Positions 1 to 64,000 of a stretch of 64,000 nucleotides of DNA are shown here, piece after piece. The DNA is taken from NCBI GenBank assembly GCA_038207265.1, contig JBBQZZ010000014.1, forward strand, positions 47,224 through 111,223, written 5' to 3'. The translations under genes and the position numbers were made by a program. Position 1 is the first letter of the stretch. Each line of letters opens with the position of its first letter. The notes beneath the pieces were generated by a model. It ran no database searches and had not been told where the DNA came from. It saw only the letters and a program-made list of their open reading frames with translations. The stretch comes from Chitinophagales bacterium. GTDB lineage: Bacteria > Bacteroidota > Bacteroidia > Chitinophagales > Chitinophagaceae.

Positions 1-1155
1 GGCAAAATTTACATTGTCTATTGTTCCCATTAACATGCGTGCAGCATTTTTTGTTGCCGGAATAAATAAATTTGATTGAATTGAAGTTTCAGGTACCAGT
101 CCACTCAACATCACACCTGCTTTTTTATAACTGCGTCCATTCTCATACATTTGTTCTACCAGCTGTACCGCAGGTTTGATCAGTTCATGCGTAACAGATG
201 TAGCTGAAGGCAATGTAGTTTGTGCACCAATATTGGGACCGTGATGAAAATCGGTTAAATAATCTGATTCTTTTGGAACAATGAATACACTTACAATACT
301 GGCGGCGCTTTGTTGCCGGCGTAATTTTTCTGCTGCTCTGGAGGTATAGGTAGCGATGGCTTCCCTGATATCATTGATATCTGTTACGGGTTCTCCAAAC
401 ATGCGTGTGGTAGCGATCATTTTTTTAGTTTCCAGCTGGTTTTTCATTTCGATGCAGGGTTCACCCCTTAATTCTTTGATCAGCCTTGCACCTACCACGC
501 CGCCCAGGTTTTTATAAGCCCATTCTTCACTCATATTATGCAAATCCCAGGCACTGATAATTCCGAGGTTCATTAATTTTTCTGCATAGGCCCTTCCAAC
601 ACCCCAGATACCAGTCACCCTCGTTACCTGCAGTGCTTCCCGCTGCTGTTCTTTTGTGGAAAGTATACTCACGCATTCGGTTATGCGCTTATTTTTCTTT
701 GCCAGGTGATTGGCAATTTTCGATAATGTTTTGGTAGGTGCCACACCAACGGAAACAGAAATACCTGTCCAGGCTTCTACTGTTTTCCGGATGTGCATGC
801 TATAATCTGTCAGATCTGCTGAAGGAATATGACTGAGATCCAGGAATGCTTCATCTACTGAATATACTTCTACGGATGGAGATAGTGTACGTAAGGTATC
901 CATCACACGCATACTCATGTCGCCATAGAGATTATAATTAGAAGAAAATACAGCAATATTGTGTTGCTCAATCAAGCTCCGGGCCTGGAAATAGGGGCCG
1001 GCCATTCCAACACCAAACGCTTTTGCTTCATCGCTTCGCGAAATAATGCATCCATCGTTATTGCTGAGCACCACCACCGGCTTGTTCAGTAAATCGGGAC
1101 GAAACACTCTTTCAGCAGAGCAATAAAAACTGTTGCAGTCGACGATTGCTTTCAT
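1..1155 (-). CDS. umuC: Y-family translesion DNA polymerase, UmuC-like (C-terminus lies beyond the window edge)
   Basis: Absent from the ORF track because its stop lies left of position 1. My reverse-strand translation from the ATG (complement of 1153..1155) reads MKAIVDCNSFYCSAERVFRPDLLNKPVVVLSNNDGCIISRSDEAKAFGVGMAGPYF..., a canonical UmuC/DinB N-terminus. The last 20 codons at the window edge, which I translated, are open (...IDNVNFA), and no competing ORF of 60 aa or more is listed in 1..1132. It lies downstream of a umuD homologue. Confidence 0.85.
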   Translation of the reverse strand, partial: MKAIVDCNSFYCSAERVFRPDLLNKPVVVLSNNDGCIISRSDEAKAFGVGMAGPYFQARSLIEQHNIAVFSSNYNLYGDMSMRVMDTLRTLSPSVEVYSVDEAFLDLSHIPSADLTDYSMHIRKTVEAWTGISVSVGVAPTKTLSKIANHLAKKNKRITECVSILSTKEQQREALQVTRVTGIWGVGRAYAEKLMNLGIISAWDLHNMSEEWAYKNLGGVVGARLIKELRGEPCIEMKNQLETKKMIATTRMFGEPVTDINDIREAIATYTSRAAEKLRRQQSAASIVSVFIVPKESDYLTDFHHGPNIGAQTTLPSATSVTHELIKPAVQLVEQMYENGRSYKKAGVMLSGLVPETSIQSNLFIPATKNAARMLMGTIDNVNFA

Positions 1156-1195
1156 ACCTCCTGACCCCCTAATGGGGGAACCTGGAACGAACTCA

Positions 1196-1600
1196 TTAAT
1201 TGTGTCTTTGGATTTCATCAATCATAAAATTTATTTTTTCAATGACGTTGTTCATGACTTGCATAATTTCATCATTAGCGAGCCTCATAAACTTTATACC
1301 CTCTTATTCAAGAATAGATTGTCTTTCTTTGTCTTTTTTTATCACATCAATCAAATCATGAATCGATCCATCAAACTCAATAACTAATTTCAATTGATGA
1401 AAGTAAAAATCAACAATATCATTTCCAATTGGATGTTGCCTTCGAAACTTTTGTCCTTTTGGTCTTGTTCGTAAATGCAACCACAAAATTCTTTCAGCAT
1501 CGGTCGGATTATGCCTGGGTTCCCTTGCTCTTTGGAAAATAAGCGGACCAGCACTATAAAACATTTCCTTTTTCACAATGAGGATTTTGATATAAGACAA
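1196..1600 (-). pseudogene. DUF559 (Vsr-like endonuclease fold) mini-gene interrupted by an in-frame TAA
   Basis: The track ORF 1304..1600 ends ...DKERQSILE at a TAA (complement of 1304..1306). Reading on in the same frame gives EGIKFMRLANDEIMQVMNNVIEKINFMIDEIQRHN, then a stop at 1196..1198. This matches the usual DUF559 C-terminus (G-I/Y-K-V/F-x-R-F/L-x-N-x-E-I/V). The N-terminal part has the typical ...TDAERILWLHLR...KFRRQHPIG..IVDFY......IEFDG..H motif string. Confidence 0.6.
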
Positions 1601-1638
1601 TGTGTAATGAATAAAGTAAGTTGATCTAAGTCCCTCCT

Positions 1639-2079
1639 TTAGGGGGACAGGGGGTGAATACAGTACGTCACCACTCCCCAGATCGAAAACTCATTACATG
1701 CAGTATCTACTTCAACTGGCGACAACTTATTTGATTCAGGCAATAGCCTGATCTTGTTAAAAGTTTTTTCTAACCGGCGAATGAGCATTTCGCCATTCAG
1801 GATGGCAACTACTATTTTTCCATTGGTTGCTTTTAACGATCGATCCACTATCACAGTATCTCCATCAAATATGCCTGCAGCAACCATGGCATCACCCCGC
1901 ATACGCATAAAAAATGTAGCCGGTTTATTATGGATCAGCTGTTCATTTAAATCAATACCTCTTTCTGCATAATCATCAGCGGCTGCACCAAAACCCGTGG
2001 CATTGGCCGTTCTGATATGGTGCTGGTTAAATTGTTTGGAACCTTTGTAAGCAGCGCCAAAAAACAGTTCATCTTCCAT
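1639..2079 (-). CDS. umuD: UmuD-like S24 peptidase-fold protein (Pol V accessory subunit homologue) with substituted catalytic residues
   Basis: Aligns by eye to E. coli UmuD across ...GF....ADDY.E..IDLN..LI.....TFF....GD.M...GI.DGD..IVD......G.IV.A...GE.....L. It lies upstream of umuC on the same strand. Confidence 0.8.
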   Translation of the reverse strand: MEDELFFGAAYKGSKQFNQHHIRTANATGFGAAADDYAERGIDLNEQLIHNKPATFFMRMRGDAMVAAGIFDGDTVIVDRSLKATNGKIVVAILNGEMLIRRLEKTFNKIRLLPESNKLSPVEVDTACNEFSIWGVVTYCIHPLSP

Positions 2080-2095
2080 ATAAAAAGATTTTTTG

Positions 2096-2116
2096 TTTAC
2101 TAATATATTTAGTAAA
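2096..2116. promoter_or_regulatory. Perfect 21-bp palindrome TTTACTAA-TATAT-TTAGTAAA in the divergent umuD / 2H-phosphoesterase intergenic region (candidate operator)
   Basis: Read directly: 2096..2103 tttactaa, 2104..2108 tatat, 2109..2116 ttagtaaa (an exact reverse complement). The palindrome sits 17 nt from the umuD start (2079) and 36 nt from the start at 2152. Confidence 0.4.
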
Positions 2117-2151
2117 TTTATACTAAATTATTAATCATCTCAATTTTTTTT

Positions 2152-2763
2152 ATGCAGGCTTCTGTACTGACTATTCCTGGCTACCAGGTGAATGAATACC
2201 TGCTGGTATTGAATCCGCATGAAGAATTGCGCAATAAAATAAAAACTGTTAAGCAGGCATTTGCGGAGTCGTATAAAGCACCCAATGCGCTTTGGGGCAA
2301 ACCTCATATTACCCTTGTTAAATGCTGGCAATATGCTATGATGGAAGAAAGAATTGTGAACCGGTTGAAAACGGTGGCCATGGGATATCATGCCTTCAAA
2401 GTAGAACTGAAAGATTTTGGCAGTTACCCTACGCACACTATATACATCAATGTAACAACCAAAGATCCTGTCCGCAATCTTGTAAAACAGATCAAACCAT
2501 TTCAGCAATTGTTGAAACTGAACAATGATAACAAACCACATTTCCTGGATGAACCACATGTGATCATTGCAGGGAAACTCGTGCCCTGGCAATATGAAAA
2601 AGGTTGGCTTGAATACAGCCAGAAACATTTTACCGGCCGGTTCATTGCGGATAGTATGTTGTTATTACGGCGACCAGTAGGTGAAAAACCTTACCAAATA
2701 TTAGAACGGTTTGAGTTTATGAATTTACCTGTCGCTACCAAACAGGGAGATTTATTCGGGTAA
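2152..2763 (+). CDS. 2H phosphoesterase superfamily protein (LigT / 2'-5' RNA ligase-like)
   Basis: The first H-x-T-x motif is present (GKPHITLVKC). The second is degenerate (EPHVIIAG, i.e. H-V-I-I). Size (~200 aa) and motif spacing fit the family. It is divergent from umuD. Confidence 0.55.
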   Translation: MQASVLTIPGYQVNEYLLVLNPHEELRNKIKTVKQAFAESYKAPNALWGKPHITLVKCWQYAMMEERIVNRLKTVAMGYHAFKVELKDFGSYPTHTIYINVTTKDPVRNLVKQIKPFQQLLKLNNDNKPHFLDEPHVIIAGKLVPWQYEKGWLEYSQKHFTGRFIADSMLLLRRPVGEKPYQILERFEFMNLPVATKQGDLFG

Positions 2764-2900
2764 TGATGTTGGAATAATTAAAACACAGAGAATATAAAAG
2801 ACAAGGAGAAATACAAAGAAAAATTTGTTTAAAATTATTTGAACACTTCGGGGGTCATCGTCCGATGGTTCTTTGATCAAAAAAAATAGAAATTCACACA

Positions 2901-3314
2901 ATGACACAATATTTTAAGGAGGATGTTTTTAGTCCGTTGACAGAAAGGGAACAATGGCTGGGAACACAAATAATTGATAGCGCTATAAGTGTTCATAAAA
3001 TATTGGGACCAGGTTTGTTGGAAGCTGTATACGAAAAATGTTTTTGTGATGAGTTGGGAAAGAGAGCAATCCCATACACAAGACAACCAATGATAAAAAT
3101 AATGTACGATAACCTGGTTATAGACGAAGGTTTGCGAATGGATGTAATGGTAGATAACTTGATTATAATAGAATTAAAAGCACAGGACCATCAACATCCT
3201 GTCTGGAAAGCACAACTGTTGAGTTATTTAAAACTGAGTGGTAAAAGGCTTGGGTATATCTTAAATTTTCATGTACCATTAATGAAGGACGGAATCAGGC
3301 GAATGATACGCTGA
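2901..3314 (+). CDS. GxxExxY family protein (PD-(D/E)XK nuclease-like fold)
   Basis: The name-giving motif is present: ...HKILGPGLLEAVYEKCFCDEL (G-x-x-E-x-x-Y). It is followed by ...DVMVDNLIIIELKA... and ...AQLLSYLKLSGKRLGYILNF, typical of this ~130 aa family. Confidence 0.8.
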   Translation: MTQYFKEDVFSPLTEREQWLGTQIIDSAISVHKILGPGLLEAVYEKCFCDELGKRAIPYTRQPMIKIMYDNLVIDEGLRMDVMVDNLIIIELKAQDHQHPVWKAQLLSYLKLSGKRLGYILNFHVPLMKDGIRRMIR

Positions 3315-3383
3315 AGATAAATCTGGAGTAAGGGTGAGTTTGAACCTAGAGACACTATGAGTTGAAATACATGGACACAAAGA

Positions 3384-3643
3384 CACTGTGTGAATCTCTG
3401 AGTGCACAGTGTCTCAGTGGTTCAAAAAAACGCTGTGAATCTCCGTGTCCCAGTGTCTCAGTGGTTCAGCTCACACTGTGAATCTCTGTGTCCCTGTGTC
3501 TAAGTGGTTCAGCTCACACTGTGAATCTCTGAGTGCACAGTGTCTCAGTGGTTCAAAAAAACACTTTGAATCTCCGTGTCCCTGTGTCTCAGTGGTTCAA
3601 AAAAACACTTTGAATCTCCGTGTTCCCAGTGTCTCAGTGGTTC
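3384..3643. repeat. Six head-to-tail copies of a 43-47 bp unit (consensus approx CACTGTGAATCTCYGWGTSCMSWGTGTCTCAGTGGTTC plus an A-run or AGCT)
   Basis: Units start at about 3384, 3431, 3472, 3515, 3562 and 3606, as read from the sequence. Each ends in GTGTCTCAGTGGTTC (one copy has TAAGTGG). Confidence 0.9.
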
Positions 3644-3696
3644 ACAAGAAAAATAATACGGTTCAAAAAATATGTACGTACTCAAAAATTATTACA

Positions 3697-4806
3697 ATGC
3701 CAGGTAAACTTCAGCAAGATCATTTTAAAGTAACTGCTAAACCAAAAACTGAAAATGAACAATACAAAGCGGGTCGCGGGGCTCAATTCAATACCCGCAA
3801 TAAGTTCTTAAAAACAGAGAACACCAAAGAACATGTAGAAGGAATAGATGACTGGACGGAAGAATCATTGCCCACACAGTTTATAGAACAGGAGTCCAAA
3901 TCAATCGTTAATAAAATCGAAAGTCCGGATGTGGGCATGAGTTATAGCATGAACCCCTATGCCGGTTGCGAACACGGCTGTATTTATTGCTATGCAAGAA
4001 ATGTGCATGAATACTGGGGCTATAGTGCGGGAACCGACTTCGAACAAAAAATCATTGTAAAGAAAAATGCGCCGCAATTGCTCCGCAAGTTTTTAATGCA
4101 TCCCAAATGGAATTGTGCACCCATCATGCTAAGTGGCAATACAGACTGTTATCAACCCGCAGAACAGAAATACCGGCTCACCCGGCAATTGCTGGAAGTC
4201 TGCAATGAGTTCAACCAGCCGGCAGGTATCCTTACCAAGAATTCCTGGATATTAAAAGACAAAGATGTGTTGCAGGAAATGGCAAAAAAGAAATTGGTAT
4301 CGGCCATGGTCTCCATTACCTCTTTTAACGAAGACCTGCGCCGGGTAATGGAACCCCGCACTACTACAGCCAAACAAAAACTAAAAGTAATAGAAGAGCT
4401 GAGTAAATCCGGGGTACGCATGGGTGTTATGATGGGACCCATGATACCCGGACTGAACGAACACGAAATGCAACGCATTATGAAAGCAGCAGCTGACAAT
4501 GGTGCTACATTTACTGCCTATACTTTCATAAGACTCAATGGTGCAATAAAATTTTTATTTCATGATTGGTTATATAAGAACTTTCCGGACAGGGCAGACA
4601 AGGTATGGCACCTCATAGAACAGAGTCACGGCGGGCAAGTTAACGACACGCGCTATGGTGTGCGCATGCGTGGCGAAGGAAGTATTGCACAGATGGTACA
4701 ACAGCAGTATAAAAAATACGGAAAACTATATAACATGAATGCAGAAGAATGGAGTTTGGATACCAGTATTTTTCGAAGACCGGGGGCACAGGGAAAATTG
4801 TTTTGA
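3697..4806 (+). CDS. PA0069-family radical SAM protein (SplB/COG1533 DNA repair photolyase-like)
   Basis: The CxxxCxxC cluster is present in AGCEHGCIYCYARN, and the N-terminal YKAGRGAQFNTRNKF is typical of the PA0069 family. I moved the start to ATG 3697 (MPGKLQQ...). The 84 upstream codons of track ORF 3445 are simply the translated tandem repeat. Confidence 0.85.
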   Translation: MPGKLQQDHFKVTAKPKTENEQYKAGRGAQFNTRNKFLKTENTKEHVEGIDDWTEESLPTQFIEQESKSIVNKIESPDVGMSYSMNPYAGCEHGCIYCYARNVHEYWGYSAGTDFEQKIIVKKNAPQLLRKFLMHPKWNCAPIMLSGNTDCYQPAEQKYRLTRQLLEVCNEFNQPAGILTKNSWILKDKDVLQEMAKKKLVSAMVSITSFNEDLRRVMEPRTTTAKQKLKVIEELSKSGVRMGVMMGPMIPGLNEHEMQRIMKAAADNGATFTAYTFIRLNGAIKFLFHDWLYKNFPDRADKVWHLIEQSHGGQVNDTRYGVRMRGEGSIAQMVQQQYKKYGKLYNMNAEEWSLDTSIFRRPGAQGKLF

Positions 4807-4831
4807 TACAATTCTCAAACGCTCATTATTG

Positions 4832-4852
4832 AAAACCGGGATAACCGGTTTT
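4832..4852. terminator. Candidate bidirectional intrinsic terminator between convergent genes
   Basis: AAAACCGG-gataa-CCGGTTTT: an 8-bp stem (4832..4839 / 4845..4852) with A/T runs on both sides, located between 3697..4806 (+) and 4860..5129 (-). Confidence 0.5.
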
Positions 4853-4859
4853 CTAAATT

Positions 4860-5129
4860 TTATGCCGTATATCGTTTCTTCATTTCAATTCCTGCAAGAA
4901 TGCCACGAGCCTCTATAATTTCCCTGCATAGAAATTCAATCTCCGGTGCGTCCTGTAATATATTCAGCTCTTCCAGCATTTGTTTGAAAGTAGCAATTCT
5001 TTCCCGGTAATACACTTCCATTACTTCTATCGAATCTGCCATAACTGGTTTCACTGCAGGCGCAGTAAAAGAGGGGGTTCCAGTTTTAATGCTGGATTTC
5101 TTTGTGGTGGTTGCTAGCTCTTGTCTCAT
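4860..5129 (-). CDS. Hypothetical protein (89 aa)
   Basis: This is the only ORF in this gap and is convergent with the radical SAM gene. I recognised no motif. Confidence 0.35.
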   Translation of the reverse strand: MRQELATTTKKSSIKTGTPSFTAPAVKPVMADSIEVMEVYYRERIATFKQMLEELNILQDAPEIEFLCREIIEARGILAGIEMKKRYTA

Positions 5130-5363
5130 AATAAAAATTTAATTGAACACTTTTTTGTTTTGAAATACTTTCTTTAACGGTGTAGAGCTTAGTTCAGTAG
5201 TTTGGTATGCTTTTTCAAAGTTGCTTCATTATCAATAGTCAGACAAGCGTTTTCATACCGATTTTTATGCGTATTAACGGCAGTCAAAATAAGTAGTTCT
5301 ACTTACGATAAGTTTGACGCTTGTTGATACTTTTAATCAGTATTAACTTCTAAAACGACCATT

Positions 5364-5852
5364 ATGCGTAAGATTAAAAAATCGTTATCCGCTGCTGTTG
5401 TGCTTACGGTAGCCTTTACTTCCATCAGTTTATTGTTTTTTTCCTGCAAAGAAGCGGTGGGCGTAACCATTCCACTTCCGAAAGACACATCGGCATTGGG
5501 GAAAATTGACCATTTTATTCCGTTGGATCAACTGGAAGTTTTGAAGAAAGACTTCGCTGTACAGCAAGACAGCATCAATCGCGGTGTACCCAATCTTTAT
5601 ATCCCCACCAGCGAAGCATTCAATAAAGCTGCCCTGCTTGAACTTTTAAAAGACCCAAACAATGTTGGTATTCGCATTTACTACGGCGTAAAAAAAGGAG
5701 ACAACAGGAACGAATTCCGCATGGTATTGGTTGGCGTGGATCAGCAGGGAAAGGATTTATTGATCACAAGAGGTTCGGCGATAGCAAGTAAAATTGGGGG
5801 CGATACACGGTTCGGACTGGAATTTGGACAATGTAATCCACCATGCCATTAA
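5364..5852 (+). CDS. Hypothetical lipoprotein
   Basis: Signal peptide with a lipobox-like ...SLLFFSC-KE (Cys at about residue 28). No family recognised. Confidence 0.55.
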   Translation: MRKIKKSLSAAVVLTVAFTSISLLFFSCKEAVGVTIPLPKDTSALGKIDHFIPLDQLEVLKKDFAVQQDSINRGVPNLYIPTSEAFNKAALLELLKDPNNVGIRIYYGVKKGDNRNEFRMVLVGVDQQGKDLLITRGSAIASKIGGDTRFGLEFGQCNPPCH

Positions 5853-5888
5853 TACCCGATACGATTCGCTTGTTTATAATCATGGCAG

Positions 5889-6554
5889 ATGACTAATACT
5901 TTGATTTTTATTTTAAGCCTGAGTATTGCCGTTGCAGCTATCATTGGCGTGATAAGATTTAACAAAATTGACAAATCTTATTATCCCTTTATATTCAGTG
6001 TATGGATTTCATTGCTGGTGGAGTTAACTACCCGCCTGCTGATGATGGGCGGTAATAAAAATGCATTGGCAATATTTTATAATGTCTATATACTGGTAGA
6101 TTTTTCACTTTATTTTATGCTGTTCTACAACTGGAAGTTGTTTGGACACAACAAAAGAATTTCACTTTTGATTGGAACATTTATACTCGTTTGCTGGATA
6201 GTGACTACGTTTTTTATTGTTGGAGCCACAACACCCAATTATATATTCACTATTATATATTCATTTGCATTGGTTTTTTTCAGTGTGAATGCTTTTAATA
6301 AATTTATTGTAAATGAGAAAGGAAATATTTTTACCAATGCCAGGTTTTGGATTTGCCTGGGGTTGACAATTTTTTACACATTTTTTATTGTTACCAATAC
6401 AACCAGTTTATCGGTATTTCAACTGAAAGTAAGCGTGGCGTTTCGCCGCAACCTGCATGAAATAAACGTATTTTCAAATTTATTGGTTAACACAATGTAT
6501 GCAATTGCAGTATTATGGGTGCCCAGGAAAAAGCATTTTACCAGTCTCTTCTGA
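5889..6554 (+). CDS. Integral membrane protein with about 7 predicted TM helices
   Basis: Seven hydrophobic stretches are read from the translation (LIFILSLSIAVAAIIGVI, YPFIFSVWISLLVEL, ALAIFYNVYILVDFSLYFMLF, ISLLIGTFILVCWIVTTFFIV, YIFTIIYSFALVFFSV, FWICLGLTIFYTFFIV, VFSNLLVNTMYAIAVLWV). It lies directly upstream of a histidine kinase and overlaps it by 40 nt. Confidence 0.6.
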   Translation: MTNTLIFILSLSIAVAAIIGVIRFNKIDKSYYPFIFSVWISLLVELTTRLLMMGGNKNALAIFYNVYILVDFSLYFMLFYNWKLFGHNKRISLLIGTFILVCWIVTTFFIVGATTPNYIFTIIYSFALVFFSVNAFNKFIVNEKGNIFTNARFWICLGLTIFYTFFIVTNTTSLSVFQLKVSVAFRRNLHEINVFSNLLVNTMYAIAVLWVPRKKHFTSLF

Positions 6555-7261
6555 TAATAGTAGCAATAGTTGGAATTATCCTATTGTACTTTATTATAAC
6601 CATAATTCGCTACCAGCGGAGAAGCATGCGGCTGCACAAAGAAAAAATACAAGCCGAAATTGATACGCTTGAAAATGAACGCAAGCGCATTGCATCGGAC
6701 CTGCACGATGAACTAGGACCCTTGCTGTCAGCAGTTAAGTTACAGATCAATAACCTGGAAACGACGGATGTGGCAGATTTGCAACTGATTGAAAAATCAA
6801 GCACACATATTGACAACATCATTAAAAAGTTAAGGGAAATTTCAAATGATTTAATGCCAAATACGCTGATGCGGAAAGGCCTTAAGATTGCATTGGAAGA
6901 GTTTATAGAAAATAGCCAGGAAGCAAGCAAACTTCCGGTTAAATTTATTTGCGAGCAGCAAATACAACTGGCACAGGATAAAGAAATCAATCTGTATAGA
7001 ATGGTGCAGGAGATTACCCACAATACCATCAAACATGCAAAAGCCACCATGTTCATCATTAAAATAAGTATACAGGATAACCGCCTCTTCCTCATGACGG
7101 CCGATAACGGTATTGGTTTTGATTATTTTAATAAGATCCGCGACAATATAGGCCTGGGTCTTCGTAATTTACAAAGTCGTACAGAAGTGATGGGTGGAGA
7201 ATTCAACTGCGTAGCAGAACCTGGCAAGGGTACTGCCTATACCATTGAAATACCTTTATAG
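6515..7261 (+). CDS. Sensor histidine kinase, HisKA_3 / NarL-partner type, single N-terminal TM
   Basis: H-box ...RIASDLHDELGPLLSAVK, N-box ...QEITHNTIKHA, and G-boxes DNGIGF and GLGLRNL...GG. Confidence 0.85.
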   Translation: MGAQEKAFYQSLLIIVAIVGIILLYFIITIIRYQRRSMRLHKEKIQAEIDTLENERKRIASDLHDELGPLLSAVKLQINNLETTDVADLQLIEKSSTHIDNIIKKLREISNDLMPNTLMRKGLKIALEEFIENSQEASKLPVKFICEQQIQLAQDKEINLYRMVQEITHNTIKHAKATMFIIKISIQDNRLFLMTADNGIGFDYFNKIRDNIGLGLRNLQSRTEVMGGEFNCVAEPGKGTAYTIEIPL

Positions 7262-7268
7262 ATGTTAT

Positions 7269-7940
7269 ATGAATGAAGCTGCTTCCATAAAAGTTGTTAT
7301 TGCAGACGATCATGAAATTTTTCGTGATGGTTTACGGATGATGTTGCAAAAACAACCGGGTATCAACCTGCTGGCAGAAGCCGAAGACGGCAGAGAATTA
7401 ATTGAACACATTAAACACCTGCAGCCCGACGTAGTAATTACAGATATAAAAATGCCGCGCATGGATGGCACAGCTGCCGTTAAGCACATAGCTGAGCATT
7501 ATCCGAATATTGGTATCATTGCACTTACCATGTTTGATGAAGAAGACCTGATTATTGATATGCTGGAAGCTGGTGCCAAAGGATATTTATTAAAAAATGC
7601 CGATAAACATGAAATGATTGGCGCTATCAAAGCAGTTTATAACAATGAACCTTATTATTGTCAGCATACCTCTCACCGGTTGGCGCAAATGGTTGCCCGC
7701 AGCAAGTTTAATCCGTATGCGCAACACGTTAAGCCATTATTCAATGACCGCGAAAAGGAAATGATTACCTGCATTTGTGATGGCCTGACCAACAAGGAAA
7801 TTGCAGCAAAAATATTCCTCAGTGTACGCACCGTAGAAGGACTTCGGATGAAATTATTAGAAAAGATGAATGTAAAAAATACTGCTGGCATCATTATCTA
7901 CGCCATCAAGAACGACTTGTATGCAACACGCATAAAATAA
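7269..7940 (+). CDS. Response regulator, NarL/FixJ (LuxR-type HTH) family
   Basis: The receiver domain shows IKVVIADDHEIFRDGL, DVVITDIKMPRMDG and ...GAKGYLLK. The C-terminal HTH shows LTNKEIAAKIFLSVRTVEGLRMKLLEKM. I chose the start at ATG 7269, just after the kinase stop at 7259..7261. Confidence 0.9.
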   Translation: MNEAASIKVVIADDHEIFRDGLRMMLQKQPGINLLAEAEDGRELIEHIKHLQPDVVITDIKMPRMDGTAAVKHIAEHYPNIGIIALTMFDEEDLIIDMLEAGAKGYLLKNADKHEMIGAIKAVYNNEPYYCQHTSHRLAQMVARSKFNPYAQHVKPLFNDREKEMITCICDGLTNKEIAAKIFLSVRTVEGLRMKLLEKMNVKNTAGIIIYAIKNDLYATRIK

Positions 7941-7950
7941 ACCTGCAAAA

Positions 7951-8204
7951 GAACCACAAAGGCACAAAGCCACAGAGGAGCACGGAGGATTATTTAAAAC
8001 GAAATGAACCACAAAGTCACAAAGCCACAGCGTAACACAGAGATTCGCTTATAATAACAGCAACTTATAAGTTACGCTCTGTGACCTCTCAATCCGAGTG
8101 TTTTCACTACTGGTAAAACCTCAAAATTGAAATATACTCTTTTTGCTTCCCGGGTTGTATAGAAATTTGTATCTCCCCCGTGTCTCTGTGACTTTGTGGT
8201 TCAA
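7951..8204. repeat. Gene-less set of the same repeat family: two forward copies and one inverted copy
   Basis: 7951..7987 is gaaccacaaaggcacaaagccacagaggagcacggag. 8006..8045 is gaaccacaaagtcacaaagccacagcgtaacacagagattc. 8175..8204 is cccccgtgtctctgtgactttgtggttc, the inverted orientation, followed by A8. These are reverse-complement relatives of the 3384..3643 unit. Confidence 0.75.
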
Positions 8205-8227
8205 AAAAAATTCCATGGTTCAATAAA

Positions 8228-11065
8228 CTAGAAATTCAAAGCAATCTTTGTAAACAATCGTCTTCCGTTAAAGCCCATTTGCACAGAATCCCAGGGTCCA
8301 CCGCTTTCATTGTCCTCTGCATAACCTTTTGCCTGTGGATTCACACCAAGATCCGGATGAATATTAAACAAATTATCAGCCCCGATAAACAAACTGATCT
8401 TTTTAGAAAATCTATAGGATGCGTAAACATCGGTAGTAATCTTGTGATTGTAATTAAATACTTCCGGCACATATACATTGGGGTTAGCATCGCTGGGTAC
8501 ACGCGGATTGATACCAGAATAATTTGGATTATCAAATCCACCCGGTGAACCTGGATTGGGTGCACTTCCATCCCCAAAACCCAACAAGACAATTTTTCCA
8601 TAGGAAGTAAAATGAGCACCCAAACCAAAGTTGGCAAGTGTATAATCCAATCCCAGGGAAAACTTACTATTGGGTGCAGATGCTTTCAGGAATGCTTCTT
8701 CCCGGTCGCTGTAAAAAGTTTTTTTCTGCAATTGCGTATTGCTCAGCGCAGATGGGTAATGAGTTTCATCAATGGTCAGGTGTTGTACATTACCAGCCAG
8801 CAATACCTTCAGGCTGTTGCGGTTCCAGTGAAAAGTATAGTCTGCCACAATATCCAATCCTATATTGGTGGTACTAACAGCGTTGGCAAAAAACTGTGCA
8901 GTGGAGACCTCTGCCGGAAACTGGGAAGTAAAAGAAGCGGGCAATGTTGCATCGTCTTTACTGAACAAACCAGAAAGCACAACCCGGTCTTTTACCTTAA
9001 CAATATAACCGTCTACAGTAACCGTAAATCCTGTTAGCGGTTTCCACGAAAATCCAAGGCTTCCATTGATAGAAGTTTCCTGTTTCAAATCTGGTATGCC
9101 TGCAGCTCTCGCGATAGAACTGGTATTGGGAGCGATGAGTGATTGTACCAGTTGTCCCCCGCTGAAGGAAGTAAGCGTATTACTGAAATGTATTTGCGCC
9201 AGCGATGGTGCACGGAAACCCGTACTCACAGAACCCCTGATATTGAAATTATCCAATACTTTATAACGCGTGGCCAGTTTACCGGTCAAGACAGATCCAA
9301 AATCTGAATAATTTTCAAATCTTACCGCGGCATCTACCAACCATTTTTTGGTGATATCAAGTGCGGCATCAACATACACCCCTTCGTTGTTACGGTTAGA
9401 ATGTACGGCGTCTGTATTGCTGAATCCGGGAAAACCCTGGGAGCCGGAAGCCTGTACGCCATTGGGATCATAATTCTTATAAGAAAGATCCTCACCACTA
9501 AAAATAGTATATTTTTCATACCGGAACTCTGCACCAAAACCAAGGTTCAATCCACTGGCTACTGTTTTAAAAGTTTTATTGAAATCCAGGTTCAGTGTAT
9601 TTTGTAAAAAGTTGAAACCACCGTCATCAAAGTGGGTGGGCGTTGCTTTTCCTATCTGCGAAGCATTGAATGTTTTATCGCCATAATAATGAAAATCATT
9701 ATAACCAATGGTATTGCTCAAATCCCATCCCCAGTCTTTACCGGCGCTGCCCCTGATTCCAGCAGCAAAAGAGATGTCGGTAATATGCGTTTGTATATGC
9801 GGGTTATAATAAACTTCTCCATCGTTGGAAGTATGCATGATGGAAGGCACGTCAATACGGTTACCACCGGCATCAACCGGGAAGCGCTCAGGTTTAGCAC
9901 TCCAGTTTCTTGAATAGGCAAAAGCATCGGAAGCTTTATAGTTGTAGCCGCCAAAAGAATAAAAAGTTGTTTTACCACCTGCACTGGTGGGTACTTCCAT
10001 ATTGTACATAATGCCTGCGGTAGTAACGGAACCATCTCCAAATGCCCTGCGGCCGGTATTCAGATAAGGCAACGCATTTTTATTTCCATAAGCATTCATC
10101 GTATCAACCTGGCGATAGGTTTTTGCCTGGCGAAGAAAATCGGCAGAAACATTGATAAAGCCGCCGTTTTTACCAATAGCAGCGCCATTGTTTACAGACA
10201 ATGTATATGTACCGCCATCAATGGCGTTACCAGAATAATATTGATTGCCGGAATTGAATTTACGTGCATTGAATTTGGTGTCGTTATAACCGGCCCATCC
10301 TGCATTTACTGACCAATGGTTAATGTCTTTTTTTAGAATGATATTGATTACACCTGCAATGGCATCAGAACCATATTGTGCAGAAGCACCATCCCGTAAT
10401 ATTTCGATGCGATCAACCGCTGTTTGGGGAAAGCCATTCATGTCAACTCCGGAATTGGCGCGGCCTCTTGTGCCAAACAATCCTACAAACGCTGTAGAAT
10501 GTCTTCTTTTACCATTGATTAAAACAAGGGTATGATCCGGACCCAAACCTCTTAAAGTACCCAAATCAATGTGATCGGCACCGTCTGCACCACTTTGTTT
10601 ATTATAATTGAATGAAGGTGCCGCGATATTCAATGCAGAAGTGAGATCCATTTTTGCAGTGGGTAAACCAACCTGGTTGATGCGGATGATATCAACCGGT
10701 ACAGGGGTTTCAATCTTTGCCCTGGCACCGCCTCTTGATCCTACAAATACAATTTCGTTCAGCTCTGTAGCCGCATTTTCCAGTCCAATGGTCAGTGTTG
10801 TCTCATTGCCAACTTTTATGGATTGCGTTTTGTATCCTACAATACTTATTTCCAACACATCATTAGGACCGGCTGTTATACTAAAAGCGCCATCCTTATT
10901 GGTAATGGTTCCTTTCTTAGTAGCCTTTACCCGGATAGAAACATCTGGTAGTGGATTGCCTGTTTTTGAATCCGTTATTTTACCGGTAACGGTTTGGGCC
11001 TGGGCAATCAGCGTAAATGAAATTGCTAACATCAGCATACATAGAACCTTTGGTAAGCGTCTCAT
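8228..11065 (-). CDS. TonB-dependent outer-membrane receptor with CarboxypepD_reg-like N-terminal domain
   Basis: Signal peptide; TVTGKITDSKTGNPLPDVSIRVK...GAFSI (carboxypeptidase-regulatory fold); plug region (VDRIEILRGASAQYGSDAIAGVINIILK); a long beta-barrel rich in aromatic-x-aromatic repeats; terminal ...FTKIALNF. Confidence 0.9.
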   Translation of the reverse strand: MRRLPKVLCMLMLAISFTLIAQAQTVTGKITDSKTGNPLPDVSIRVKATKKGTITNKDGAFSITAGPNDVLEISIVGYKTQSIKVGNETTLTIGLENAATELNEIVFVGSRGGARAKIETPVPVDIIRINQVGLPTAKMDLTSALNIAAPSFNYNKQSGADGADHIDLGTLRGLGPDHTLVLINGKRRHSTAFVGLFGTRGRANSGVDMNGFPQTAVDRIEILRDGASAQYGSDAIAGVINIILKKDINHWSVNAGWAGYNDTKFNARKFNSGNQYYSGNAIDGGTYTLSVNNGAAIGKNGGFINVSADFLRQAKTYRQVDTMNAYGNKNALPYLNTGRRAFGDGSVTTAGIMYNMEVPTSAGGKTTFYSFGGYNYKASDAFAYSRNWSAKPERFPVDAGGNRIDVPSIMHTSNDGEVYYNPHIQTHITDISFAAGIRGSAGKDWGWDLSNTIGYNDFHYYGDKTFNASQIGKATPTHFDDGGFNFLQNTLNLDFNKTFKTVASGLNLGFGAEFRYEKYTIFSGEDLSYKNYDPNGVQASGSQGFPGFSNTDAVHSNRNNEGVYVDAALDITKKWLVDAAVRFENYSDFGSVLTGKLATRYKVLDNFNIRGSVSTGFRAPSLAQIHFSNTLTSFSGGQLVQSLIAPNTSSIARAAGIPDLKQETSINGSLGFSWKPLTGFTVTVDGYIVKVKDRVVLSGLFSKDDATLPASFTSQFPAEVSTAQFFANAVSTTNIGLDIVADYTFHWNRNSLKVLLAGNVQHLTIDETHYPSALSNTQLQKKTFYSDREEAFLKASAPNSKFSLGLDYTLANFGLGAHFTSYGKIVLLGFGDGSAPNPGSPGGFDNPNYSGINPRVPSDANPNVYVPEVFNYNHKITTDVYASYRFSKKISLFIGADNLFNIHPDLGVNPQAKGYAEDNESGGPWDSVQMGFNGRRLFTKIALNF

Positions 11066-11365
11066 ACAATTAGTTTAGTTAAGTAATGAGTCGTTTATCA
11101 TGCGATAAACAACCTGCAATAACAATTGGGTTTTGAAAAATGAGTTTATCATCGGGAAAAATGAAATAAAACTCAAAAAAATTGATACGGCGTAGCAGTC
11201 GGTTTTCAAATATACCATCAACCGGTGAATTATGCGTATTAATCGGTTGAAAGTTTTTTGGTAGATGCCGCAAAATAATCTTGTCGGTACGCAGACTTTT
11301 GAATCAACAACCACAAAATTCAGTTGTTAATAATGGCATGAAAAATTGCTATATTTTTACGCATC

Positions 11366-12814
11366 ATGCAAAATGCAACAGAAGAGATTCGTCAATTGTT
11401 TTCTACCGTGAAGAATGAACCGGTTAAGCAAATAGATAAGATTCCGCAATCGGGCAGCGACCGGATCTATTATCGTATCCTTACAGAATCCGGCAGCTAT
11501 ATTGCAACTACGGGTCATAATGTAAAAGAAAATAACACGTTCATCCACTTCAGCAGGCAATTTAAAAAAGCGGGTTGCCCGGTGCCGCAGATTCTTGCTG
11601 TCAATGATGATCAGACCATTTACCTGCAGGAAGATTTTGGGGATGTTTCTTTATTGAATAAGTTGGAAACGCATGGGTACAATGAATATGTTTATAGTCT
11701 CTTTAAACAAAGCCTGAAAGAACTGGCAAAACTCCAGGTAAACGGTGGCCGGCATATTGATTATAATTTGTGCCTCACTGCAAAGGAATTTGGAAAGCAG
11801 GCAATTTTGTCGGACCTGCTTTACTTTAAATATTATTTCCTGGATACATTAAAATATGCTTATGATAAACAGGCACTGCTGAATGATTTTGAGGCATTGA
11901 GTACTTACCTGACACAAACGGAAAATAAATATTTCATGTTCCGCGATTTTCAGAGTCGCAATGTGATGATCAAAGATGATAAAGTTCATTTTATAGATTA
12001 CCAGGGCGGCATGCGCGGAGCCTTACAATATGATGTGGCTTCTCTTTTGTGGCAGGCAAGGGCAGAACTGCCAGACGACTGGAAAAAAAGCCTGCTTGAT
12101 TATTATATAGATGAAGCGAACAAGCTATTGGAAATACCTGCAGACAACACCGTTTTTACTACCCAATACAATGGTTATGTATTGATTCGTTTATTGCAGG
12201 TATTGGGTGCCTATGGATTCCGCGGTTTATTTGAACGCAAAGCTCAGTTTCTGACCAGTATTCCATTGGCACTCCTCAACCTGAAATGGTTTTCAGAAAA
12301 CAGAAGCATGGGAATTGCTGTTCCTGAATTTGAAAAATGCCTGCGTTTTTGTGTGAGCGATGAAGTCATCAACCGGTTTGAACCCTTGCGTGCTACAGCA
12401 GAAACAGCATTGACGGTAACCATCAATAGTTTTTCCTATAAAAAAGGAATCCCCCAGGATGAATCTGAAAACGGCGGTGGCTTTGTGTTTGATTGCCGTG
12501 GCATTTTAAATCCGGGGCGTTTTGATGCATTCAAAAAATTAACCGGCAGGGATAAAAGCGTTAAAGATTTCCTGGAACAGCAAACCAAAATGCCCGATTT
12601 CCTCAACAGTGTTTTTGACATAGCAGATATATCAGTAACGGACTACATTAAACGCAATTTCAGCAGCCTCATGATCAGCTTTGGCTGCACTGGTGGACAG
12701 CACAGGAGTGTTTATGCTGCAGATGCGCTGGCAAGGCATTTAAAAAATAAGTTTCATGTGAAGATTAATTTGCAGCATAGGGTGCAGGACGAGAAGAACT
12801 GGATCAACGGATAG
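11366..12814 (+). CDS. Fusion protein: APH-fold sugar kinase (AmgK-like) N-terminal domain plus RapZ/YvcJ C-terminal domain
   Basis: The N-terminal part has SGSDRIYYRI (cf. the AmgK/APH Gly-rich/R-x-Y-x-R region) and the catalytic loop FRDFQSRNVMI....HFIDYQGG. The C-terminal ~130 aa has FVFDCRGILNPGR...LTGRDKSVKDFL and the near-invariant RapZ signature GCTGGQHRSV. Confidence 0.7.
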   Translation: MQNATEEIRQLFSTVKNEPVKQIDKIPQSGSDRIYYRILTESGSYIATTGHNVKENNTFIHFSRQFKKAGCPVPQILAVNDDQTIYLQEDFGDVSLLNKLETHGYNEYVYSLFKQSLKELAKLQVNGGRHIDYNLCLTAKEFGKQAILSDLLYFKYYFLDTLKYAYDKQALLNDFEALSTYLTQTENKYFMFRDFQSRNVMIKDDKVHFIDYQGGMRGALQYDVASLLWQARAELPDDWKKSLLDYYIDEANKLLEIPADNTVFTTQYNGYVLIRLLQVLGAYGFRGLFERKAQFLTSIPLALLNLKWFSENRSMGIAVPEFEKCLRFCVSDEVINRFEPLRATAETALTVTINSFSYKKGIPQDESENGGGFVFDCRGILNPGRFDAFKKLTGRDKSVKDFLEQQTKMPDFLNSVFDIADISVTDYIKRNFSSLMISFGCTGGQHRSVYAADALARHLKNKFHVKINLQHRVQDEKNWING

Positions 12815-12923
12815 TAAGTGAGTAGTAAATAGGGAGTAGGTAAGCAGGCAGGAGATATAAAACATTATAATTGAAAAGAATGGTCAACTATAATTCACAA
12901 AATTCCCTTTTAGGGGCAGGGGT

Positions 12924-13640
12924 ATGAAAGGAATGATTTTCGCCGCCGGGCTGGGTACAAGGTTTAAACCCTGGACAGATAAACATCCCAAAGCGCTGGC
13001 TTTGGTGAATGGTAAAAGTTTATTGCAGAGAAATGTTGAATACCTGCAGCAGTATGGCATTACAGAAGTAGTGGTGAACGTGCATCATTTCGCTGACCAG
13101 GTCATTGAAGCAATAAGAAAGAACAATGGCTGGGGCAGTAAAATTTTAATCAGTGATGAACGTAATGAAGTACTGGAAACCGGCGGTGGATTGTTAAAAG
13201 CAAAAAACCTGCTGGAAGGAGATGAATGTTTTGTAACCATCAATGTGGATATACTTACGGATCTCAAAATCAAAAGACTGCTGGATTTTCACAAAGATTA
13301 TAAACCGCTTATTTCATTTGCCGTTACCCATCGCAATACTTCACGTAATTTTTTATTTGATGAATTTGATCGTCTCTGTGGATGGCGCAACAAAAAAACA
13401 GGAGAAGAAAGAATTTCAATTGCAAAAAATGATCTTATAGAAAAAGCTTACAGCTGTGTGGTAGTGTTCGAACCCACCATTTTTTCATTGATAAAACAAC
13501 AGGGCAAATTTTCATTGGTAGAAACCTATCTCAGCCTGGCCAAAGATCATTTGATACTTGGTTATGAGCATACCGGCGATAAATGGGTGGATGTTGGCAA
13601 ACCTGAATCGGTTGCCGTAGCGGAGAAACTATTTTTATAA
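12924..13640 (+). CDS. Sugar-1-phosphate nucleotidyltransferase, MurU-like
   Basis: N-terminal MIFAAGLGTRFKPWTDKHPKALA (the G-x-G-T-R signature of the NTP_transferase fold), ~238 aa, immediately downstream of the AmgK-like kinase, as in amgK-murU pairs. Confidence 0.7.
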   Translation: MKGMIFAAGLGTRFKPWTDKHPKALALVNGKSLLQRNVEYLQQYGITEVVVNVHHFADQVIEAIRKNNGWGSKILISDERNEVLETGGGLLKAKNLLEGDECFVTINVDILTDLKIKRLLDFHKDYKPLISFAVTHRNTSRNFLFDEFDRLCGWRNKKTGEERISIAKNDLIEKAYSCVVVFEPTIFSLIKQQGKFSLVETYLSLAKDHLILGYEHTGDKWVDVGKPESVAVAEKLFL

Positions 13641-13647
13641 CGATTGT

Positions 13648-14757
13648 TTAATCCTGTGGCAACTGATCAAAAATATAACTCAGCGGGGACTCTTCCAGTA
13701 CCTGTCTCTCAATGGTATTATCAGCAGCGGTTTCCCATTTTACCAGGCGTACAAATCCATCTTCAATCTCAATACCGGTTATGTCACCATCGCTGAAACA
13801 GCAACAGCCGCTATTGAAATAGGAAGGATAGGTCATGCTCTTCACAAATTTTTTTCCTTCATATTCTTTTTTGCGCTGCGCCAGGTCTGCTGCTATTTTA
13901 TTTATTAATACCTCATCGTTTATTTCTTTTGCATTTTGCAGCTGGTGTGTCAATCGATCAATATGATCAAGTGAAGCAAAGACAGGTTTATGCGTATGAC
14001 CCGAAACCATGATGAGTTGCTTTTTGGTGGCGCTCCATTCATACATAATTATATTGTGCGCATCGGTAAGTTCAAAAGAGGTAGAAGGCGTGTTGATACT
14101 TACTTCCAGGAAGCGTTGAATAGGCGTCCAGATCGCGGCTACTACCCATGTGCTGAATGGATTGCCATCACTTTTTTTATCACCCTGGTGACCATGCGTG
14201 AGAAAAAATGAAAACGTTTTATTGTTGTATTGCGTTTGCAATTCTATGCCTTCATAAATTTTTAACGTATCGCCAAATACCGGCTTCAGGTAAATCATTT
14301 GCTGAAAAGGATATTTCCATTCCAGGTCGTGGTTGCCAAAAACTTTATAATACCTGTTTTGCTGTAAGAATTTCAATTCTGATTCAAACACTGTTTTATT
14401 GGCTTTCATAACGGTATCGGGTGTGTTCTCCCAGAGTTCTTCCGCATCTCCCAGGTTTATGTATTGAAAATTATTATTGAAGTAATAATCAAGCGCGGCC
14501 ACATAATTTTTTTCCGCCAGCCGAAAATCATCGGCCATGTCGCGGATGCCTTTGTGTTGATCAGAAAAAATAATAAACCGGCCGCTGTTTATTTCATAAG
14601 GTATAATAATGCCTTCTGTAGTATTGCCCGCGCGAATCTCTTTCAAAACCGTATCCATGGAAGAAAACACATCTTCTTTGACTGGTGAAGAGGAAATTTT
14701 TTCGGCCAGCCGGGTGACAGGTTTTTGAAAGATTCTTTGCAAAAAGCGTTTGAACAT
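13648..14757 (-). CDS. Calcineurin-like metallophosphoesterase
   Basis: The motif series is present: IIFSDQHKG (D-x-H), LGDAEELWEN (G-D-x-x-E), GNHD, LTHGHQGD and SGHTHKP. Confidence 0.75.
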   Translation of the reverse strand: MFKRFLQRIFQKPVTRLAEKISSSPVKEDVFSSMDTVLKEIRAGNTTEGIIIPYEINSGRFIIFSDQHKGIRDMADDFRLAEKNYVAALDYYFNNNFQYINLGDAEELWENTPDTVMKANKTVFESELKFLQQNRYYKVFGNHDLEWKYPFQQMIYLKPVFGDTLKIYEGIELQTQYNNKTFSFFLTHGHQGDKKSDGNPFSTWVVAAIWTPIQRFLEVSINTPSTSFELTDAHNIIMYEWSATKKQLIMVSGHTHKPVFASLDHIDRLTHQLQNAKEINDEVLINKIAADLAQRKKEYEGKKFVKSMTYPSYFNSGCCCFSDGDITGIEIEDGFVRLVKWETAADNTIERQVLEESPLSYIFDQLPQD

Positions 14758-14787
14758 ATTCAGGATGCAGGTTGAAGTGAAGTAAAT

Positions 14788-15954
14788 CTATACTTTAATG
14801 TATATTTTCTTTTTATCCAGCCAGTAAGCAATCAACCAGTAAAAAACAACGATACTCAATGCAAATAATAAGGAGCCATTGTTGAGATTGGAAGAAATAT
14901 TTTTACATACATGTTCAAAGTACCAGCCAAAAACATTTGTATAAACCGGTTTGCCATCTTCACCAATATGATCTGTCCATCTTAGTAAACCCGCTACCCT
15001 TGGTATAAACCCACTGAGAAAAAATACAAACAATGGATTTTTTCCAAAAACATCAAAGAACCTCGTCCAGCCACCGCGTTGGTTACGGAATTCAACTGCG
15101 TACATAAGAATGGCAAGAATCATCATAGCCAGGCCAGTTGTATAAACGACAAAAGAACTGGTCCATATTTTTTTGTTGATAGGAAATACCATGTCCCAAC
15201 AAAAACCGGCAAAGAGTAATACCGCGGCAATTACAAAAAGGCTGCTGAGCATTTCAAATGTTTTGCCTTTCTGTATAATATAGTTGCCAACCAAATAACC
15301 AAAAATTACCTGTGCAATGGAGGGAATGGTGCTCATGATTCCTTCGGGGTCGAATGCGATGCCCTCACCTTTATACATATGCGCGATGCCCAGTATTTTT
15401 TTATCGATAGGTGTACCAAACCAGCCATTGATACTATAGGGATCTGCCGGATTGCCCAGCATACACATCAGCCAGTATCCAAAAAGAAGAACTGCAGTCA
15501 TCACGAAGGCACCCCGAATTTTCAGGAAGTAAATGATTAGCGATGCAAACAGGTAAGACAATGCAATTCTTTGTAACACGCCAAGTATCCTTACACCATT
15601 ATCAGGGTTATCCGGATTTACCCAATGACGCAGCACAAGATGTTCTCCCTGCCAGCGAATAAATGGGCTCCAGTTAAGAAAGAGCCCGATAGCGAATATT
15701 ATCAAAAACCTTTTGAATACTTTTTTAAGAAACGCATTGGTACCTGCTGCTTCCAGCCGGGGCATAACAAACGCCATTGCATTACCCACGGCAAAAAGAA
15801 AAAAGGGAAAGACAAGATCAGTAGGCGTGAGGCCATGCCAGGGGGCATGTTCCAGTGGTTCGTAAACATGTTCGGAACCTGCGTTGTTTACCAGGATCAT
15901 GAATGCCACAGTGGCACCGCGAAAAATATCCAGGGAGTAAAATCGTTGATTCAC
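14788..15954 (-). CDS. HGSNAT/DUF5009-type membrane acyltransferase-like protein (NagX-like)
   Basis: N-terminus RFYSLDIFRGATVAFMILVNN is typical of the heparan-alpha-glucosaminide N-acetyltransferase-like family. About 10-11 hydrophobic helices. Confidence 0.7.
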   Translation of the reverse strand: MNQRFYSLDIFRGATVAFMILVNNAGSEHVYEPLEHAPWHGLTPTDLVFPFFLFAVGNAMAFVMPRLEAAGTNAFLKKVFKRFLIIFAIGLFLNWSPFIRWQGEHLVLRHWVNPDNPDNGVRILGVLQRIALSYLFASLIIYFLKIRGAFVMTAVLLFGYWLMCMLGNPADPYSINGWFGTPIDKKILGIAHMYKGEGIAFDPEGIMSTIPSIAQVIFGYLVGNYIIQKGKTFEMLSSLFVIAAVLLFAGFCWDMVFPINKKIWTSSFVVYTTGLAMMILAILMYAVEFRNQRGGWTRFFDVFGKNPLFVFFLSGFIPRVAGLLRWTDHIGEDGKPVYTNVFGWYFEHVCKNISSNLNNGSLLFALSIVVFYWLIAYWLDKKKIYIKV

Positions 15955-16059
15955 TACAGAAAGATAAGATAACTTCTTTAAGTTATGGAACCAGTAAAAG
16001 ATATGGGGGAACTTTTAATGCTGGCAAACACATTCATAAACAACATCAGCAGCGCATCA

Positions 16060-16932
16060 CTATGCATTCACACCGGATCTCAGCGAATTTTCGCGCGGTT
16101 GCTTGTCGAAGAAATAAGGGATGGGCAATTTTTTTGCAAGTCTCGGATAAATAAGTTTTGCTATTAAATAAATAGAAAGAGGAAGAATGATCAAAAATAA
16201 AAAATCAGCAATCACCGCGTACTTCTTGATGAAAAACGTACGGAACGAAAAACCCTGCAGTTCCTCATCACTCATGAACAAAGACATTACTTTTTTCAAG
16301 GCAGGCATTAATACTGGTATTTTGTTCCAGTTGGTATATCGCACATCTTCATACCGGTATCGTCCATCATAATTTTCAGGAACCTGTTGCTTGTAAAGAT
16401 CCCAGTTGGTACTTACATCTTGAAAAGAAGCCAGTTTTCCATCAGCTCTTTTAAAAGAAAGGTTATACAACGGATCCAGCACCGCCCAGCCATAACTGGT
16501 TTTAGCCTCAATAATAATATGACCCCCAAATACGCCGTCCACTTTCATTTGAGCAAACCTGCTTTGAATGTTCATTGTTCTTAAAACACCACAAAGAACA
16601 GCAGAATAACTTCCGCAGGCACCATCGGCTGTCATCATATCAGTGGAAAGCGGATGAATAAATTCGTCAACGAAACCGGTAGCAGGAACACCACTGAATA
16701 TTTCGGACCTTCTTCTCAATAAGTAATGAGTGGTATGTACAGCGCTTTTGATCAGGCTGTCTTCTTCAAGTTCGCCAACACTGGTAATTTTTTTTGCAAT
16801 GGAATTGAATATCAAATCTTCGCGGTTGGCCTGTATTTTAAATAAGATGAAAAATGCAATGAGGAAGCCATTGACAAAGACTAAAAAATGGAGGTTAGTG
16901 ACGATCCTTTTTAAAATTCTTCCGGGTTTCAC
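16060..16932 (-). CDS. Membrane-anchored transglutaminase-like (Cys-His-Asp) domain protein
   Basis: Candidate triad context: ADGACGSYSAVLCGVLR ... GGHIIIEA ... WAVLDPLYN. Flanked by N- and C-terminal hydrophobic helices. Confidence 0.5.
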   Translation of the reverse strand: MKPGRILKRIVTNLHFLVFVNGFLIAFFILFKIQANREDLIFNSIAKKITSVGELEEDSLIKSAVHTTHYLLRRRSEIFSGVPATGFVDEFIHPLSTDMMTADGACGSYSAVLCGVLRTMNIQSRFAQMKVDGVFGGHIIIEAKTSYGWAVLDPLYNLSFKRADGKLASFQDVSTNWDLYKQQVPENYDGRYRYEDVRYTNWNKIPVLMPALKKVMSLFMSDEELQGFSFRTFFIKKYAVIADFLFLIILPLSIYLIAKLIYPRLAKKLPIPYFFDKQPRENSLRSGVNA

Positions 16933-17608
16933 AACAATTAATTTACATTATCAGCTTCCAGCTGTATTGATACATCCTTTCAGCAAAATAAAACCTTCCT
17001 ACCCACTATGCCAACCACCACCAGTAAACGAATGAAACCATTGATTATTATTGCTTCATTCATGATAAAAAAATAAATGCCATTGCGCTAAGTTCAGATT
17101 CTCGCTTCCATTTCCACGCTCAGTTGCCGGGCAATCATTCGGCCTCGTTAACAATTATTTGTACCAACAGGTTTTAATAATAGTCTTTTTTAAAATACAC
17201 AACGAACTGAGGGTGCAATATACAAATTGTGGCCAACTTGTTAACAAAAGGAACCAGGGTTTAAATACCCGGCACACTAAAAATATTATAATTTATACGC
17301 TAATGTGCTTCGCTAAACTAAAAGTTTTTTTTCTTTTTATAGGTTTTTGAGCTCCCCCTCTAAATTTTTAATTAAGTATTAATCTGGTAGATCAAATATT
17401 TCATCAGCGTTATAGCTGGTTTTTTTTATGGTGTACTGCTCTCAACACCAAAATCTTACATTGAAAAACCCCTATATTTGCAGCATTCCGGAAAAATAAG
17501 AAAAGTGGAGTAGGAAGGCTTGCTGTGTTTGATGCTGTGGCCCGTTATAAAATCTAGAAAACCTGTGAAGAAAACATCGTTCCTGATTGTTTGTATAAAA
17601 ATTTTTGG

Positions 17609-17650
17609 AAAGGGTATAAGGGGTAAGGACTTACCACTTGTACCCTTTTC
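17609..17650 (+). terminator. Terminator-like nested hairpin in the upxY leader
   Basis: Outer stem aaagggta (17609..17616) pairs with tacccttt (17641..17648). Inner stem ggtaa/ttacc lies at 17622..17635. The 3' stem arm itself ends in TTT, followed by a further T and a C. It lies 130 nt upstream of the upxY ATG. Confidence 0.35.
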
Positions 17651-17779
17651 ACTTTGGTAAAAGATAGGTATTAATTATTACGGCGTTCATAATTAATTAG
17701 TTACAAATACAATATGTGACTGAGCTGGCGAAGCCATATAAATTAGTCTTACTGCAAAGCTAGGGCTGTAATTCCCGGA

Positions 17780-18280
17780 ATGAATAATAACAAAAAGTGG
17801 TTAGCGCTTTATACCAAACCCCGCTGGGAAAAAAAAGTAAATGAACTTTTAACCAGCAAAGGATTTGAAAGTTACTGTCCGCTGAATAAGGTTCACCGAA
17901 AATGGAGCGACCGAATTAAATTAATAGAGGAGCCTTTATTTAAGTCTTATGTATTTGTACACATCCAGGATGAAGAACAAACAAAAATCAGGCTGGTAAA
18001 TGGAGTGCTGAATTTTGTTTATTGGCTGGGTAAACCCGCCATCATCAAACCCCAGGAAATTGATCGGATCAAACGTTTCCTGAACGACTATGAAGATGTA
18101 ACTACCGAATCACTTCATATAAAACCCAATGACCAGGTATTGGTAAAAGCCGGTGCATTAATGGACAAGGAAGCAAAGGTAATAAGGCAACTGGGTAACA
18201 GGGTAGAATTGGAAATAGAAAGCCTGGGTTATAAGTTGGTAGCTTATGTAGATAAGAAGAACCTGAGTAAGCTGCGGTGA
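17780..18280 (+). CDS. UpxY-family (NusG-like) transcription antiterminator
   Basis: KKWLALYTKPRWEKKV...L...GFESYCPL...RKWSDR.K.IEEPLFKSYVFV (NGN domain) plus a C-terminal KOW-like ...DQVLVKAGALMDKEAKV. It is the first gene of the polysaccharide locus. Confidence 0.85.
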   Translation: MNNNKKWLALYTKPRWEKKVNELLTSKGFESYCPLNKVHRKWSDRIKLIEEPLFKSYVFVHIQDEEQTKIRLVNGVLNFVYWLGKPAIIKPQEIDRIKRFLNDYEDVTTESLHIKPNDQVLVKAGALMDKEAKVIRQLGNRVELEIESLGYKLVAYVDKKNLSKLR

Positions 18281-18430
18281 ACCTGCCTACCGGTAGGCAA
18301 GCCTGCCTGCCGGTAAGAAGGTTAGGGGAAACTGAACCGGGAGATTTTTTACTTTTTACTTTTGAATTTTTAACTATTGAACAGCTTGCCCATAGAAAAC
18401 TGAATTAATGAATATATTTGAACGCATTTA

Positions 18431-19216
18431 ATGATGAATATGAAAGCTCTTTATAACATCGTCGGAATATTATTACTATGGCTGTTTAGTTCCTGTAGCA
18501 GCACAAAAAATTTACAGTATATGCAGGGCAGTTTTGACACTACAAAAATGTCTTCGTATAATTTTCCGGTACCCTTTATTCAGAAAGGAGATGTGATAAG
18601 TATAACGGTGTTCAGTGATGCACCTGCTGCTACGGCATTGTATAACCAGTCATCTTCGGGTAGCAGTACAGTGGGTGGCCAGTCATCTGCCGGGTCTGCT
18701 GCTTCGGGTTATATGGTAAATGAAATGGGCGATATCGATTTCCAGGGGATTGGAAAATTACACATAGAGGGATTGAACAAATCCCAATTAACCGAATTGC
18801 TTAATACCAAACTCACCAAATTTTTAACCAATCCATATTATAATATACGGTTTATTAATTATAAAATTACCATTATCGGTGATGTGGCACGTCCAGCTGT
18901 ATATAGTATTCCGTCAGAAAGAGTAAATCTGCTGGAAGCGATTGGGATGGCCGGCGATTTAAGCATTACTGCCAGGCGTGACAATATTAAAATTATACGT
19001 GAAACCAATGGTAAAAGGGAGTTTGGTGAAATAGATCTAAGAAAGCCAGACATATTTTTATCACCCTACTACCAGCTTCAGCAAAACGATATAGTGTATG
19101 TAGATTTCAATAAGACCAAAGCGGCGGCCAATGACCAGGTAACCGTGCGTAATATAACGATTGCTGCCACCATTGTATCTACGCTTGCCATCATCTATTC
19201 TATACTAAGAAGATAA
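18431..19216 (+). CDS. wza: Polysaccharide export outer-membrane protein (Wza family: Poly_export + SLBB)
   Basis: Lipoprotein-like signal (LLWLFSSCSS); ...IQKGDVISITVF...GYMVNEMGDIDFQGIGKLHIEGL...; SLBB-like ITIIGDVARPAVYSIPSERVNLLEAIGMAGD. Confidence 0.85.
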   Translation: MMNMKALYNIVGILLLWLFSSCSSTKNLQYMQGSFDTTKMSSYNFPVPFIQKGDVISITVFSDAPAATALYNQSSSGSSTVGGQSSAGSAASGYMVNEMGDIDFQGIGKLHIEGLNKSQLTELLNTKLTKFLTNPYYNIRFINYKITIIGDVARPAVYSIPSERVNLLEAIGMAGDLSITARRDNIKIIRETNGKREFGEIDLRKPDIFLSPYYQLQQNDIVYVDFNKTKAAANDQVTVRNITIAATIVSTLAIIYSILRR

Positions 19217-19221
19217 AATTT

Positions 19222-21630
19222 ATGTCCGAAGAAGATTTTCATTTTACCAAAAAAAAATCGGTTTTTACACCCCGGGAACTTCTGTTTAATTACATCCGGT
19301 TCCTTCCCTGGCTGATCATATCCGTCGCTTTATTCCTGTTCCTGGCCTATCTCAAACTTCGTTATTCTACCCCGGTATATGCTGTTAACGGAAAGCTATT
19401 AGTAAAGAAAAATAGCAGCCCTTATGGTGCTGGTGGTGGTGGAAAATTTGATGATATTTTTATGTTACAAGGTTCCAGCAATAACCTGAATGATGAAATT
19501 GAAGTGATCAAATCACGTTCAATGGCAGCAAGGGTTATTAAATCACTCTCCCTGCAGACACAGATATATAACAAGGGTAAAATAAAAGATCCTTCTGTTT
19601 TACATTCCTCTGATCTGCCCTTTATTTTTGAGATCAGTAACCAACGGGACACACTCAATGGGTTTAACCTGCAAATCCAGATAGTAAATAGCAGCCAGTT
19701 TCATATTAACCAATCACAAAAACTGTACAATTTCAATGAATATATTGCTTTGCCAATCGGTCAGATCCGGCTTACATTAATCAAACAAAATCTTGATAAA
19801 TTCTCAAGCTCAGATTTTATCATTAATTACCGGGCCCTGGAACCCGCTTCAGCGGCATTGGGCAAATCAATTGGGTTGGTGCAGTCGGGGGAGTTTAATT
19901 CTAATGTGCTCAACATATCTTATGCAACTCCCAATCCTAAACTGGGATTGGACATTGTGAACAGTTTTATGGAGGAGTACCAGCAATTTACCCTGGAAGA
20001 TAAAAAACAAATGCTGGTCAATACCCTGGCCTTTATTGATGAGCAAATGAAAGGAGTGGCCAAAGACCTGGGTGGTGTGGAAAGAAACCTGCAGAGTTTC
20101 AAAGAACAGCGAAGAGTGATTAACCCGGAGGTACAGTCCCAGCTTTTTATCAATTCTTTGTCCGAGTCTACAAAAGATCAAAGTTTACTGGAAGTAAAGA
20201 TCAAAGTCATTGATTTGTTGTTCAACTATATTTCAGATCAAAAAAATCCCTACCGGATTGTTTCCTCTACCCTGGGAATTGCCGAACCCACCTTGTTTCA
20301 ACAGGTAACCGAGTACAATAAATTACAACTGGAAAGAGAAACAGCCTTAAAGACAACTACAGCAGAAAACCCCCTTATCAAAGGGATGGAAGCCGGTATT
20401 GAAAAATTAAAAAGCGATATGCTGGAAAACCTGCGCAACCTGCGCAAAACAATTCAGTTATCCATCAACGATATTAAAATAAAGTCGCAGGAAAATGACA
20501 ACCAGGTAATGAGTATCCCGGCCAAGGAAAAGCAATTGCTGGAAGTGACCCGGCAGCAAAAAATACTGGAAGAATTGTATTCATTCCTGCTGCAAAAAAA
20601 ACTGGAAACCTCCATTTCTTCTGCTTCCACCATATCAAATATAAAAGTGCTGGAACCGGCCATGGCAGCAGGCGAACCCATTTCCCCCAACCGTAAATCT
20701 GTTTATACGGTTTTCTTATTGTTTGGTATTGCCATCCCCGTGGCCATTGTTATTTTAATCGAATATTTAAACGACAAAGTAAAAGCAAAAGCCGATATTG
20801 AAAGGCTCACTACCACACCGGTACTGGGAGAAATTGGTCATGCTGCCGACGCAGGTGCCCTGGTGGTAACTGCGAACAACCGGAAATTCATTGCCGAACA
20901 GTTCCGCATTGTGCGCAGCAACCTGCAATACATCATTCCCAAATCAGACAAGTCGGTGATGATGGTTACTTCTTCGTTTAGTGGTGAGGGTAAGTCTTTT
21001 GTGAGCACCAACCTGGGCGCGGTGATGGCCATTTCGGGCAAACGCACCGTGATACTGGAGTTCGATATCCGCAAGCCGAAAATTATGGAGGGCCTGGGCC
21101 TGAAAGAACGGAGAGGGCTTACCAATTATATTGTCGGCAATATAGACATCCAGGAAATAATTCACCCGGTACCCCATGTAGAAAATCTTTTTGTGATACC
21201 CTGCGGGCCCGTACCGCCCAACCCTTCTGAAATGTTGCTGCATGAAAAAGTAAATTCTTTATTTAAGGAACTCAGGTTACTATTCGATATTGTTATTGTT
21301 GATACCGCCCCTGTGGCGCTGGTGAGTGATGCCATTACACTGGGCCAGCATGCAAACGCTACTGTATATATTGTGAGGCATAATTATACCTACAAAAAAC
21401 AGATCTCGATGATTGACGAGATATATATGCATAAAAAATTGCCCCATATGGCCATTATCATCAATGATGTGGATTTAAAAGGAGGGTATGGTGGCGGCTA
21501 CTATGGTTACGGTAACTATGGCTATGGATACGGTTATGGGTATGGTTATGGCAGTGGTTATTTTGAAGGCGAAGAGGAACCAAGAAAGAAAAAGGGATTC
21601 CTGCGCAGGATAAGAAAATTCTTTTCTTAG
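19222..21630 (+). CDS. wzc: Polysaccharide co-polymerase / BY-tyrosine kinase (Wzc-like)
   Basis: Two TM segments flank a long coiled periplasmic region. The C-terminal P-loop kinase has SSFSGEGKSFVSTNLG (Walker A), ILEFDIRKP (Walker A'), VIVDTAP (Walker B) and a Tyr-rich tail GGYGGGYYGYGNYGYGYGYGYGYGSGYF. Confidence 0.9.
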   Translation: MSEEDFHFTKKKSVFTPRELLFNYIRFLPWLIISVALFLFLAYLKLRYSTPVYAVNGKLLVKKNSSPYGAGGGGKFDDIFMLQGSSNNLNDEIEVIKSRSMAARVIKSLSLQTQIYNKGKIKDPSVLHSSDLPFIFEISNQRDTLNGFNLQIQIVNSSQFHINQSQKLYNFNEYIALPIGQIRLTLIKQNLDKFSSSDFIINYRALEPASAALGKSIGLVQSGEFNSNVLNISYATPNPKLGLDIVNSFMEEYQQFTLEDKKQMLVNTLAFIDEQMKGVAKDLGGVERNLQSFKEQRRVINPEVQSQLFINSLSESTKDQSLLEVKIKVIDLLFNYISDQKNPYRIVSSTLGIAEPTLFQQVTEYNKLQLERETALKTTTAENPLIKGMEAGIEKLKSDMLENLRNLRKTIQLSINDIKIKSQENDNQVMSIPAKEKQLLEVTRQQKILEELYSFLLQKKLETSISSASTISNIKVLEPAMAAGEPISPNRKSVYTVFLLFGIAIPVAIVILIEYLNDKVKAKADIERLTTTPVLGEIGHAADAGALVVTANNRKFIAEQFRIVRSNLQYIIPKSDKSVMMVTSSFSGEGKSFVSTNLGAVMAISGKRTVILEFDIRKPKIMEGLGLKERRGLTNYIVGNIDIQEIIHPVPHVENLFVIPCGPVPPNPSEMLLHEKVNSLFKELRLLFDIVIVDTAPVALVSDAITLGQHANATVYIVRHNYTYKKQISMIDEIYMHKKLPHMAIIINDVDLKGGYGGGYYGYGNYGYGYGYGYGYGSGYFEGEEEPRKKKGFLRRIRKFFS

Positions 21631-21723
21631 AATGGTTCAATTTATTGTTTTGATTTTTTGTTCTTTTGATTCATCAATTTACTGCATCTAACCCGGACCC
21701 GAACATTGTGCCGGCTTTAATTA

Positions 21724-22602
21724 ATGATACAAATGAAAGAGGCTAAAAGTCAGGATTCCAATTCATGGGACCTTGTAATTGAACCACGCGACCATATTTT
21801 TAAACTGCACCTGAAAGAAGTCTGGCGTTATAAATACCTGTTGTGGATGTTCGTAAAAAGAGATCTGGTTTCTGTATACAAACAAACTATCCTGGGACCC
21901 ATCTGGTTTTTCATTCAACCCATTTTAACCACGGTTACCTTCGTGGTCATTTTTGGTAATATCGCAAAAATTTCAACAGATGGCTTACCGCAGATTTTAT
22001 TTTACCTCGCGGGTATTACCATTTGGAATTATTTTTCAGAAACACTCACCGCAACCAGCAGCACTTTTATTACCAATGCCCCCATTTTTGGAAAAGTATA
22101 TTTTCCCCGCCTGGTATTACCTCTTTCTAAAGTAATCTCGGGGCTTATCAAATTTGGTATCCAATTTCTGTTGTTTGCACTGGTGTTTTTTTATTATTTA
22201 GTCAAAGGATCAGCGATTCACCCTGATACCCTGGGTATTTTTATGGTAACACCTGTTGTCATCCTCATTATGGCAGGGCTCGGCCTTGGGCTGGGTCTCA
22301 CTCTTTCTGCTCTGACCACTAAATACCGCGATCTTGTTTTCCTGATCTCTTTTGGTATACAGTTGGGCATGTATGCGACTCCTGTTATTTATCCAGTATC
22401 TACTATCTCATCGAAATATAAATGGGTAATTGAGGCTAATCCCATGTCTTCGTTGGTAGAGGCTTTCCGCAAAGCATGGCTTGGCGAAGGAGTGTTAAGC
22501 TGGCTATGGATAGGGTACAGTTTTGTTTTTATGGCAATATTACTTGTAATAAGTACTATTATTTTTAACCGTGTGGAAAAAACTTTTATGGATACAGTTT
22601 AA
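21724..22602 (+). CDS. wzm: ABC-2 type polysaccharide exporter permease (Wzm-like)
   Basis: Typical N-terminal ...WRYKYLLWMFVKRDLVSVYKQTILGPIWFFIQP, with about 6 TM helices. It is followed by the cognate ATPase. Confidence 0.85.
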   Translation: MIQMKEAKSQDSNSWDLVIEPRDHIFKLHLKEVWRYKYLLWMFVKRDLVSVYKQTILGPIWFFIQPILTTVTFVVIFGNIAKISTDGLPQILFYLAGITIWNYFSETLTATSSTFITNAPIFGKVYFPRLVLPLSKVISGLIKFGIQFLLFALVFFYYLVKGSAIHPDTLGIFMVTPVVILIMAGLGLGLGLTLSALTTKYRDLVFLISFGIQLGMYATPVIYPVSTISSKYKWVIEANPMSSLVEAFRKAWLGEGVLSWLWIGYSFVFMAILLVISTIIFNRVEKTFMDTV

Positions 22603-22751
22603 CGACGGATAGTAAGGCTTGTTCAAAAAATTAAAGTTTAATATATAAAGGATTAATTGATTCAAGTATGAATCTCTGAAGTGATTTCAAATGTGGGAAC
22701 CTTAAACTTTCAACCCAGTGCTTCATTCGTATTTTTTAGACTACAAATAAA

Positions 22752-24050
22752 ATGTCAGCAATAATACAGGTAACTAACATCAGCAAACAATATCGGCTAG
22801 GGCAGGTAGGTACAGGTACGATATCTCATGATTTGAACCGCTGGTGGCACCGGGTAAGGGGAAAAGAAGATCCCTATATCAAAATAGGTGAAGAAAATGA
22901 TCGTAGCAAAAAAGGGGAAAGCGACTATGCGTGGGCGTTAAGGGATATTAATTTTGAAGTGCAACAGGGAGAAGTGCTGGGCATCATCGGCCGCAATGGA
23001 GCCGGTAAAAGCACCCTATTAAAAATACTCAGCCGCACCACATCGCCAACTACTGGTCAAATTAATATAAAAGGGCGGGTGGCCAGTCTGCTTGAAGTAG
23101 GCACCGGTTTTCATCCGGAGCTCACCGGCCGTGAAAATATTTTTTTAAATGGGGCCATTCTGGGCATGACCAAGCAGGAGATAAAAAGAAAATTTGATGA
23201 GATAGTTGATTTTGCAGGCGTGGAGCGGTATATAGATACACCCGTAAAGCGTTACAGCAGTGGTATGTATGTGCGCCTGGCCTTTGCTGTTTCGGCCAAT
23301 CTTGAATCGGAAATACTGATTGTAGATGAAGTGCTGGCAGTAGGAGATACAGAATTTCAAAAAAAATGCCTGGGTAAAATGAATGATGTGAGCAAAGGAG
23401 AGGGAAGAACTGTATTGTTTGTAAGTCATGACATGCAGGCTGTTTCAACATTAACGACGAAAGCAATTTTTTTAAATCAAGGTGTAATTGTAAAAAGCGG
23501 ATATACCAGAGAAATAATTAAATTATATATTGATTCAAAGAAAGCCACGGGCTTGGAGTACGTCGCAGATGGGTTAAATAAGGATCCGCATGTAAGTAAG
23601 ATAAATTTAGAAACATCATTGCCTAATAATCATCAATTGAATGGTGATAAGATGCAAGTAATTGTAACTCTTACTAGTCATTTTCCGATTAAGGGTGCTT
23701 GTTTCTCAATTCAGTTTGTAGATTCAAAAGAAAGGAACTTTTCACATTTTTGGATATTTGACAAAGAGATTGAATATTGTAGGGAATCAGGTACATATCA
23801 ATTGACTTGTAGCATACCTGCTTTACGATTATATATGGGTAAATATTATCTTAAATGTTATTTTTCCGAGGGGCCCGGAGGAAGGGTTTTTGAAGTTTTA
23901 GAAAATATATGTCCATTTGAAGTAAAGATGTATGATTCTACAAGAGAGGAGTTTCAATGGTATCCTGAAGCTTGTGCTTACATTGAAGAATCAAAATGGG
24001 ATGTAAAAAAATTAGAGCATGCGAATATTGAACCATTTCAAAAGAAATAA
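22752..24050 (+). CDS. wzt: ABC polysaccharide exporter ATPase with ~180 aa C-terminal extension (Wzt-like)
   Basis: Walker A GRNGAGKSTLLK, signature YSSGMYVRLAFA, Walker B ILIVDEVLAVGD and H-loop FVSHD. Residues ~250-432 form an extra beta-rich domain, as in Wzt proteins that bind a terminal glycan cap. Confidence 0.9.
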   Translation: MSAIIQVTNISKQYRLGQVGTGTISHDLNRWWHRVRGKEDPYIKIGEENDRSKKGESDYAWALRDINFEVQQGEVLGIIGRNGAGKSTLLKILSRTTSPTTGQINIKGRVASLLEVGTGFHPELTGRENIFLNGAILGMTKQEIKRKFDEIVDFAGVERYIDTPVKRYSSGMYVRLAFAVSANLESEILIVDEVLAVGDTEFQKKCLGKMNDVSKGEGRTVLFVSHDMQAVSTLTTKAIFLNQGVIVKSGYTREIIKLYIDSKKATGLEYVADGLNKDPHVSKINLETSLPNNHQLNGDKMQVIVTLTSHFPIKGACFSIQFVDSKERNFSHFWIFDKEIEYCRESGTYQLTCSIPALRLYMGKYYLKCYFSEGPGGRVFEVLENICPFEVKMYDSTREEFQWYPEACAYIEESKWDVKKLEHANIEPFQKK

Positions 24051-24810
24051 AGTATTTACACAAGTGTTATCTACTGAAGCACAGACACAATTAGAATATC
24101 AACGAGGTAATGTATATGGAGAATTCCCTTCTGATTTTTCAGAAGAAGAAAAGCAATTAATTCAATCTGTAAACATTTATACAATGACCAGCTATGAAAG
24201 ACTAGTTAGTTTGAGTAGAGCCGTTGAATATATTGAAAAAAATGGAATTGAAGGTGATATAGTCGAATGTGGGGTATGGAAAGGTGGAAGTATGATGCTG
24301 GCTGCACAGATGCTTGTTAAATTAAATAATCAATCAAGAAGACTTTTTTTGTTTGACACATTTGAAGGAATGTCTAAACCCGATTCAAATGATGTGAGTT
24401 TTAACAATATAAGGGCTGCTGATATTTACGATCAAATTACCGAGAATAATAAATTGGATGGAGCCTGGTGTTACTCTTCGATTGACGAAGTTAAGGCTAA
24501 TCTTAAAAAAACTGGTTATAATGAGTCTAATATGCACTTTATAAAAGGGAAAGTTGAGGATACTCTGCCCTTGAAAGAAATAAGTAAGGTATCAATTTTA
24601 AGGCTTGATACAGATTGGTATGAATCAACAAGACATGAATTGGAAACGCTTTATGATAAATTGGTCGTTGGTGGAGTTTTGATTATAGATGATTACGGAC
24701 ATTGGGCTGGTGCTAGGAAGGCTGTCGATGAATTCATTGAAGAAAAAAAGTGTAAAATATTCTTAACCCGGATTGATTATACCTGCAGATTAGCAATTAA
24801 AATAAACTAA
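24019..24810 (+). CDS. TylF/MycF-family (macrocin-type) O-methyltransferase
   Basis: GDIVECGVWKGGSMM, LFLFDTFEGM, LRLDTDWYEST and GGVLIIDDYGHWAGARKAVDEF are the hallmark blocks of the family. The listed ATG overlaps wzt by 32 nt, so the true start is uncertain. Confidence 0.85.
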   Translation: MRILNHFKRNKVFTQVLSTEAQTQLEYQRGNVYGEFPSDFSEEEKQLIQSVNIYTMTSYERLVSLSRAVEYIEKNGIEGDIVECGVWKGGSMMLAAQMLVKLNNQSRRLFLFDTFEGMSKPDSNDVSFNNIRAADIYDQITENNKLDGAWCYSSIDEVKANLKKTGYNESNMHFIKGKVEDTLPLKEISKVSILRLDTDWYESTRHELETLYDKLVVGGVLIIDDYGHWAGARKAVDEFIEEKKCKIFLTRIDYTCRLAIKIN

Positions 24811-24812
24811 TT

Positions 24813-25649
24813 ATGATTTCTTTATTTAAATCGTTGCATTCCTACTTTGATAAAAAGATTTCATCCGAATTACCCCTAATGGAACAATCTCAACTCAATG
24901 CCATCATTAAAGAAAACCGAGAATCATTGAGAAAAGTGCCAAGTTGGGTAAATGACCAAATTAAGAAAGATTCATTTTATAATTATGGTATTCCTGATAA
25001 CATATCTGCTTTAATAAATCTTGAAATTGGCGATGAAGTAACTTACACTGATTTAATTGTTTATTTGTGTCGTAAACTAAAAAGTGTCAACTACCTTGAA
25101 TTAGGCGTTTCTGTTGGAAAAAACTTTTTTCAGGTTGCAAACCAGACGAAAAGTGCAAACCTCACAGGATTTGACATTGAAAATATTAACCCTTTACTTG
25201 AAAGGCATTTTTCATTCATAAATGAAACTAACTGGCCAACCAAACCCGATTCAGTAAGAGAGCAGGAGTCGTATATTAAAACGTATAAATTTCTTTCGAA
25301 TAAAGTGAATTACATGGCGGGTGATATATGGGATGAAAATTGCTGGAAGAAATTAAATGGAAATAAATATAACGTAATTTTTTCCGATGCTTTGCATGAT
25401 CCTAAAGCACTAGTATGGGAATACGCAATGATAGAAAAATATGCGTTATTAGACAATGACTTTCTGATGTTCTGGGATGATTTAAATAACGGACTTGAAC
25501 AATCATTCTATAAAATTGCCAAAAGTTTAAAACAAAAATTTAATTTAAAAAATCAAAATATTCGATTGATTAAAATTAATGGTTGGCTGGGGCAAAATTA
25601 CCCGATTAAGCATGATGTAGGTATTGTAACAAACCTTTTTTTAGAATAA
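24813..25649 (+). CDS. Putative class I SAM-dependent methyltransferase-like protein
   Basis: Rossmann motif-I-like YLELGVSVGKN, acidic GFDI, and a later VIFSDALHD. The assignment is by motif only. Confidence 0.45.
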   Translation: MISLFKSLHSYFDKKISSELPLMEQSQLNAIIKENRESLRKVPSWVNDQIKKDSFYNYGIPDNISALINLEIGDEVTYTDLIVYLCRKLKSVNYLELGVSVGKNFFQVANQTKSANLTGFDIENINPLLERHFSFINETNWPTKPDSVREQESYIKTYKFLSNKVNYMAGDIWDENCWKKLNGNKYNVIFSDALHDPKALVWEYAMIEKYALLDNDFLMFWDDLNNGLEQSFYKIAKSLKQKFNLKNQNIRLIKINGWLGQNYPIKHDVGIVTNLFLE

Positions 25650-25650
25650 G

Positions 25651-26583
25651 ATGAATATTCCAAGTCCAATTACAAAATTGCCTAATACTAGATGTGTGGA
25701 AACTATATCTACACAGTTTATTATAAATTCTTACAAAAGGGATTTAAATGTTGACGTGTCGCGATTTTTTAATGATTTTGATAAAGTACAGATTTGGGAA
25801 TGCTTGGACACTGGTTATTTGTTTTTTTATCCATTTAGTATTTCAGGAGACGAGGTTTTTTATGATGAATTAAAAATTCAATTGCCAGTAATGTATAACG
25901 CTCCTTACTATTCTACTTGGAAATGGGAGTATGATATATGCGTAAATTTCATAAAGGAAACTGACAAGGTTTATGAGATTGGTTGCGGCAATGGTAATTT
26001 TTTATTAAAATTAAAGCATAGGGGAGTAAAAGAAGTTTATGGAACAGAACTAAATCATGATTCAGTAAATGTTGCCATTAACAAAGGCTTGAATGTAGAA
26101 TATATCACAATACAGGAAAAGGCAAAGCATGTTTTAGAGGAATATGATGTTGTTTGCACTTTTCAAGTATTAGAACATATATCAGAAGTTAAATCATTCT
26201 TAGATGCAAGTATAAAAATATTGAAAAAAGGAGGAAAGCTAATAATTACAGTTCCTTTTAATGATCCTTACCTTTTTAAAAATGATAAATATAATACCCT
26301 TAATATGCCGCCTCACCATATGGGGTTGTGGGGCAAAAGCGCTTTTGTAAGCCTGTTTAGGTTCTTCCCAATGAAATTAGAACAGGTAATCATTGAAAAA
26401 TTGCCTAATGTCGGATACGATTTTGAGCGGTATTACACCGTTAATAAAGATAAGAACTATTCAACCGGGAAACCTTTTAAACACATGTACGATCAGTTAT
26501 ATTTCAGATGGCTCAAAATGAGCCATACAAAAAAAAATGGTAAAAACATTATTGCTGTTTTTAAAAAGGATGAAAAGATTTGA
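25651..26583 (+). CDS. Class I SAM-dependent methyltransferase
   Basis: VYEIGCGNGNFLLKL (motif I), VYGTELN (motif II), YDVVCTFQVLEHI and LKKGGKLIITVP. Confidence 0.75.
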   Translation: MNIPSPITKLPNTRCVETISTQFIINSYKRDLNVDVSRFFNDFDKVQIWECLDTGYLFFYPFSISGDEVFYDELKIQLPVMYNAPYYSTWKWEYDICVNFIKETDKVYEIGCGNGNFLLKLKHRGVKEVYGTELNHDSVNVAINKGLNVEYITIQEKAKHVLEEYDVVCTFQVLEHISEVKSFLDASIKILKKGGKLIITVPFNDPYLFKNDKYNTLNMPPHHMGLWGKSAFVSLFRFFPMKLEQVIIEKLPNVGYDFERYYTVNKDKNYSTGKPFKHMYDQLYFRWLKMSHTKKNGKNIIAVFKKDEKI

Positions 26584-26584
26584 T

Positions 26585-28171
26585 ATGAAAGTAGTTCTTA
26601 CAAATCTTTCAAATAATTTATTTAACGAAAGCAGGCAAGTGCTGAACAGGTCTGCAATAAATGCGGGAATTAAAATAATCAATTCCTACGCTTTTGAAGA
26701 TATTATTTCTACACCTTTTTATTCAATTAATTCAGCCATACTTACTCAGCCCAAAGGTATTGGATACTGGCTTTGGAAACCACATATAATTTTGGAGACT
26801 TTTAAAAATATTGATGATGGAGATATTGTAATTTATTCTGATTGCGGAATTGAGATTATGGATAGTTTAAAGCCATTGATTGACCTGTGCGAAAATGAAA
26901 CAGATATTTTATTGTTTGCGAATTCAAATTACACTAATAGTATTTGGACAAAAAGAGACTGCTTTGTCCTAATGGATTGTGATGAGGAAAAATACTGGAA
27001 TGGTAAGCATAGTGACGCGGCTTTTTGCTTATTTAAAAAAAGTACAAATAGCAAATTGTTTCTGGAGGAGTGGCTATTATATGGCAGTAATGCTAATATT
27101 ATAACCGACCTTTCGAATACATGCGGGAAACATGATTTTCCGGAATTTGTTGAACACAGGTGGGATCAGTCAATATTGTCACTTTTGGCTATAAAATATA
27201 ACATTTCGTTTTACAGGATGCCTACACAATTTGGAAATCATTATAAGTTGCCTGAATACAGGGTAGCAGGCGAATTTAATTGTATCAATCAGGGCAATCA
27301 GGCCCAGGTAGATTATTATTCTTCTTTGCCTTTTGAGAACTCGTTTTATTATCAACTTCTTAATCATCATAGGAGACGAACTAATTCTAATAATATTACC
27401 GGCAGGACAATGATGCAAAACACAAACACAAAAAATATAATGAATTTCAAAACATATTTAAAAAAAGCTATAAAAAAAATACTAGGAGAAAATGGTAAAG
27501 AATTATCAGACAAAAAATCGGTGTACAAAAAATACTCTTATTCGCAATGCGGGGAAGATTTAATAGTTCAATACATATTTAGCTTACGAGGAATTACAAA
27601 ACCATCTTACCTTGATATAGGTGCTAACCATCCTTTCTTTATAAGTAATACTGCTTTACTTTATGAACAAGGTTGCAGAGGGATAAACATTGAGGCAAAT
27701 CCTCAATTGATTGAAAGCTTCACTGTTTATAGGCCCGATGATATTAATTTAAATATAGGTATCAGTAATAAGGACGAAGAACTGGATTTTTATATTATGG
27801 CAGATAACACACTTAGTACTTTTTCAAAAAATGAATGTGATACTATGGTTTCGAATGGCAAAACACTGGCAGAAATCAAAAAGATAAAACTCACAAATTT
27901 GGAGAGTATCTTAGAAAATCATTTTAATAATAAGTTTCCGGATTTTATGAGTATTGATGCAGAGGGGATGGATCTACAAATACTTCAGTCAATCAATTTT
28001 GAAAAATCATCTCCTAAAATTATATGTGTTGAAGCTGCAGAATATTCTGCAGTGGGCGCAGGAACCAGGAGATCCGAACTAATTAATTTTCTAATTGGAA
28101 AAGGGTATTACGAGTATGCAAACACTAATTTGAATGCCATAATGGTTAAGAGAGAATTTTGGTTTATATAA
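26585..28171 (+). CDS. Two-domain protein: N-terminal glycosyltransferase-like domain of uncertain family fused to C-terminal FkbM-family methyltransferase
   Basis: The C-terminal half has YSQCGEDLIV..., YLDIGANHP, INIEANP, EELDFY, and FMSIDAEGMDLQIL...PKIICVE (FkbM blocks). The N-terminal ~270 aa has KGIGYWLWKPHII and IVIYSDCG, reminiscent of nucleotide-sugar transferases. I set the start at ATG 26585, after the upstream stop at 26581..26583. Confidence 0.65.
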   Translation: MKVVLTNLSNNLFNESRQVLNRSAINAGIKIINSYAFEDIISTPFYSINSAILTQPKGIGYWLWKPHIILETFKNIDDGDIVIYSDCGIEIMDSLKPLIDLCENETDILLFANSNYTNSIWTKRDCFVLMDCDEEKYWNGKHSDAAFCLFKKSTNSKLFLEEWLLYGSNANIITDLSNTCGKHDFPEFVEHRWDQSILSLLAIKYNISFYRMPTQFGNHYKLPEYRVAGEFNCINQGNQAQVDYYSSLPFENSFYYQLLNHHRRRTNSNNITGRTMMQNTNTKNIMNFKTYLKKAIKKILGENGKELSDKKSVYKKYSYSQCGEDLIVQYIFSLRGITKPSYLDIGANHPFFISNTALLYEQGCRGINIEANPQLIESFTVYRPDDINLNIGISNKDEELDFYIMADNTLSTFSKNECDTMVSNGKTLAEIKKIKLTNLESILENHFNNKFPDFMSIDAEGMDLQILQSINFEKSSPKIICVEAAEYSAVGAGTRRSELINFLIGKGYYEYANTNLNAIMVKREFWFI

Positions 28172-28174
28172 AAA

Positions 28175-28921
28175 ATGACTACGCCCTTTTTTTCTATCAT
28201 TATACCCACCTATAACTCATCCAAAACAATTGCTAGGTGCCTGGATAGTATAATAGGCCAGGTTTTTACAAATTTCGAGCTGATTATTTCTGATGGGTCT
28301 TCGTCCGATAATACATTAGAAATAGTAAATCAGTATAAGTGGCTGCATCCCGATATTATTATCTTATCGGAAAGAGATAACGGAATTTATGATGCAATGA
28401 ACAAAGCGATTGCCAGGGCCAGTGGTGAATGGGTTTATTTTTTAGGAAGCGATGATTACCTGTTGGGAAGAAATGTACTGAATGAACTTACTCAAAAAAT
28501 AAAACTGGACGATTTTGATTACGTCTATGGGAATGTTTTTTCACCTGAGTATGGGGATAATTATGACGGTGAATTCGATTCAAAAAAGATTCTTGAGAAA
28601 AACATATGTCACCAGGCACTGTTTGTAAGAAAAAAACTTTTACAAAAAATGGGAGGCTTTAATACCCGTTATAAATTGCTGGCAGATTATGATTTCAATT
28701 TGCGCTGTATGTTTGATAAAAGGGTTAGAAAAAGGCATGTTGATCTCTTGGTTGCATTTTATGCACCTGCAGGATCCAGTTCTACCATTACAGACGAAAC
28801 ATTTGCCAAAGATAAAAGCTGGCTAATATTGAAATATGGTTTTAGTGCTTATAACTGGCGGCAACGTTTTCAAATGTGCGATCGGATAGTGAGAGAGTTT
28901 ATCACAAGGATAAAGAAATAA
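28175..28921 (+). CDS. Family 2 glycosyltransferase
   Basis: FSIIIPTYNSSKTIARCLDSI..Q.FTNFELIISDGSSSDNT and ...FLGSDD. Confidence 0.85.
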   Translation: MTTPFFSIIIPTYNSSKTIARCLDSIIGQVFTNFELIISDGSSSDNTLEIVNQYKWLHPDIIILSERDNGIYDAMNKAIARASGEWVYFLGSDDYLLGRNVLNELTQKIKLDDFDYVYGNVFSPEYGDNYDGEFDSKKILEKNICHQALFVRKKLLQKMGGFNTRYKLLADYDFNLRCMFDKRVRKRHVDLLVAFYAPAGSSSTITDETFAKDKSWLILKYGFSAYNWRQRFQMCDRIVREFITRIKK

Positions 28922-28922
28922 A

Positions 28923-30014
28923 ATGTCAGAGAAAGATATTCGTGCCATTGCCATTCATCTGCCGCAGTTCCACCCTATACCCGAAAATGATAAATGGTGG
29001 GGAAAGGGATTTACTGAATGGACGAAAGTTACCAGTGCAAGACCATTATTCAAAGGACATTATCAACCGCATCTGCCCACAGACCTGGGATATTATGATC
29101 TCAGGCTTGAAGAAAGCAGGATTGCGCAGGCTGAACTGGCCAAATCTTACGGTATTTATGGATTTTGTTATTACCATTATTGGTTCAATGGGAAACGAAT
29201 GCTGAACCGTCCATTGGATGATATGATTAGCACTAAGACCCCAGATTTCCCTTTTATGTTGTGCTGGGCTAATGAAAACTGGACACGCCGATGGGATGGT
29301 GATGATAAGGAAATACTCATGAAACAAGAGTACAACCAGCAGGATGATATTGAACATATCCGTTTTTTATGCAAACAATTTTTTTCAGACAGCCGGTATA
29401 TCAGGGTAAATAATAAACCATTTTTTGTTATCTATCGTCCTTCATTATTCCCGGATATAAAAGAAACAATTGATACCTGGAGACGCGAAGCATTGAAAGC
29501 TGGATTTGAATTATATATAGGTTTTATGCAGGGTTTTTCTTACCATGAAAATTACCTGGATGAGGGTTTTGACTGCCTTGTTGAATTTCATCCCCGTCAC
29601 GCGCTGATGCCTCCACCCGAACCTGCTCCTTTGTCTGATAAATTATTGCACCACCTTAATTTAAAAACTTCTGTTTATTATTCGGGTAGGGTCGCCAGTT
29701 ATGAAAAATATGCAGAGAACATGATAAGAACCCAGGAGATTAAGGAAGGCGTGTACCCCGGTATTACACCGATGTGGGATAATACCGCGAGAAATACAAC
29801 AAACGCTACACTCTTTCATGATTCAACTCCTGCTTTGTATAAAAAATGGCTGACAAGCATTCTCAAAAAATATCAGGCATTTCAATCAGATAACTCAAAA
29901 TATGTTTTTATCAATGCGTGGAATGAATGGGCAGAGGGCAATCATCTTGAACCCTGCCTAAAATGGGGTAACCAATACCTTGAAGTGACCAAACATGCAT
30001 TTGATAGTTTGTAA
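28923..30014 (+). CDS. WbsX-family (GH99-like fold) polysaccharide biosynthesis protein
   Basis: AIHLPQFHPIPENDKWWGKGFTEWTKV and ...NAWNEWAEGNHLEP are characteristic of Glyco_tran_WbsX. Confidence 0.7.
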   Translation: MSEKDIRAIAIHLPQFHPIPENDKWWGKGFTEWTKVTSARPLFKGHYQPHLPTDLGYYDLRLEESRIAQAELAKSYGIYGFCYYHYWFNGKRMLNRPLDDMISTKTPDFPFMLCWANENWTRRWDGDDKEILMKQEYNQQDDIEHIRFLCKQFFSDSRYIRVNNKPFFVIYRPSLFPDIKETIDTWRREALKAGFELYIGFMQGFSYHENYLDEGFDCLVEFHPRHALMPPPEPAPLSDKLLHHLNLKTSVYYSGRVASYEKYAENMIRTQEIKEGVYPGITPMWDNTARNTTNATLFHDSTPALYKKWLTSILKKYQAFQSDNSKYVFINAWNEWAEGNHLEPCLKWGNQYLEVTKHAFDSL

Positions 30015-30991
30015 TGTTGACGGAAAAACCTCTTATCACAATAGTTATTCCTGTAAAAAACGGTGATCATTGGTTAAAGGAAACCATACCTGCGATTTTA
30101 GGTCAGAAAATTCCTGGCTCAATTGAAATAATCGCAATTGATTCCGGATCTACTGACGAAAGCTTGAAGATACTTTCCGGTTACCCGGTTACGGTAGTTC
30201 ATATTAAACCGGCAGAGTTTAATCACGGTCTCACCCGGAATCTGGGAGCATCGCTGGCCAAAGGAAAATTTGTTGTAATGACAGTTCAGGATGCCAAACC
30301 AGCATCAGATGTTTGGTTGCAACAAATGCTGGACGGCCTTATTGATAACAATGTAGTAGCCGTGTGCGGCCAGCAAATGGTTCCGCACCATCATGATAAA
30401 AACCCCGTTGAATGGTACCGGCCAATTTCACTAGCACGTTTGAAAAAAATCCATTTCCCCAATCCTGGCGATTTTAAAAAGCTGAGCCCGCAGGAGCAAT
30501 TGTCGTTTTGCAGGTGGGACGATGTAAATACGATGTACCGGAAAGATATTCTGATGGAGCTACCTTTCAGGAGAACGGATTTTGCAGAAGATGTTCTTTG
30601 GGCAAAGGATGCTTTGCTGAAAGGGTATGCCATTGTTTTTAACCCAGTTGCTAGAGTAGAACACTATCATCACGAAAATTATAATTTTGCTTTTAGAAGA
30701 AATTTTATTGTGCAATATCATTTGTATAAATATTTTGGCACTGTTCCCGGTAAATTAGATTTGTCCATAAGGATGTTAAAAATCCTCAAATTGCTGATGC
30801 GTGAAAAAATGTTTACGGTTCGGGAAAAATGGAATTGGTTAGAATACAATTACAAAACCCTGCTTGCGATTGAAAAATCCAATAAAGCAATATTGAAAGC
30901 AATATCAACTGGCGGAGAAGCACAGCTGGAGAACTTGTACCATGAAGTATGCAGTATCATTCCGCAAGCTTTAAAAAACAATACAAAGTGA
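30014..30991 (+). CDS. Family 2 glycosyltransferase
   Basis: ITIVIPVKNGDHWLKETIPAILGQ...IEIIAIDSGSTDES and ...MTVQDA. Confidence 0.8.
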   Translation: MLTEKPLITIVIPVKNGDHWLKETIPAILGQKIPGSIEIIAIDSGSTDESLKILSGYPVTVVHIKPAEFNHGLTRNLGASLAKGKFVVMTVQDAKPASDVWLQQMLDGLIDNNVVAVCGQQMVPHHHDKNPVEWYRPISLARLKKIHFPNPGDFKKLSPQEQLSFCRWDDVNTMYRKDILMELPFRRTDFAEDVLWAKDALLKGYAIVFNPVARVEHYHHENYNFAFRRNFIVQYHLYKYFGTVPGKLDLSIRMLKILKLLMREKMFTVREKWNWLEYNYKTLLAIEKSNKAILKAISTGGEAQLENLYHEVCSIIPQALKNNTK

Positions 30992-31848
30992 CAGAATCTC
31001 CTTTAGTGAGTGTGCTAATGCCTTCATACAATACTGAAAAATATATTGGGTTTGCTATTGAAAGTATATTAAACTCCACCTATACCAATTTTGAATTAAT
31101 TATAGTAGATGACAGGTCTGCTGATAATACATTGAGTGTTGCCAGACAATATGCCAATAAAGACAACCGGGTAAAAGTTTTTCTGAATGAAACAAACCTG
31201 GGTGATTATCCAAACCGAAACAAGGCCGCTTCCTATGCCAAAGGCAAGTATCTCAAATCAATAGACCATGATGATTACATTTACCCATGGGCGTTAGAAT
31301 TACTGGTACAGATGATGGAACAGTTTCCTCAAGCAGGCTGGGGTTTGTGCTCCCTTGTTCAAAATATAGACAAGCCATTCCCTTTTCTGCTTACACCGGC
31401 AGGAACTTATGCTTATCATTATGCAGGACCTGGCGGCCTCTTGGATCGGGCGCCGCTTTCTTGTATAATCAAACGCGACGTTTTTGAAAAAGAAGGCGGC
31501 TTTGCCACACAAAGATGGACCGGCGATTTTGAATTGTGGCACCGCCTCGCTTTAAGATACAATGTACTCCTGATGCCTGATGGAATGGTATGGTACCGTG
31601 AACATGAAGCACAGGAAACAAAAAATGCAAAAAAAAGTATAGCTGACAGGTATGAGGCAATCTCCCTCCGCTATCTAAACAGTAGTGAATGCCCGCTTCA
31701 AAAGCGTGAAGTAACAGATATATTAAAAAGAAAAAAATCAGCGATGTTGAAACAATTGGTAAAGGGAATGGTAAAAATGAACCGGAACCAGGTTGAAAGC
31801 AATTGGAAATGTATCCGCTTATTAAACCGGAGAAACATTGAAAAGTAA
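30988..31848 (+). CDS. Family 2 glycosyltransferase
   Basis: VSVLMPSYNTEKYIGFAIESILNSTYTNFELIIVDDRSADNT and ...KSIDHDD. I propose a GTG start at 30988, overlapping the upstream TGA as GTGA. The track ATG at 30949 would give a 43-nt overlap. Confidence 0.75.
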   Translation: MTESPLVSVLMPSYNTEKYIGFAIESILNSTYTNFELIIVDDRSADNTLSVARQYANKDNRVKVFLNETNLGDYPNRNKAASYAKGKYLKSIDHDDYIYPWALELLVQMMEQFPQAGWGLCSLVQNIDKPFPFLLTPAGTYAYHYAGPGGLLDRAPLSCIIKRDVFEKEGGFATQRWTGDFELWHRLALRYNVLLMPDGMVWYREHEAQETKNAKKSIADRYEAISLRYLNSSECPLQKREVTDILKRKKSAMLKQLVKGMVKMNRNQVESNWKCIRLLNRRNIEK

Positions 31849-32485
31849 GCTGCTCTTTTATTTGCAAAACCCTTTCAGGTTACTCACGGTACCGCTTACC
31901 CGCTTGCCTTACTTTTCTTTTGTTCGTAAAACAACCGATTACCAATGCAGCATTAATTTCTGGCAATGGTTTCTTCAAAAGATATTAAACATGGGTGGTA
32001 ACAGGAAGGCATATTGGCCGGTGCACTGGACCAGTAAAGTGTATGATGTTGAAAATATTTTGGTAGGAATTGATGCTTATCCCGGTTATATGCAGGGTTG
32101 TTATATCCAGGGAAAAGGTGGCATTAGCATTGGCGATTATACGCAGGTTGCACCAAACGTTGTGATAGTAAGCGCTAACCATGATGTATATGATTCCCGG
32201 CAGCATATTAATAAACCTGTATCCATTGGAAAATATTGCTGGATTGGCGCCGGGGCCAAAATAATGCCGGGTGTTATATTGGGCGACTGGACAATCGTTG
32301 GCGCGGGAGCAGTTGTTACCAAATCATTTGAGGAAGGTTATTGCATTGTTGGAGGTGTACCGGCAAAAAAAATCAGTGAGCTTGATAAAAGTAAATGCAT
32401 ACCCTTTCATAACAGGGTTGCTTATAATGGCTATATTAAATCTGATCGGTTTGAAGCGTACCGGAAAAAACACCTCAAAGTATAA
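31838..32485 (+). CDS. Left-handed beta-helix (hexapeptide) O-acetyltransferase
   Basis: Hexapeptide repeats IGDYTQVAPNVVIVSANHD ... IGKYCWIGAGAKIMPGVILGDWTIVGAGAVV. Confidence 0.75.
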   Translation: MKSKLLFYLQNPFRLLTVPLTRLPYFSFVRKTTDYQCSINFWQWFLQKILNMGGNRKAYWPVHWTSKVYDVENILVGIDAYPGYMQGCYIQGKGGISIGDYTQVAPNVVIVSANHDVYDSRQHINKPVSIGKYCWIGAGAKIMPGVILGDWTIVGAGAVVTKSFEEGYCIVGGVPAKKISELDKSKCIPFHNRVAYNGYIKSDRFEAYRKKHLKV

Positions 32486-33099
32486 TGATCGTTATTGTTG
32501 ATTATGGTGTAGGAAATCTTACTTCTATTCAGAATATGCTGAAGAAAGGAGGAACCACTTCGCTCATCAGCGGCAAAGAAGCAGATATCTTATCGGCTTC
32601 TAAAATATTATTACCGGGCATGGGTCATTTCGATAATTGTATGCAACGGTTCAATGCATCTGGACTTCGATCCACTATTGAGAAAAAAGTTTTTACCGAT
32701 AAAACGCCGTTGCTGGGTATTTGTGTGGGACTGCAAATGTTTATGGAGTCAAGTGAGGAAGGCAATGAAGCGGGCCTGGGTTGGATGGCCGGGAAAACCG
32801 TTCGTTTCAAACCGGAACAAATGAATCACTCATTAAAGATTCCACACATGGGCTGGCAGGAAGTGAAAGCCGTTAAGCAGTCGGCCCTGTGGAAAGGATT
32901 GGAAGGATCCCGTTTTTACTTTGCCCATTCTTTTTATGTACAACCTGCCTCGGTATCCGATACATTGTTGATGGCGGATTACGGTTATACTATAGCGGTA
33001 GGACTGGAAAAAGATAATATACTCGGGGTTCAGTTTCACCCGGAAAAAAGCCATCGGTTTGGAATGCAGATGTTACAGAATTTTGCCAATAACTATTGA
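32485..33099 (+). CDS. HisH-like glutamine amidotransferase subunit (WbuY / HisH2 type)
   Basis: MIVIVDYGVGNLTSIQNML, nucleophile elbow GICVGLQ, and VQFHPEKS. Confidence 0.9.
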   Translation: MIVIVDYGVGNLTSIQNMLKKGGTTSLISGKEADILSASKILLPGMGHFDNCMQRFNASGLRSTIEKKVFTDKTPLLGICVGLQMFMESSEEGNEAGLGWMAGKTVRFKPEQMNHSLKIPHMGWQEVKAVKQSALWKGLEGSRFYFAHSFYVQPASVSDTLLMADYGYTIAVGLEKDNILGVQFHPEKSHRFGMQMLQNFANNY

Positions 33100-33872
33100 T
33101 GAAAAGGATCAGGGTCATCCCGGTTTTATTATTGCATGAAGGGGGACTGGTAAAATCTGTCCGGTTTAAAAATTACCAGTATGTGGGAGACCCCATCAAC
33201 GCAGTAAAAATTTTCAACGAAAAGGAAATTGATGAAATAGTAGTGCTGGACATTGATGCGTCAAAAGAAAAGCGAGGTCCTGATATTGAACGCATACGCG
33301 AAATCACCAGTGAAGCTTTTATACCACTGGCCTATGGTGGCGGCATCTCCACTACGGAGCAGGTAAAGGAACTTTTTTATAACGGTGTTGAAAAAGTAAT
33401 TTTTAATTACCAGGCTATCCACCAAACATCCCTCATTACAGAAACCGCTAAACTGGTGGGGAGCCAGAGCGTGGTTGCTTCAATAGATGTAAAAAAGAAC
33501 TGGCTGGGATCTTATAAAGTATGCACCCTAAATGGTTCAGAAACAACCAAGGCCGACCCGGTTTCATTTGCCAGACAAATGGCGGAGGCAGGTGCCGGTG
33601 AAATATTTTTGAATTCAATTGATAAGGACGGCACTTACGGGGGGTACGATTTGGACCTGATAAAGCAGGTGTGCGAGGCCGTTAGCATACCCGTGGTGGC
33701 CTGCGGTGGGGCTTCCGGCTTACCGGATTTTGTAAAGGCGGTGGATGCGGGTGCTTCAGCAGTTGCCGCGGGTTCACTGTTTGTTTTTCAAAGACCGCAC
33801 CAGGCCGTATTGATCAGTTACCCGTCGCAGCAACAACTGGAACAACAATTATTTTCAGCAATTAAGCAGTAA
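33096..33872 (+). CDS. HisF-like cyclase subunit (WbuZ / HisF2 type)
   Basis: RVIPVLLL..GGLVKSVRF..YQYVGDPINAVKIFNEKEIDEIVVLDI, ...GGGIS..EQV and ...ACGGAS. Confidence 0.9.
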   Translation: MMKRIRVIPVLLLHEGGLVKSVRFKNYQYVGDPINAVKIFNEKEIDEIVVLDIDASKEKRGPDIERIREITSEAFIPLAYGGGISTTEQVKELFYNGVEKVIFNYQAIHQTSLITETAKLVGSQSVVASIDVKKNWLGSYKVCTLNGSETTKADPVSFARQMAEAGAGEIFLNSIDKDGTYGGYDLDLIKQVCEAVSIPVVACGGASGLPDFVKAVDAGASAVAAGSLFVFQRPHQAVLISYPSQQQLEQQLFSAIKQ

Positions 33873-33880
33873 CGTATAAA

Positions 33881-35035
33881 ATGGTTTTGACAAAAGATGA
33901 TCCGGCTTTCCGGCAATGTGCGCTTACGGTAATGGACAATATCGCGGATCCCGATATCCATTTTGATGACAAGGGAATCTGTAATTATTATTACGATTAC
34001 CAGCAGGCGGAAAAAGAAAATGTTTTTACCGGTGAGGAGGGCAAAAAAAAACTGATGGACCTTGTAGCTACTATTAAATCCGCCGGTGATGGTAAACAAT
34101 ATGATTGCCTGATTGGATTGAGTGGTGGTGTAGACAGCACTTATGTTGCATGGCTGGTAAAGGACCTCGGCCTGCGCCCGCTGGCGGTGCATCTCGATAA
34201 TGGCTGGAATTCTGAACTGGCAGTAAAAAATATTGAAAATATTATCAGTAAGCTGGGAATCGATCTTTTTACCCTTGTTATAAACTGGCAGGAATTCAAA
34301 GACATTCAATTGTCTTATCTCCGTGCCTCCGTGGTAGATATTGAAGTGGTATCTGATCATGCCATCTTTGCCAGCATGTATAAACTGGCCAAAGAGAAAA
34401 ACATTGGTTATATCATCAGCGGGACAAACGTGGTAACAGAATATATCATGCCACCCTCCTGGTTGTATAAGAAAATGGATTTTGCCAACCTCAAAGATAT
34501 CCATGCCCGGTTTGGGAGAGTGAAACTTAAGACCTATCCGAGTTTTGATTTTAAAAAATATGTATACTATTCCGCTGTGCTGAAACTAACGCCGGTGAGT
34601 ATACTCAATTATGTGCCGTATAATAAAAAAGAAATCAAGGCTTTTATAACAAAAGAATTAAGCTGGAGAGATTACGGTGGCAAACACTATGAGTCTGTAT
34701 TTACAAAATTTTACCAGGCTTATATCTTACCGGAGAAATTTCATATTGATAAAAGAAAAGCACATTTGTCAACCCTTATCTGTGCAGGACAAATCACAAA
34801 AGCAGCAGCATTGGCTGAACTGGAACAACCCATTTATCCCAATGGGGAACTGGAACAGGACAAAGAATATGTATTGAAAAAATTTGGCCTCAGCAAGGAT
34901 GCATTTGAAGAAATCATGCGTTTACCCGTACACCGGCATGAAGACTTTAAAACAGATACACAGCTGAAAGAAGGTTATATGAACCTGCTCAGGAAAACAG
35001 AAAAAATCAGAAGGATACTAAAACCCAAAAAATAA
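33881..35035 (+). CDS. N-acetyl sugar amidotransferase (WbpG/WbuX/PseA-type, PP-loop)
   Basis: PP-loop GLSGGVDSTYVA. It follows the hisH/hisF paralogues directly, as in acetamidino-sugar loci. Confidence 0.85.
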   Translation: MVLTKDDPAFRQCALTVMDNIADPDIHFDDKGICNYYYDYQQAEKENVFTGEEGKKKLMDLVATIKSAGDGKQYDCLIGLSGGVDSTYVAWLVKDLGLRPLAVHLDNGWNSELAVKNIENIISKLGIDLFTLVINWQEFKDIQLSYLRASVVDIEVVSDHAIFASMYKLAKEKNIGYIISGTNVVTEYIMPPSWLYKKMDFANLKDIHARFGRVKLKTYPSFDFKKYVYYSAVLKLTPVSILNYVPYNKKEIKAFITKELSWRDYGGKHYESVFTKFYQAYILPEKFHIDKRKAHLSTLICAGQITKAAALAELEQPIYPNGELEQDKEYVLKKFGLSKDAFEEIMRLPVHRHEDFKTDTQLKEGYMNLLRKTEKIRRILKPKK

Positions 35036-36049
35036 ATGTCTTCTCCCATTCGATTTGCCATTATAGGTTGCGGAAGAATTGCTCAGCGGCACGCCGAACA
35101 TATCCATAACAAAGGAAAGCTGGTAGCGGTATGTGACACCGAAAAAGAAAAAGCGATTGCCATGGCCACGCAATACCAGGCCCACGCTTATTTTGATGCA
35201 GATGAAATGCTGGCGGGGGAAAAAGATATTGATGTAGTGGCTATCTGCTCACCCAATGGCCTGCATGCGGAACATGCTATTAAAGCGCTGAAAGCGGGTT
35301 TTCATGTGCTGTGTGAGAAGCCCATGGCCATTACGGTTCCGGATTGCGGGGCCATGATACAGGCAGCAGAAAAATCGAACAAACGATTATTTGCGATTAA
35401 GCAGAACCGTTATAATCCGCCGGTGGCCGCCGTAAAGCAGCTGATAGAAGAGGGGCGGCTTGGGAAGATCAACAGTATTCAGTTAAATTGTTTCTGGAAC
35501 CGGAATACGGACTATTATCACAATTCATGGAAAGGCACGTTGAAAATGGATGGAGGTACTTTGTTTACCCAATTCAGCCATTTTATTGATCTGCTCTACT
35601 GGATGGTGGGAGATGTTGATAAGGTTCATGCGGTAGTGGGCAACTTTACACACCAGGGTATTATTGAATTTGAAGATACCGGCGCAGTCATCTTAACTTT
35701 TGTAAATGGCGCCATCGGTACCATTAATTATACGGTGAACAGTTATAAAAAAAACATGGAAGGTTCTCTTACACTTTTTGGAGAAAAAGGTACCGTAAAA
35801 ATTGGTGGTCAATACCTCAATGAACTGGAATATCAATCCATTGAAGGATACAGGATAGAAAACCTGCCGGAAGGCAATAAACCCAATAACTATGGTAATT
35901 ACGTTGGCTCCATGAGCAATCATGATAAAGTGTATGACAATGTAATAGACGTATTGCAAAACAATGCATCCATTACAACCAGCGCATTTGAAGGATTAAA
36001 GACAGTGGAGATTATTGAAAAAATTTATAAAGCAGCCAAAAGGGTATGA
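35036..36049 (+). CDS. Gfo/Idh/MocA-family NAD-dependent sugar oxidoreductase (WbpB-like)
   Basis: IRFAIIGCGRIAQRHAEHI and ...CEKPMA. Confidence 0.85.
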   Translation: MSSPIRFAIIGCGRIAQRHAEHIHNKGKLVAVCDTEKEKAIAMATQYQAHAYFDADEMLAGEKDIDVVAICSPNGLHAEHAIKALKAGFHVLCEKPMAITVPDCGAMIQAAEKSNKRLFAIKQNRYNPPVAAVKQLIEEGRLGKINSIQLNCFWNRNTDYYHNSWKGTLKMDGGTLFTQFSHFIDLLYWMVGDVDKVHAVVGNFTHQGIIEFEDTGAVILTFVNGAIGTINYTVNSYKKNMEGSLTLFGEKGTVKIGGQYLNELEYQSIEGYRIENLPEGNKPNNYGNYVGSMSNHDKVYDNVIDVLQNNASITTSAFEGLKTVEIIEKIYKAAKRV

Positions 36050-36513
36050 ATAAACCCATTGTTTTTGAAAGCAGGATAAAAGAAGATGTGCTGTTTGGCA
36101 TCAATGTAAAAGTTGTATTGCCGGTAAACCTGTATGGTTGTTCTATAGGAGATGATAGTTTTATAGGACCCTTCACGGAAATACAAAAGACCGTTACAAT
36201 TGGTAAGCGCACCAAAGTGCAATCACATGCGTTTATCTGTGAACTGGTGACCATTGGAGACGATTGTTTTATTGGTCACGGTGTGATGTTTATCAATGAC
36301 GTTTTTAAAGAAGGAGCACCGGCGGGTGGCGACCAATCGAAATGGAAAGCTACGGTGATATCAGATAAGGTATCCATCGGATCCAACGCAACCATTATGC
36401 CGGTAACCATTTGCGCCAATGTGGTAATAGGCGCGGGTTCGGTGGTCACAAAAAATATTTCAATACCCGGCATTTATGCGGGTAACCCGGCAAAATTCAT
36501 CCGTTCAATATAG
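36046..36513 (+). CDS. Hexapeptide-repeat N-acetyltransferase (WbpD-like)
   Basis: Beta-helix repeats IGDDSFIGPFTEI, IGDDCFIGHGVMF and IGSNATIMPVTICANVVIGAGSVV. It lies between the dehydrogenase and the aminotransferase. Confidence 0.8.
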   Translation: MNKPIVFESRIKEDVLFGINVKVVLPVNLYGCSIGDDSFIGPFTEIQKTVTIGKRTKVQSHAFICELVTIGDDCFIGHGVMFINDVFKEGAPAGGDQSKWKATVISDKVSIGSNATIMPVTICANVVIGAGSVVTKNISIPGIYAGNPAKFIRSI

Positions 36514-36523
36514 TTGATTCGTT

Positions 36524-37627
36524 ATGCAAGTTCCATTTGTTGATCTGAAGGCACAATACAACAGTATCAGACCCGCTATTGATAAAGCAATCGCCGATGT
36601 AATCAGTGAAACCGCTTTTATAGGAGGAAAATATGTAAATGCCTTTGAAGAACAATTTGCTGAATTATATGGAGTGAAACACGTAGTGTCCTGTGCAAAT
36701 GGTACGGATTCTTTATATATTTTAATGAAGATGATGGGGATTGGTACCGGGGATGAGGTTATAACGGTGGCCAATAGCTGGATTTCAAGTTCAGAGACCA
36801 TTTCGCAAACAGGTGCAAAGCCGGTTTTTGTAGATATTGATCCTGTTTATTATAGTATGGATGAAGAAAAACTGGAAGCTGCCATTACTTCAAAAACAAA
36901 AGCGGTGATTGCGGTACACCTGCAGGGACAAATGTGTGCAATAGATGCCGTTAAAATTATTTGCGATAAAAAAGGAATTCCCGTAATAGAGGATTGTGCG
37001 CAATCGCATTTTTCAGCACTCAATGGGGTAAGAGCGGGTTTAACCGGCATAGCGGGTTCGTTTAGTTTCTACCCGGGGAAAAACCTGGGTGCTTATGGCG
37101 ATGCCGGTTGCATCATTACCAACGATAGTGCACTGGCAGAAAAATGTAAAATGTATGCGAGGCATGGTGCATTAAAAAAACATGAGCACCAGATAGAAGG
37201 AATCAACAGCCGGTTGGATGGATTACAGGCTGCTATTTTATCAGCAAAACTTCCGCACATTCTTTCATGGACGGATAAGCGCATCGCCAATGCGGCATTG
37301 TACAATAAACAGCTGGCCGGTATCAACCAAATTGTTTTACCTGCACAACGTCCGGCTTCAAAACATACTTATCATTTGTATGTAATACTTGCACAGCAAA
37401 GAGATGCGCTGATGCTGCACTTAAAAGAAAAAGGAATTGAAACTGCCATTCATTATCCAACCGCTTTGCCTAACCTGCCTGCCTATAAATATCTTGGTTA
37501 TTCCCATGCTGATTGCCCGGTTGCTTCAAATTTGCAGTCGCAGATTCTTTCACTTCCCATGTATCCTGAATTGAATGAAGCAGCCATTGCATACATAGCA
37601 TCAGCCATCCGATCATTTTACGCGTAA
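36524..37627 (+). CDS. DegT/DnrJ/EryC1-family PLP-dependent sugar aminotransferase (WbpE-like)
   Basis: VPFVDLKAQY...I, ...CANGTDSL and FSFYPGKNLGAYGDAG (the PLP-lysine block). Confidence 0.9.
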   Translation: MQVPFVDLKAQYNSIRPAIDKAIADVISETAFIGGKYVNAFEEQFAELYGVKHVVSCANGTDSLYILMKMMGIGTGDEVITVANSWISSSETISQTGAKPVFVDIDPVYYSMDEEKLEAAITSKTKAVIAVHLQGQMCAIDAVKIICDKKGIPVIEDCAQSHFSALNGVRAGLTGIAGSFSFYPGKNLGAYGDAGCIITNDSALAEKCKMYARHGALKKHEHQIEGINSRLDGLQAAILSAKLPHILSWTDKRIANAALYNKQLAGINQIVLPAQRPASKHTYHLYVILAQQRDALMLHLKEKGIETAIHYPTALPNLPAYKYLGYSHADCPVASNLQSQILSLPMYPELNEAAIAYIASAIRSFYA

Positions 37628-37639
37628 CTTTTCCTCGTT

Positions 37640-38788
37640 TTGCCGACCCTTAAAAACAAAACTATTTTGATTCTTTCCCCCCAGGCATGGGGCACCATGT
37701 TTGTTTCAAAACATCATTATGCAGTGGAGCTGGCTAAATATGGAAACACTGTTTACTTCCTGGATCCACCTGAACAAACATTGCAAAAGGAAATTGTAAT
37801 CAACCCGGTAGATTCAACTCCGGGATTATTTATCATTCAACACAGAATTAATTTTCCCTATAACCTGAAGTTTCATGCCATTTCAATTTTTCACTGGCTG
37901 ATGAAAAAGCAGGTAAAAAAAATATTAAAATGTATTGGCAGGCCCATTGATATTGTCTGGTCCTTCGACCTGGGCAATTTGTATCCTTTTCATTTATTTC
38001 CGCAGGAGGCATTTCGGATTTTTCACCCGGTTGATGAACCGTTAAATGAAACTGCTATTGCTGCTGCAAAAGGTGCGCAGGTAATATTTTCCGTGACCAA
38101 TGAAATTCTTACCCGGTATAAAACTTACCACTTGCCAATGCACTTTATTAATCATGGGGTCAGCGAACTATTCCTGCAACAGTCAGTTTCAGAAAAGATG
38201 GATCAGGTAACCAGGGTTGGTTTTTCCGGCAACCTGTTAAGACCCGATATAGACAGAACGGTGTTTTTGCAAATCATTAATGAAAACCCCGCGATAATAT
38301 TTGAGTGCTGGGGTAGTTATCAAATGAAAAATGCGAACATAGGTGGCAGTATGAACCCCGAGACCATTTCATTTATCCAAAGATTGCAGGGATCAGCCAA
38401 TGTAAAATTGCATGGTGCCGTATCGGCGGCGGAGCTTTCAAAAGATTATCGGCGAATGGATGCCTTTTTAATTTGTTACGATATAGAAAAAGATCAAAGC
38501 AGTGGTACCAACTACCATAAAATAATGGAATACCTCTCGGTTGGAAAGGTCATTATTTCAAACAATGTGAGTACCTACCAGGATAAGCCCGGATTACTGG
38601 AAATGATAACAGAAAGAACCAGCAATGAAAAATTACCTGCTCTTTTTAAAAAAGTAATTCAAAACTTACCTGTTTACAATTCGGCGGCACTTCAGCAACA
38701 GCGAATTGATTTTGCAAATGCAAACACCTACCGTAAACAGGTTGAAACCATTGAAGGCTATTTAAAAGATGAATGCTTTGTTAAATAA
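37640..38788 (+). CDS. Glycosyltransferase (GT-B, TuaH-like)
   Basis: N-terminus KTILILSPQAWGTMFVSKHHYAVELAKYGNTVYFLDPP resembles TuaH-type GTs. TTG start as in the track. Confidence 0.55.
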   Translation: MPTLKNKTILILSPQAWGTMFVSKHHYAVELAKYGNTVYFLDPPEQTLQKEIVINPVDSTPGLFIIQHRINFPYNLKFHAISIFHWLMKKQVKKILKCIGRPIDIVWSFDLGNLYPFHLFPQEAFRIFHPVDEPLNETAIAAAKGAQVIFSVTNEILTRYKTYHLPMHFINHGVSELFLQQSVSEKMDQVTRVGFSGNLLRPDIDRTVFLQIINENPAIIFECWGSYQMKNANIGGSMNPETISFIQRLQGSANVKLHGAVSAAELSKDYRRMDAFLICYDIEKDQSSGTNYHKIMEYLSVGKVIISNNVSTYQDKPGLLEMITERTSNEKLPALFKKVIQNLPVYNSAALQQQRIDFANANTYRKQVETIEGYLKDECFVK

Positions 38789-39800
38789 GGAAAACAGCAT
38801 ATCAGCGGCACCAGCAGCGAAAAATGCGGAAATATCAATCGTTTCTATTTTGCGGGGCATCGCCGCCATGAGTGTTTTTTTATTTCACCTTGTTTGCCTC
38901 TCCAATGGCTATATCTCCAATAAAATGCTGAATCATTTATTTGCCTATGGAAAATATGGCGTGCAGTTCTTTTTTGTTATTTCCGGTTTTGTGATTACCT
39001 ATTCAATGATAAAGGGCCATTATAAAATCACCGATTTTTTTACTTTTTTAAAGAAGCGGGTGATAAGGATAGAACCTCCCTACCTGGTGATTGTATTGCT
39101 AACGGTTCTTTTTTTGCTGCTGCGCAATAAATCTGGTTTGGCAAATGGCAATACTGAATTACCCAATCTTACCCAGGTTTTGTTACATGTGGGTTACCTC
39201 ATACCTTTTTCAAATTACGGGTGGCTGAGTATAGTATTCTGGACACTGGCCATCGAGTTTCAGTTCTACCTCTTATTCTCATTGCTGTTTCAATGGTATA
39301 TTGGTATAAAATGGCTGCGTTGGGCGATGGAAATAGTACTGCTCGGTTTATTTTTTACCAGTGCTTCAGAATCCTTCTTTTTTCATTGGTCGCCTGTATT
39401 TTTACTGGGTATCAACCTGGCATTGTATAAAATGGAAATCATGCTGTTCACAGAATGGTTGGTTACAAGTGTATTGATGGCAGGTGCTATTTTTTATCAA
39501 ACCGGGTGGGAGGTTTTTGTTTTTTCTATTGTTCCCTTTGTACTCATCTACCTGGAACCGCAGGTAAAAAGCAGGCCCTGGAATTTTTTTGGCAAAATAT
39601 CTTATTCATTGTACCTGTGCCATACATTGGTAGCGTTTGCCATCATTAATATCGGCATACGCATCACCCATCATTTCTATCAAAAAATAATAATGGTTTC
39701 TCTTGCTTTTGGGGTAACCATACTAGTTAGTTACCTGCTATATTATTATGTAGAAAGGCCCTGTAAGAGAATGGCCGCCTCAATTAAATATGCCCCTTGA
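38769..39800 (+). CDS. Acyltransferase_3 family membrane O-acyltransferase
   Basis: ILRGIAAMSVFLFHL, ...GVQFFFVISGFVI, and about 10 TM helices. Confidence 0.8.
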   Translation: MNALLNKENSISAAPAAKNAEISIVSILRGIAAMSVFLFHLVCLSNGYISNKMLNHLFAYGKYGVQFFFVISGFVITYSMIKGHYKITDFFTFLKKRVIRIEPPYLVIVLLTVLFLLLRNKSGLANGNTELPNLTQVLLHVGYLIPFSNYGWLSIVFWTLAIEFQFYLLFSLLFQWYIGIKWLRWAMEIVLLGLFFTSASESFFFHWSPVFLLGINLALYKMEIMLFTEWLVTSVLMAGAIFYQTGWEVFVFSIVPFVLIYLEPQVKSRPWNFFGKISYSLYLCHTLVAFAIINIGIRITHHFYQKIIMVSLAFGVTILVSYLLYYYVERPCKRMAASIKYAP

Positions 39801-40840
39801 ATAATACACTGATCATAAGTCCATCGGGTAATTTCTATGGAAGTGAACAGGTGTTGTACGATTACCTGGGCAGTACCAGCTTGCATTTTGACATTGCGGT
39901 ACCCGAAAAAAGCGTATTGGAAAATAAACTGAAGAATGTTTTTTCGAATCATACCCTGCGCGGTTTTTCAAATGACCATTTGGTATTGTTCTATACCAAA
40001 TTACTTACAGGTCTTTTGTTCGGCCGCTATCAGCATGTTTATATCAATGAAGCCGGTCATACCAGGTATATACTTTTGCTGGCAAAATTTTTCCCGAAAA
40101 AAAAATTCTTTATACACGTTAGAATAATAGAAGATACAGCTGCGGCAAGATGGAAGCTATTGCCTGGAAAAAATGTGACGATTTTGTCCATATCCAATTT
40201 TATTCAGAACGCCTTGCCTTTTAATTCAGAACTTTTGTATGATCCATTTCATTTTACTGACCACGAAGAAGATTCAAGCCGTCCTGCAAGTGTAGAAATG
40301 TTGAGGGTTGGAATCATTGGGCGTGTAACAAGAACCAAGGGATTGGACAAACTCTTTGATCTGATAACATACCTGCGTTCTATTGATGCTGAGAAGAAAT
40401 TCAGGTTCAAATTATTTGGAACCATTGAGGCAGATGCAAGAAATGATAACTGGATTGACAAACTTGCAAGCCTGGATGCTGTAAGCGTGGAAGGATTTTA
40501 TGACAATCAAAATGAAATGTACCGGTCGATAGATTGCATACTGCATTTAAGTGAACAGGAAGCATTGGGAAGAATATTTCTTGAAGCGATTAATATAGGT
40601 AAACCATTTATTGGAATGGATGCGGCGGGTATTGGTGAAATAGGTCATTTACTCAACATGGAGGATGCACTGGTACAACCCGGTAAAAATGCATTTATTG
40701 AAATTGCGGGAAATTTAAAATTGATAGCTAATCAATATGCTGAATGTTGTAAAGCGATCGATTCAGTTAAAACAAAAGCCGCGGAAATTTTTGGAATGCC
40801 GGCTTATAAAAATACAATGGACAAATTACTGGCCGGATGA
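39797..40840 (+). CDS. Family 4 (GT-B) glycosyltransferase
   Basis: C-terminal E-x7-E-like block SEQEALGRIFLEAINIGKPFIGMDAAGIGEI. Confidence 0.75.
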   Translation: MNNTLIISPSGNFYGSEQVLYDYLGSTSLHFDIAVPEKSVLENKLKNVFSNHTLRGFSNDHLVLFYTKLLTGLLFGRYQHVYINEAGHTRYILLLAKFFPKKKFFIHVRIIEDTAAARWKLLPGKNVTILSISNFIQNALPFNSELLYDPFHFTDHEEDSSRPASVEMLRVGIIGRVTRTKGLDKLFDLITYLRSIDAEKKFRFKLFGTIEADARNDNWIDKLASLDAVSVEGFYDNQNEMYRSIDCILHLSEQEALGRIFLEAINIGKPFIGMDAAGIGEIGHLLNMEDALVQPGKNAFIEIAGNLKLIANQYAECCKAIDSVKTKAAEIFGMPAYKNTMDKLLAG

Positions 40841-41853
40841 GGGTATTATACATTGGTCATTATATGCCCGGCTGTACTACCCGCATGCGCGGTGAATATT
40901 TACAGGAACTACTAAGACCAGCAGATTTTTTTGTAGTCAATACGGATATCCCTATTTACAGCACAACCAGAATATTCCGTTCATTTGGCTGGAGGTATTA
41001 CAAGGGGCCGCTTATCAGCAATGTAAATAAATATATTAAGGGTCAGTTAAAAGGCAGGGATAAGTTTGATATTGTTTGGATCGATAAAGGCGTTTTTATT
41101 GATCCATTGATACTGAAAAGATTAAAGGAACAGGGAGCGATGCTTATCCATTTCACACCCGACACTGCTTTCGAAACCAATCACTCAAAGTTATTTATGG
41201 ATGCGTTGACATTATACGATTATTGTGTTACCACCAAATCTTTCGAGCTCAACAATTACAAAAAAGCAGGTGCCCGTAATACGCTTTATTGTACACAGGG
41301 TTATGATCCAAAACTTCATAAGAGCTATCATGAATTTTCAGAAAAGAAAGGCGTAGTCTTCATAGGTCAAAATGAATCTTGGCGCGAAGAAGCGATAGCA
41401 AGACTGGTAGAGAAAAAAATTACTGTTTCCGTCTCAGGTGTTGGTTGGGATAAATTTACCAGGAAATATAAATCGAACAATGATGTACAATGGCTGGGTA
41501 CGGGATTGTTTCATGAATCTTATGCAAAGGCTGTTTCAGGAAGTTTGATAGGGCTGGGATTGTTGTCAAAAAAATTTCCTGAAAAACATACCACCCGCAC
41601 TTTTGAAATTCCGGCCTGTGGTACTGCATTGGCTGCTGAAGACAATGATGAAACCCGGCAATTTTACAGCGATGATGAAGTATTGTTTTTTTCCAGCCTG
41701 GATGAGATGACGGAAAAAATTGAATATTACCTGCATCACCCTGCTTTGTTGAAAGCGCTGACCGAACGAGGGCATCAGAAATTATTGAATGGCACATTCG
41801 ATTATCCGGGCATATTACAAAACCTGCTGCAGAAAATGGGTATTGCAAAATGA
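40837..41853 (+). CDS. CgeB-like / DUF3880-type glycosyltransferase
   Basis: TRTFEIPACGTALAAEDNDETRQFY.DDEVLFFSSLDEMTEKIEYYLHHP resembles CgeB-family C-termini. Confidence 0.6.
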   Translation: MRVLYIGHYMPGCTTRMRGEYLQELLRPADFFVVNTDIPIYSTTRIFRSFGWRYYKGPLISNVNKYIKGQLKGRDKFDIVWIDKGVFIDPLILKRLKEQGAMLIHFTPDTAFETNHSKLFMDALTLYDYCVTTKSFELNNYKKAGARNTLYCTQGYDPKLHKSYHEFSEKKGVVFIGQNESWREEAIARLVEKKITVSVSGVGWDKFTRKYKSNNDVQWLGTGLFHESYAKAVSGSLIGLGLLSKKFPEKHTTRTFEIPACGTALAAEDNDETRQFYSDDEVLFFSSLDEMTEKIEYYLHHPALLKALTERGHQKLLNGTFDYPGILQNLLQKMGIAK

Positions 41854-42974
41854 AGATTGCCATCTTTCATTTCAATCCAATAGAAATGTTTCCACCGGTG
41901 ATGAATTTTATCCGGGTATTGGAAAAGCAAATTCCCGCTGATGTTCGCATCATTGTTTTTACCACAAAGCCCGGAGATACTAGTGCAACATTTCAATCCC
42001 GAAATAAACAGATCATCATCAGGCGCATTGGTTTGAATACAGTGCAAATGAATCCCGTGAAGCGCTATTTTAATTACCTGCGTTATTTCCTTACGGGCCT
42101 GGTTAATTGTGTGTTTGCCCCACCCGGTAAAATTATTTATTATGAGTCAATGTCGGCCCTGGTTCCTTTTGTTGTAAAAAAATACCTGGCCAGGCAAACG
42201 CAGTTGTTTATTCATTATCATGAATACATGAACGAACTGGATTACAAAGGCATGTACCTGAGCAGGACCTTTCACCGGCTCGAAAAAAAAGTTTACGCGC
42301 GCGCAGCATGGATTTCACATACCAATAAGGAACGAATGCAATTATTTTTAAAGGATATTGACGGATCCGGCTTAAGCAATACCCATATATTTCCCAATTA
42401 TCCATTAAAAGATTGGGGGAAAAACAGCACCGGGGATCAAATTAATTTGCCTTTCAAATTTGTTTATGTTGGCTCCTTTGGTGCCATGGAAAGTATTTAC
42501 ATAAAGGAAACCCTGGAATGGATAAAGGCTCAGCAGGGTAAAATAACACTGGATATTTACAGTCGGAATATTCCTGGTAACATAACTGCCTATGTAAAAG
42601 GCTTGAATTGCCCGTTCATCCACATAATGACGGCTGTAGATTATTATCAATTGCCCACTATACTAAGTAAATACAATGTTGGTCTAATACTATACAAGGC
42701 AGTTTCTGAAAATTTTGAATATAATGCACCCAATAAATTATTTGAATACCTTGCATGCGGACTGGATGCATGGTATCCGTCAACAATGAAGGGTTTATGG
42801 GAATATGATTCACCTGTGGAATGGCCTAAAGTGCAGCGGTTGAATTTTGAAAAACTTACTCAATATAACATTGACGAGTTAATTGACAGGAAGACAGCCG
42901 CCAGGAGACCCATACATTTTTCATGCGAAGAGGTGAGTGAAGAACTGGTACAAAAATTAATTTTTGAAAAATAG
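41850..42974 (+). CDS. Putative GT-B glycosyltransferase
   Basis: Locus context, and C-terminal NKLFEYLACGLDAWY (a donor-binding-helix-like motif). No sharper assignment is possible by eye. Confidence 0.5.
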   Translation: MKIAIFHFNPIEMFPPVMNFIRVLEKQIPADVRIIVFTTKPGDTSATFQSRNKQIIIRRIGLNTVQMNPVKRYFNYLRYFLTGLVNCVFAPPGKIIYYESMSALVPFVVKKYLARQTQLFIHYHEYMNELDYKGMYLSRTFHRLEKKVYARAAWISHTNKERMQLFLKDIDGSGLSNTHIFPNYPLKDWGKNSTGDQINLPFKFVYVGSFGAMESIYIKETLEWIKAQQGKITLDIYSRNIPGNITAYVKGLNCPFIHIMTAVDYYQLPTILSKYNVGLILYKAVSENFEYNAPNKLFEYLACGLDAWYPSTMKGLWEYDSPVEWPKVQRLNFEKLTQYNIDELIDRKTAARRPIHFSCEEVSEELVQKLIFEK

Positions 42975-42977
42975 ACA

Positions 42978-44402
42978 ATGAGAAAAAATTCATCTGCATT
43001 GTTTTCGGCATTGTATGGAATCATTTTTATTCTTTCGCTGAATACAAAATGGTACGCAGCATTACTTTTAATTCTTGCGGGTATTATTATTTTTTCCATC
43101 TTGTTCAAGCTGGGAAGAGGAATCATTTTGAGAGAAATCATTGCTCTCCACAGCGTTTTTATTTGCCTTGTGATGCCACTGGCCGGGTACACTTATTATA
43201 CTTATGACAATCCGCTGGCAAGAATGTTTGTTAAATACATGCCCGTCAACTATGATGTTTATTTTTCCTTTGCATTACCTGCTATTTCCGGATTTGCTTT
43301 TGCAATATGTCTGCCCATTGGTCAAAGTAAAGGCAGCGACGAGGGCGAGTTTATTTTTGAACGCTTCCGGTTATTGAAAGCAACTTTGGCCAATATTGAT
43401 AATTCAGCACTTTATTTATTGATATGGGGGCTGTTTTGCTCTTTTATTGCGCCATTTGCTCCTGATTCAGTTAGTTTCTTTATCACTTTGTTTTTCTGGG
43501 CGTCTTTTGCAGCGATATTGTACATTTATTTTTCTCCTAAATTATCCTATAGGAAACCTGTATTGATTGCCTTTGTTTTTTTCATTTTAATACAGGCGCT
43601 TCAACTGGGTATGTTTACCATCCTGGCTTATATGGGAATGACCATCTTTTCATTTGTATTCCTGGGAAAACATTCTTCCATGTTAAGGAAGACAGTTGTT
43701 TTTGCTATCAGCCTTTTCGCTTTGCTTCTCATTCAATCGGTAAAAACAGTTTACAGGGATTATACCTGGAGAGGTAAAGCGGGTGTTGAGGAAAGTAAAA
43801 CAGCACTGTTTACCAATCTTATTTCCGAAAAATTAAGTTCGCCATCAGAGTTATTTAATGTCAACGCAATGTTCCCCATATACATGCGTACCAACCAGGG
43901 ATTTAATGTGGCGTTGGTAATGCGGAAATTTCCGGCCGTTAAACAATTTGATTATGGAGATAACTTATTATTAGCGTTGGCAGCTTCGCTGGTGCCCCGT
44001 TTTCTCTGGCCAGATAAACCTGAGGCGGGCGGCAAGTTCAATATGTATTACTATACCGGGTACAAGATTAAGGGATGGTCAACCAATGTTGGTCCGTTGG
44101 GAGAAGCCTATGGAAGCTTTGGTGTAACCGGTGGCATTGTTTTTATGTTTTTGCTGGGCCTGTTTATCCGCTGGGCCTATTCAATCGTTTTCCGGATATC
44201 CCGTACCATGCCATTACTCATTTTCTGGCTACCACTATTGTTTTTCCAGGTCAGTTATTCTGCGGAAAATGATACGTTGCAAATTCTGAATTCACTTACA
44301 AAAGGTGCATTGTTCATTTATATTATTTATAAAACTTTCCCGGTTCTGCTAACTGCAATGCCCAGGCGAAAAATCAAGCGACCGGAAATTGTATATTCTT
44401 AA
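42978..44402 (+). CDS. O-antigen polymerase / ligase-like (Wzy_C-type) polytopic membrane protein
   Basis: About 10-12 TM helices plus a loop ...WSTNVGPLGEAYGSFGVTGGIVFMFLLGL resembling the Wzy_C/WaaL block (..N...L.E.G..G). Confidence 0.6.
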   Translation: MRKNSSALFSALYGIIFILSLNTKWYAALLLILAGIIIFSILFKLGRGIILREIIALHSVFICLVMPLAGYTYYTYDNPLARMFVKYMPVNYDVYFSFALPAISGFAFAICLPIGQSKGSDEGEFIFERFRLLKATLANIDNSALYLLIWGLFCSFIAPFAPDSVSFFITLFFWASFAAILYIYFSPKLSYRKPVLIAFVFFILIQALQLGMFTILAYMGMTIFSFVFLGKHSSMLRKTVVFAISLFALLLIQSVKTVYRDYTWRGKAGVEESKTALFTNLISEKLSSPSELFNVNAMFPIYMRTNQGFNVALVMRKFPAVKQFDYGDNLLLALAASLVPRFLWPDKPEAGGKFNMYYYTGYKIKGWSTNVGPLGEAYGSFGVTGGIVFMFLLGLFIRWAYSIVFRISRTMPLLIFWLPLLFFQVSYSAENDTLQILNSLTKGALFIYIIYKTFPVLLTAMPRRKIKRPEIVYS

Positions 44403-44428
44403 TCTTTTCTTACGCTAACAATTCTCAT

Positions 44429-45394
44429 TTGAAAACAGCCATCATCACGGGCATTACCGGGCAAGACGGTGCCTATTTGTCGAGACTGCTGCTGGAAAAA
44501 AAATACAGGGTGATTGGATTGGTGAGATCCAACAACGGGTCTAACCTAACCCGTCTTCAATACCTGGGCATACTTGATAAAGTAGAATTGGTTGAATGTG
44601 ATTTAAAGGATCTGTCCCAGGTACTTACCCTCATCAGTCAATTGAAACCTGGCGAAATTTATAATCTTGCGGCACAAAGCTCAGTGTCATTGTCTTTCCA
44701 ACAACCCATAGGAACACTGGAGTTCAACGTTAATTCTGTATTGAATTTACTGGAAGCAGTCAGGTTGATCAACCCGGCTATCAGGTTTTACCAGGCTTCC
44801 AGCAGTGAGATGTTTGGAAAAGTGGATCACCTGCCTATTACAGAAGATATGATGGTCCACCCATTGAGTCCCTATGCCATCTCAAAAGTCACCGGTCATT
44901 ATATATGTATCAACTACCGTGAATCTTATAACCTGTACACCAGTTGCGGAATTCTTTTTAACCATGAATCTTACTTGCGAGGCGAAACTTTTTTTATAAA
45001 AAAACTAATAAAGGGAACGTTTGATATAATTCATGACAAAAAGGAATTTTTAGAATTTGGAAACTTAAATATCAGGAGAGATTTTGGTTGGTCAGAAAAA
45101 TATGTAGAAGCCATGTGGTTAATGCTGCAACAGGAAAAACCAGGCGACTATATAATAAGTTCAGGCAAGTCTTTGTCACTGGCAGAAATCGTAGCCTATG
45201 TTTTTAAGAAACAAGAACTGGATCCTGGAAAAGTAAAAATAAATGCCGCTTTATTCAGACCAACAGAAATTGCAGATATTTATGGATCCAGTCAGAAAGC
45301 AAAAAAAGAATTGAACTGGCATTATGAATTAAGTTTTTTTGATGTACTGGATGCCATTATTGAAGAGGAGCGAAAAAATTATGGAGCGCGATAG
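44429..45394 (+). CDS. GDP-mannose 4,6-dehydratase, short-form paralogue
   Basis: [35 protein letters not shown] (Y-x-x-x-K), [15 protein letters not shown] and IRRDFGW. TTG start as in the track. Confidence 0.8.
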   Translation: MKTAIITGITGQDGAYLSRLLLEKKYRVIGLVRSNNGSNLTRLQYLGILDKVELVECDLKDLSQVLTLISQLKPGEIYNLAAQSSVSLSFQQPIGTLEFNVNSVLNLLEAVRLINPAIRFYQASSSEMFGKVDHLPITEDMMVHPLSPYAISKVTGHYICINYRESYNLYTSCGILFNHESYLRGETFFIKKLIKGTFDIIHDKKEFLEFGNLNIRRDFGWSEKYVEAMWLMLQQEKPGDYIISSGKSLSLAEIVAYVFKKQELDPGKVKINAALFRPTEIADIYGSSQKAKKELNWHYELSFFDVLDAIIEEERKNYGAR

Positions 45395-46394
45395 ATCGAA
45401 AAAGCCAGGGGTTGTTTTTTTTCATAGGAAACCGCGCAATGTTGGAAACTACAGCGTAGAATTTATATTCAATGATGTGCGGGAAAGATTGAAAGATGAA
45501 ATCATACCGGTAGTGGTACAATCTACCTACGAAAGCAAAGGATTATTGAAGCGCTTGTATAACTGTCTTGAAGCATTTCGTAAACAGGGGGATGTGAACC
45601 ATGTTACCGGCGATGTCAATTACCTCGGTCTGTTGCTGAATAAAAACAACAGCATCCAAACCATCCTGGATTGTGTTCACCTCAATACGTCAACTGGTTT
45701 AAAATACAGGGTGCTAAAATTATTTTGGCTAACCATCCCGGAAAAAAAATCGAAATACATTACCGCTATTTCAACTTCAACTAAAAATGAAATTCTAAAG
45801 CACCATCCATGTAACCCGGATAAGATTGTAGTAATACCCGTTGCCATCTCCTCGAAATTTAAAGCGGTTGAAAAAGTCTTCAACAAAAAAAAACCCAGGA
45901 TTTTGCAAATTGGAACAGCACCCAATAAAAATATTCCAAATCTTATTGAAGCCATCAAAGGACTTTCCTGTACTTTAAACATTGTTGGAAAGAAAAATGA
46001 TGAATACGAATTGTTGCTCAAGTCTTATCAAATTGATTATGTGTATGAATCGGGTTTATCAGATGAAGAAATGCTGAGGCGGTATGAAGACGCAGACATT
46101 GTGAGCCTGGTATCCAACTATGAAGGTTTTGGTATGCCAATACTGGAAGCGCAGGCAACCGGCAGGCCAGTGATTACAAGTAATGTGTATTCAATGCCGG
46201 AAGTAGCGGGCGATGCTGCAGTTATTGTAAGCCCTTCTGATGTTTCGGCAATCAAGCAGGGGCTTGAAAAAATAATCAATGACGATGTGTTCCGGGATGA
46301 AATGATACAACGCGGATTTCAAAACACCAGCAGGTTTGATGCGCGCAGGATAGCTGATCAATATCTTGAACTTTATAAGAAAATTGCTTTTTAA
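45381..46394 (+). CDS. Family 4 (GT-B) glycosyltransferase
   Basis: YEGFGMPILEAQATGRPVITSNVYSMPEVAGDAA. I chose the start at ATG 45381 (MERDRSKKPGVVFFH). Confidence 0.8.
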   Translation: MERDRSKKPGVVFFHRKPRNVGNYSVEFIFNDVRERLKDEIIPVVVQSTYESKGLLKRLYNCLEAFRKQGDVNHVTGDVNYLGLLLNKNNSIQTILDCVHLNTSTGLKYRVLKLFWLTIPEKKSKYITAISTSTKNEILKHHPCNPDKIVVIPVAISSKFKAVEKVFNKKKPRILQIGTAPNKNIPNLIEAIKGLSCTLNIVGKKNDEYELLLKSYQIDYVYESGLSDEEMLRRYEDADIVSLVSNYEGFGMPILEAQATGRPVITSNVYSMPEVAGDAAVIVSPSDVSAIKQGLEKIINDDVFRDEMIQRGFQNTSRFDARRIADQYLELYKKIAF

Positions 46395-46396
46395 TT

Positions 46397-48238
46397 ATGT
46401 GTGGTATTGCAGGCATATATTATTTTAAAAATCAGCAGGTGCCGGAAGGGCTTTTGCAACGCATGACCAATGCGATGTCGCACAGGGGTTCAAATGCAGA
46501 TGGTTTTTTTACGGATCACAATGTTGGGCTGGGGCATCGGCGTTTATCGATCATTGATTTGTCGGAAAGTGCCAATCAACCTTTTGCCGATCAAACCAAA
46601 CGTTACCAGGTAGTTTATAACGGGGAACTATATAATTTCCCGGAGGTAAAAAAAACGATCACCGATCACCATTTTAAAACAACGGGTGATACCGAGGTTT
46701 TGATAGAAGCATTTGCGAGACGGGGCATTGAATGCCTGAACGCATTCAAAGGAATGTTCACTGCGGCTTTCTGGGACAGTTCAGAAAAGACAATGTGGCT
46801 GGCCAGAGACAGGATGGGTGTAAAACCTTTGTATTATTATGCCAATGAAAATTACCTGGTGTTTGCTTCCGAGATCAGGGCCATTATTGCCAGTGGATTG
46901 GTGCGACCCAAATTGCATCAACCTGCCATTGCCAATTTTTTAAAATACCAGTCCGTCAGTTCACCAGATAGTATCATAGAAGGCATTCACGAGTTACCGG
47001 CCGCTCATATTATGCGGGTAAATGAAAAAGGTTTTGAAATTAAATGTTACTGGGATATTACTGCATTCAAACCCATAGCAAGTTCGGATCGTACGGTAAT
47101 AAAAAAGAATATCCTGGATCTGCTGCAACAATCCGTTTCGCAAAGATTGATCAGTGATGTTCCTATTGGTGCTTTTCTCTCCGGTGGAATTGATTCAAGT
47201 GCAGTAGTGGCCTTGATGAGTCAATCAAATAATGCAAGGCCTGTTACATTTAATATTGCTTTTGAGGAAAAAGCATTTGATGAATCTGCCTATGCTGAAA
47301 TTGTCGCAAAAAAATTTAATACAGATCATCATAAGATAGTCTTGCCGCCAAATATAATGCTGGAGGAACTTACCAATGCACTCAATGCCATGGACACGCC
47401 AACGGGTGATGGCATCAATACTTTTGTTGTTTCCAAAGCAGTAAAAAAAGCTGGTTTAACGGTTGCTTTATCAGGAGTAGGCGGAGATGAGTTGTTTGCA
47501 GGATATCCGTTCTTTAAAAAATATTATCAACTGCGTAAACAATCCCGCGCCTGGAACGCCGCTACCGGAATACGAAAGTTAACGGCAGCTTTTTCGGGTA
47601 CGGCTAAATGGCATGACCTGCTATCAACCAACAGTGCCGGAATAGCGGATATTTACCCGGTGCTTCGTCAGATCATTTCTCCCCGCGAAATAAAAAAATT
47701 AAGCCGTTTCGAAAACGGTCATGACGCTGTTGCAGATTTACTGGCACAAAAAGAAAAAGCAATTAATAATTTCCCTTGTTTGAGCCAGGTAAGCATTGCT
47801 GAATATTTTGGTTATACACAACAGACACTTTTAAAAGATACAGACCAGATGGGGATGGCCGTAACATTGGAAATAAGGGAGCCATTCTTCGATCATGAAT
47901 TAATTGAATATGTACTGGGTATACCGGATACTATAAAATATCCCAATTATCCCAAACAGTTATTGGTTGAAAGCCTCGGCGATTTGCTACCACCGGAAAT
48001 TGTACACCGCCGCAAACAGGGTTTTACTTTTCCCTGGAAAATATGGATGAAAAATGATCTGAAAGAATTTTGCGATACGCACATCAGGCGGATCTGCCAG
48101 CGAAATTTTATCAATGCTGATAAACTTCTTCATAAATGGAACCTGTTCCTGCGCGATGAAAAACAGGTGCGGTGGATGGAAATCTGGCTATTTGTTATTT
48201 TAGAATATTGGCTGGAGAAAAATGGCATTGATGCATAA
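46397..48238 (+). CDS. Asparagine synthase (glutamine-hydrolysing)-like amidotransferase (AsnB/WbpS type)
   Basis: N-terminal nucleophile MCGIAG, HRGSNADG, HRRLSIIDLS, and PP-loop FLSGGIDSS. Confidence 0.9.
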   Translation: MCGIAGIYYFKNQQVPEGLLQRMTNAMSHRGSNADGFFTDHNVGLGHRRLSIIDLSESANQPFADQTKRYQVVYNGELYNFPEVKKTITDHHFKTTGDTEVLIEAFARRGIECLNAFKGMFTAAFWDSSEKTMWLARDRMGVKPLYYYANENYLVFASEIRAIIASGLVRPKLHQPAIANFLKYQSVSSPDSIIEGIHELPAAHIMRVNEKGFEIKCYWDITAFKPIASSDRTVIKKNILDLLQQSVSQRLISDVPIGAFLSGGIDSSAVVALMSQSNNARPVTFNIAFEEKAFDESAYAEIVAKKFNTDHHKIVLPPNIMLEELTNALNAMDTPTGDGINTFVVSKAVKKAGLTVALSGVGGDELFAGYPFFKKYYQLRKQSRAWNAATGIRKLTAAFSGTAKWHDLLSTNSAGIADIYPVLRQIISPREIKKLSRFENGHDAVADLLAQKEKAINNFPCLSQVSIAEYFGYTQQTLLKDTDQMGMAVTLEIREPFFDHELIEYVLGIPDTIKYPNYPKQLLVESLGDLLPPEIVHRRKQGFTFPWKIWMKNDLKEFCDTHIRRICQRNFINADKLLHKWNLFLRDEKQVRWMEIWLFVILEYWLEKNGIDA

Positions 48239-49370
48239 AAAAAGACTTTTGGTCAGCATTGATTGGTACGAACCTGCCTTCAAAGCCGGTGGTCCTATTC
48301 GATCCTGTGTAAATCTTGCCGGGCAACTTTCTCCTTTTTATGATATTTATATATTAACCGGTAATAAGGATCTTGGTTCGGAATCTTTGTTATCAGGAGT
48401 TGAATTCAATTGCTGGGTGCATCATGCGCCGGGCATACAGGTATGGTATGGTGACCCCGGAAAAATGAATGTGCATTTTATCAAATCAATGATCAATTCT
48501 CTTGCCCCTGATTTTATTTACCTGAACAGTATGTTCTCCAAACTATTTACTTTAAATGTAATTACCGCGCACCGTCAATCAAAAAGCCTGGCTAAACTAA
48601 TATTAGCGCCCCGCGGCATGTTAAAACCAAGTGCCCTTGCTGTAAAGCCTTTGAAGAAAAAAATATTCTTTTTCATTGTTAAATTGTTGAATACCTACAA
48701 CAAAGTTCATTTCCATGCAACAAATGCCGAAGAAGCGGGAGAAGTAAAAAAAATATTTAGCAACGCAATGGTATCAATCGCAGATAATTTTCCGGCGGCC
48801 ATTGCGGCTTCTTATACATTTCTGTCAAAAAATGCCGGGCAGTTAAAATTAATTTTGGTAGGAAGGATTCATCCCATAAAAAATATAGATTTCCTGTTAC
48901 AGCAATTATCATTCATTACCGGTAAAGTTCAATTGGACATCATTGGTGTGCAGGAGCATCCTGAATATTTTCAATCCTGTTTATCAATCGTTGAAAAATT
49001 ACCAAAAGATATTTCCGTTCAGTTTAAAGGAGAACTGCCACACCAGCTGCTCAGCAAAACGTTGAATGAACATCATTTATTTGTTTTGCCAACAACGGGT
49101 GAAAATTTCGGTCATGCCATAGCAGAAGCATTGGGTATTGGAAGACCTGTATTGATCAGCGATCAAACTCCCTGGCGAAATCTTGCAGCAAACAATGCAG
49201 GTTGGGATTATCCACTTTCATCACCTTTATTGTTTCAGCAGGCATTACAGGAAGCCGTTAACTGGAACCAGGATACATTCAATAAGCATTGTGCAGGTGC
49301 ACTTGCATTTGCAAACATGAAACAAGACACAAAAAATTTAATTCATCAATACCAACAACTTTTTAACTGA
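48222..49370 (+). CDS. Family 4 (GT-B) glycosyltransferase
   Basis: FKAGGPIRS near the N-terminus, and GENFGHAIAEALGIGRPVLISDQTPW. Confidence 0.7.
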   Translation: MALMHKKRLLVSIDWYEPAFKAGGPIRSCVNLAGQLSPFYDIYILTGNKDLGSESLLSGVEFNCWVHHAPGIQVWYGDPGKMNVHFIKSMINSLAPDFIYLNSMFSKLFTLNVITAHRQSKSLAKLILAPRGMLKPSALAVKPLKKKIFFFIVKLLNTYNKVHFHATNAEEAGEVKKIFSNAMVSIADNFPAAIAASYTFLSKNAGQLKLILVGRIHPIKNIDFLLQQLSFITGKVQLDIIGVQEHPEYFQSCLSIVEKLPKDISVQFKGELPHQLLSKTLNEHHLFVLPTTGENFGHAIAEALGIGRPVLISDQTPWRNLAANNAGWDYPLSSPLLFQQALQEAVNWNQDTFNKHCAGALAFANMKQDTKNLIHQYQQLFN

Positions 49371-51097
49371 TGTATATTCTCGGGATCAACGCTTATCATG
49401 CTGATTCATCAGCCGCTATTTTTAAGGACGGAACAATGATTGCCGCTACTGAAGAGGAGCGTTTTACGCGCATCAAACACTGGGCAGGGTTTCCTGTTTT
49501 ATCAATTAAATTTTGTTTGAAGGAAGCAGGTATTGCCTTGAAAGATCTTGATTACATAACGATAGGCCGCGATCCAAAAGCAAAATTTCTAAACAAACTG
49601 AATTACCTCCGCAAAAATCCTTCACTGGTTTTTGGTGCTATTACACGTTATAAAAACAGTAAACAGGTTACCAGCCTGGAAGATGAATTTAAAAAGATCG
49701 ATCCCACTATTTCTTTTGATGCTTTGAAAAGCAAGATCAAGAATATTGAACATCACAGGAGCCACCTCGCTTCTGCATTTTTCGCTTCACCCTTTGAAGA
49801 ATCTGCCATTCTTTCTATTGATGGTTCCGGCGATTTTACTACTACCATGATAGCGATTGGAAAGGGAAATAAAATTGAAGTGCTGGACAGTGTCGACTTC
49901 CCGGTTTCCTGTGGACTATTTTATACGGCATTTACGCAATTCCTCGGTTTCCCGCATTATGGTGATGAATACAAAGTAATGGGACTGGCACCTTATGGCG
50001 AACCCAAATACGTTGATAAAGTAAAAAAGCTATTGAAATTTTTACCAAACGGATTATTTACATGGGACGATTCATTTTTTATTCAGCCCACAAAGGCTGG
50101 CTTCAAATATGAAAATCATATCCCCTCAGTGGGAAATTTATATTCAGCTGCCTTTGTGAAAGAATTTGGTCCGCCCCGAAATAATACAGAAGCACTATCA
50201 GCCTATCATAAAGATCTGGCAACCTCTGTTCAGCGGGTAACAGAAGAGCTGATATTTTATATTCTCAGAAAGCTGAAGGAAAGAACCGGTATGAAGAACA
50301 TTTGCATAGCGGGTGGGGTTGCACAAAATTCTGTTGCAAATGGTAAAGTAGCAGAAGCTACCGGATTTGAAGGCGTGTATATTCCTTCGGCAGGTCATGA
50401 TGCAGGTATCTCTATGGGTTCCGCATTATACCTTTATAATGATGTATTGGAACAACCGAGATCGGCTCCAATCTATTCTGCATACACCGGTAGTAAATTT
50501 ACCAATGATGAAATAGAATTATTTTTACAATCGAGAGGCGTTCATTACAGGAGACTAAGCAATGATGAGTTATATGATGTTGTGACAAATAAGTTGATAG
50601 AACCCGGTGTGGTAGGATGGTTCAATGGCAGGGCAGAATTTGGCCCAAGAGCACTGGGAGCCCGTTCAATCATTGCGGATCCGAGAAATCCAAAAGCAAA
50701 AGATCTGCTGAATCTTAAAATTAAAAGAAGAGAGAGTTTCCGCCCTTTTGCACCGTCTGTATTGAAAGAATATTCCGGGGAATACTTTACAAAATCAGAT
50801 GAAGTACCTTTCATGGAAAAAGTATTTCCCGTGAAACCGGAAAAGCATGCTGTAATACCGGCCGTAACGCATGTTGATGGAACGGGCAGGTTACAAACGG
50901 TGGACAAAAAAATATCACCCATGTATTATGGATTGATTGATGCATTCAGGAAAAAGACAGGGGTGCCAATATTATTGAATACTTCCTTTAACGAAAATGA
51001 GCCGATTGTAAATACACCTGCTGAAGCACTGGATTGCTTTTTGAGAACACAAATGGATATGCTTGTCCTTGAAAATTGTGTAATTACCAGAGAATAG
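49370..51097 (+). CDS. NodU/CmcH-family carbamoyltransferase
   Basis: MYILGINAYHADSSAAIFKDG...AATEEERFTRIKH, IEHHRSHLASAF, ...GGVAQNS, FGPRALGARSI and ...LNTSFN. Confidence 0.9.
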   Translation: MYILGINAYHADSSAAIFKDGTMIAATEEERFTRIKHWAGFPVLSIKFCLKEAGIALKDLDYITIGRDPKAKFLNKLNYLRKNPSLVFGAITRYKNSKQVTSLEDEFKKIDPTISFDALKSKIKNIEHHRSHLASAFFASPFEESAILSIDGSGDFTTTMIAIGKGNKIEVLDSVDFPVSCGLFYTAFTQFLGFPHYGDEYKVMGLAPYGEPKYVDKVKKLLKFLPNGLFTWDDSFFIQPTKAGFKYENHIPSVGNLYSAAFVKEFGPPRNNTEALSAYHKDLATSVQRVTEELIFYILRKLKERTGMKNICIAGGVAQNSVANGKVAEATGFEGVYIPSAGHDAGISMGSALYLYNDVLEQPRSAPIYSAYTGSKFTNDEIELFLQSRGVHYRRLSNDELYDVVTNKLIEPGVVGWFNGRAEFGPRALGARSIIADPRNPKAKDLLNLKIKRRESFRPFAPSVLKEYSGEYFTKSDEVPFMEKVFPVKPEKHAVIPAVTHVDGTGRLQTVDKKISPMYYGLIDAFRKKTGVPILLNTSFNENEPIVNTPAEALDCFLRTQMDMLVLENCVITRE

Positions 51098-51102
51098 ACG
51101 TT

Positions 51103-51849
51103 ATGCGTATTTCAATTATTACGGTGTCCTATAATAGTGCTGGTACCATCCGCGATACGCTGGAAAGTATCCGCCGGCAAACCCATGATAATATTGAACA
51201 CATCATTGTTGATGGTAAATCCGCCGATGGCACGCTTGAGATCATTAAATCTTTCAATCATGTTGACAGGTTCATTTCTGAAACAGATAAAGGGTTGTAC
51301 GACGCCATGAACAAGGGTTTGCAAATGGTTACGGGTGATGTTGTCGGAATGTTGAACAGTGACGACTTCTATGCCCATAATGATGTGTTGAAAAAAATTG
51401 CTGCCGCGTTTGAAAACCCCGGCACATATTGTGCATATGGAGATCTGCAATATGTAAATGCCCAAAACCCCGGCAAAATAGTTCGAACCTGGAAAGCGGG
51501 AAAATTTAATCTGAAAAACTTTTTATACGGATGGATGCCGCCCCATCCAACTTTTTTCGTGAGGAAAGAAGTATATGAAAAGGTGGGATTGTTCAATACA
51601 ACATTTAAGACTGCTGCCGATTATGAAATGATGCTGCGCATTTTATATAAACACGAATTTCCGGTGGTGTATATTCCGGAAGTGTTGGTGAAAATGCGTT
51701 CGGGCGGGATAAGCAATGCTTCCCTCAGAAACAGGTTCAAAGCCAATCGTGAAGATGCAAGGGCATGGACACTGAACAACAAGCGTCCTCATTTTTTTAC
51801 ACTGTATTTAAAACCATTGCGGAAAATTCCGCAATATCTTATCAAATAA
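51103..51849 (+). CDS. Family 2 glycosyltransferase
   Basis: [40 protein letters not shown] and ...LNSDD. Start at ATG 51103, after the carbamoyltransferase stop. Confidence 0.85.
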
Positions 51850-51851
51850 TT

Positions 51852-52967
51852 ATGCAAAAAATCGCTTTAGTTACCGGTGCTACCGGGCAGGATGGAGCTT
51901 ATCTGTGTGATCTGCTTTTGAAGAAAGGTTATATTGTTCACGGACTTAAAAGAAGAAGTTCTTTGTTTAATACAGAAAGAATCGATCATCTATACCAGGA
52001 TCCGCATGAAAAAAATGTAAAACTTCATTTGCATTACGGAGATCTCACAGACTCTACCAACCTAATCAGGATCATCCAGGAAACACAACCAGATGAAATT
52101 TATAACCTGGCAGCGATGAGCCATGTTCAGGTAAGCTTTGAAATACCTGAATACACTGCCAATGCAGATGGTATTGGTACATTAAGAATATTAGAAGCGG
52201 TGCGTTTACTGGGCATGACAAAAAAAACAAAAGTTTACCAGGCATCTACTTCTGAATTATACGGGTTGGTGCAGGCAGTGCCACAATCAGAATCAACACC
52301 CTTTTATCCAAGATCTCCTTATGCGGTGGCAAAATTATATGCATATTGGATCACCGTCAACTACCGCGAAGCCTACGGTATGTTTGCCGTAAATGGGATT
52401 TTATTCAATCATGAATCTCCGTTGCGTGGTGAAACATTTGTAACCCGCAAAATAACAAGAGGCGTTGCTAAGATTGCGTTGGGCCTGCAGGATAAAATCT
52501 TCCTCGGCAACCTGGATGCAAAAAGAGACTGGGGTCATGCAAAAGATTATGTAGAAGCCATGTGGCTGATCCTGCAGCAGGAAAATCCGGAAGACTATGT
52601 AATTGCAACGGGTATCACAACACCAGTACGTGAGTTTGTAAGAATGGCCTTTAACGAAGTAGGTATCGAAATTGAATTCTCGGGTTTCGGAGAAAATGAA
52701 AAGGGCACTGTAAAATCCTGCGGTAACCCTGCCTATCAAATGGAAATCGGCAGAGAAGTAATTGCCGTGGACCCAAGGTATTATCGTCCTACAGAAGTTG
52801 ATCTGTTAATTGGAGATCCTTCAAAATGCCAGCAGCAACTGGGCTGGAAACCAAAATACAACCTTGCCATGCTGGTTAAAGAAATGGTGGTGAGCGATGT
52901 GGAATTGTTTAAAAAAGAAAGATTACTGAAAGAAGCGGGGTATAATATTAAAAATCAATTTGAATAA
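51852..52967 (+). CDS. gmd: GDP-mannose 4,6-dehydratase
   Basis: [78 protein letters not shown] and [11 protein letters not shown]. Start at ATG 51852. Confidence 0.92.
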
Positions 52968-53059
52968 TATACAGGTGTCATTGGGCCGCAGGATTAACTG
53001 CTGAATTGAATGAAACTTAGCATGCACACTGTCAATTTAAAATTGAATCTTATCAATCA

Positions 53060-54004
53060 ATGAACAAGCAGGATAAAATTTATATAGCCGGTCACAGGGG
53101 AATGGTTGGATCAGCCATTCTGAGGAAATTGCAACAGGAAGGGTTTACAAATCTTTTGTTGCGTACATCCGGGGAACTTGATTTACGCAACCAGCAACAG
53201 GTAACTGATTTTTTTGCACAGGAAAAACCAGGTTATGTTTTTATGGCTGCTGCCAAAGTGGGTGGTATCATTGCTAACAATACTTACCGTGCTGATTTTT
53301 TATTTGAAAACCTGGCCATACAAAATAATGTCATTCATTCTTCTTATGTAAATAACGTAACCAAATTACTCTTTCTTGGTTCCTCCTGTATCTATCCAAA
53401 ACTGGCGCCGCAACCTTTGAAAGAAGATTACCTGCTTACCGGGTTGCTTGAACCAACCAATGAACCTTATGCCATCGCCAAAATTGCAGGCATCAAATTA
53501 TGCGACGCCTACCGTTCTCAGTATGGATGCAATTTTATTTCTGTAATGCCCACCAATTTATATGGTCCCAACGACAATTATAATTTAAACAATTCGCATG
53601 TATTACCAGCGTTGATCAGGAAAATGCATGAAGCAAAGATCAACGGGCACGCGGAAGTAACCATTTGGGGAACGGGCAAGCCTATGCGCGAATTTTTGTA
53701 TGCAGATGATTTAGCAGATGCCTGTTATTTCCTGATGCAGCAATACAATGAACCCGGTCTGATCAATATTGGAACCGGTGTTGACATCCCAATAAAGGAT
53801 CTTGCACTACTGGTAAAAGATATTGTTGGCTATACCGGCGGCATTAATTTTGATTTATCCAAACCAGATGGTACACCAAGAAAGTTGATGGATGTAACCA
53901 AACTTACAAACCTTGGATGGAAAGCCGGTGTTGATTTGAAAACAGGTATTCAAATGGCTTATCAGGATTTCATTCAGCAATATAGTTCTGTTCACCATGT
54001 ATAA
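53060..54004 (+). CDS. fcl: GDP-L-fucose synthase (GDP-4-keto-6-deoxymannose 3,5-epimerase/4-reductase)
   Basis: [17 protein letters not shown], ...[25 protein letters not shown] and NLYGPNDN. Immediately downstream of gmd. Confidence 0.9.
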
Positions 54005-54032
54005 ATAAAACTGAAATAATTTTCAGTCCCGT

Positions 54033-54770
54033 ATGTTTACATTTTTTAAAAGAAAATATCCCGCATCCCCGCCAGATTTCAGTGCTGTAAAAACGGATAT
54101 GCACTCTCATCTTTTACCGGGTATTGATGATGGTTCACCAGACACGGAAACTTCCCTGCTATTGATTAATGGCCTTACAGACTTGGGTTACCGGCAGTTT
54201 ATCACTACCCCGCATATTATGTGGGACCTGTATAAAAATACTCCGCTCACCATTGGCGATACATTGAAAAAATTGCGCAAGACTGAAAAGATACCTGCCA
54301 TGAGGGCCGCTGCAGAATATTTTATTGATGATTATTTTGATGCTTTAATGGATAAGGATGAACCATTGCTTACCATTTCCGGTAAACAGGTATTGGTTGA
54401 ATTTTCTTTTGTTGCGGCGCCAATGGATTTAAAAGATCAGTTGTTCAAATTGCAGATAAAAGGTTATGAACCCATCCTGGCCCACCCGGAACGGTATACT
54501 TATCTGGCCGGCAATAAGATTTTGTTCGATGATCTTAAAAGCATGGGCTGCCTTTTTCAATTGAACCTGCTCTCACTTTCCGGGTATTATGGCAAAGTTT
54601 CCCAGGACCTCGCCCATTATCTCATTTCAAAAAATTATATAGACCTGGTGGGAACCGATTTGCACCACCAACGCCACTTAGATGCACTTCGCAGCAGCAA
54701 AAACATACTGAACGCTGTTCAACAACTGCTGGATAGCGGTAAGTTGCAAAATCCCGCACTTTCTTTTTAA
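54033..54770 (+). CDS. PHP-family protein-tyrosine phosphatase (CpsB/YwqE type)
   Basis: DMHSHLLPGIDDGS, TPHIM, LAHPERY and GTDLHH. Confidence 0.85.
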   Translation: MFTFFKRKYPASPPDFSAVKTDMHSHLLPGIDDGSPDTETSLLLINGLTDLGYRQFITTPHIMWDLYKNTPLTIGDTLKKLRKTEKIPAMRAAAEYFIDDYFDALMDKDEPLLTISGKQVLVEFSFVAAPMDLKDQLFKLQIKGYEPILAHPERYTYLAGNKILFDDLKSMGCLFQLNLLSLSGYYGKVSQDLAHYLISKNYIDLVGTDLHHQRHLDALRSSKNILNAVQQLLDSGKLQNPALSF

Positions 54771-55979
54771 TTGTCCCCCACATTGCCTCAAACCATCATG
54801 ATTATATTGAACCGGCTGGTAGTAGGTGGTACCGCCATGAACACACTTCATTTAATCAATGCGTTGAAAAAAGACTACAACGTAATACTGGTCACTGGTG
54901 CCAAAGAACAAGATGAACTGGAAGTTGATTACAGGTCTGCTTTTCTGCAACATGTAGAACACATTCGTTTACCTGCTCTTGTAAGAAGTGTGAACCCGGT
55001 CAGGGATCTGGCAGCGTTCAAAAACATAAAAAAGCTGATCAAAAAATACAGGCCACAATTGCTGCAAACCATTGGAGCAAAACCCGGATTTATCGGCCGT
55101 GTAGCGGCATGGCAACTAGGCGTCCCCGTTATTATGCATGCGTATCATGGAGACGTTTTTCATTCTTATTTTAATCCGCTGTTATCGAAAACCGTGATTT
55201 GGCTGGAACGATTTGCAGCCTCAAAATCTACCTGCATAACAACGGTCAGTGCAAAACAAAAAAATGAACTGGAGAATGTTTACCAAATAGCGCCGGCAAA
55301 AAAAATAGTGCATATCCCCATCGGTATCCAGGTAGCGAAATTTTTTGATGATGCGGGAACGTTACGGCATCAATTCAGGCAACAATATTTGCTGGACGAA
55401 CATGAGATTGCCATTGGCATCATTGGAAGAATAGTACCGGTAAAGAACCATGAACTTTTTCTGCAGATTGTAAAAGCTTTTTATGACAAACAGGAAAAGA
55501 ACACCAGGTTTTTTATTATCGGGGATGGCGCCGGTTTAAGACAGAAACTGGAGGATAAACTAAGACAATGGAAAATTGACTTCACTTACTATCCTGAAAA
55601 TAAAAAAAAGGCTTTCGTCACATTTACTTCATGGATCAGCAATATCCAAACTGCCGTCAATGGTTTGGATATGGTTGTATTGACTTCCAGGAACGAAGGC
55701 ACACCTGTGTCACTGATTGAGGCCCAGGCTGCCGGAAAGCCCATTGTATCAAGCAATGCAGGAGCCATTGATGAAGTAATGCTAAGAGACGTCAGTGGCT
55801 TTATCTGCAATTCAAAAGATCCATCCGATTATATCCACGCTATCCAACAACTTATTAGTAATCCGGAACTTCGTTTCCAAATGGGTCAATCTGGCAAATC
55901 CTTTGTTCAGAAAAAATTTCAACTCTCCACGCAGGTTGCTGCAACGCTGGCACTTTACGAATCTCTTCTATCTTCCTAA
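54771..55979 (+). CDS. Family 4 (GT-B) glycosyltransferase
   Basis: SRNEGTPVSLIEAQAAGKPIVSSNAGAIDEV. TTG start as in the track. It is the last gene of the polysaccharide locus. Confidence 0.8.
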   Translation: MSPTLPQTIMIILNRLVVGGTAMNTLHLINALKKDYNVILVTGAKEQDELEVDYRSAFLQHVEHIRLPALVRSVNPVRDLAAFKNIKKLIKKYRPQLLQTIGAKPGFIGRVAAWQLGVPVIMHAYHGDVFHSYFNPLLSKTVIWLERFAASKSTCITTVSAKQKNELENVYQIAPAKKIVHIPIGIQVAKFFDDAGTLRHQFRQQYLLDEHEIAIGIIGRIVPVKNHELFLQIVKAFYDKQEKNTRFFIIGDGAGLRQKLEDKLRQWKIDFTYYPENKKKAFVTFTSWISNIQTAVNGLDMVVLTSRNEGTPVSLIEAQAAGKPIVSSNAGAIDEVMLRDVSGFICNSKDPSDYIHAIQQLISNPELRFQMGQSGKSFVQKKFQLSTQVAATLALYESLLSS

Positions 55980-56175
55980 CCAGTTCTTCTGCTTTTTAAT
56001 TTTACAACATTCACGAAGGGTACATTAAACTCGAAAACCGGCCATTCGCCACTGATCTAATTAAATGGCTGGTTGTTATTTGATTCTTGCCATAATAATT
56101 GCCGCTGCATTCAAAACTGTTTGATAAATTCTGCAATTGTTTAAACATTTTTTATGCGGCATATGTTGTAAGAAC

Positions 56176-57054
56176 ATGAATGCTTTTACCATAAAGGACC
56201 TTGAAAATTTATCCGGCGTCAAAGCGCATACCATCCGGATATGGGAACAACGATATTCTTTTATTAAGCCTCAGCGTACGGATACCAATATCCGCTATTA
56301 CAGTAATGAAGAACTAAAAACAATCCTGAATATTTCGCTGCTGAATAAATATGGATTCAAGATTTCTCATATTGATAAAATGGATCCTCAGGAAATAAGA
56401 AGTAAACTTGTTTCACTTTCTAATACACAGGCACAGCAGGAACGAATCGTCAATGAAATGATCCAGCACATGGTGGACCTGGATATTGATGCATTTGAAA
56501 CATTACTTGATAACTACATAGTGGCACGTGGTATTGATAAGACCATTACGCAGATCATTTTTCCCTACCTGGAGCGGATTGGTATACTCTGGCTTACCAA
56601 TCATATTAATCCCGCGCAGGAACACCTCGTCACAAATATCATTCGTCAGAAATTAATAGTTGGTATAGAAGCTGTGTTTTCTCATATACAGGTAGACAAA
56701 TCAGTATTGCTTTTTCTACCGGAAGGTGAACACCACGAACTGGGTTTATTATATATGTATTACCTGCTTAAAAGTCGTGGTGTAAAAACATTGTACCTCG
56801 GCGCCAATGTACCTATAAAAGATATTGAGTTTGTGAGTAAACTCAAGAAACCAGATTACCTGTATTCCCATCTTACTTCGGTGGCCAGTAATTTTAATTT
56901 TGAAAAATTCCTGGCCCAGGTGCAGTTGCGGTTATCAGAATTTCCTTTCGTTATATCTGGCCAGCTTACCCAGCACTATAAAAAGAAAATCCCTCCAAAG
57001 GTGAGTTTTAAGCTTTCATTACAGGAAGTAATAGAATATGTGGGAAGTCTTTAA
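56176..57054 (+). CDS. MerR-family regulator with C-terminal B12-binding domain (CarH/LitR-type photoreceptor candidate)
   Basis: N-terminal MerR HTH FTIKDLENLSGVKAHTIRIWEQRY. W-x9-E-H motif present in ILWLTNHINPAQEHLV. B12 loop EGEHHELG (E/D-x-H-x-x-G) is followed by ...LGANVP. Start at ATG 56176. Confidence 0.8.
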   Translation: MNAFTIKDLENLSGVKAHTIRIWEQRYSFIKPQRTDTNIRYYSNEELKTILNISLLNKYGFKISHIDKMDPQEIRSKLVSLSNTQAQQERIVNEMIQHMVDLDIDAFETLLDNYIVARGIDKTITQIIFPYLERIGILWLTNHINPAQEHLVTNIIRQKLIVGIEAVFSHIQVDKSVLLFLPEGEHHELGLLYMYYLLKSRGVKTLYLGANVPIKDIEFVSKLKKPDYLYSHLTSVASNFNFEKFLAQVQLRLSEFPFVISGQLTQHYKKKIPPKVSFKLSLQEVIEYVGSL

Positions 57055-57225
57055 ACACTACCTTATACCCCAGGTCAGTCACCGCTAAAATGTCTATATA
57101 AATCAGACATTTCTATCAATTGCATTAAACAAACCCCAGTCTTAACATAGCATTTTTTATAAAAATTTGGCAGATATATTCAATTGTGTTTAATTTTGTA
57201 CAATAAATACTTAAACATAATACAG

Positions 57226-57726
57226 ATGGCATCGATGGAGTTTAATCAACTGCTGGTAAATAATGCGGAGTTTTTGAAACCGTTTGCAATTACACTTACC
57301 CGTGATTCTGAAGCTGCACAGGATTTATACCAGGAAACATTATACAGGGCTTTGGCAAACAAAGACAAATACAATGTAGGTACAAACATCAAAGCATGGT
57401 TGTATACCATCATGCGGAATATTTTTATTAATAATTATCGCAGGAAAGCCAAACAAAATACCATCTTTGATAGTACGCCAAATGATTTCCTGCTGAACCA
57501 GTCGCAGGTTTCAACGGCAAACGCTGCGGAAAGTATTTTAAAATTAAAAGACATTCAGCAGGCAATTCATCAATTACCGGAAATTTTCCGTAATCCTTTT
57601 CTTTTGTACTTTGATGGTTATAAATACCATGAAATTGCAAACATGCTGGAGGAACCTTTGGGTACCATTAAAAGCCGTATTCACTTCGCAAGAAAATTAT
57701 TGAAAGCAGAAATTCAAAGATTCTAA
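57226..57726 (+). CDS. ECF-type sigma-70 family RNA polymerase sigma factor
   Basis: Region 2: AQDLYQETLYRAL....Y.....IKAWLYTIMRNIFINNYRR. Region 4: ...YFDGYKYHEIANMLEEPLGTIKSRIHFARKLL. Start at ATG 57226. Confidence 0.85.
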   Translation: MASMEFNQLLVNNAEFLKPFAITLTRDSEAAQDLYQETLYRALANKDKYNVGTNIKAWLYTIMRNIFINNYRRKAKQNTIFDSTPNDFLLNQSQVSTANAAESILKLKDIQQAIHQLPEIFRNPFLLYFDGYKYHEIANMLEEPLGTIKSRIHFARKLLKAEIQRF

Positions 57727-57744
57727 ATATTTATTAGCTAAAGG

Positions 57745-59229
57745 TTGGCAAACAATGTAATTGTAATAGGAAGCGGTTTTGCCGGCCTTTCGGCTGCGTC
57801 TTTCATGGCAAAGGCGGGTTGGAACGTTACTGTTCTTGAAAAGCAGGCTACCCCGGGAGGAAGAGCCAGGCAGTTAAAGGAAGATGGTTTTGTATTTGAT
57901 ATGGGACCCAGTTGGTATTGGATGCCCGATGTGTTTGAAAGATATTTTGGGTTGTTCAATAAAAAAGTGGAACAGTATTATTCAATTCAGCGGTTGGATC
58001 CTTCCTATAGAATTTACTGGCCGGATGGTTCAACCGATATGCCGGCAAACTTTGATCAATTGAAGCAACTGTTTGAATCAATAGAGCCGGGCGCTTCCAC
58101 GCAGTTAGACAAATTCATAACAGAAGCGGCATATAAATACAAAACCGGTATTCAAAAATTAGTATTCAAACCAGGGTTATCGTACAAAGAATTTCTTGAC
58201 GCAGATATCATCAGGGGTATTTTCAAACTGGATGTGTTTACTTCAATGAAAAATCATGTACATAAATTTTTCAAAAACCCGCGCCTGCGGCAAATGCTGG
58301 AATTTCCGATTTTGTTTTTAGGGGCATTGCCGGAAGATACACCTGCTTTATATAGCTTGATGAATTACGCCGATATCATTGGAGGAACCTGGTACCCGCA
58401 AGGTGGAATGTACAGTATCGTAAATGCCATGTATGAACTGGCAAAGGAACTGGGCGTTCAATTTCGTTTTAATGAAGAAGTAACCAGTATTGAAATAGAA
58501 AATAAAAACGCCAAAAAAGTTATAAGTGCATCAAATCAATACGAAACCGATGTGGTGATAGGTGCCGCGGATTATCATTTTATTGAAACCTGCCTGTTGC
58601 CGGAGAAAGCCAGGAGTTATACAGAAGCTTATTGGCAAAACAGAACAATGGCACCCTCCTGTATTTTGTACTATGTAGGTTTAAATAAGAAAATAAAAAA
58701 CATTTTGCATCATTCTTTGTTCTTTGATGTTTCGTTTGAACAGCATGCCGGTGAAATTTATACCAGCAAAAAATGGCCGGAAAATCCGATGTTTTATGTA
58801 AGCGCTGTTTCTGTATCAGATAATACCGTAGCGCCTGATGGCTGCGAAAATTTGTTTATCCTAATTCCTGTCGCAGCAGGTTTAACAGGAGATACGGAAA
58901 CCAAAAGAAATATGTATTTTGATAAGGTAATTGCGCGACTTGAAAAGCATACGGGCGAGAAAATAAAACAATCTGTTATCTATAAAAAATCATTTGCACA
59001 AACGGATTTCATACGGGAATACCATGCTTTTAAAGGCAATGCCTATGGACTGGCCAATACGTTAAAACAGACCGCAGTATTGAAACCTGTCTGCAGGAGC
59101 AAAAAAATAAATAACCTGTTTTATACCGGGCAACTAACCGTTCCCGGACCCGGCGTGCCACCCGCGTTGATCAGTGGCGAAGTGGTAGCAGGACAGGTTT
59201 TAAAACAATTTGGAAACCAACGGCAATAA
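57745..59229 (+). CDS. crtI: Phytoene desaturase
   Basis: FAD fold VIVIGSGFAGLSAASFMAKAGWNVTVLEKQ..PGGRA, ...FDMGPSWYWMP, and C-terminal LFYTGQLTVPGPGVPPALISG. Confidence 0.9.
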   Translation: MANNVIVIGSGFAGLSAASFMAKAGWNVTVLEKQATPGGRARQLKEDGFVFDMGPSWYWMPDVFERYFGLFNKKVEQYYSIQRLDPSYRIYWPDGSTDMPANFDQLKQLFESIEPGASTQLDKFITEAAYKYKTGIQKLVFKPGLSYKEFLDADIIRGIFKLDVFTSMKNHVHKFFKNPRLRQMLEFPILFLGALPEDTPALYSLMNYADIIGGTWYPQGGMYSIVNAMYELAKELGVQFRFNEEVTSIEIENKNAKKVISASNQYETDVVIGAADYHFIETCLLPEKARSYTEAYWQNRTMAPSCILYYVGLNKKIKNILHHSLFFDVSFEQHAGEIYTSKKWPENPMFYVSAVSVSDNTVAPDGCENLFILIPVAAGLTGDTETKRNMYFDKVIARLEKHTGEKIKQSVIYKKSFAQTDFIREYHAFKGNAYGLANTLKQTAVLKPVCRSKKINNLFYTGQLTVPGPGVPPALISGEVVAGQVLKQFGNQRQ

Positions 59230-59338
59230 TATATGTTCAAATAGGTGACGAGAGCAGCTTTATCATGTTGAACAAACAATTTCCGGCAGGTAATAAATAT
59301 TATTTTACTGAACGTTTCTATATAAAATTGTAGTAACC

Positions 59339-60175
59339 ATGATGCAATTATTTCATAAGGTAAGCGAGCGATGCAGCAGTGCTACCACGGAAGAATATAG
59401 TACATCATTTTTTTCAAGTATTAAGTTATTACATCCTGATCTGCGTCAGCCTGTTTTCAACATTTATGGTTTCGTAAGATTTGCGGATGAAATTGTAGAT
59501 ACCTTTCACGATTTCGATAAAGCAAGCCTGCTTGCACAATTCAAAGAAGAGACATACCTGGCTATTGAGCGCCGACTGAGCCTCAATCCTATATTGAACA
59601 GCTTCCAGCGAACGGTCAACGAGTATAAAATAGATCACCAGTTGATCGATGCGTTTTTTAACAGCATGGAAATGGATTTGAATCATCACTCACACAACTT
59701 TGAAAGCTACAATACATATATTTATGGATCTGCAGAAGTGGTAGGACTGATGTGCCTGTATGTATTTTGTGATGGCAATAAAGATCGGTATCAAAAATTA
59801 AAGTCATCGGCCAGCGCGTTGGGAGCTGCATTTCAAAAAGTAAATTTTTTGCGTGACTTAAAGGCCGATTACAGCGGGCTGAACAGGTTGTATTTTCCCG
59901 GCTGCGATTTCAATAATTTTACCCGGGAACAGAAACAAAAAATAGAAGAAGAAATTGAAAATGATTTCAGGCTTGCTTATAACGGTATTCTTCATTTACC
60001 CGTGAAAGCCCGTTTTGGCGTATATGTTGCTTATAAATATTACCTGTCCTTATTCAGAAAAATTAAAAGAATAAATCCATCCAGGATTATGGAAGAAAGA
60101 ATCCGTATCCCCAATTACCGTAAAGCCATGATTATTTTCCGGGCGGGGGTAAAAAATCAACTGAATCTTATTTGA
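59339..60175 (+). CDS. crtB: Phytoene synthase
   Basis: YSTSFFSS...L....R..VF.IYGFVRFADEIVD (first Asp-rich block), YIYGSAEVVGLM and AFQKVNFLRDLKAD. Confidence 0.9.
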   Translation: MMQLFHKVSERCSSATTEEYSTSFFSSIKLLHPDLRQPVFNIYGFVRFADEIVDTFHDFDKASLLAQFKEETYLAIERRLSLNPILNSFQRTVNEYKIDHQLIDAFFNSMEMDLNHHSHNFESYNTYIYGSAEVVGLMCLYVFCDGNKDRYQKLKSSASALGAAFQKVNFLRDLKADYSGLNRLYFPGCDFNNFTREQKQKIEEEIENDFRLAYNGILHLPVKARFGVYVAYKYYLSLFRKIKRINPSRIMEERIRIPNYRKAMIIFRAGVKNQLNLI

Positions 60176-60226
60176 AAAAATACCGTTTCATGTTGAAATT
60201 ATGATTTGTAAATTTGAACCGGCAAG

Positions 60227-60772
60227 ATGTTGAATACGCACGATATTATATTGGTAAACGAAAAAGACGAACCAATTGGTACCATTGAAAAAATGGAAGC
60301 GCACCGTAAAGCGATGCTGCACCGGGCTTTCAGTGTTTTTATTTTTAATAGCAAAGGAGAAATGCTGTTGCAACAACGTGCCCTGAACAAATACCACAGC
60401 GGGGGTTTGTGGACCAATGCCTGTTGCAGTCATCCCCGGCCCGGCCAGGAAACATCAGCGGCTGCGGAGATTCGTTTGCAGGAAGAAATGGGTTTTTCTG
60501 TAAAACTTAAGAAAATATTTGAGTTTACTTATAAATCCGAGTTTGATAACGGGCTCACGGAATACGAATTTGATCATGTTTTTACTGCTGTGTATGATGG
60601 CATCATTGCACCAAATAAGGATGAAGTGAACGATTACTGTTATAAAAGCATCGGCCAGGTTAGAGAATCCCTTCAATCGCACGCTTCAAAATATACTGCC
60701 TGGTTTCATATTGCTTTTCCCATGATAGAAAAATATCTGGAAGAAGAGCGCGTCATTAAAGAAGTGGCTTAA
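60227..60772 (+). CDS. idi: Isopentenyl-diphosphate delta-isomerase, type 1 (Nudix fold)
   Basis: LHRAFSVFIFNSKGEMLLQQRA..K.H..GLWTNACCSHP and ...EYEFDHVF. Confidence 0.9.
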   Translation: MLNTHDIILVNEKDEPIGTIEKMEAHRKAMLHRAFSVFIFNSKGEMLLQQRALNKYHSGGLWTNACCSHPRPGQETSAAAEIRLQEEMGFSVKLKKIFEFTYKSEFDNGLTEYEFDHVFTAVYDGIIAPNKDEVNDYCYKSIGQVRESLQSHASKYTAWFHIAFPMIEKYLEEERVIKEVA

Positions 60773-60782
60773 AAAATATATC

Positions 60783-61277
60783 ATGCATTGGTTAGCATAT
60801 AGCGGAATAGTATTGGGTACATTTTTAACAATGGAAGGGGTAACATGGGTCACCCATAGATTTGTAATGCATGGTTTTTTATGGTATCTGCACGAAGATC
60901 ATCATAAGAAAGGGCCGGGTGTTTTTGAACGAAATGACGCTTTCTTCATCATTTTTGCGATACCCAGTTTTTCGGCCATTTTATTTGGAACCATTGATAA
61001 AATATATTGGTTGCAGGCGCTTGGCTTTGGCGTAATGGCATATGGATTCGCCTATTTTATGATACATGATGTTATTATTCATCAGCGCATCAAATGGTTC
61101 TCAAGATCGCAGAATAAGTATATCAAAACAATTAGATGGGCTCACAAAATGCACCACAAACACCTGGAAAAGGAAGACGGTGAATCATTTGGTATGCTCT
61201 ATGTTGCAAAAAAATACTGGCAAAAAGTAAAACAGGATCGGGATTCGGCTTCTGCCCGTGGCAAACTATCTGTTTAG
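60783..61277 (+). CDS. crtZ: Beta-carotene 3-hydroxylase
   Basis: His boxes: HRFVMHG, LHEDHHK, HDVIIHQR and HKMHHKH. Confidence 0.9.
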   Translation: MHWLAYSGIVLGTFLTMEGVTWVTHRFVMHGFLWYLHEDHHKKGPGVFERNDAFFIIFAIPSFSAILFGTIDKIYWLQALGFGVMAYGFAYFMIHDVIIHQRIKWFSRSQNKYIKTIRWAHKMHHKHLEKEDGESFGMLYVAKKYWQKVKQDRDSASARGKLSV

Positions 61278-61286
61278 CAATTTTAC

Positions 61287-62474
61287 ATGAATCAAATTAA
61301 ACCTGGCGTACCGGCACTAAAAGAGTACGATTATATTATTTCAGGTGCAGGTTGCGCCGGACTGAGTTTACTCATGCGCATGATAGCGAGTAAACAATTT
61401 TCAAGGAAAAATATTTTATTGGTTGATAAAGATCGGAAAATTAAAAACGATCGCACCTGGTGTTTCTGGGATGCAGGCGATCATTTTTTTGACAGCATCG
61501 TTTATAAGCAGTGGGAAAAAATTTCTATCAGGAGCAAAAACTTTACCAAAGAATTTGATATCCGCCCCTATCAATATAAAATGATAAGAGGGATCGATTT
61601 TTACCGGCATTGTTTTTCGGTGATTGAACAGCATGCTAATATTACCATCCATTACGGATCTGTTGAGAGCGTTGAATCTGATACCAATGGAGCCTGGTTG
61701 AATTTGAATGCTGAATTAATTCACGCCAGTTATATTTTCAACAGCATATTGCCACTTCAATGGCACGCAAAACCTTCAGATATTTTCTTACAGCAGCATT
61801 TTGAAGGATGGGTAATTGAAACTGCTGCCGATGCGTTTGACGAATCTGTAGCAGTGTTGATGGATTTTAATGTTGACCAGCAATATGGAACTGCTTTCAT
61901 TTACATAATGCCTTTTTCGAAAAAAAATGCATTGATTGAATTTACTTTTTTTTCGGAAAGCGTTTTAAGCCCGCACATCTATGAGCAGGGATTGATTGAT
62001 TATCTCCAAAAATTCCTGCAAGGTAATACGTACACAATAACAGCGAAAGAAAAAGGTGTAATACCGATGACCAACTACAATTTTCCGGCACAGGAGGGTA
62101 ATATTGTAAATATGGGAACGGCAGGCGGACAAACCAAAGCATCCAGTGGTTATACGTTCCAGTTTATTCAAAAAAGAACAGCTGCCATTGTTGAAAAGAT
62201 GATCAGTGACGGGCACCCTTTTACAAAAAAGGGATTGACACCCCGCCGCTTTCAATTTTATGATTCAGTATTGCTGAACCTGCTTTTAAAAAAGAAGCCG
62301 GGCGGTGATATTATATTCAGTAAACTTTTTCAACACAACGAAGTACAAAAGATTTTTAAGTTCCTGGACAATGAAACTTCATTTGCGGAAGATGTAAACA
62401 TTATCAGCAAATTGCCGGTAATCCCCTTTACAAAAGCCGCCATTGCCCGGCTATTGCGTAGTAACAGGTTTTAG
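61287..62474 (+). CDS. crtY: Lycopene beta-cyclase (CrtY type)
   Basis: FAD/NAD fold YDYIISGAGCAGLSLLMRM, ...FEGW and ...GTAGGQTKASSGYTF. Confidence 0.85.
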   Translation: MNQIKPGVPALKEYDYIISGAGCAGLSLLMRMIASKQFSRKNILLVDKDRKIKNDRTWCFWDAGDHFFDSIVYKQWEKISIRSKNFTKEFDIRPYQYKMIRGIDFYRHCFSVIEQHANITIHYGSVESVESDTNGAWLNLNAELIHASYIFNSILPLQWHAKPSDIFLQQHFEGWVIETAADAFDESVAVLMDFNVDQQYGTAFIYIMPFSKKNALIEFTFFSESVLSPHIYEQGLIDYLQKFLQGNTYTITAKEKGVIPMTNYNFPAQEGNIVNMGTAGGQTKASSGYTFQFIQKRTAAIVEKMISDGHPFTKKGLTPRRFQFYDSVLLNLLLKKKPGGDIIFSKLFQHNEVQKIFKFLDNETSFAEDVNIISKLPVIPFTKAAIARLLRSNRF

Positions 62475-62492
62475 TAAGAAGTTGCCTGGTAT

Positions 62493-63122
62493 TTATAACA
62501 GTTTATTTTCCACGGCATACAATGTAAGATCTGCATTTGTCCTCATGTTCATTTTACCCAGGATTCTGGCGCGGTACGTACTAACAGTGGTCACACTTAA
62601 CGAACGTGAATGAGCAATATCAGAAACTGATTTTCCGGATGCGAGTAATTTCAATACTTCAAATTCACGATCAGAAAGTATTTCATGTACAGGGCGGTTA
62701 TTATCATGATCGAGCGTAGACGCCAGTTTCTCGGCTATTGAAGCGGTAATATATTTCCTGCCAGACAGTACACGGTTTACTGCATTCACCAGTTCCTCGG
62801 AAGCAGAATCTTTATTGAGGTATCCGGAAGCGCCGGCCTTTAGCACACGTATAGCATAATGTTCTTCTGCATGCATGCTCAAAATCAATACCGGTAGTTT
62901 AGGATGATACTCTTTTATCTGTTGCAAAGCTTCAAGCCCGCTTCTGCCCGGCATTGACAAATCAGAGATAACAAGATCCCAGTCATTTCTGTTAATTTTT
63001 TTCATCAGCTCTTCGGCATCTGCTACATCTTCTATGTGCGATGAAGGAAATGCTTCTATCAATATTTGTTTCAACCCCTTTCGTACAACAGAATGATCAT
63101 CGGCAATTATAATTCTTATCAT
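62493..63122 (-). CDS. Response regulator, NarL/FixJ family
   Basis: MIRIIIADDHSVVRKGLKQIL, DLVISDLSMPGRSG, GASGYLNK, and HTH LSDREFEVLKLLASGKSVSDIAHSRSLSVTTVSTYRARILGKM. Confidence 0.9.
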   Translation of the reverse strand: MIRIIIADDHSVVRKGLKQILIEAFPSSHIEDVADAEELMKKINRNDWDLVISDLSMPGRSGLEALQQIKEYHPKLPVLILSMHAEEHYAIRVLKAGASGYLNKDSASEELVNAVNRVLSGRKYITASIAEKLASTLDHDNNRPVHEILSDREFEVLKLLASGKSVSDIAHSRSLSVTTVSTYRARILGKMNMRTNADLTLYAVENKLL

Positions 63123-63265
63123 AAGTAGAGATTAAGCTGTTAATATCATTTCCCAGCAAAGATCCCCCGAAGAGAACGTTGAGCAATGCATAACTAAGCG
63201 CCCGTCCCGCAATTACATATTGATAATTCAAGTTGCATTTGCGGAAACATGAACAGGTCTTATAA

Positions 63266-64000
63266 TTAATTTAACAGTTGTTGTTGCACAGGCAAAATGA
63301 TATTGAAAACCGCTCCGGCTTCTGAGCTTCCTTCTGCATTCAGATCGCCTTGATGGTTAAGCGCAATCTTTTTACACATGGCAAGGCCAATCCCTGTGCC
63401 TTCATATTCCGACTTGCGGTGCAGCCGCTGAAAAATATGGAAGATTTTTTCCCCTTGTTCCTGTTTAAATCCAATGCCGTTATCAGTCACTTTTATTTGA
63501 ATATATTCTTTGTTTGAATTTGGTTTTAAATAAGCAATGTCGTCGGCATTTATTTTTGAGCAACTAATGCTGATAACCGGTGTTACTTCTTTTCTGCTGA
63601 ACTTTAAAGCATTGCTGATAAGATTACCGAAGAGCTGGCTCATCTGTAGCGGGATGGCTTCAATTACCGGAAGTGGGTCGTAATGTAGTTTAGCGTTCTT
63701 TTCTTCCATTAACAATTCAAAATCGCTCAGAACATTTTCTATAGTTTCATTCAGATCAACGGTGGTTACAAGTTCTGTGTTCCTGGAAATCTCGGAATAG
63801 GTCAATACATCATTTATCAGAACATTCATTCTTGAAGACGAGCTATTTATTTTATCCAAATAAATTCTTGCCTGTTCGTCAATCGTTGATGCTATGTGCT
63901 TTTCAAGCATTTGAGTGTAGGTGCTGATTTTTCTTAGCGGCTCCTGCAAATCATGTGAGGCGATATAAGCGAATTGAGCAAGTTCTGCATTTGATTTTTT
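63266..64000 (-). CDS. Sensor histidine kinase (HisKA + HATPase_c); N-terminal sensor part lies beyond the window
   Basis: My reverse-strand reading continues upstream of the track's internal Met: ...AELAQFAYIASHDLQEPLRKI (H-box). It also has NLISNALKF (N-box), DNGIGF and GTGIGLAMCKKI. Confidence 0.85.
   Translation of the reverse strand, partial: KKSNAELAQFAYIASHDLQEPLRKISTYTQMLEKHIASTIDEQARIYLDKINSSSSRMNVLINDVLTYSEISRNTELVTTVDLNETIENVLSDFELLMEEKNAKLHYDPLPVIEAIPLQMSQLFGNLISNALKFSRKEVTPVISISCSKINADDIAYLKPNSNKEYIQIKVTDNGIGFKQEQGEKIFHIFQRLHRKSEYEGTGIGLAMCKKIALNHQGDLNAEGSSEAGAVFNIILPVQQQLLN

Follow-up and report, generated by a model that had tools for sequence, protein, structure and literature searches.

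An old inserted cassette of a GxxExxY gene and inverted repeat arms at a LigT/radical SAM gene junction

The GxxExxY gene and the repeats around it

The window analyzed here is a 64,000 nucleotide stretch of Chitinophagales bacterium DNA (G000:C14:47224-111223), taken from a genome of 5.3 Mb with 39% GC. Near its left end a small gene of the GxxExxY family lies among palindromic repeats, and in an earlier note, made from the sequence alone, the two were taken for a mobile or selfish cassette. The question raised by this locus is whether gene and repeats belong together, how they came to lie between two protein-coding genes and whether the encoded protein acts on the repeats.

The left host gene (2152..2763, plus strand) encodes a LigT-like 2H phosphoesterase (PF13563, E 1.9e-13), and its stop codon forms the left edge of the insertion site. 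The right host gene (3703..4806, plus strand) encodes a radical SAM protein (rSAM) of the PA0069 family (NF033668, E 8.8e-140). Between the two, on the same strand, lies a gene for a protein of 137 aa (2901..3314), whose assignment to the GxxExxY (PDDEXK_3) family was confirmed by HMM scores above the curated cut-offs (TIGR04256: 124.4 bits, cut-off 35, E 2.7e-36; PF13366: 120.5 bits, cut-off 22, E 6.3e-35).

In the whole window TRF detected one strong tandem array (3389..3644, period 44, 5.8 copies, 85% matches), so that the six-unit array described between the GxxExxY and rSAM genes is real. Its units (3386-3429, 3430-3472, 3473-3515, 3516-3560, 3561-3604 and 3605-3648), supported by TRF, the repeat families D1-D4 and matches to the repeat model R1, are reverse copies of the 3' arm and together span 3386..3648 on the minus strand, on which the family consensus TTTGAACCACnGAGACACnGnGACAC is read. 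All six match R1 with E values of 7e-11 to 5e-8. Units 1-2 and units 4-5, 131 nt apart, are 94% identical over 85 nt, indicating that part of the array arose from a three-unit duplication. A CRISPR array was considered and rejected, as the whole 44-nt unit repeats without unique spacers. The array also causes a false extension of the rSAM gene: the ORF 3445..4806 opens with a GTG at 3445 inside the array, and its first part (3445..3702, plus strand) is read through the repeats. Since the NF033668 match starts at residue 24 of the protein that begins at 3703 and relatives use the equivalent ATG, the ATG at 3703 is the true start. The spurious extension had thus been correctly recognized before, and it comprises about 86 codons, not 84.

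Weaker copies of the repeat had been proposed on both sides of the gene. Taken alone, the upstream forward copy (2781..2820, plus strand) is not significant (R1 E 0.38; shuffle p 0.006-0.24, depending on the unit used), and the two forward copies after the gene (3339..3390, plus strand; earlier given as 3342..3386) are marginal in a 1.2-kb search with R1 (E 0.029 for 3340-3359, E 0.004 for 3376-3390). However, the upstream copy aligns to a clear arm, ACCACAGAGACACAAAGGCAGGGAG, in the metagenome contig L062, where it lies inside an 88%-identical spacer, as well as to the CACAGAG...GGAGAAATACA arm of the corresponding junction in G014 (L007), and the two copies after the stop codon correspond to clearer copies in L062. 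Because of this homology to clear arms in L062, all three are regarded as decayed arms. Strong forward arms occupy the position of 2781..2820 in two further relatives (L009 and L011). The inverted flanks of the window's gene score 22 (z 3-4), a low value that is due to the decay of the 5' arm, and this copy may no longer be bracketed by arms.

It had also been proposed that the array units are internally complementary and could fold into serial hairpins. This held for unit 1 (z -3.8 against shuffles) and unit 4 (z -2.3), whereas units 2, 3, 5 and 6 folded no better than shuffles. The forward copies and unit 1 together form a gene-less hairpin directly 3' of the GxxExxY stop codon (3336-3430: z -3.9 on the minus strand, z -1.9 on the plus strand), and the region 3315-3702 folds with z -5.0. 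A separate small GC hairpin with a T-rich tail (2848..2865, TCGGGGGTCATCGTCCGA TGGTTCTTTG) was seen downstream of the decayed 5' arm and ahead of the GxxExxY gene. It is kept in L062 and could terminate transcription of LigT.

The junction in related genomes

The rSAM gene was located in 32 of 41 related genomes, and LigT and GxxExxY genes were mapped around it. The rSAM proteins are 83-89% identical over most of the genus and 72-80% identical in four species. LigT adjoins rSAM in 17 of the 19 species of the genus in which both flanks were seen. A GxxExxY gene occupies the junction in nine species, to which G018 is added, whose assembly breaks at an arm, and is absent from it in eight. The empty spacers measure 45-133 nt (L010, L012, L013, L016, L017, L018 and L022, the last one from outside the genus). 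A further state is found in G014, where the 360-nt spacer (L007) has no gene, keeps a homologous 5' arm and has complementary outer ends. The cassette is therefore gained or lost as a block at a conserved gene junction, which provides an unusually clean natural series of empty, occupied, arms-only and arm-amplified states.

The nine junction proteins form one clade (98% support), to which neither the paralogues in these genomes nor the copies from other genera belong. In the rSAM tree, which is poorly resolved within the genus, all occupied junctions fall into one 96/98-supported clade of 16 species, and 4-6 changes are needed to explain their distribution. The most parsimonious history is a single gain and then several losses, the cassette having most simply entered the junction once, in the ancestor of part of the genus. 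The dN/dS ratio is about 0.1 across the junction orthologues and 0.09 for the sister pair L009/L011, with synonymous sites (dS) saturated, which shows that the protein has been maintained by purifying selection. Taken together, the locus is an old inserted cassette of a GxxExxY gene and inverted repeat arms that was vertically inherited as one unit, long kept by selection and repeatedly lost, and that shows no sign of recent movement. In the lineage of the window its 3' arm was amplified locally to six tandem 44-nt units and its 5' arm decayed. The idea of a mobile cassette thus stands for the insertion together with its arms, which the junction series and the single protein clade support, but not for current mobility, since near-identical copies are missing.

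The closest relative found is L062, whose GxxExxY protein is 89% identical and whose upstream spacer is the 88%-identical one mentioned above. On the 3' side of its gene two clear forward copies precede an array of at least four reverse units, within which the contig ends. The arm pairs of L009 and L011 measure 38 and 36 nt and reach scores of 56 and 47 (z 14-15). Arm-to-arm identity is 0.89 within L009 and 0.78 within L011, compared to 0.70-0.84 between species; concerted evolution of the two arms is modest and inconsistent between these two. In each occupied species the downstream units are different in number, from 1 to about 7, and in spacing, so that the variation in array copy number for which a comparison of strains had been suggested exists at the species level.

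The position of the array directly 5' of rSAM could also be read differently, namely as a leader or promoter region of the rSAM gene that carries, for example, repeated protein-binding sites. A reverse arm ending in ...CNGTGGTT (GTGGTT(C)AAAA) does lie 30-60 nt before the rSAM start in seven of the nine species, despite saturated dS. However, relatives have their rSAM gene behind a spacer of 45-133 nt without any repeat, copy number and unit sequence vary freely between species, and units of this kind are also found in other spacers, convergent ones included. No Bacteroidota-type TAnnTTTG motif was seen by eye in the units, and Rfam gave no family for 2000..5000 at E <= 1, only two matches at chance level; a sigma-70 promoter scan of the locus is uninformative for Bacteroidota. 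We therefore regard a cis-regulatory role of the array as very improbable.

Several neighboring observations concern the repeats themselves. In L061 (1180-2144), whose GxxExxY protein is 80% identical, complete hairpin elements lie on both sides of the gene, each consisting of a forward arm, a loop of roughly 25-35 nt and a reverse arm, and downstream they form a tandem series with a period of about 140 nt. The amplification unit can thus be a whole hairpin and not one arm alone. Contigs end inside arm arrays in L062 (601-837) and in G018 (C415 and C246); the repeats break assemblies, and copy numbers in drafts are probably underestimates. In G015 the LigT/rSAM spacer (L019, 239 nt) has no gene and contains the short repeats GAGTCAGG / GGTCAGGC and GCTCGTAGCTCATGGCTCGCAGCTCA. 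These differ from the arms, which suggests that another repeat type occupies the site.

The repeat family and its link to GxxExxY genes

The family of GAACCAC-type repeats proposed from the window was verified in the whole genome. The motif GAACCACNGAGANAC occurs 24 times against 0.1 expected, and iterated nhmmer gave 44 significant copies at 18 loci with the pattern TTTGAACCAC-nGAGACAC-nGnGnCAC. The consensus of the 44 copies (alignment A1) is TTTGAACCACnGAGACACnGnGACACAGAGGT; the arms are built of TTTGAACCAC followed by CACnGnG-type sub-repeats of roughly 8 nt. A degenerate copy that had been placed between wzm and wzt (22669..22701) went undetected with nhmmer at a threshold as loose as E <= 10. 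Eight of the 18 loci are inverted pairs, in which one or more forward arms and one or more reverse arms enclose 25-400 nt without a gene and the outer ends read TTTGAACCAC...GTGGTTCAAA. A gene-less inverted pair of the family is present in the window between convergent genes (7951..8205), with two forward arms and one reverse arm (matches at 7951-7978, 8005-8030 and 8178-8205). Over 201 nt it is 71% identical to G000:C2:721642-721836. Tandem arrays elsewhere in the genome comprise nine forward and two reverse units with a period of 47 (C15:93927-94486) and eight units with a period of 55 (C3:31035-31440). The arms of the cassette hence belong to a dispersed palindromic repeat family, which elsewhere consists mostly of gene-less inverted pairs and tandem arrays.

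Loci of the family fill their spacers up to 3-30 nt from the neighboring ORFs, which are co-directional, convergent or divergent. Between loci, the identity of copies does not exceed 76-88% over 46-203 nt; as high identity is confined to within arrays, nothing indicates recent transposition. No target-site duplication was recognized in the flanks of the repeat loci, and when the nine large neighbors of repeat loci were checked by eye for TonB-dependent receptor genes, only two looked like receptors. The C15 locus and a locus on C1 (798751-798982), both gene-less and in divergent spacers, have 203 nt in common at 76%, including a core of roughly 70 nt (GGGCATACAC.AACATGTTTTGCTATTG..TCAAAAT) between inverted arms. 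Each of the nine tandem forward units of the C15 element is a GAACCAC...GTGGTTC hairpin followed by a T-run.

Within the genome, the expected association of these repeats with GxxExxY, DUF559 and four-helix-bundle genes failed to appear: one of the 18 loci adjoins a GxxExxY gene, 17 are without one, and no locus lies next to a four-helix-bundle or DUF559 gene. The other GxxExxY loci (C22:23976, C28:14580, C2:596857, C2:583080 and a fragment at C10) are none of them at GAACCAC loci, and the same holds for the five genes of four-helix-bundle type and for the remaining DUF559 genes. Arms unrelated to GAACCAC were found instead, of GCAAAG type at C28, of GTCTGAA/GATT type at C22 and C2, of TGTGACAA type at a four-helix-bundle gene and of G5/C5 type at the DUF559 pseudogene of the window.

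The cassettes at C28 and C2 lie inside operons, their neighbors being named by eye. The GxxExxY gene at C28 (14480-15000) lies between preT-like and preA-like genes, contains two in-frame stops and has the GCAAAG-type arms in inverted orientation. On C2, one GxxExxY gene lies between trpG and trpD (596800-597280) and a frameshifted one upstream of hisG (583000-583450). In the window, the DUF559 pseudogene (1226..1600) is interrupted by an in-frame TAA and has umuD and umuC as neighbors on its two sides. The inverted flanks of this pseudogene are of the ACCCCCTGTCCCCC... type (score 28, z 7.5) and unrelated to the GAACCAC family.

Across the bacterial family, by contrast, the enrichment of arms at GxxExxY genes was recovered. 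Inverted flanks scoring at least 34 were present at 12 of 38 GxxExxY loci versus 0 of 400 random genes, and AACCAC upstream together with GTGGTT downstream was present at 4 of 29 GxxExxY loci in other genera versus 7 of 1968 control genes, the gene calls of the controls being simple long-ORF calls. In several relatives (L059, L039, L046 and L034) the arms directly adjoin the start and the stop codon. At different genomic sites the type of arm goes with the clade of the protein, and the outer arm ends (AACCAC) are conserved in sequence across loci.

Among species, the repeat family ranges from 0 to 59 matches regardless of gene presence, and sister genomes can differ strongly (59 in G001, 10 in G004). 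G064 has eight exact motif copies without a PF13366 match, and G014 has 19 model matches and a best GxxExxY protein of 43% identity, whereas G008, G010 and G007 kept the junction gene and have zero family matches. Over 19 species the link between repeat abundance and junction gene is loose, with exceptions both ways and with relatives counting as non-independent samples. Gene and arms thus travel together, and the repeats can persist, perhaps multiply, without the junction gene. Since the gene-less L007 junction keeps a homologous arm, at least some gene-less pairs are derived from cassettes.

These data bear on the possibility that gene and repeats are functionally unlinked. GAACCAC would then be a general intergenic palindromic repeat, REP-like or terminator- or insulator-like, that expands in roomy spacers, and the GxxExxY insertion would merely have made such a spacer. 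That most loci lack the gene and fill spacers in all orientations close to the ORFs, that G064 and G014 have the family without GxxExxY, that its abundance varies among species regardless of the gene, and that the other cassettes of the same genome use other arms is what such hitch-hiking would produce. Against it stand the strong enrichment of inverted and AACCAC/GTGGTT flanks at GxxExxY genes in other genera, the arms that abut ORF ends and follow the protein clade, and the arm kept at the gene-less L007 junction, and we consider coincidence of this kind unlikely.

A putative nuclease and its arms

Thousands of GxxExxY genes exist in Bacteroidota, Cyanobacteria and other phyla. In the literature searched, GxxExxY was rarely named, and nothing was found on the present arrangement of gene and arms; the function of PDDEXK_3 has been given as unknown (PMC3424549). 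The protein of the window has a GLLEAVY motif at residues 38-44 and an intact D81/D85...E91-x-K93 motif, of which D81, D85, E91 and K93 are invariant columns in an alignment of 36 homologues. No solved structure was found in a sequence search of the PDB. With the AF2 model (pLDDT 84.9, one of five models being confident), Foldseek returned weak generic PD-(D/E)XK matches only (E >= 0.01, TM about 0.4); these were lambda exonuclease, Cas4 and tRNA-splicing endonucleases and give no hint of specificity.

The closest known systems were compared. Ssn proteins are small GIY-YIG ssDNA nucleases flanked by hairpin repeats which they cut (PMC11893778). The Ssn NTS/SRM arrangement resembles the present locus in its small stand-alone nuclease gene with a hairpin repeat often on both sides, in the dispersal of the repeat in many gene-less copies and in homologues that differ together with their repeat variants (PMC11893778). 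It differs in that Ssn is a GIY-YIG enzyme that cuts its repeat, whereas the cassette protein is a predicted nuclease of the PD-(D/E)XK fold (PF13366), and in that the present genome has only 18 loci, not hundreds. A GIY-YIG nuclease flanked by its own repeat was not found, as the small GIY-YIG genes of the genome do not adjoin repeat loci. With REP/REPIN-RAYT the family shares short palindromic extragenic repeats in inverted, REPIN-like pairs and clusters, an abundance that varies strongly among relatives and a flanked gene of nuclease type, which in classical REP-RAYT is a single-copy one. However, the gene flanked here does not encode a Y1 (HUH) transposase, the repeats lack a GTAG-type REP head, and their arms are built of sub-repeats of roughly 8 nt. 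The genome has two or three Y1 (PF01797) genes, and no repeat locus is near those at C4:214916, C3:398823 and C1:7206. RAYT and small GIY-YIG genes were accordingly rejected as alternative partners of the repeats. MITE and TIR elements, internally deleted derivatives of autonomous elements, share the terminal inverted repeats with conserved outer ends, the gene-less derivatives and arms that remain after gene loss, as at L007. They differ in that the present family has neither a transposase nor a recognized target-site duplication nor near-identical dispersed copies.

Another precedent is the intervening sequence (IVS) in helix 45 of the 23S rRNA of Coxiella burnetii (PMC4990558), in which complementary arms enclose a small ORF within a transcription unit of the host. 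Packaging of this kind is met repeatedly with GxxExxY, four-helix-bundle and DUF559 genes. The present cassette is not located in a 23S rRNA helix; it lies in the spacer of a protein-coding operon, between two protein-coding genes, and its arms form a dispersed, sequence-conserved and tandemly amplified family. By analogy, the arms might pair in a LigT-GxxExxY-rSAM transcript and RNase III might cut the stem, which would set the cassette mRNA free or insulate it and make the insert tolerable to the host operon, the array being extra stem. The layout is that of ORF-bearing IVSs such as the one of Coxiella (PMC4990558). In addition, arms abut the start and stop codons in the four relatives named above, cassettes lie inside the operons trpG-trpD, preT-preA and umuD-umuC, the plus strand of the array has no intrinsic terminator-like site, and 3315-3702 folds well (z -5.0). 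In the arm mismatches of 18 cassettes, however, no strand bias was detected (G.U 37, A.C 35), and since selection on a stem should favor G.U, the lack of an excess counts against a sense-strand RNA stem. The 5' arm in the window is decayed, yet the gene is under selection. Furthermore, gene-less copies occur in all gene orientations, divergent spacers included, and the outer ends (AACCAC) are conserved in sequence across loci, for which a pure stem has no need. We consider an RNA element of this type unlikely, to about the same degree as hitch-hiking.

The conserved outer arm ends fit recognition of a sequence better than a pure stem. The explanation that we favor over its rivals joins the history of the cassette described above with a mechanism that we infer, in which the small putative nuclease would recognize its own arm repeats when these adopt a hairpin or cruciform form, just as Ssn and RAYT proteins recognize theirs. 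Tandem amplification would result from breakage and repair at the arms, as would internal deletion to gene-less hairpins and, on rare occasions, the spread of gene and arms as one unit. The model draws on the precedent of Ssn, the invariant catalytic motif, the presence/absence series at the junction and the enrichment of flanking arms. Against it stand the 17 of 18 loci without a nuclease gene and the unrelated arms of other GxxExxY genes, as well as the absence of near-identical copies at different loci, the modest concerted evolution and the decayed 5' arm. The family is moreover present without the gene (G014, G064) and the gene without the family (G008, G010, G007). Weighing both sides, we hold this combined explanation to be about equally likely to be right or wrong.

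If the nuclease does act on its own arms, the GxxExxY family would be a parallel to the Ssn ssDNA nucleases described recently, and one common origin of intergenic repeats, of ORF extensions called in error and of breaks in assemblies would be explained. The arm types specific to protein clades would then represent a large natural library of programmable nuclease specificities. If it does not, the locus is a well-documented but ordinary relic. A general statement, that GxxExxY proteins are site- or structure-specific nucleases targeting their own flanking arms, a PD-(D/E)XK counterpart of Ssn and RAYT that generates arrays, gene-less hairpins and occasional spread of gene and arms, appears improbable at present. 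What the locus contributes is the junction series and the link between cassette arm, tandem array and gene-less hairpin derivatives.

A different arrangement was observed at C22 (23700-24480), where a GxxExxY cassette with the arms TTGTCTCAATCGCAGATTCAAAGGATT / AATCCTTTGAATCTGTGATTCAGACAA lies at the 3' end of a histidine-kinase gene. The C-terminus of the kinase (SYDIVKAHGGEIKVET...IIQLPI) is complete upstream of the cassette, and a diverged second copy of it (SYDIVKVHGGELKVETEEGIGSKFIIRLPIA*) follows directly after the 3' arm, so that it looks as if this cassette arrived with a replacement gene end.

What the first reader, a model, noticed from the sequence alone, without database searches (positions are those of the whole stretch)
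11366..13640. AmgK-like sugar kinase fused to a RapZ C-terminal domain, paired with a MurU-like uridylyltransferase
The 482-aa protein joins an APH-fold kinase (FRDFQSRNVMI...IDYQGG) to a domain with the near-invariant RapZ/YvcJ signature (FDCRGILNPGR...LTGRDKSV...GCTGGQHRSV). In RapZ this C-terminal domain is the PFK-like module implicated in amino-sugar metabolite and sRNA binding. There it is normally attached to a P-loop domain, which is absent here. The downstream gene looks like MurU. In Pseudomonas, AmgK and MurU convert MurNAc (and GlcNAc) to UDP-MurNAc and so bypass de novo synthesis. A RapZ_C module welded to the salvage kinase suggests direct metabolite-sensing control of cell-wall sugar recycling. 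Alternatively it is a second catalytic function not described for either parent family.
Basis: partly seen in the sequence, partly recalled or inferred. Interest (0 to 1): 0.6.

Follow-up and report, generated by a model that had tools for sequence, protein, structure and literature searches.

The report
Cell-wall sugar kinase carrying RapZ domain
This Chitinophagaceae gene encodes a probable cell-wall-sugar (MurNAc) recycling kinase fused to the phosphate-binding half of the regulator RapZ; the design is very common in Bacteroidota, I found no study of it, and it offers a simple way to learn what that RapZ domain does.

Summary
ORF 11366-12814 (482 aa) is an APH-fold, AmgK-like kinase (residues 29-307) fused to a true RapZ C-terminal domain (349-473; Pfam E 5e-34; model on E. 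coli RapZ-CTD, TM 0.85). A MurU-like uridylyltransferase follows (12924-13640). No RapZ P-loop domain is in this genome or above cut-off in 301 phylum genomes.

This copy is ordinary. RapZ_C occurs in 82% of 301 sampled Bacteroidales and in Chitinophagaceae, Chlorobia, Ignavibacteria and Rhodothermia. This scan has flagged the same fusion on other DNA at least 20 times.

The order kinase, RapZ_C, MurU is fixed, but either junction can be fused or split: three genes (Chryseobacterium), RapZ_C-MurU fusions and triple fusions all exist. The C-T-G-G-x-H-R-S pocket loop is invariant. Pocket His190 is always Gly, and a clade-specific NGGG...FDCR insert adds a second cysteine. The RNA-contact residues and basic tail are lost.

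Three Bacteroidales genomes lacking MurA and MurB have this fusion as their only AmgK-like kinase, supporting MurNAc salvage.

The most likely role is phospho-amino-sugar sensing or coupling rather than RNA binding. A cysteine-dependent catalytic role is not excluded. I found no published description.

The parts
11366..12814 (+). Gene for the 482-aa AmgK-like kinase / RapZ_C fusion protein
   Evidence: ORF. Pfam APH plus PapZ_C. More than 8000 homologues, and the 120 best listed all carry both domains. AlphaFold model with mean pLDDT 86.5 and pTM 0.70.
11450..12286 (+). APH-fold kinase domain (Pfam residues 29-248; AmgK model residues 33-307)
   Evidence: PF01636 E 9e-12. NCBIfam AmgK NF045759 scores 59.9 bits, well below its cut-off of 550. 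The best PDB fold match is 3CSV, a putative aminoglycoside phosphotransferase, E 2e-13 and TM 0.74 by target.
11942..11962 (+). Catalytic loop R-D-F-Q-S-R-N (residues 193-199; D194 and N199)
   Evidence: All seven residues are invariant in a 31-sequence alignment that goes down to 41% identity. This is the HxDxxxxN-type loop of APH-fold kinases (established knowledge).
11993..12010 (+). Metal-binding I-D-Y-Q-G-G motif (residues 210-215; D211)
   Evidence: I210, D211, Q213, G214 and G215 are invariant.
12380..12409 (+). Inter-domain linker (residues 339-348)
   Evidence: It lies between the last kinase helix (332-338) and the first RapZ_C strand (350-357) in the model. Natural gene splits occur at this position.
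12410..12784 (+). RapZ C-terminal domain (residues 349-473)
   Evidence: PF22740 E 5e-34. phmmer against E. coli RapZ-CTD 5O5S gives E 5.5e-16. Foldseek finds only RapZ structures, TM 0.75-0.85.
12470..12499 (+). Clade-specific glycine-rich insert and second cysteine: N-G-G-G-F-V-F-D-C-R (residues 369-378)
   Evidence: E. coli RapZ lacks it. [N/H/D]GGG is present in 136 of 136 and D-C-R in 134 of 136 diverse representatives where the region could be read. D376 and R378 correspond to E. coli D182 (CTD dimer contact) and R184, and both are invariant.
12683..12709 (+). Phosphate-pocket loop G-C-T-G-G-Q-H-R-S (residues 440-448), equivalent to E. coli C247, T248, G249, H252 and R253
   Evidence: Aligned to E. 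coli RapZ. C-T-G-G-[Q/R/C]-H-R-S is present in 149 of 150 representatives. The pocket is defined in PMC5737377, and C247 is essential according to PMC9841335.
12815..12923 (+). 109-nt spacer between the fusion gene and murU-like gene
   Evidence: No plus-strand terminator-like site and no Rfam match. In relatives the two genes are closer together or overlap.
12924..13640 (+). MurU-like sugar-1-phosphate uridylyltransferase gene (238 aa)
   Evidence: NCBIfam MurU NF045761 scores 128.5 bits (cut-off 250); Pfam NTP_transferase E 1e-16. The G-L-G-T-R-F motif starts at residue 9. It lies directly downstream in 46 of 72 Chitinophagaceae loci and next to or near the kinase in 17 of 20 phylum loci.

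Best explanation
The gene encodes an AmgK-type anomeric kinase. It most probably makes MurNAc-alpha-1-phosphate, and perhaps GlcNAc-1-phosphate, which the downstream MurU-like enzyme converts to the UDP-sugar for peptidoglycan synthesis. In this organism that would be an auxiliary salvage route running beside MurA. The kinase carries a RapZ-type C-terminal domain as a fixed third component of the module. This domain keeps the phosphate-binding loop (C-T-G-G-x-H-R-S) and the dimer-contact Asp, but has lost the RNA-binding surface. I therefore think it binds a phosphorylated amino-sugar metabolite, not RNA. Through that binding and through dimerisation, it would tune or couple flux between the kinase and MurU at the branch between MurNAc catabolism (MurQ) and re-use. 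Shown here: the domain identities, the fixed gene order, the residue pattern, the phyletic pattern, and the presence of the module in MurA/MurB-less genomes. Inferred: the sugar substrate, the identity of the ligand, and the direction of any regulation.
For: Domains and fold are established. The kinase active-site motifs are invariant. The AmgK model hits only this gene in the genome, and among 14 control genomes it hits only Caulobacter (validated AmgK, PMC13046382) and B. thetaiotaomicron. In the phylum sample, all 44 genomes with RapZ_C also have the close kinase and MurU. The order kinase-RapZ_C-MurU comes in every fusion state: three separate genes, kinase-RapZ_C, RapZ_C-MurU and a triple fusion. 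Three Bacteroidales genomes (96-100% complete) lack MurA and MurB and keep one fused kinase plus MurU; T. forsythia is a published precedent for this kind of dependence (PMC7670621). The genome has NamZ, AnmK, MurQ and MurA, so it has sources of MurNAc and a competing catabolic branch. The E. coli RapZ-CTD alone binds GlcN6P with a KD of 10 nM (PMC7073468). The RNA contacts R238, K251 and K270 are F, Q and V/I here, and the basic tail is absent. Two close relatives have lost RapZ_C and keep the kinase and MurU genes overlapping, with one of them nested among fused forms in the kinase tree. This fits an accessory role rather than an indispensable catalytic one.
Against: No ligand or activity has been measured for any member of this clade. 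The kinase scores far below the AmgK equivalog cut-off (60 against 550 bits) and lies on a very long branch from the plain, NamZ-linked AmgK-like kinases of the same phylum, so the sugar specificity is inferred. Pocket residue His190 is Gly and the pocket gains an NGGG loop and a second Cys, so the E. coli ligand may not apply. Near-absolute conservation of two cysteines is more typical of catalysis or redox chemistry than of simple binding. The presence of the fusion in MurA/MurB-less genomes is not an enrichment, because 82% of sampled Bacteroidales have RapZ_C.
Confidence: 0.5

Rival explanations
1. RapZ_C is an enzyme, not a sensor. A cysteine-dependent active site in the C-x5-R-S loop would carry out a third reaction on a phospho-amino sugar. 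One candidate is dephosphorylation of MurNAc-6-P or GlcNAc-6-P to feed the anomeric kinase, the step done by MupP in Pseudomonas. Another chemical conversion of the sugar phosphate is also possible.
For: The Cys of the loop is present in 149 of 150 diverse representatives, and a second Cys (D-C-R) in 134 of 136. In E. coli RapZ even C247S is inactive, and the authors suggest 'a specialised catalytic function'; they also report density for 'a chemically transformed product' of GlcN6P in the CTD pocket (PMC9841335). The loop has the C-x5-R-S spacing of cysteine phosphatases (seen directly in the sequence). The genome has AnmK, which makes MurNAc-6-P.
Against: Foldseek finds no phosphatase-like or other enzyme fold, only RapZ. 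The genome has NamZ, so free MurNAc is available without a 6-phosphatase. B. thetaiotaomicron has RapZ_C and the AmgK-like kinase but no AnmK (controls). Two close relatives dispense with the domain. No activity has been reported for any RapZ_C.
Confidence: 0.2
2. RapZ_C is mainly a structural module. It would dimerise the kinase and dock MurU so that MurNAc-1-phosphate passes directly from one enzyme to the other, with no small-molecule sensing.
For: RapZ_C always sits between the kinase and MurU and can be fused to either or both. The Asp equivalent to E. coli D182, which is needed for CTD self-association (PMC7073468), is invariant. B. subtilis YvcJ, a RapZ homologue, physically binds GlmR, an enzyme reported to make UDP-GlcNAc (PMC7525490, PMC13046274, PMC10128056).
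Against: A pure scaffold would not need an invariant phosphate-binding loop with Cys, His and Arg. In G256 the three genes are dispersed and RapZ_C is paired with an MFS transporter gene instead. Plain AmgK-MurU pairs work without the domain in Pseudomonas and Legionella (PMC11957156).
Confidence: 0.15
3. The module acts on a different sugar. The kinase and nucleotidyltransferase would activate another hexosamine or sugar for a surface polysaccharide rather than MurNAc for peptidoglycan.
For: Both enzymes score below the NCBIfam equivalog cut-offs (60 of 550 and 128 of 250 bits). The clade is very distant from the NamZ-linked plain AmgK-like kinases. APH-fold anomeric kinases for other N-acetylhexosamines exist (established knowledge: NahK).
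Against: AmgK and MurU are the best-matching curated families for both proteins. Three genomes without MurA and MurB keep the module as their only AmgK-like and MurU-like genes. Bacteroidales is the order of T. forsythia, whose AmgK and MurU have been shown to work on MurNAc probes in E. coli (PMC10941766, PMC13691567), and 82% of sampled Bacteroidales have this module.
Confidence: 0.1
4. The protein is a RapZ-like RNA adaptor, as the NCBI name 'RNase adapter RapZ' implies. It would bind a small RNA and present it to a ribonuclease.
For: The RapZ_C fold and pocket loop are shared with E. coli RapZ, where the same pocket contacts the RNA backbone (PMC9841335). K170 (K/R) and R184 are kept.
Against: The RNA contacts R238, K251 and K270 are replaced by F, Q and V/I, H190 is Gly, and the basic C-terminal tail is missing; only 3 of the last 19 residues are basic. 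The RapZ model NF003828 scores 105 bits against a cut-off of 244 and matches only its C-terminal part. The tetramer-forming P-loop domain is absent. There is no Rfam RNA in the window. The protein's invariable partners are metabolic enzymes.
Confidence: 0.03

Closest known systems
AmgK / MurU anabolic MurNAc recycling pair (Pseudomonas putida and P. aeruginosa; also Caulobacter, Legionella, Tannerella forsythia)
   Same: An APH-fold kinase is followed by a small sugar-1-phosphate nucleotidyltransferase. AmgK and MurU are the best-matching curated families for the two proteins. The module is kept in genomes that lack MurA and MurB.
   Different: The kinase is about 140 residues longer because of the RapZ_C domain. 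It scores far below the AmgK equivalog cut-off and forms a separate, long-branched clade. The studied Pseudomonas and Legionella AmgK proteins (about 38 kDa) have no such domain. I could not verify whether the T. forsythia enzyme used in the literature has it.
RapZ (E. coli YhbJ; PDB 5O5O, 5O5S, 8B0I), the GlcN6P-sensing adaptor for RNase E cleavage of GlmZ
   Same: The C-terminal domain has the same fold (TM 0.85, 32% identity), the same C-T-G-G-x-H-R-S pocket loop, and the same dimer-contact Asp.
   Different: There is no P-loop N-domain, so no RapZ-type tetramer. His190 is Gly. An extra NGGG...D-C-R insert is present. The RNA-contact residues and basic tail are lost. The domain is attached to metabolic enzymes rather than acting in riboregulation.
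YvcJ-GlmR (YvcK) pair of Firmicutes
   Same: A RapZ-family protein is encoded next to, and works with, a protein that binds or makes a UDP-amino-sugar in cell-wall precursor supply.
   Different: YvcJ has the P-loop domain and binds UDP-GlcNAc through its Walker-A lysine. GlmR (CofD family) is unrelated to MurU and is absent from this genome. The resemblance is an analogy, not shared ancestry of the whole system.
Plain AmgK-like / MurU-like / NamZ operon in another family of the same phylum (f20; loci L109 and L110)
   Same: Kinase followed by nucleotidyltransferase, with a direct link to MurNAc release through NamZ.
   Different: It has no RapZ_C. Its kinase is closer to validated AmgK (104 bits) and only 22-25% identical to the window's kinase. 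Its nucleotidyltransferase is 318 aa.

Membership tests
AmgK (N-acetylmuramate/N-acetylglucosamine 1-kinase) | Score above the curated NCBIfam equivalog cut-off (NF045759, 550 bits) | tested here: not met
   59.9 bits over residues 33-307. AmgK is nevertheless the top kinase family, and the model hits only this gene in the genome.
AmgK (N-acetylmuramate/N-acetylglucosamine 1-kinase) | APH / eukaryotic-like kinase fold with an intact catalytic loop and metal-binding Asp | tested here: met
   PF01636 E 9e-12. The fold matches APH-family structures. R193-D194...N199 and D211 are invariant.
AmgK (N-acetylmuramate/N-acetylglucosamine 1-kinase) | Genomic pairing with MurU | tested here: met
   MurU-like gene 109 nt downstream. 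It is adjacent in 46 of 72 family loci and next to or near the kinase in 17 of 20 phylum loci. Genome-level co-occurrence is 44 of 44.
AmgK (N-acetylmuramate/N-acetylglucosamine 1-kinase) | Phosphorylates MurNAc or GlcNAc at the anomeric carbon | not testable with these tools
   The only support is indirect: three genomes lacking MurA and MurB keep this kinase and MurU as their only such genes.
RapZ / YvcJ family (RNase adapter RapZ) | N-terminal P-loop (Walker A/B) domain, PF03668 | tested here: not met
   No hit in this 100%-complete genome. None above cut-off in 301 phylum genomes.
RapZ / YvcJ family (RNase adapter RapZ) | RapZ C-terminal domain, by sequence and by fold | tested here: met
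   PF22740 scores 117.5 bits against a cut-off of 27. Foldseek gives TM 0.85 to 5O5S.
RapZ / YvcJ family (RNase adapter RapZ) | Full-length score above the NCBIfam cut-off (NF003828, 244 bits) | tested here: not met
   105.6 bits, covering only model positions 153-276.
RapZ / YvcJ family (RNase adapter RapZ) | Ligand pocket residues H190, T248, G249, H252, R253 (plus C247) | tested here: inconclusive
   T, G, H, R and C are invariant, but H190 is Gly in all 15 aligned forms and in 136 of 136 representatives (NPG).
RapZ / YvcJ family (RNase adapter RapZ) | RNA-binding surface: K194, R196, R211, R238, K251, K270 and the basic tail K281-R282-K283 | tested here: not met
   R238 is F/W/Y, K251 is Q (R in one form), K270 is V/I (T in one form), and the tail is absent.
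MurU (MurNAc-alpha-1-phosphate uridylyltransferase) | Score above the NCBIfam equivalog cut-off (NF045761, 250 bits) | tested here: not met
   128.5 bits over the full length. It is the top hit, and the next family not named MurU scores 74 bits.
MurU (MurNAc-alpha-1-phosphate uridylyltransferase) | Nucleotidyltransferase fold with the N-terminal G-x-G-T-R motif | tested here: met
   PF00483 E 1e-16 over residues 2-231. The N-terminus reads MKGMIFAAGLGTRFKPWT.

The most novel reading that the evidence does not exclude
The RapZ C-terminal domain is at root a small cysteine-dependent enzyme, or a covalent sensor, for phosphorylated amino sugars. It would have evolved as the third component of a kinase / uridylyltransferase salvage pathway, and the RNA-adaptor role of enterobacterial RapZ would be a late moonlighting function. 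In this module it would perform a third chemical step, such as sugar-6-phosphate dephosphorylation or proofreading of the sugar-phosphate intermediate, using the invariant C441/R447 loop and the clade-specific C377.
Probability: 0.2. Interest if true: 0.8.

Novelty: new variant of a known kind. Interest (0 to 1): 0.5.

Why it matters
What the RapZ/YvcJ C-terminal domain does outside the enterobacterial GlmY/GlmZ circuit is an open question. The E. coli literature itself hints at unexplained chemistry: an essential Cys247, and a transformed GlcN6P in the pocket. In Bacteroidota the same domain is attached to two ordinary, assayable enzymes. It also occurs naturally as a free 135-aa protein, as a kinase fusion, as a MurU fusion and as a triple fusion. 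That gives a simple biochemical system for finding its ligand or reaction.

There are practical consequences too. The module is present in most sampled Bacteroidales, including predicted MurNAc auxotrophs. It is probably the form of the AmgK/MurU enzymes in that order, so it bears on fosfomycin bypass and on MurNAc-probe labelling of gut and oral Bacteroidota. Finally, the database name 'RNase adapter RapZ' given to many of these proteins is misleading.

Tried and rejected
1. **Phosphatase-type fold.** Because of the C-x5-R-S loop, I asked whether RapZ_C has a cysteine-phosphatase fold. Foldseek of the isolated domain returned only RapZ structures, and the next hit had E 0.18. The resemblance is therefore only a local motif.

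2. **Salvage island with the neighbours.** Across Chitinophagaceae loci the metallophosphoesterase is adjacent in 10 of 64 and NagX in 7 of 64, and neither appears in the 20 phylum loci. They are not core parts of the module.

3. **RapZ_C as the missing MurNAc-6-P phosphatase.** This idea is weakened by NamZ in this genome, by B. thetaiotaomicron lacking AnmK (control), and by two lineages that lost the domain. It is not excluded.

4. **UDP-GlcNAc as the ligand, by analogy with YvcJ.** YvcJ binding depends on the Walker-A lysine of the N-domain, so the analogy does not transfer to the C-domain.

5. **Enrichment in MurA/MurB-less genomes.** The background frequency in the same sample is 82%, so only the necessity argument stands.

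6. **Guessing the MupP model number.** NF045760 turned out to be YtpR, which is irrelevant. MupP presence was not tested.

7. **Architecture of the T. forsythia AmgK used in the literature.** The key papers are not held and a supplement search found nothing. It remains unverified.

8. **Regulatory elements.** Promoter and terminator scans were not above chance, and Rfam found no RNA family in the window.

9. **Inter-domain geometry.** Model coordinates are not exposed, so I could not measure it.
Full report
**What is there.** The window comes from a Chitinophagaceae genome. The closest relatives are MAGs with 80-83% protein identity. The genome is 5.3 Mb in 36 contigs and 100% complete. ORF 11366..12814 (+) encodes 482 aa and ORF 12924..13640 (+) encodes 238 aa.

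The 482-aa protein matches Pfam APH (PF01636) at residues 29-248 (E 9e-12). It matches the RapZ C-terminal domain (PF22740) at residues 349-473 (E 5e-34, 117.5 bits against a cut-off of 27). In NCBIfam, the AmgK model aligns over residues 33-307 but scores only 59.9 bits against an equivalog cut-off of 550. The RapZ model matches only through its C-terminal part (105.6 bits, cut-off 244). The downstream protein matches MurU best (128.5 bits, cut-off 250; the next family not named MurU scores 74) and carries the G-L-G-T-R motif.

An AlphaFold model of the whole protein is confident (pLDDT 86.5, pTM 0.70). Its kinase part matches APH-family structures best, led by 3CSV. The C-domain modelled alone superposes on E. 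coli RapZ-CTD (5O5S: TM 0.85 by target, rmsd 2.6 A, 32% identity), and nothing else in the PDB reaches E < 0.1.

**No canonical RapZ.** The genome has exactly one RapZ_C domain, the one in this protein, and no RapZ P-loop N-domain. In 301 genomes of the phylum (all at least 90% complete), RapZ_C was found in 44 and the P-loop domain above cut-off in none. Among the tool's named control genomes, B. thetaiotaomicron hits RapZ_C and the AmgK model but not the P-loop domain. GlmR/YvcK, the partner of RapZ-like YvcJ in Firmicutes, is also absent from this genome.

**How common it is.** Homologue searches saturated at 8000 hits, and all listed hits carry both domains. Named members include Chitinophagaceae, Paludibacteraceae (Bacteroidales), Breznakibacter, Chloroherpeton thalassium (Chlorobia), Melioribacteraceae and Ignavibacteriales, and Rhodothermia. 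In a separate sample of 301 Bacteroidales genomes, RapZ_C is present in 246 (82%), mostly in open frames of about 470-530 aa.

This copy is therefore ordinary for its lineage. NCBI names many of these proteins 'RNase adapter RapZ', which the evidence below does not support. This scan has already flagged the same fusion at least 20 times in other genomes, with follow-ups reaching similar conclusions. I treated those notes as leads and re-derived what I use. Full-text searches found no paper that holds RapZ together with AmgK or MurU, and none describing this architecture.

**A three-part module with movable junctions.** The order kinase, RapZ_C, MurU holds in 17 of 20 loci taken from across the phylum. 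MurU is directly downstream in 46 of 72 Chitinophagaceae loci.

The junctions vary:

- In Chryseobacterium the three parts are separate genes of 343, 135 and 237 aa.
- One Paludibacteraceae species and one member of family f28 are also split.
- In G256 the three genes are dispersed, and RapZ_C overlaps an MFS transporter gene.
- A scan of 1.8 billion representative proteins with the 142-aa domain found 221 representatives at E <= 1e-30. Among the best 150, most are fusions of about 470-500 aa and some are stand-alone proteins of 127-165 aa.
- At least seven of the 150 are proteins of 714-768 aa with the domain in the middle. The six I scanned are triple fusions: APH, RapZ_C, NTP_transferase.
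- Two are RapZ_C-NTP_transferase fusions of 374 and 387 aa.

At genome level, all 44 RapZ_C genomes of the phylum sample also have the close kinase (E <= 1e-56) and MurU. Only two further genomes have the close kinase, and there it overlaps MurU directly with no RapZ_C.

A kinase-domain tree shows the RapZ_C-linked kinases as one clade (100/100). Split forms are nested in at least two supported places, and one of the RapZ_C-less forms groups with fused ones (95/94). The fused state therefore looks ancestral, with later fissions and losses. The neighbouring metallophosphoesterase and NagX-like genes are not conserved partners (10 and 7 of 64 loci).

**Is the kinase a MurNAc kinase?** Direct membership in AmgK is not met by score. 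A family in the same phylum (f20) has a different, plain AmgK-like kinase that is closer to validated AmgK (104 bits). It sits in an operon with a MurU-like gene and NamZ, the exo-N-acetylmuramidase. The window's clade lies on a very long branch from it.

Three things support MurNAc salvage all the same:

- The AmgK model is selective. It hits one gene here, and among 14 control genomes it hits only Caulobacter (validated AmgK) and B. thetaiotaomicron.
- The partner gene is MurU-like.
- Of 301 Bacteroidales genomes, five lack MurA. Three of these, from three families (100%, 99% and 96% complete), also lack MurB. Each has exactly one full-length fused kinase (41-44% identical to the window's) plus MurU, which is adjacent in two of them. 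Such genomes can obtain UDP-MurNAc only by salvage, as published for T. forsythia (PMC7670621).

This is an argument from necessity, not an enrichment, because the background frequency is 82%. I could not confirm peptidoglycan-synthesis genes in those three genomes, and I could not verify the architecture of the T. forsythia AmgK used experimentally (PMC10941766, PMC13691567).

The window's own genome has MurA, NamZ, AnmK and MurQ. Here the module would be a bypass, sitting at a branch between MurNAc catabolism and re-use.

**What the RapZ_C residues say.** I aligned fifteen fused, split and stand-alone forms to E. coli RapZ-CTD and counted motifs in 150 representatives that share at most 50% identity.

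- **Kept.** The pocket loop C-T-G-G-x-H-R-S (E. coli C247, T248, G249, H252, R253) is present in 149 of 150. D182 (the CTD dimer contact) and R184 are invariant.
- **Changed.** Pocket residue H190 is Gly everywhere (NPG in 136 of 136). A five-residue glycine-rich insert ([N/H/D]GGG, 136 of 136) precedes F-D-C-R, which adds a second cysteine (134 of 136). E. coli has neither.
- **Lost.** The RNA contacts R238, K251 and K270 become F, Q and V/I, and the basic C-terminal tail is missing.

The literature shows that the E. coli CTD alone binds GlcN6P with a KD of 10 nM (PMC7073468). The same pocket holds sulphate, malonate or RNA backbone phosphate (PMC5737377, PMC9841335). C247 is essential even against a Ser substitution, and a 'chemically transformed product' of GlcN6P was seen in the pocket (PMC9841335). 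YvcJ binds UDP-GlcNAc, but through its Walker-A lysine (PMC10986989), so that result says nothing about the C-domain.

**Interpretation.** The domain is a conserved phosphate-binding module that has been remodelled around the pocket and stripped of RNA-binding features. It is physically tied to a sugar-1-kinase and a sugar-1-phosphate uridylyltransferase.

The best-supported reading (about 0.5) is that it binds a phosphorylated amino-sugar metabolite and, as a dimerising accessory domain, tunes or couples the two enzymes. Two independent losses, and the existence of plain AmgK-MurU pairs, fit an accessory role.

A catalytic role (about 0.2) is kept alive by the two near-invariant cysteines and by the E. 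coli hints. It is not supported by fold comparison, and NamZ makes a MupP-like phosphatase unnecessary here. A pure scaffold (about 0.15) explains the position between the enzymes but not the invariant pocket. An RNA-adaptor role is unlikely (about 0.03). Separately, there is about a 0.1 chance that the pathway acts on another sugar.

**Novelty and score.** The enzymes and the domain are each known. Their union as a fixed three-part module appears to be unstudied, although it is visible in domain databases and found repeatedly by this scan. I class it as a new variant of a known kind with interest 0.5. This copy is ordinary. The family is a good experimental handle on the unresolved function of the RapZ C-terminal domain, and on MurNAc salvage in Bacteroidota.

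Noticed in passing
L004 (G256:C30) 247-1940, minus strand: A stand-alone RapZ_C gene (136 aa) overlaps by 4 nt a downstream MFS_1 transporter gene (428 aa; no NCBIfam match). The AmgK-like kinase and MurU of this genome lie on other contigs. RapZ_C paired with a permease may point to a role at the uptake step.
   Followed up: partly
Genomes G118, G515, G521 (Bacteroidales sample): Three genomes from three families, 96-100% complete, lack both MurA and MurB, so they are predicted MurNAc auxotrophs like Tannerella forsythia. All three keep the fused kinase and MurU. Two sister species of G118 in the same genus have MurA.
   Followed up: partly
L109 3104-5064 and 1938-3107; L110 1125-4245: A different family of the phylum (f20) has an operon with 4-nt overlaps: a plain AmgK-like kinase (334-335 aa), a longer MurU-like enzyme (318-319 aa) and NamZ exo-N-acetylmuramidase. 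PMC8054146 states that NamZ is mostly missing where the anabolic route is present; this operon is a counter-example.
   Followed up: partly
Protein P0379 (718 aa): An unusual architecture: a 3'-5' exonuclease domain (PF01612), then APH, then RapZ_C. It may be a gene-calling read-through or a real fusion.
   Followed up: no
window 13648-14757 (-), 14788-15954 (-), 16060-16932 (-): Convergent neighbours of the module: a 369-aa calcineurin-like metallophosphoesterase, a NagX-like transmembrane glucosamine N-acetyltransferase (158 bits, cut-off 480) and a transglutaminase-core membrane protein. Only close relatives share the first two (10 and 7 of 64 loci).
   Followed up: partly
L003 4972-6396: In this genome the kinase ORF ends and the RapZ_C ORF starts 3 nt later in the same reading frame, so the split comes from a single in-frame stop. 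Both products recur in several metagenome contigs, so it is not a one-off sequencing error.
   Followed up: partly
L005 4428-5177 and L007 7192-7944: In Chryseobacterium the three-gene module is followed by a LOG-family / 'possible lysine decarboxylase' gene (PF03641, about 250 aa). Its relevance is unknown.
   Followed up: no
window 8228-11065 (-): A 945-aa TonB-dependent receptor with a CarboxypepD_reg N-domain lies upstream and is transcribed divergently. It is shared by only 13 of 66 related loci.
   Followed up: partly

What the first reader, a model, noticed from the sequence alone, without database searches (positions are those of the whole stretch)
17780..55979. 38-kb polysaccharide locus mixes Wza/Wzc/CpsB and a Wzy/WaaL-like protein with a Wzm/Wzt ABC exporter, but has no Wzx and no initiating transferase
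All ~38 genes are co-directional behind upxY. Outer-membrane export (Wza), a BY-kinase co-polymerase (Wzc) and its PHP phosphatase (33 kb downstream) are hallmarks of Wzx/Wzy-type capsule assembly, and a Wzy_C-like membrane protein is present. However, I see no MATE-like Wzx flippase. The only inner-membrane exporter is the ABC-2 pair Wzm/Wzt. I also find no undecaprenyl-phosphate sugar phosphotransferase, neither the WbaP/bacterial sugar transferase type nor the WecA/MraY type. Either one very elaborate glycan is polymerised in the cytoplasm, exported by the ABC system and handed to Wza/Wzc, or two pathways are interleaved under one antiterminator. In the first case the Wzy_C protein would act as a ligase. 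Neither arrangement is the textbook organisation for Bacteroidota upxY loci.
Basis: partly seen in the sequence, partly recalled or inferred. Interest (0 to 1): 0.7.

Follow-up and report, generated by a model that had tools for sequence, protein, structure and literature searches.

The report
Hybrid ABC / Wzy-type polysaccharide locus
This 38-kb operon of a Chitinophagaceae-like soil bacterium does combine an O-antigen-type ABC exporter with capsule-type Wza/Wzc/phosphatase and a Wzy-type polymerase but no flippase or priming enzyme; the layout is common across its family and uncharacterised, not a one-off oddity.

Summary
The gene content described is real. There are 36 contiguous co-directional ORFs (17780-55979): UpxY, Wza, a BY-kinase Wzc, Wzm, Wzt, many sugar-modifying enzymes, about 12 glycosyltransferases, one Wzy-like membrane protein and a CpsB phosphatase. 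No Wzx (MOP flippase), Bac_transf or WecA/MraY-type gene occurs anywhere in the 64-kb window.

New findings:
- The layout is lineage-wide. The head (UpxY-Wza-Wzc-Wzm-Wzt) and tail (Wzy-like...CpsB) are syntenic at one chromosomal site across Chitinophagaceae.
- In 24 of 35 wider Bacteroidota metagenome loci, a kinase-bearing Wzc lies within 10 kb of the Wzm homologue.
- Wzm/Wzt is the O-antigen type. The Wzt C-terminal carbohydrate-binding domain is hypervariable and lies in a low-GC cassette with four methyltransferases, which is the classical signature of cap-dependent export.
- The 474-aa membrane protein belongs to a large Pfam-less family. That family is remotely tied to Wzy polymerases, not to WaaL ligases, and has no conserved His.
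- No relative shows a Wzx or priming enzyme in the sequence examined.

An unlinked priming enzyme is ordinary for ABC loci. The missing Wzx and the Wzc-ABC coupling are the unusual parts. I rate this a new variant of known kinds, of moderate interest, with the mechanism unresolved.

The parts
17473..17480 (+). Candidate Bacteroidota -7 promoter motif (TATATTTG), about 300 nt upstream of upxY. Two further motif sites (18357, 18413) lie in the upxY-wza gap.
   Evidence: This is a motif match only. The motif is depleted in the window (42 matches against 85 expected). Weak evidence.
17780..18280 (+). UpxY-type NusG-like antiterminator, first gene of the locus.
   Evidence: PF02357 NusG 1e-18. It is 58-67% identical to the first gene of the syntenic loci L004, L006, L007, L088-L095.
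18282..18320 (+). GC-rich perfect hairpin just after upxY, followed about 30 nt later by a U-rich tract. It may be an attenuator or processing site.
   Evidence: the 106-nt stretch folds at -33.3 kcal/mol, z = -2.9 against shuffles. Function not tested.
18431..19216 (+). Short OPX protein (Wza, 261 aa): lipoprotein signal, Poly_export and one SLBB domain, C-terminal hydrophobic helix.
   Evidence: PF02563 2e-14 and SLBB 2e-6; sequence and TM estimate.
19222..21630 (+). Wzc, a PCP-2a co-polymerase with a C-terminal BY-kinase and a tyrosine cluster (11 Tyr in 30 residues).
   Evidence: Wzz, GNVR and P-loop domains; NF008568 Wzc 1e-57 and TIGR01007 4e-41; two TM segments and the Y-cluster in the translation.
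21724..22602 (+). Wzm, ABC-2 permease. The true start is probably 21733, giving 289 aa.
   Evidence: PF01061 2e-19. It is 66-86% identical to the listed best hits among Chitinophagaceae-type proteins. The closest solved relatives are RfbD, TarG and Aquifex Wzm (6e-12 to 1e-10); KpsM is weaker at 2e-5.
22752..23531 (+). Wzt nucleotide-binding domain (conserved part).
   Evidence: PF00005 1e-22. It is 55-83% identical across 51 homologues. GC is 42.2%.
23532..24050 (+). Wzt C-terminal carbohydrate-binding-type domain (hypervariable specificity module).
   Evidence: Wzt_C 27.6 bits, below the 30.4 cutoff. One alignment to full-length Aquifex Wzt (8dku/7k2t) runs through residue 395 at 3.9e-64. 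Identity is 12-24% in all 51 homologues. GC is 33.3%.
23532..28921 (+). Low-GC cassette (32.5% GC against about 40% elsewhere). It holds the Wzt C-terminal domain, four methyltransferases (24019-24810 TylF-type, 24813-25649, 25651-26583, 26537-28171 FkbM-type) and a GT2 (28175-28921). Proposed role: the cap and specificity cassette.
   Evidence: Composition; Pfam. The left boundary coincides with the junction between the nucleotide-binding and C-terminal domains of Wzt.
28923..32485 (+). WbsX-family GT, two GT2 enzymes and a hexapeptide acyltransferase (semi-conserved block).
   Evidence: PF14307 3e-136, PF00535, Hexapep. The same order is seen in L044 and partly in L056.
32485..35035 (+). HisH-like and HisF-like proteins plus a WbuX N-acetyl-sugar amidotransferase. 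Inferred role: formation of an acetamidino sugar.
   Evidence: GATase 3e-18 and His_biosynth 7e-62; TIGR03573 WbuX 4.5e-84, above its cutoff.
35036..37627 (+). GFO/MocA oxidoreductase, small hexapeptide acetyltransferase and DegT aminotransferase. Inferred role: a WbpB/D/E-like route to a 2,3-diacetamido sugar.
   Evidence: The three are conserved at 52-84% in many relatives.
37640..38788 (+). Conserved soluble protein with no Pfam hit (382 aa); probably a divergent GT-B glycosyltransferase.
   Evidence: No Pfam or NCBIfam hit. There are 31 syntenic homologues. A profile finds nothing in PDB sequences. It has a C-terminal N..HK..EY motif. The GT assignment is inference.
38769..39800 (+). Acyl_transf_3 membrane O-acyltransferase.
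   Evidence: PF01757 1e-22.
39797..42974 (+). GT4, a Glyco_trans_1_2 protein and a second conserved soluble protein with no Pfam hit (374 aa, probably GT-B) directly upstream of the polymerase-like gene.
   Evidence: Conserved in 26-29 relatives.
42978..44402 (+). 474-aa polytopic membrane protein, a member of a large Pfam-less family related to Wzy-type repeat-unit polymerases.
   Evidence: TIGR04370 1.2e-5 for the window protein and in 44 of 57 family members, best 3e-11. Distant relatives hit PF14296/PF01901 and never PF04932. There are 2836 representative clusters at E<=1e-3. The AF2 model has pLDDT 85.8 and shows about 10 TM helices, a ~105-aa loop, then 3 TM helices. R260, R304, R341 and K347 are invariant and there is no conserved His. 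Foldseek finds no PDB match.
44429..54004 (+). Conserved tail block: Gmd-like SDR, GT4, AsnB-type amidotransferase, GT4, carbamoyltransferase, GT2, Gmd and an Fcl-like epimerase/reductase.
   Evidence: Synteny in 27-59 of 62 relatives' loci.
54033..54770 (+). CpsB-type PHP tyrosine phosphatase, the presumed partner of the Wzc kinase.
   Evidence: PF19567 9.5e-38. It sits at the end of the locus next to the MerR-B12 gene in relatives too.
54771..55979 (+). Terminal GT4 glycosyltransferase, not conserved in relatives.
   Evidence: PF00534 2e-28 and PF13439 4e-19. Only weak homologues (22-28% identity), at other positions, occur in relatives' loci.

Best explanation
This is the Chitinophagaceae version of a modular, UpxY-led surface-polysaccharide super-operon. 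I propose three modules.

(a) Export and regulation set: Wza (OPX), Wzc (PCP-2a BY-kinase) and the CpsB phosphatase, which bracket the locus.

(b) A cap-dependent, O-antigen-type ABC line. GT2/WbsX transferases build a chain on undecaprenyl-PP at the cytoplasmic face. Enzymes of the adjacent methyltransferase cassette cap it. The matching C-terminal carbohydrate-binding domain of Wzt recognises the cap, and Wzm-Wzt exports the chain.

(c) A family-conserved module that makes a heavily decorated heteroglycan. Its predicted components are a 6-deoxyhexose made from GDP-mannose, a 2,3-diamino uronic acid carrying an acetamidino or amide group, and carbamoyl and O-acyl groups. The module has 7-8 single-domain glycosyltransferases and a divergent Wzy-type polymerase that joins units at the periplasmic face.

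The priming phosphoglycosyltransferase is encoded elsewhere, as wecA is for enterobacterial ABC O-antigens. I propose that both lines deliver polymer to the same Wzc/Wza translocon, so that Wzc/Wza do for the ABC exporter what KpsE/KpsD do for KpsMT. The flippase for the Wzy-type line is either an unlinked Wzx or Wzm-Wzt itself.

Shown: gene content, absences in cis, synteny, cassette boundary, family relationships. Inferred: every biochemical step, co-transcription, and the Wzc-ABC coupling.
For: - Gene map and absences.
- One transcription unit is plausible: 31 of 35 junctions are <=28 nt and no terminator-like site lies in the gaps.
- Lineage-wide synteny at a fixed site, between the HGSNAT-like and metallophosphoesterase genes on one side and the MerR-B12/ECF-sigma/crt genes on the other.
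- Wzm and the 474-aa protein lie on the same contigs in at least 11 assemblies, judged by matching contig lengths.
- The ABC line is O-antigen type. Wzt matches full-length Aquifex Wzt at 3.9e-64 against 5e-28 for KpsT-type structures. Wzm matches RfbD, TarG and Wzm better than KpsM.
- Cap-cassette logic: the Wzt nucleotide-binding domain is 55-83% identical but the C-terminal domain only 12-24% in 51 homologues. A GC step from 42% to 33% falls at the domain junction and continues through the four methyltransferases. Published systems export only terminated chains, read by a serotype-specific CBM on Wzt (PMC11231755).
- Coupling of Wzc to the ABC exporter: in 24 of 35 metagenome loci with >=5 kb upstream of a Wzm homologue, a kinase-bearing Wzc lies within 10 kb. 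In 12 of them wzc directly abuts wzm. Three loci have two Wzm-Wzt pairs flanking UpxY-Wza-Wzc.
- Polymerase assignment. Functional Arg residues in the periplasmic loops of Wzy are described in PMC12004945.
Against: - No experiment or transcript data exists.
- Gene adjacency does not prove that Wzc/Wza serve the ABC line.
- L056 shows the tail with Wzc but no ABC genes, so the modules can function apart.
- A Wzy-type polymerase without a cis-encoded Wzx is unusual, and I could not search any whole genome for an unlinked Wzx, PGT or WaaL.
- The polymerase assignment rests on sub-threshold profile hits. The confident AF2 model found no solved structural relative.
- Only +/-10 kb around the markers was visible in relatives.
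- The TM counting and the PGT motif test are heuristics.
Confidence: 0.4

Rival explanations
1. Two fully conventional pathways that merely share an operon. Wzm-Wzt and the cap cassette make an LPS O-antigen that an unlinked WaaL ligates and Lpt carries outward. The conserved tail with the Wzy-type polymerase, Wzc, Wza and CpsB makes a Wzx/Wzy-dependent capsule or EPS, with its Wzx and priming enzyme encoded elsewhere. The two lines have no functional link.
For: - The modules are separable: L056 has Wzc plus the tail without ABC genes, and distant loci have ABC genes without the tail.
- Bona fide Wzy_C ligase genes sit near Wzm-Wzt in some distant loci, L140 and L153.
- Unlinked WecA is the norm for ABC O-antigens (PMC11231755).
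- PCP-2 proteins are classed with Wzy-dependent systems (PMC12220298).
Against: - wzc directly abuts wzm in 12 loci and lies within 10 kb in 24 of 35, including loci with no Wzy-like gene in view.
- No Wzx lies within 10 kb of the polymerase-like gene in the 80 genome-derived loci, where linked wzx would be expected.
- CpsB and Wzc bracket the whole locus, ABC module included.
Confidence: 0.3
2. A single hybrid line in which the ABC-2 exporter replaces Wzx. Capped undecaprenyl-PP-linked units or blocks are exported by Wzm-Wzt, joined by the Wzy-type polymerase under Wzc control, and secreted through Wza.
For: - wzx is absent lineage-wide while wzm-wzt sit immediately after wzc.
- The tail has many single-domain GTs, as expected for a repeat unit, while the cassette after wzt is rich in modifying and capping enzymes rather than GTs.
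Against: - L056 lacks both Wzx and Wzm/Wzt downstream of wzc.
- Known Wzm-Wzt systems export completed, terminated polymers (PMC11231755).
- No precedent was found in four literature searches.
Confidence: 0.2
3. The 474-aa protein is the lineage's O-antigen ligase (WaaL-like). All glycan is made in the cytoplasm, exported by Wzm-Wzt and ligated to lipid A-core.
For: - Its topology, a large periplasmic loop near the C-terminus, is shared with WaaL.
- About 50% identity across genera would fit a conserved acceptor.
- Ligase genes do occur in some Wzm-Wzt loci.
Against: - No conserved His exists anywhere in the family. The only two His in the window protein are 81% and 9% conserved, and neither lies in the loop.
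- Wzy_C is hit by 1 of 57 close members and 0 of 76 distant members, while Wzy polymerase models are hit by 44 of 57 and 7 of 76.
- Foldseek finds no match to solved WaaL structures.
- This reading does not explain Wza, Wzc or CpsB.
Confidence: 0.07

Closest known systems
E. coli O8/O9a and Klebsiella O3/O5/O12/O4 ABC-transporter-dependent O-polysaccharide systems (Wzm-Wzt with a C-terminal CBM and a chain terminator such as WbdD)
   Same: ABC-2 permease plus a Wzt carrying a C-terminal carbohydrate-binding-type domain. That domain is serotype-like variable and lies next to methyltransferase genes. The priming enzyme is not in the locus. The closest solved homologue is the Aquifex Wzm-Wzt O-antigen transporter (PMC11231755, PMC3482155).
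   Different: Here the exporter genes directly follow an OPX and a BY-kinase PCP-2a. The same operon carries a Wzy-type polymerase and a tyrosine phosphatase. No WaaL is in view.
E. coli group 1 capsule / colanic acid type Wzx/Wzy-dependent systems (Wza-Wzb-Wzc, Wzx, Wzy, WbaP/WcaJ)
   Same: OPX lipoprotein, PCP-2a with a Y-cluster kinase, a cognate phosphatase, a Wzy-type polymerase and many single-domain GTs.
   Different: No Wzx and no priming PGT in cis, in this genome or in any relative within the sequence examined. The phosphatase is a PHP CpsB-type enzyme rather than an LMW-PTP Wzb. The Wza is short (261 aa).
E. coli group 2 capsule export (KpsMT-KpsE-KpsD) and the Vi antigen VexABCDE
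   Same: The general idea of an ABC-2 exporter genetically coupled to a PCP and an OPX (PMC12220298).
   Different: The PCP is a kinase-bearing PCP-2a, not PCP-3. There are no KpsC/KpsS (Capsule_synth) genes. The ABC proteins resemble Wzm/Wzt and TarGH much more than KpsMT.
Bacteroides fragilis / B. thetaiotaomicron UpxY-regulated capsule loci
   Same: A NusG-like UpxY is the first gene of a long co-directional polysaccharide operon.
   Different: No UpxZ-like ORF follows UpxY. There is no wzx and no priming transferase in the locus, and an ABC exporter is present. The comparison with Bacteroides loci rests on my own knowledge.
Dual-chain cell-wall polysaccharide assembly in Lactococcus lactis / Enterococcus faecalis (ABC-exported rhamnan plus Wzx/Wzy-type decorations), and P. 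aeruginosa CPA, an ABC pathway primed by WbpL from another locus
   Same: One locus combines an ABC-exported chain with a polymerase-type membrane protein, and the priming enzyme is shared or unlinked. This is from my own knowledge and was not tested here.
   Different: Those Gram-positive loci do encode a flippase for the second chain. They lack OPX and PCP-2a outer-membrane export.

Membership tests
Wzx/Wzy-dependent polysaccharide pathway | MOP-family Wzx flippase encoded with the polymerase | tested here: not met
   No Polysacc_synt/MOP hit in any ORF. The window's only ORFs with three or more TM segments are accounted for otherwise. In the 87 loci then in hand, all other polytopic ORFs are Acyl_transf_3 or MBOAT, apart from one weak Wzy_C hit. 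The rest of the genome could not be searched.
Wzx/Wzy-dependent polysaccharide pathway | Priming polyprenyl-phosphate sugar-phosphate transferase (WbaP/PglC type or WecA type) | tested here: not met
   No Bac_transf or Glycos_transf_4 hit. The DE[LIVFM]PQ motif is absent from the window, and 1.5 Mb of relatives' loci gave a single match on the antisense strand with no other PGT features. Presence elsewhere in the genome could not be tested.
Wzx/Wzy-dependent polysaccharide pathway | Wzy-type repeat-unit polymerase | tested here: inconclusive
   TIGR04370 is below its cutoff in the window protein (24.5 against 40 bits) but is hit by 44 of 57 family members, best 3e-11. PF14296/PF01901 are hit by 7 of 76 distant relatives. 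Invariant Arg/Lys residues lie in and beside the large loop. Foldseek finds no solved relative.
Wzx/Wzy-dependent polysaccharide pathway | PCP-2a with BY-kinase and Y-cluster, OPX, and a cognate phosphatase | tested here: met
Cap-dependent ABC-transporter O-polysaccharide pathway (O8/O9a type) | Wzm ABC-2 permease and Wzt ATPase of the O-antigen/teichoic type | tested here: met
Cap-dependent ABC-transporter O-polysaccharide pathway (O8/O9a type) | Serotype-specific carbohydrate-binding domain at the C-terminus of Wzt | tested here: met
   Wzt_C is sub-threshold at 27.6 bits. The alignment to full-length Aquifex Wzt runs through the C-terminal domain. That domain is 12-24% identical against 55-83% for the nucleotide-binding domain in 51 homologues. 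Binding itself was not tested.
Cap-dependent ABC-transporter O-polysaccharide pathway (O8/O9a type) | Chain-terminating enzyme that installs the cap | not testable with these tools
   Four methyltransferase genes directly follow wzt in the same low-GC cassette. Their substrate is unknown.
Cap-dependent ABC-transporter O-polysaccharide pathway (O8/O9a type) | WaaL ligase that attaches the product to lipid A-core | tested here: not met
   No Wzy_C protein in the window. The 474-aa family lacks the conserved His. The rest of the genome was not searchable.
Group 2 (KpsMT/KpsE/KpsD) ABC capsule system | KpsC/KpsS linker enzymes and a PCP-3 (KpsE) without a kinase | tested here: not met
   No Capsule_synth hit. 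The PCP has a full kinase domain, and the BexC/CtrB/KpsE model gives only 3e-6, far below its cutoff.
WaaL / O-antigen ligase family (PF04932) | Pfam Wzy_C domain and a conserved catalytic His in the large periplasmic loop | tested here: not met
   No Pfam hit for the window protein. One of 57 close members and 0 of 76 distant members hit Wzy_C. No column has more than 81% His, and none of the conserved His lies in the loop. That the His is required comes from my knowledge of WaaL literature.
Bacteroides-type UpxY capsule locus | UpxY first gene, UpxZ second, wzx, wzy and a priming enzyme inside the locus | tested here: not met
   UpxY is present. There is only a 150-nt gap before wza, with no ORF. 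Relatives have a hexapeptide acyltransferase gene there. wzx and a priming enzyme are absent.

The most novel reading that the evidence does not exclude
In Chitinophagaceae, and perhaps many environmental Bacteroidota, an O-antigen-type Wzm-Wzt exporter with a cap-reading domain works directly with a BY-kinase PCP-2a/OPX translocon and a Wzy-type polymerase. It would take the place of Wzx. That would be a third, hybrid assembly route outside the Wzx/Wzy versus ABC dichotomy, with tyrosine phosphorylation regulating ABC-dependent export.
Probability: 0.2. Interest if true: 0.8.

Novelty: new variant of a known kind. Interest (0 to 1): 0.5.

Why it matters
Current schemes assign PCP-2a BY-kinases and Wzy to Wzx-dependent pathways, and PCP-3 proteins to ABC capsule pathways. 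Here a kinase-bearing Wzc sits next to a cap-dependent Wzm-Wzt exporter in a whole bacterial family and in many other Bacteroidota. A conserved Wzy-type polymerase also has no linked flippase.

If the coupling is functional, it would extend the classification of bacterial polysaccharide export. It would also point to tyrosine-phosphorylation control of an ABC route.

If it is only co-location, the locus still gives three things:
- a defined, conserved 'common polysaccharide' module for Chitinophagaceae, which are abundant soil and rhizosphere bacteria;
- a large unannotated Wzy-like family (about 2,800 clusters at 50% identity);
- a clean natural example of domain-level cassette swapping in Wzt.

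Tried and rejected
- Exact look-ups of the window's own 474-aa protein found no contig on record, so the source genome could not be read beyond the window. The cluster look-up gave no name.
- A PDB sequence-profile search and Foldseek against the PDB found nothing significant for the 474-aa family, despite a confident model. Neither WaaL nor any other solved fold could be assigned.
- Profiles of the two Pfam-less soluble proteins found nothing in PDB sequences. I ran no further search on them, because they have no membrane segment and so cannot be the missing flippase or a membrane-embedded priming enzyme.
- The sigma-70 promoter scan is uninformative for Bacteroidota. The TAnnTTTG scan gives only weak candidates.
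- Four literature searches found no description of this architecture in Chitinophagaceae or Bacteroidota. The cyanobacterial survey PMC4594306 reports genomes lacking obvious Wzx and/or KpsM/Wzm, but no linked hybrid locus.
- Contexts of three distant members of the 474-aa family were on contigs too short to be informative.
- I rejected the idea that the locus is decayed or non-functional. All 36 ORFs are intact, and the core is conserved at 37-93% identity across genera.
- I rejected a KpsMT-type capsule.

Full report
**1. What is in the window**

ORF listing and junction measurement show 36 contiguous + strand ORFs from 17780 to 55979. Thirty-one of the 35 junctions are <=28 nt and 17 overlap. 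The four larger gaps are 150, 93, 149 and 92 nt. No terminator-like hairpin lies in any gap, and terminator counts do not exceed shuffles.

Pfam and NCBIfam scans of every ORF give, in order:
- UpxY (NusG 1e-18).
- A 261-aa OPX lipoprotein, Wza.
- An 802-aa Wzc with Wzz, GNVR and autokinase domains and 11 Tyr in its C-terminal tail.
- Wzm and Wzt.
- Four methyltransferases.
- GT2, WbsX, GT2, GT2 and a hexapeptide acyltransferase.
- HisH-like, HisF-like and WbuX (acetamidino-sugar chemistry).
- A GFO oxidoreductase, a small acetyltransferase and a DegT aminotransferase (WbpB/D/E-like).
- A Pfam-less soluble protein of 382 aa.
- An Acyl_transf_3 membrane acyltransferase.
- GT4, a Glyco_trans_1_2 protein and a second Pfam-less soluble protein of 374 aa.
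- A 474-aa polytopic membrane protein.
- A Gmd-like SDR, GT4, AsnB, GT4, a carbamoyltransferase, GT2, Gmd and Fcl-like.
- A CpsB PHP phosphatase and a last GT4.

Downstream are a MerR/B12-binding regulator, an ECF sigma factor, and phytoene desaturase and synthase genes. Upstream, on the minus strand, are transglutaminase-like, HGSNAT-like and metallophosphoesterase genes.

**2. The absences are real within the window**

- No ORF hits a MOP/Wzx, Bac_transf or Glycos_transf_4 model.
- A hydropathy scan of all six frames finds only six ORFs with three or more TM segments in 64 kb, and all are otherwise assigned.
- The conserved DE[LIVFM]PQ motif of monotopic phosphoglycosyltransferases is absent from all frames. 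That motif comes from my own knowledge of PglC/WbaP.

The rest of the genome could not be read. The exact proteins are in the protein collection, on a 116,419-bp contig, but have no retrievable contig.

**3. The architecture is lineage-wide**

The 474-aa protein has hundreds of full-length relatives at about 50% identity, without any Pfam annotation. The few that are named come from Chitinophagaceae and Puia. Wzm has very many relatives; the 120 best listed are 66-86% identical.

Gene neighbourhoods show a conserved head: HGSNAT(-) | UpxY - (hexapeptide acyltransferase) - Wza - Wzc - Wzm - Wzt - FkbM methyltransferase, followed by variable genes.

They also show a conserved tail... Glyco_trans_1_2 - Pfam-less protein - 474-aa protein - GT4 - AsnB - GT4 - carbamoyltransferase - GT2 - Gmd - Fcl - CpsB | MerR-B12, ECF sigma.

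A scan of GTDB representative genomes returned 80 loci. Nearly all are from Chitinophagaceae genera: Niastella, Flavihumibacter, Puia, Flavitalea, Paraflavitalea, Pinibacter, Longitalea, Pollutibacter, Ferruginibacter, Agriterribacter and Terrimonas. The tail synteny holds in most of them. Matching contig lengths show that Wzm and the 474-aa protein share a contig in at least 11 assemblies.

In the 87 loci then in hand (1.5 Mb), every additional polytopic membrane ORF is an Acyl_transf_3 or MBOAT acyltransferase, apart from one weak second Wzy_C-like protein. The PGT motif gave only one match, on the antisense strand and with no other PGT features. The missing Wzx and priming enzyme are therefore a property of the lineage, not of this genome.

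**4. The ABC line is a classical cap-dependent O-antigen type**

Wzt's best solved relative is the full-length Aquifex aeolicus Wzt. A single alignment runs through its carbohydrate-binding domain at 3.9e-64, while KpsT-type structures score 5e-28. Wzm is closest to RfbD, TarG and Aquifex Wzm.

Against 51 full-length homologues, the nucleotide-binding domain is 55-83% identical but the C-terminal domain only 12-24%.

Within the window, GC drops from 42.2% to 33.3% exactly at the domain junction. It stays at 32.5% through the four methyltransferases and the first GT2 (23532-28921), against about 40% elsewhere.

This is the pattern expected if the C-terminal domain and the capping enzymes are exchanged together as one specificity cassette. 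Published O3/O5/O12/O4 systems export only terminated chains, recognised by a serotype-specific CBM on Wzt. They are primed by WecA, which is encoded in another locus (PMC11231755; see also PMC3482155). For this module, the missing priming enzyme is therefore ordinary.

**5. The membrane protein is Wzy-like, not WaaL-like**

- The window protein has no Pfam hit and a sub-threshold TIGR04370 'oligosaccharide repeat unit polymerase' hit. Across the family, 44 of 57 members hit that model, best 3e-11. Two hit O-ag_pol_Wzy and one hits Wzy_C weakly.
- A profile search of 1.84 billion representatives finds 2,836 clusters at E<=1e-3.
- Of 76 distant members, six hit O-ag_pol_Wzy, one hits O_anti_polymase and none hits Wzy_C.
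- K256, R260, R304, R341 and K347 (window numbering), including the PRxLWPxKP motif, stay invariant even in the distant set.
- No histidine is conserved. H58 is 81% conserved and H232 is 9%, and neither lies in the large loop. WaaL-type ligases depend on a conserved loop histidine (my knowledge). Wzy function depends on loop arginines (PMC12004945).
- The AlphaFold model is confident (pLDDT 85.8, pTM 0.87). It shows about ten helices, a ~105-residue loop and three more helices. Foldseek finds no PDB match at E<=0.001, and a sequence profile finds none either.

I therefore read the protein as a divergent Wzy-type polymerase, with moderate confidence.

**6. Wzc and the ABC exporter are associated well beyond this family**

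A metagenome scan with Wzm returned 80 loci. Of 35 loci with at least 5 kb upstream of the Wzm homologue:
- 24 carry a Wzc-type protein with the kinase domain within 10 kb.
- 18 carry a UpxY and 12 a Wza.
- In 12, wzc directly abuts wzm.

Arrangements include CpsB-Wza-Wzc-Wzm-Wzt, Wza-Wzc-UpxY-Wzm-Wzt, and two Wzm-Wzt pairs flanking UpxY-Wza-Wzc. Additional membrane proteins in these loci are O-antigen ligases (Wzy_C, two loci), GT-C-like proteins and acyltransferases, and never a Wzx.

Current reviews assign PCP-3 to ABC capsule systems and PCP-2 to Wzy-dependent capsules (PMC12220298). This recurrent pairing is therefore outside the usual scheme.

One relative, L056, has Wzc followed by glycosyltransferases, the 474-aa gene and the tail down to CpsB and MerR. 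It has neither Wzm/Wzt nor Wzx. The modules are therefore separable.

**7. Interpretation**

The evidence supports three modules:
- an export and regulation set (Wza, Wzc, CpsB) behind UpxY;
- a cap-dependent ABC line with a swappable cassette;
- a family-conserved heteroglycan module with a Wzy-type polymerase.

I favour a model in which both lines feed one Wzc/Wza translocon and priming is unlinked (confidence 0.4). The rivals are:
- the conservative reading of two unrelated conventional pathways sharing an operon (0.3);
- the novel reading in which Wzm-Wzt replaces Wzx (0.2);
- the ligase reading, which is disfavoured (0.07).

None can be settled without whole-genome searches for unlinked Wzx, PGT and WaaL genes, and without genetics.

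**8. Novelty**

All components belong to known families. The combination and its wide distribution were not described in anything I could find. I rate it a new variant of known kinds, with interest 0.5.

**Limits**

- Only +/-10 kb was visible in relatives.
- The TM and motif screens are heuristic.
- Several relatives come from error-prone long-read assemblies with fragmented genes (for example L003 and L004).
- Co-transcription is inferred from spacing alone.

Noticed in passing
window 56137-60175: Directly downstream of the locus lie a MerR-family regulator with B12-binding domains (CarH-like), an ECF sigma factor, a phytoene desaturase and a phytoene synthase. This looks like a light/B12-regulated carotenoid cluster. 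The same junction, CpsB then MerR-B12 then ECF sigma then CrtI, is conserved in relatives (L003, L016, L028, L043, L056).
   Followed up: partly
window 16060-16932 (minus strand); L011, L021, L036, L037, L040, L046, L047, L071, L081: The transglutaminase-like gene sits outside the locus, upstream of upxY on the opposite strand. In nine relatives its homologues (38-45% identity) sit inside the locus on the + strand, just upstream of AsnB and after the 474-aa gene or GT4. It may therefore belong functionally to the polysaccharide system.
   Followed up: partly
window 13648-15954 (minus strand): An HGSNAT-like polytopic acetyltransferase and a metallophosphoesterase lie divergently upstream. They are conserved at 74-79% identity next to UpxY in relatives (L004, L006, L007, L088, L095). 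A transmembrane acetyltransferase could modify the exported glycan.
   Followed up: no
window 11366-13640: An APH-type kinase fused to a RapZ C-terminal-like domain is followed by a nucleotidyltransferase. This resembles an AmgK/MurU MurNAc recycling pair.
   Followed up: no
window 22603-22751: A 149-nt AT-rich spacer separates wzm from wzt. In relatives (L005, L006) wzt starts 2 nt after wzm. This may be an insertion scar or an internal regulatory site next to the cassette boundary.
   Followed up: no
window 18282-18320: An 11-bp perfect GC-rich hairpin lies just after upxY, followed by a U-rich tract and two TAnnTTTG motifs (18357, 18413). It could be an attenuator or an internal promoter between upxY and wza. 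Relatives carry a hexapeptide acyltransferase gene at this position instead.
   Followed up: partly
L099, L100, L157: Some metagenomic loci carry two Wzm-Wzt pairs, one on each side of UpxY-Wza-Wzc. Each pair has its own divergent Wzt C-terminal domain. This suggests several ABC lines sharing one OPX/PCP set.
   Followed up: partly
L001:15263-17575, L056:12399-14723 and other loci: A ~770-aa protein with a pectate-lyase/beta-helix fold (Pect-lyase_RHGA_epim) is inserted upstream of the second GT4, after AsnB in L001 and after the first GT4 in L056. It may be an epimerase or a depolymerase. It is absent from the window.
   Followed up: no
window 1-64000: The Bacteroidota -7 promoter motif TAnnTTTG occurs 42 times against 85 +/- 9 expected from shuffles, a roughly two-fold depletion across the window.
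   Followed up: no
L086:20624-21379 (minus strand): In Flavihumibacter petaseus NBRC 106054, a second, divergent Wzt-like gene (37% identity) and a GT2 lie on the opposite strand just beyond the tail of the locus.
   Followed up: no
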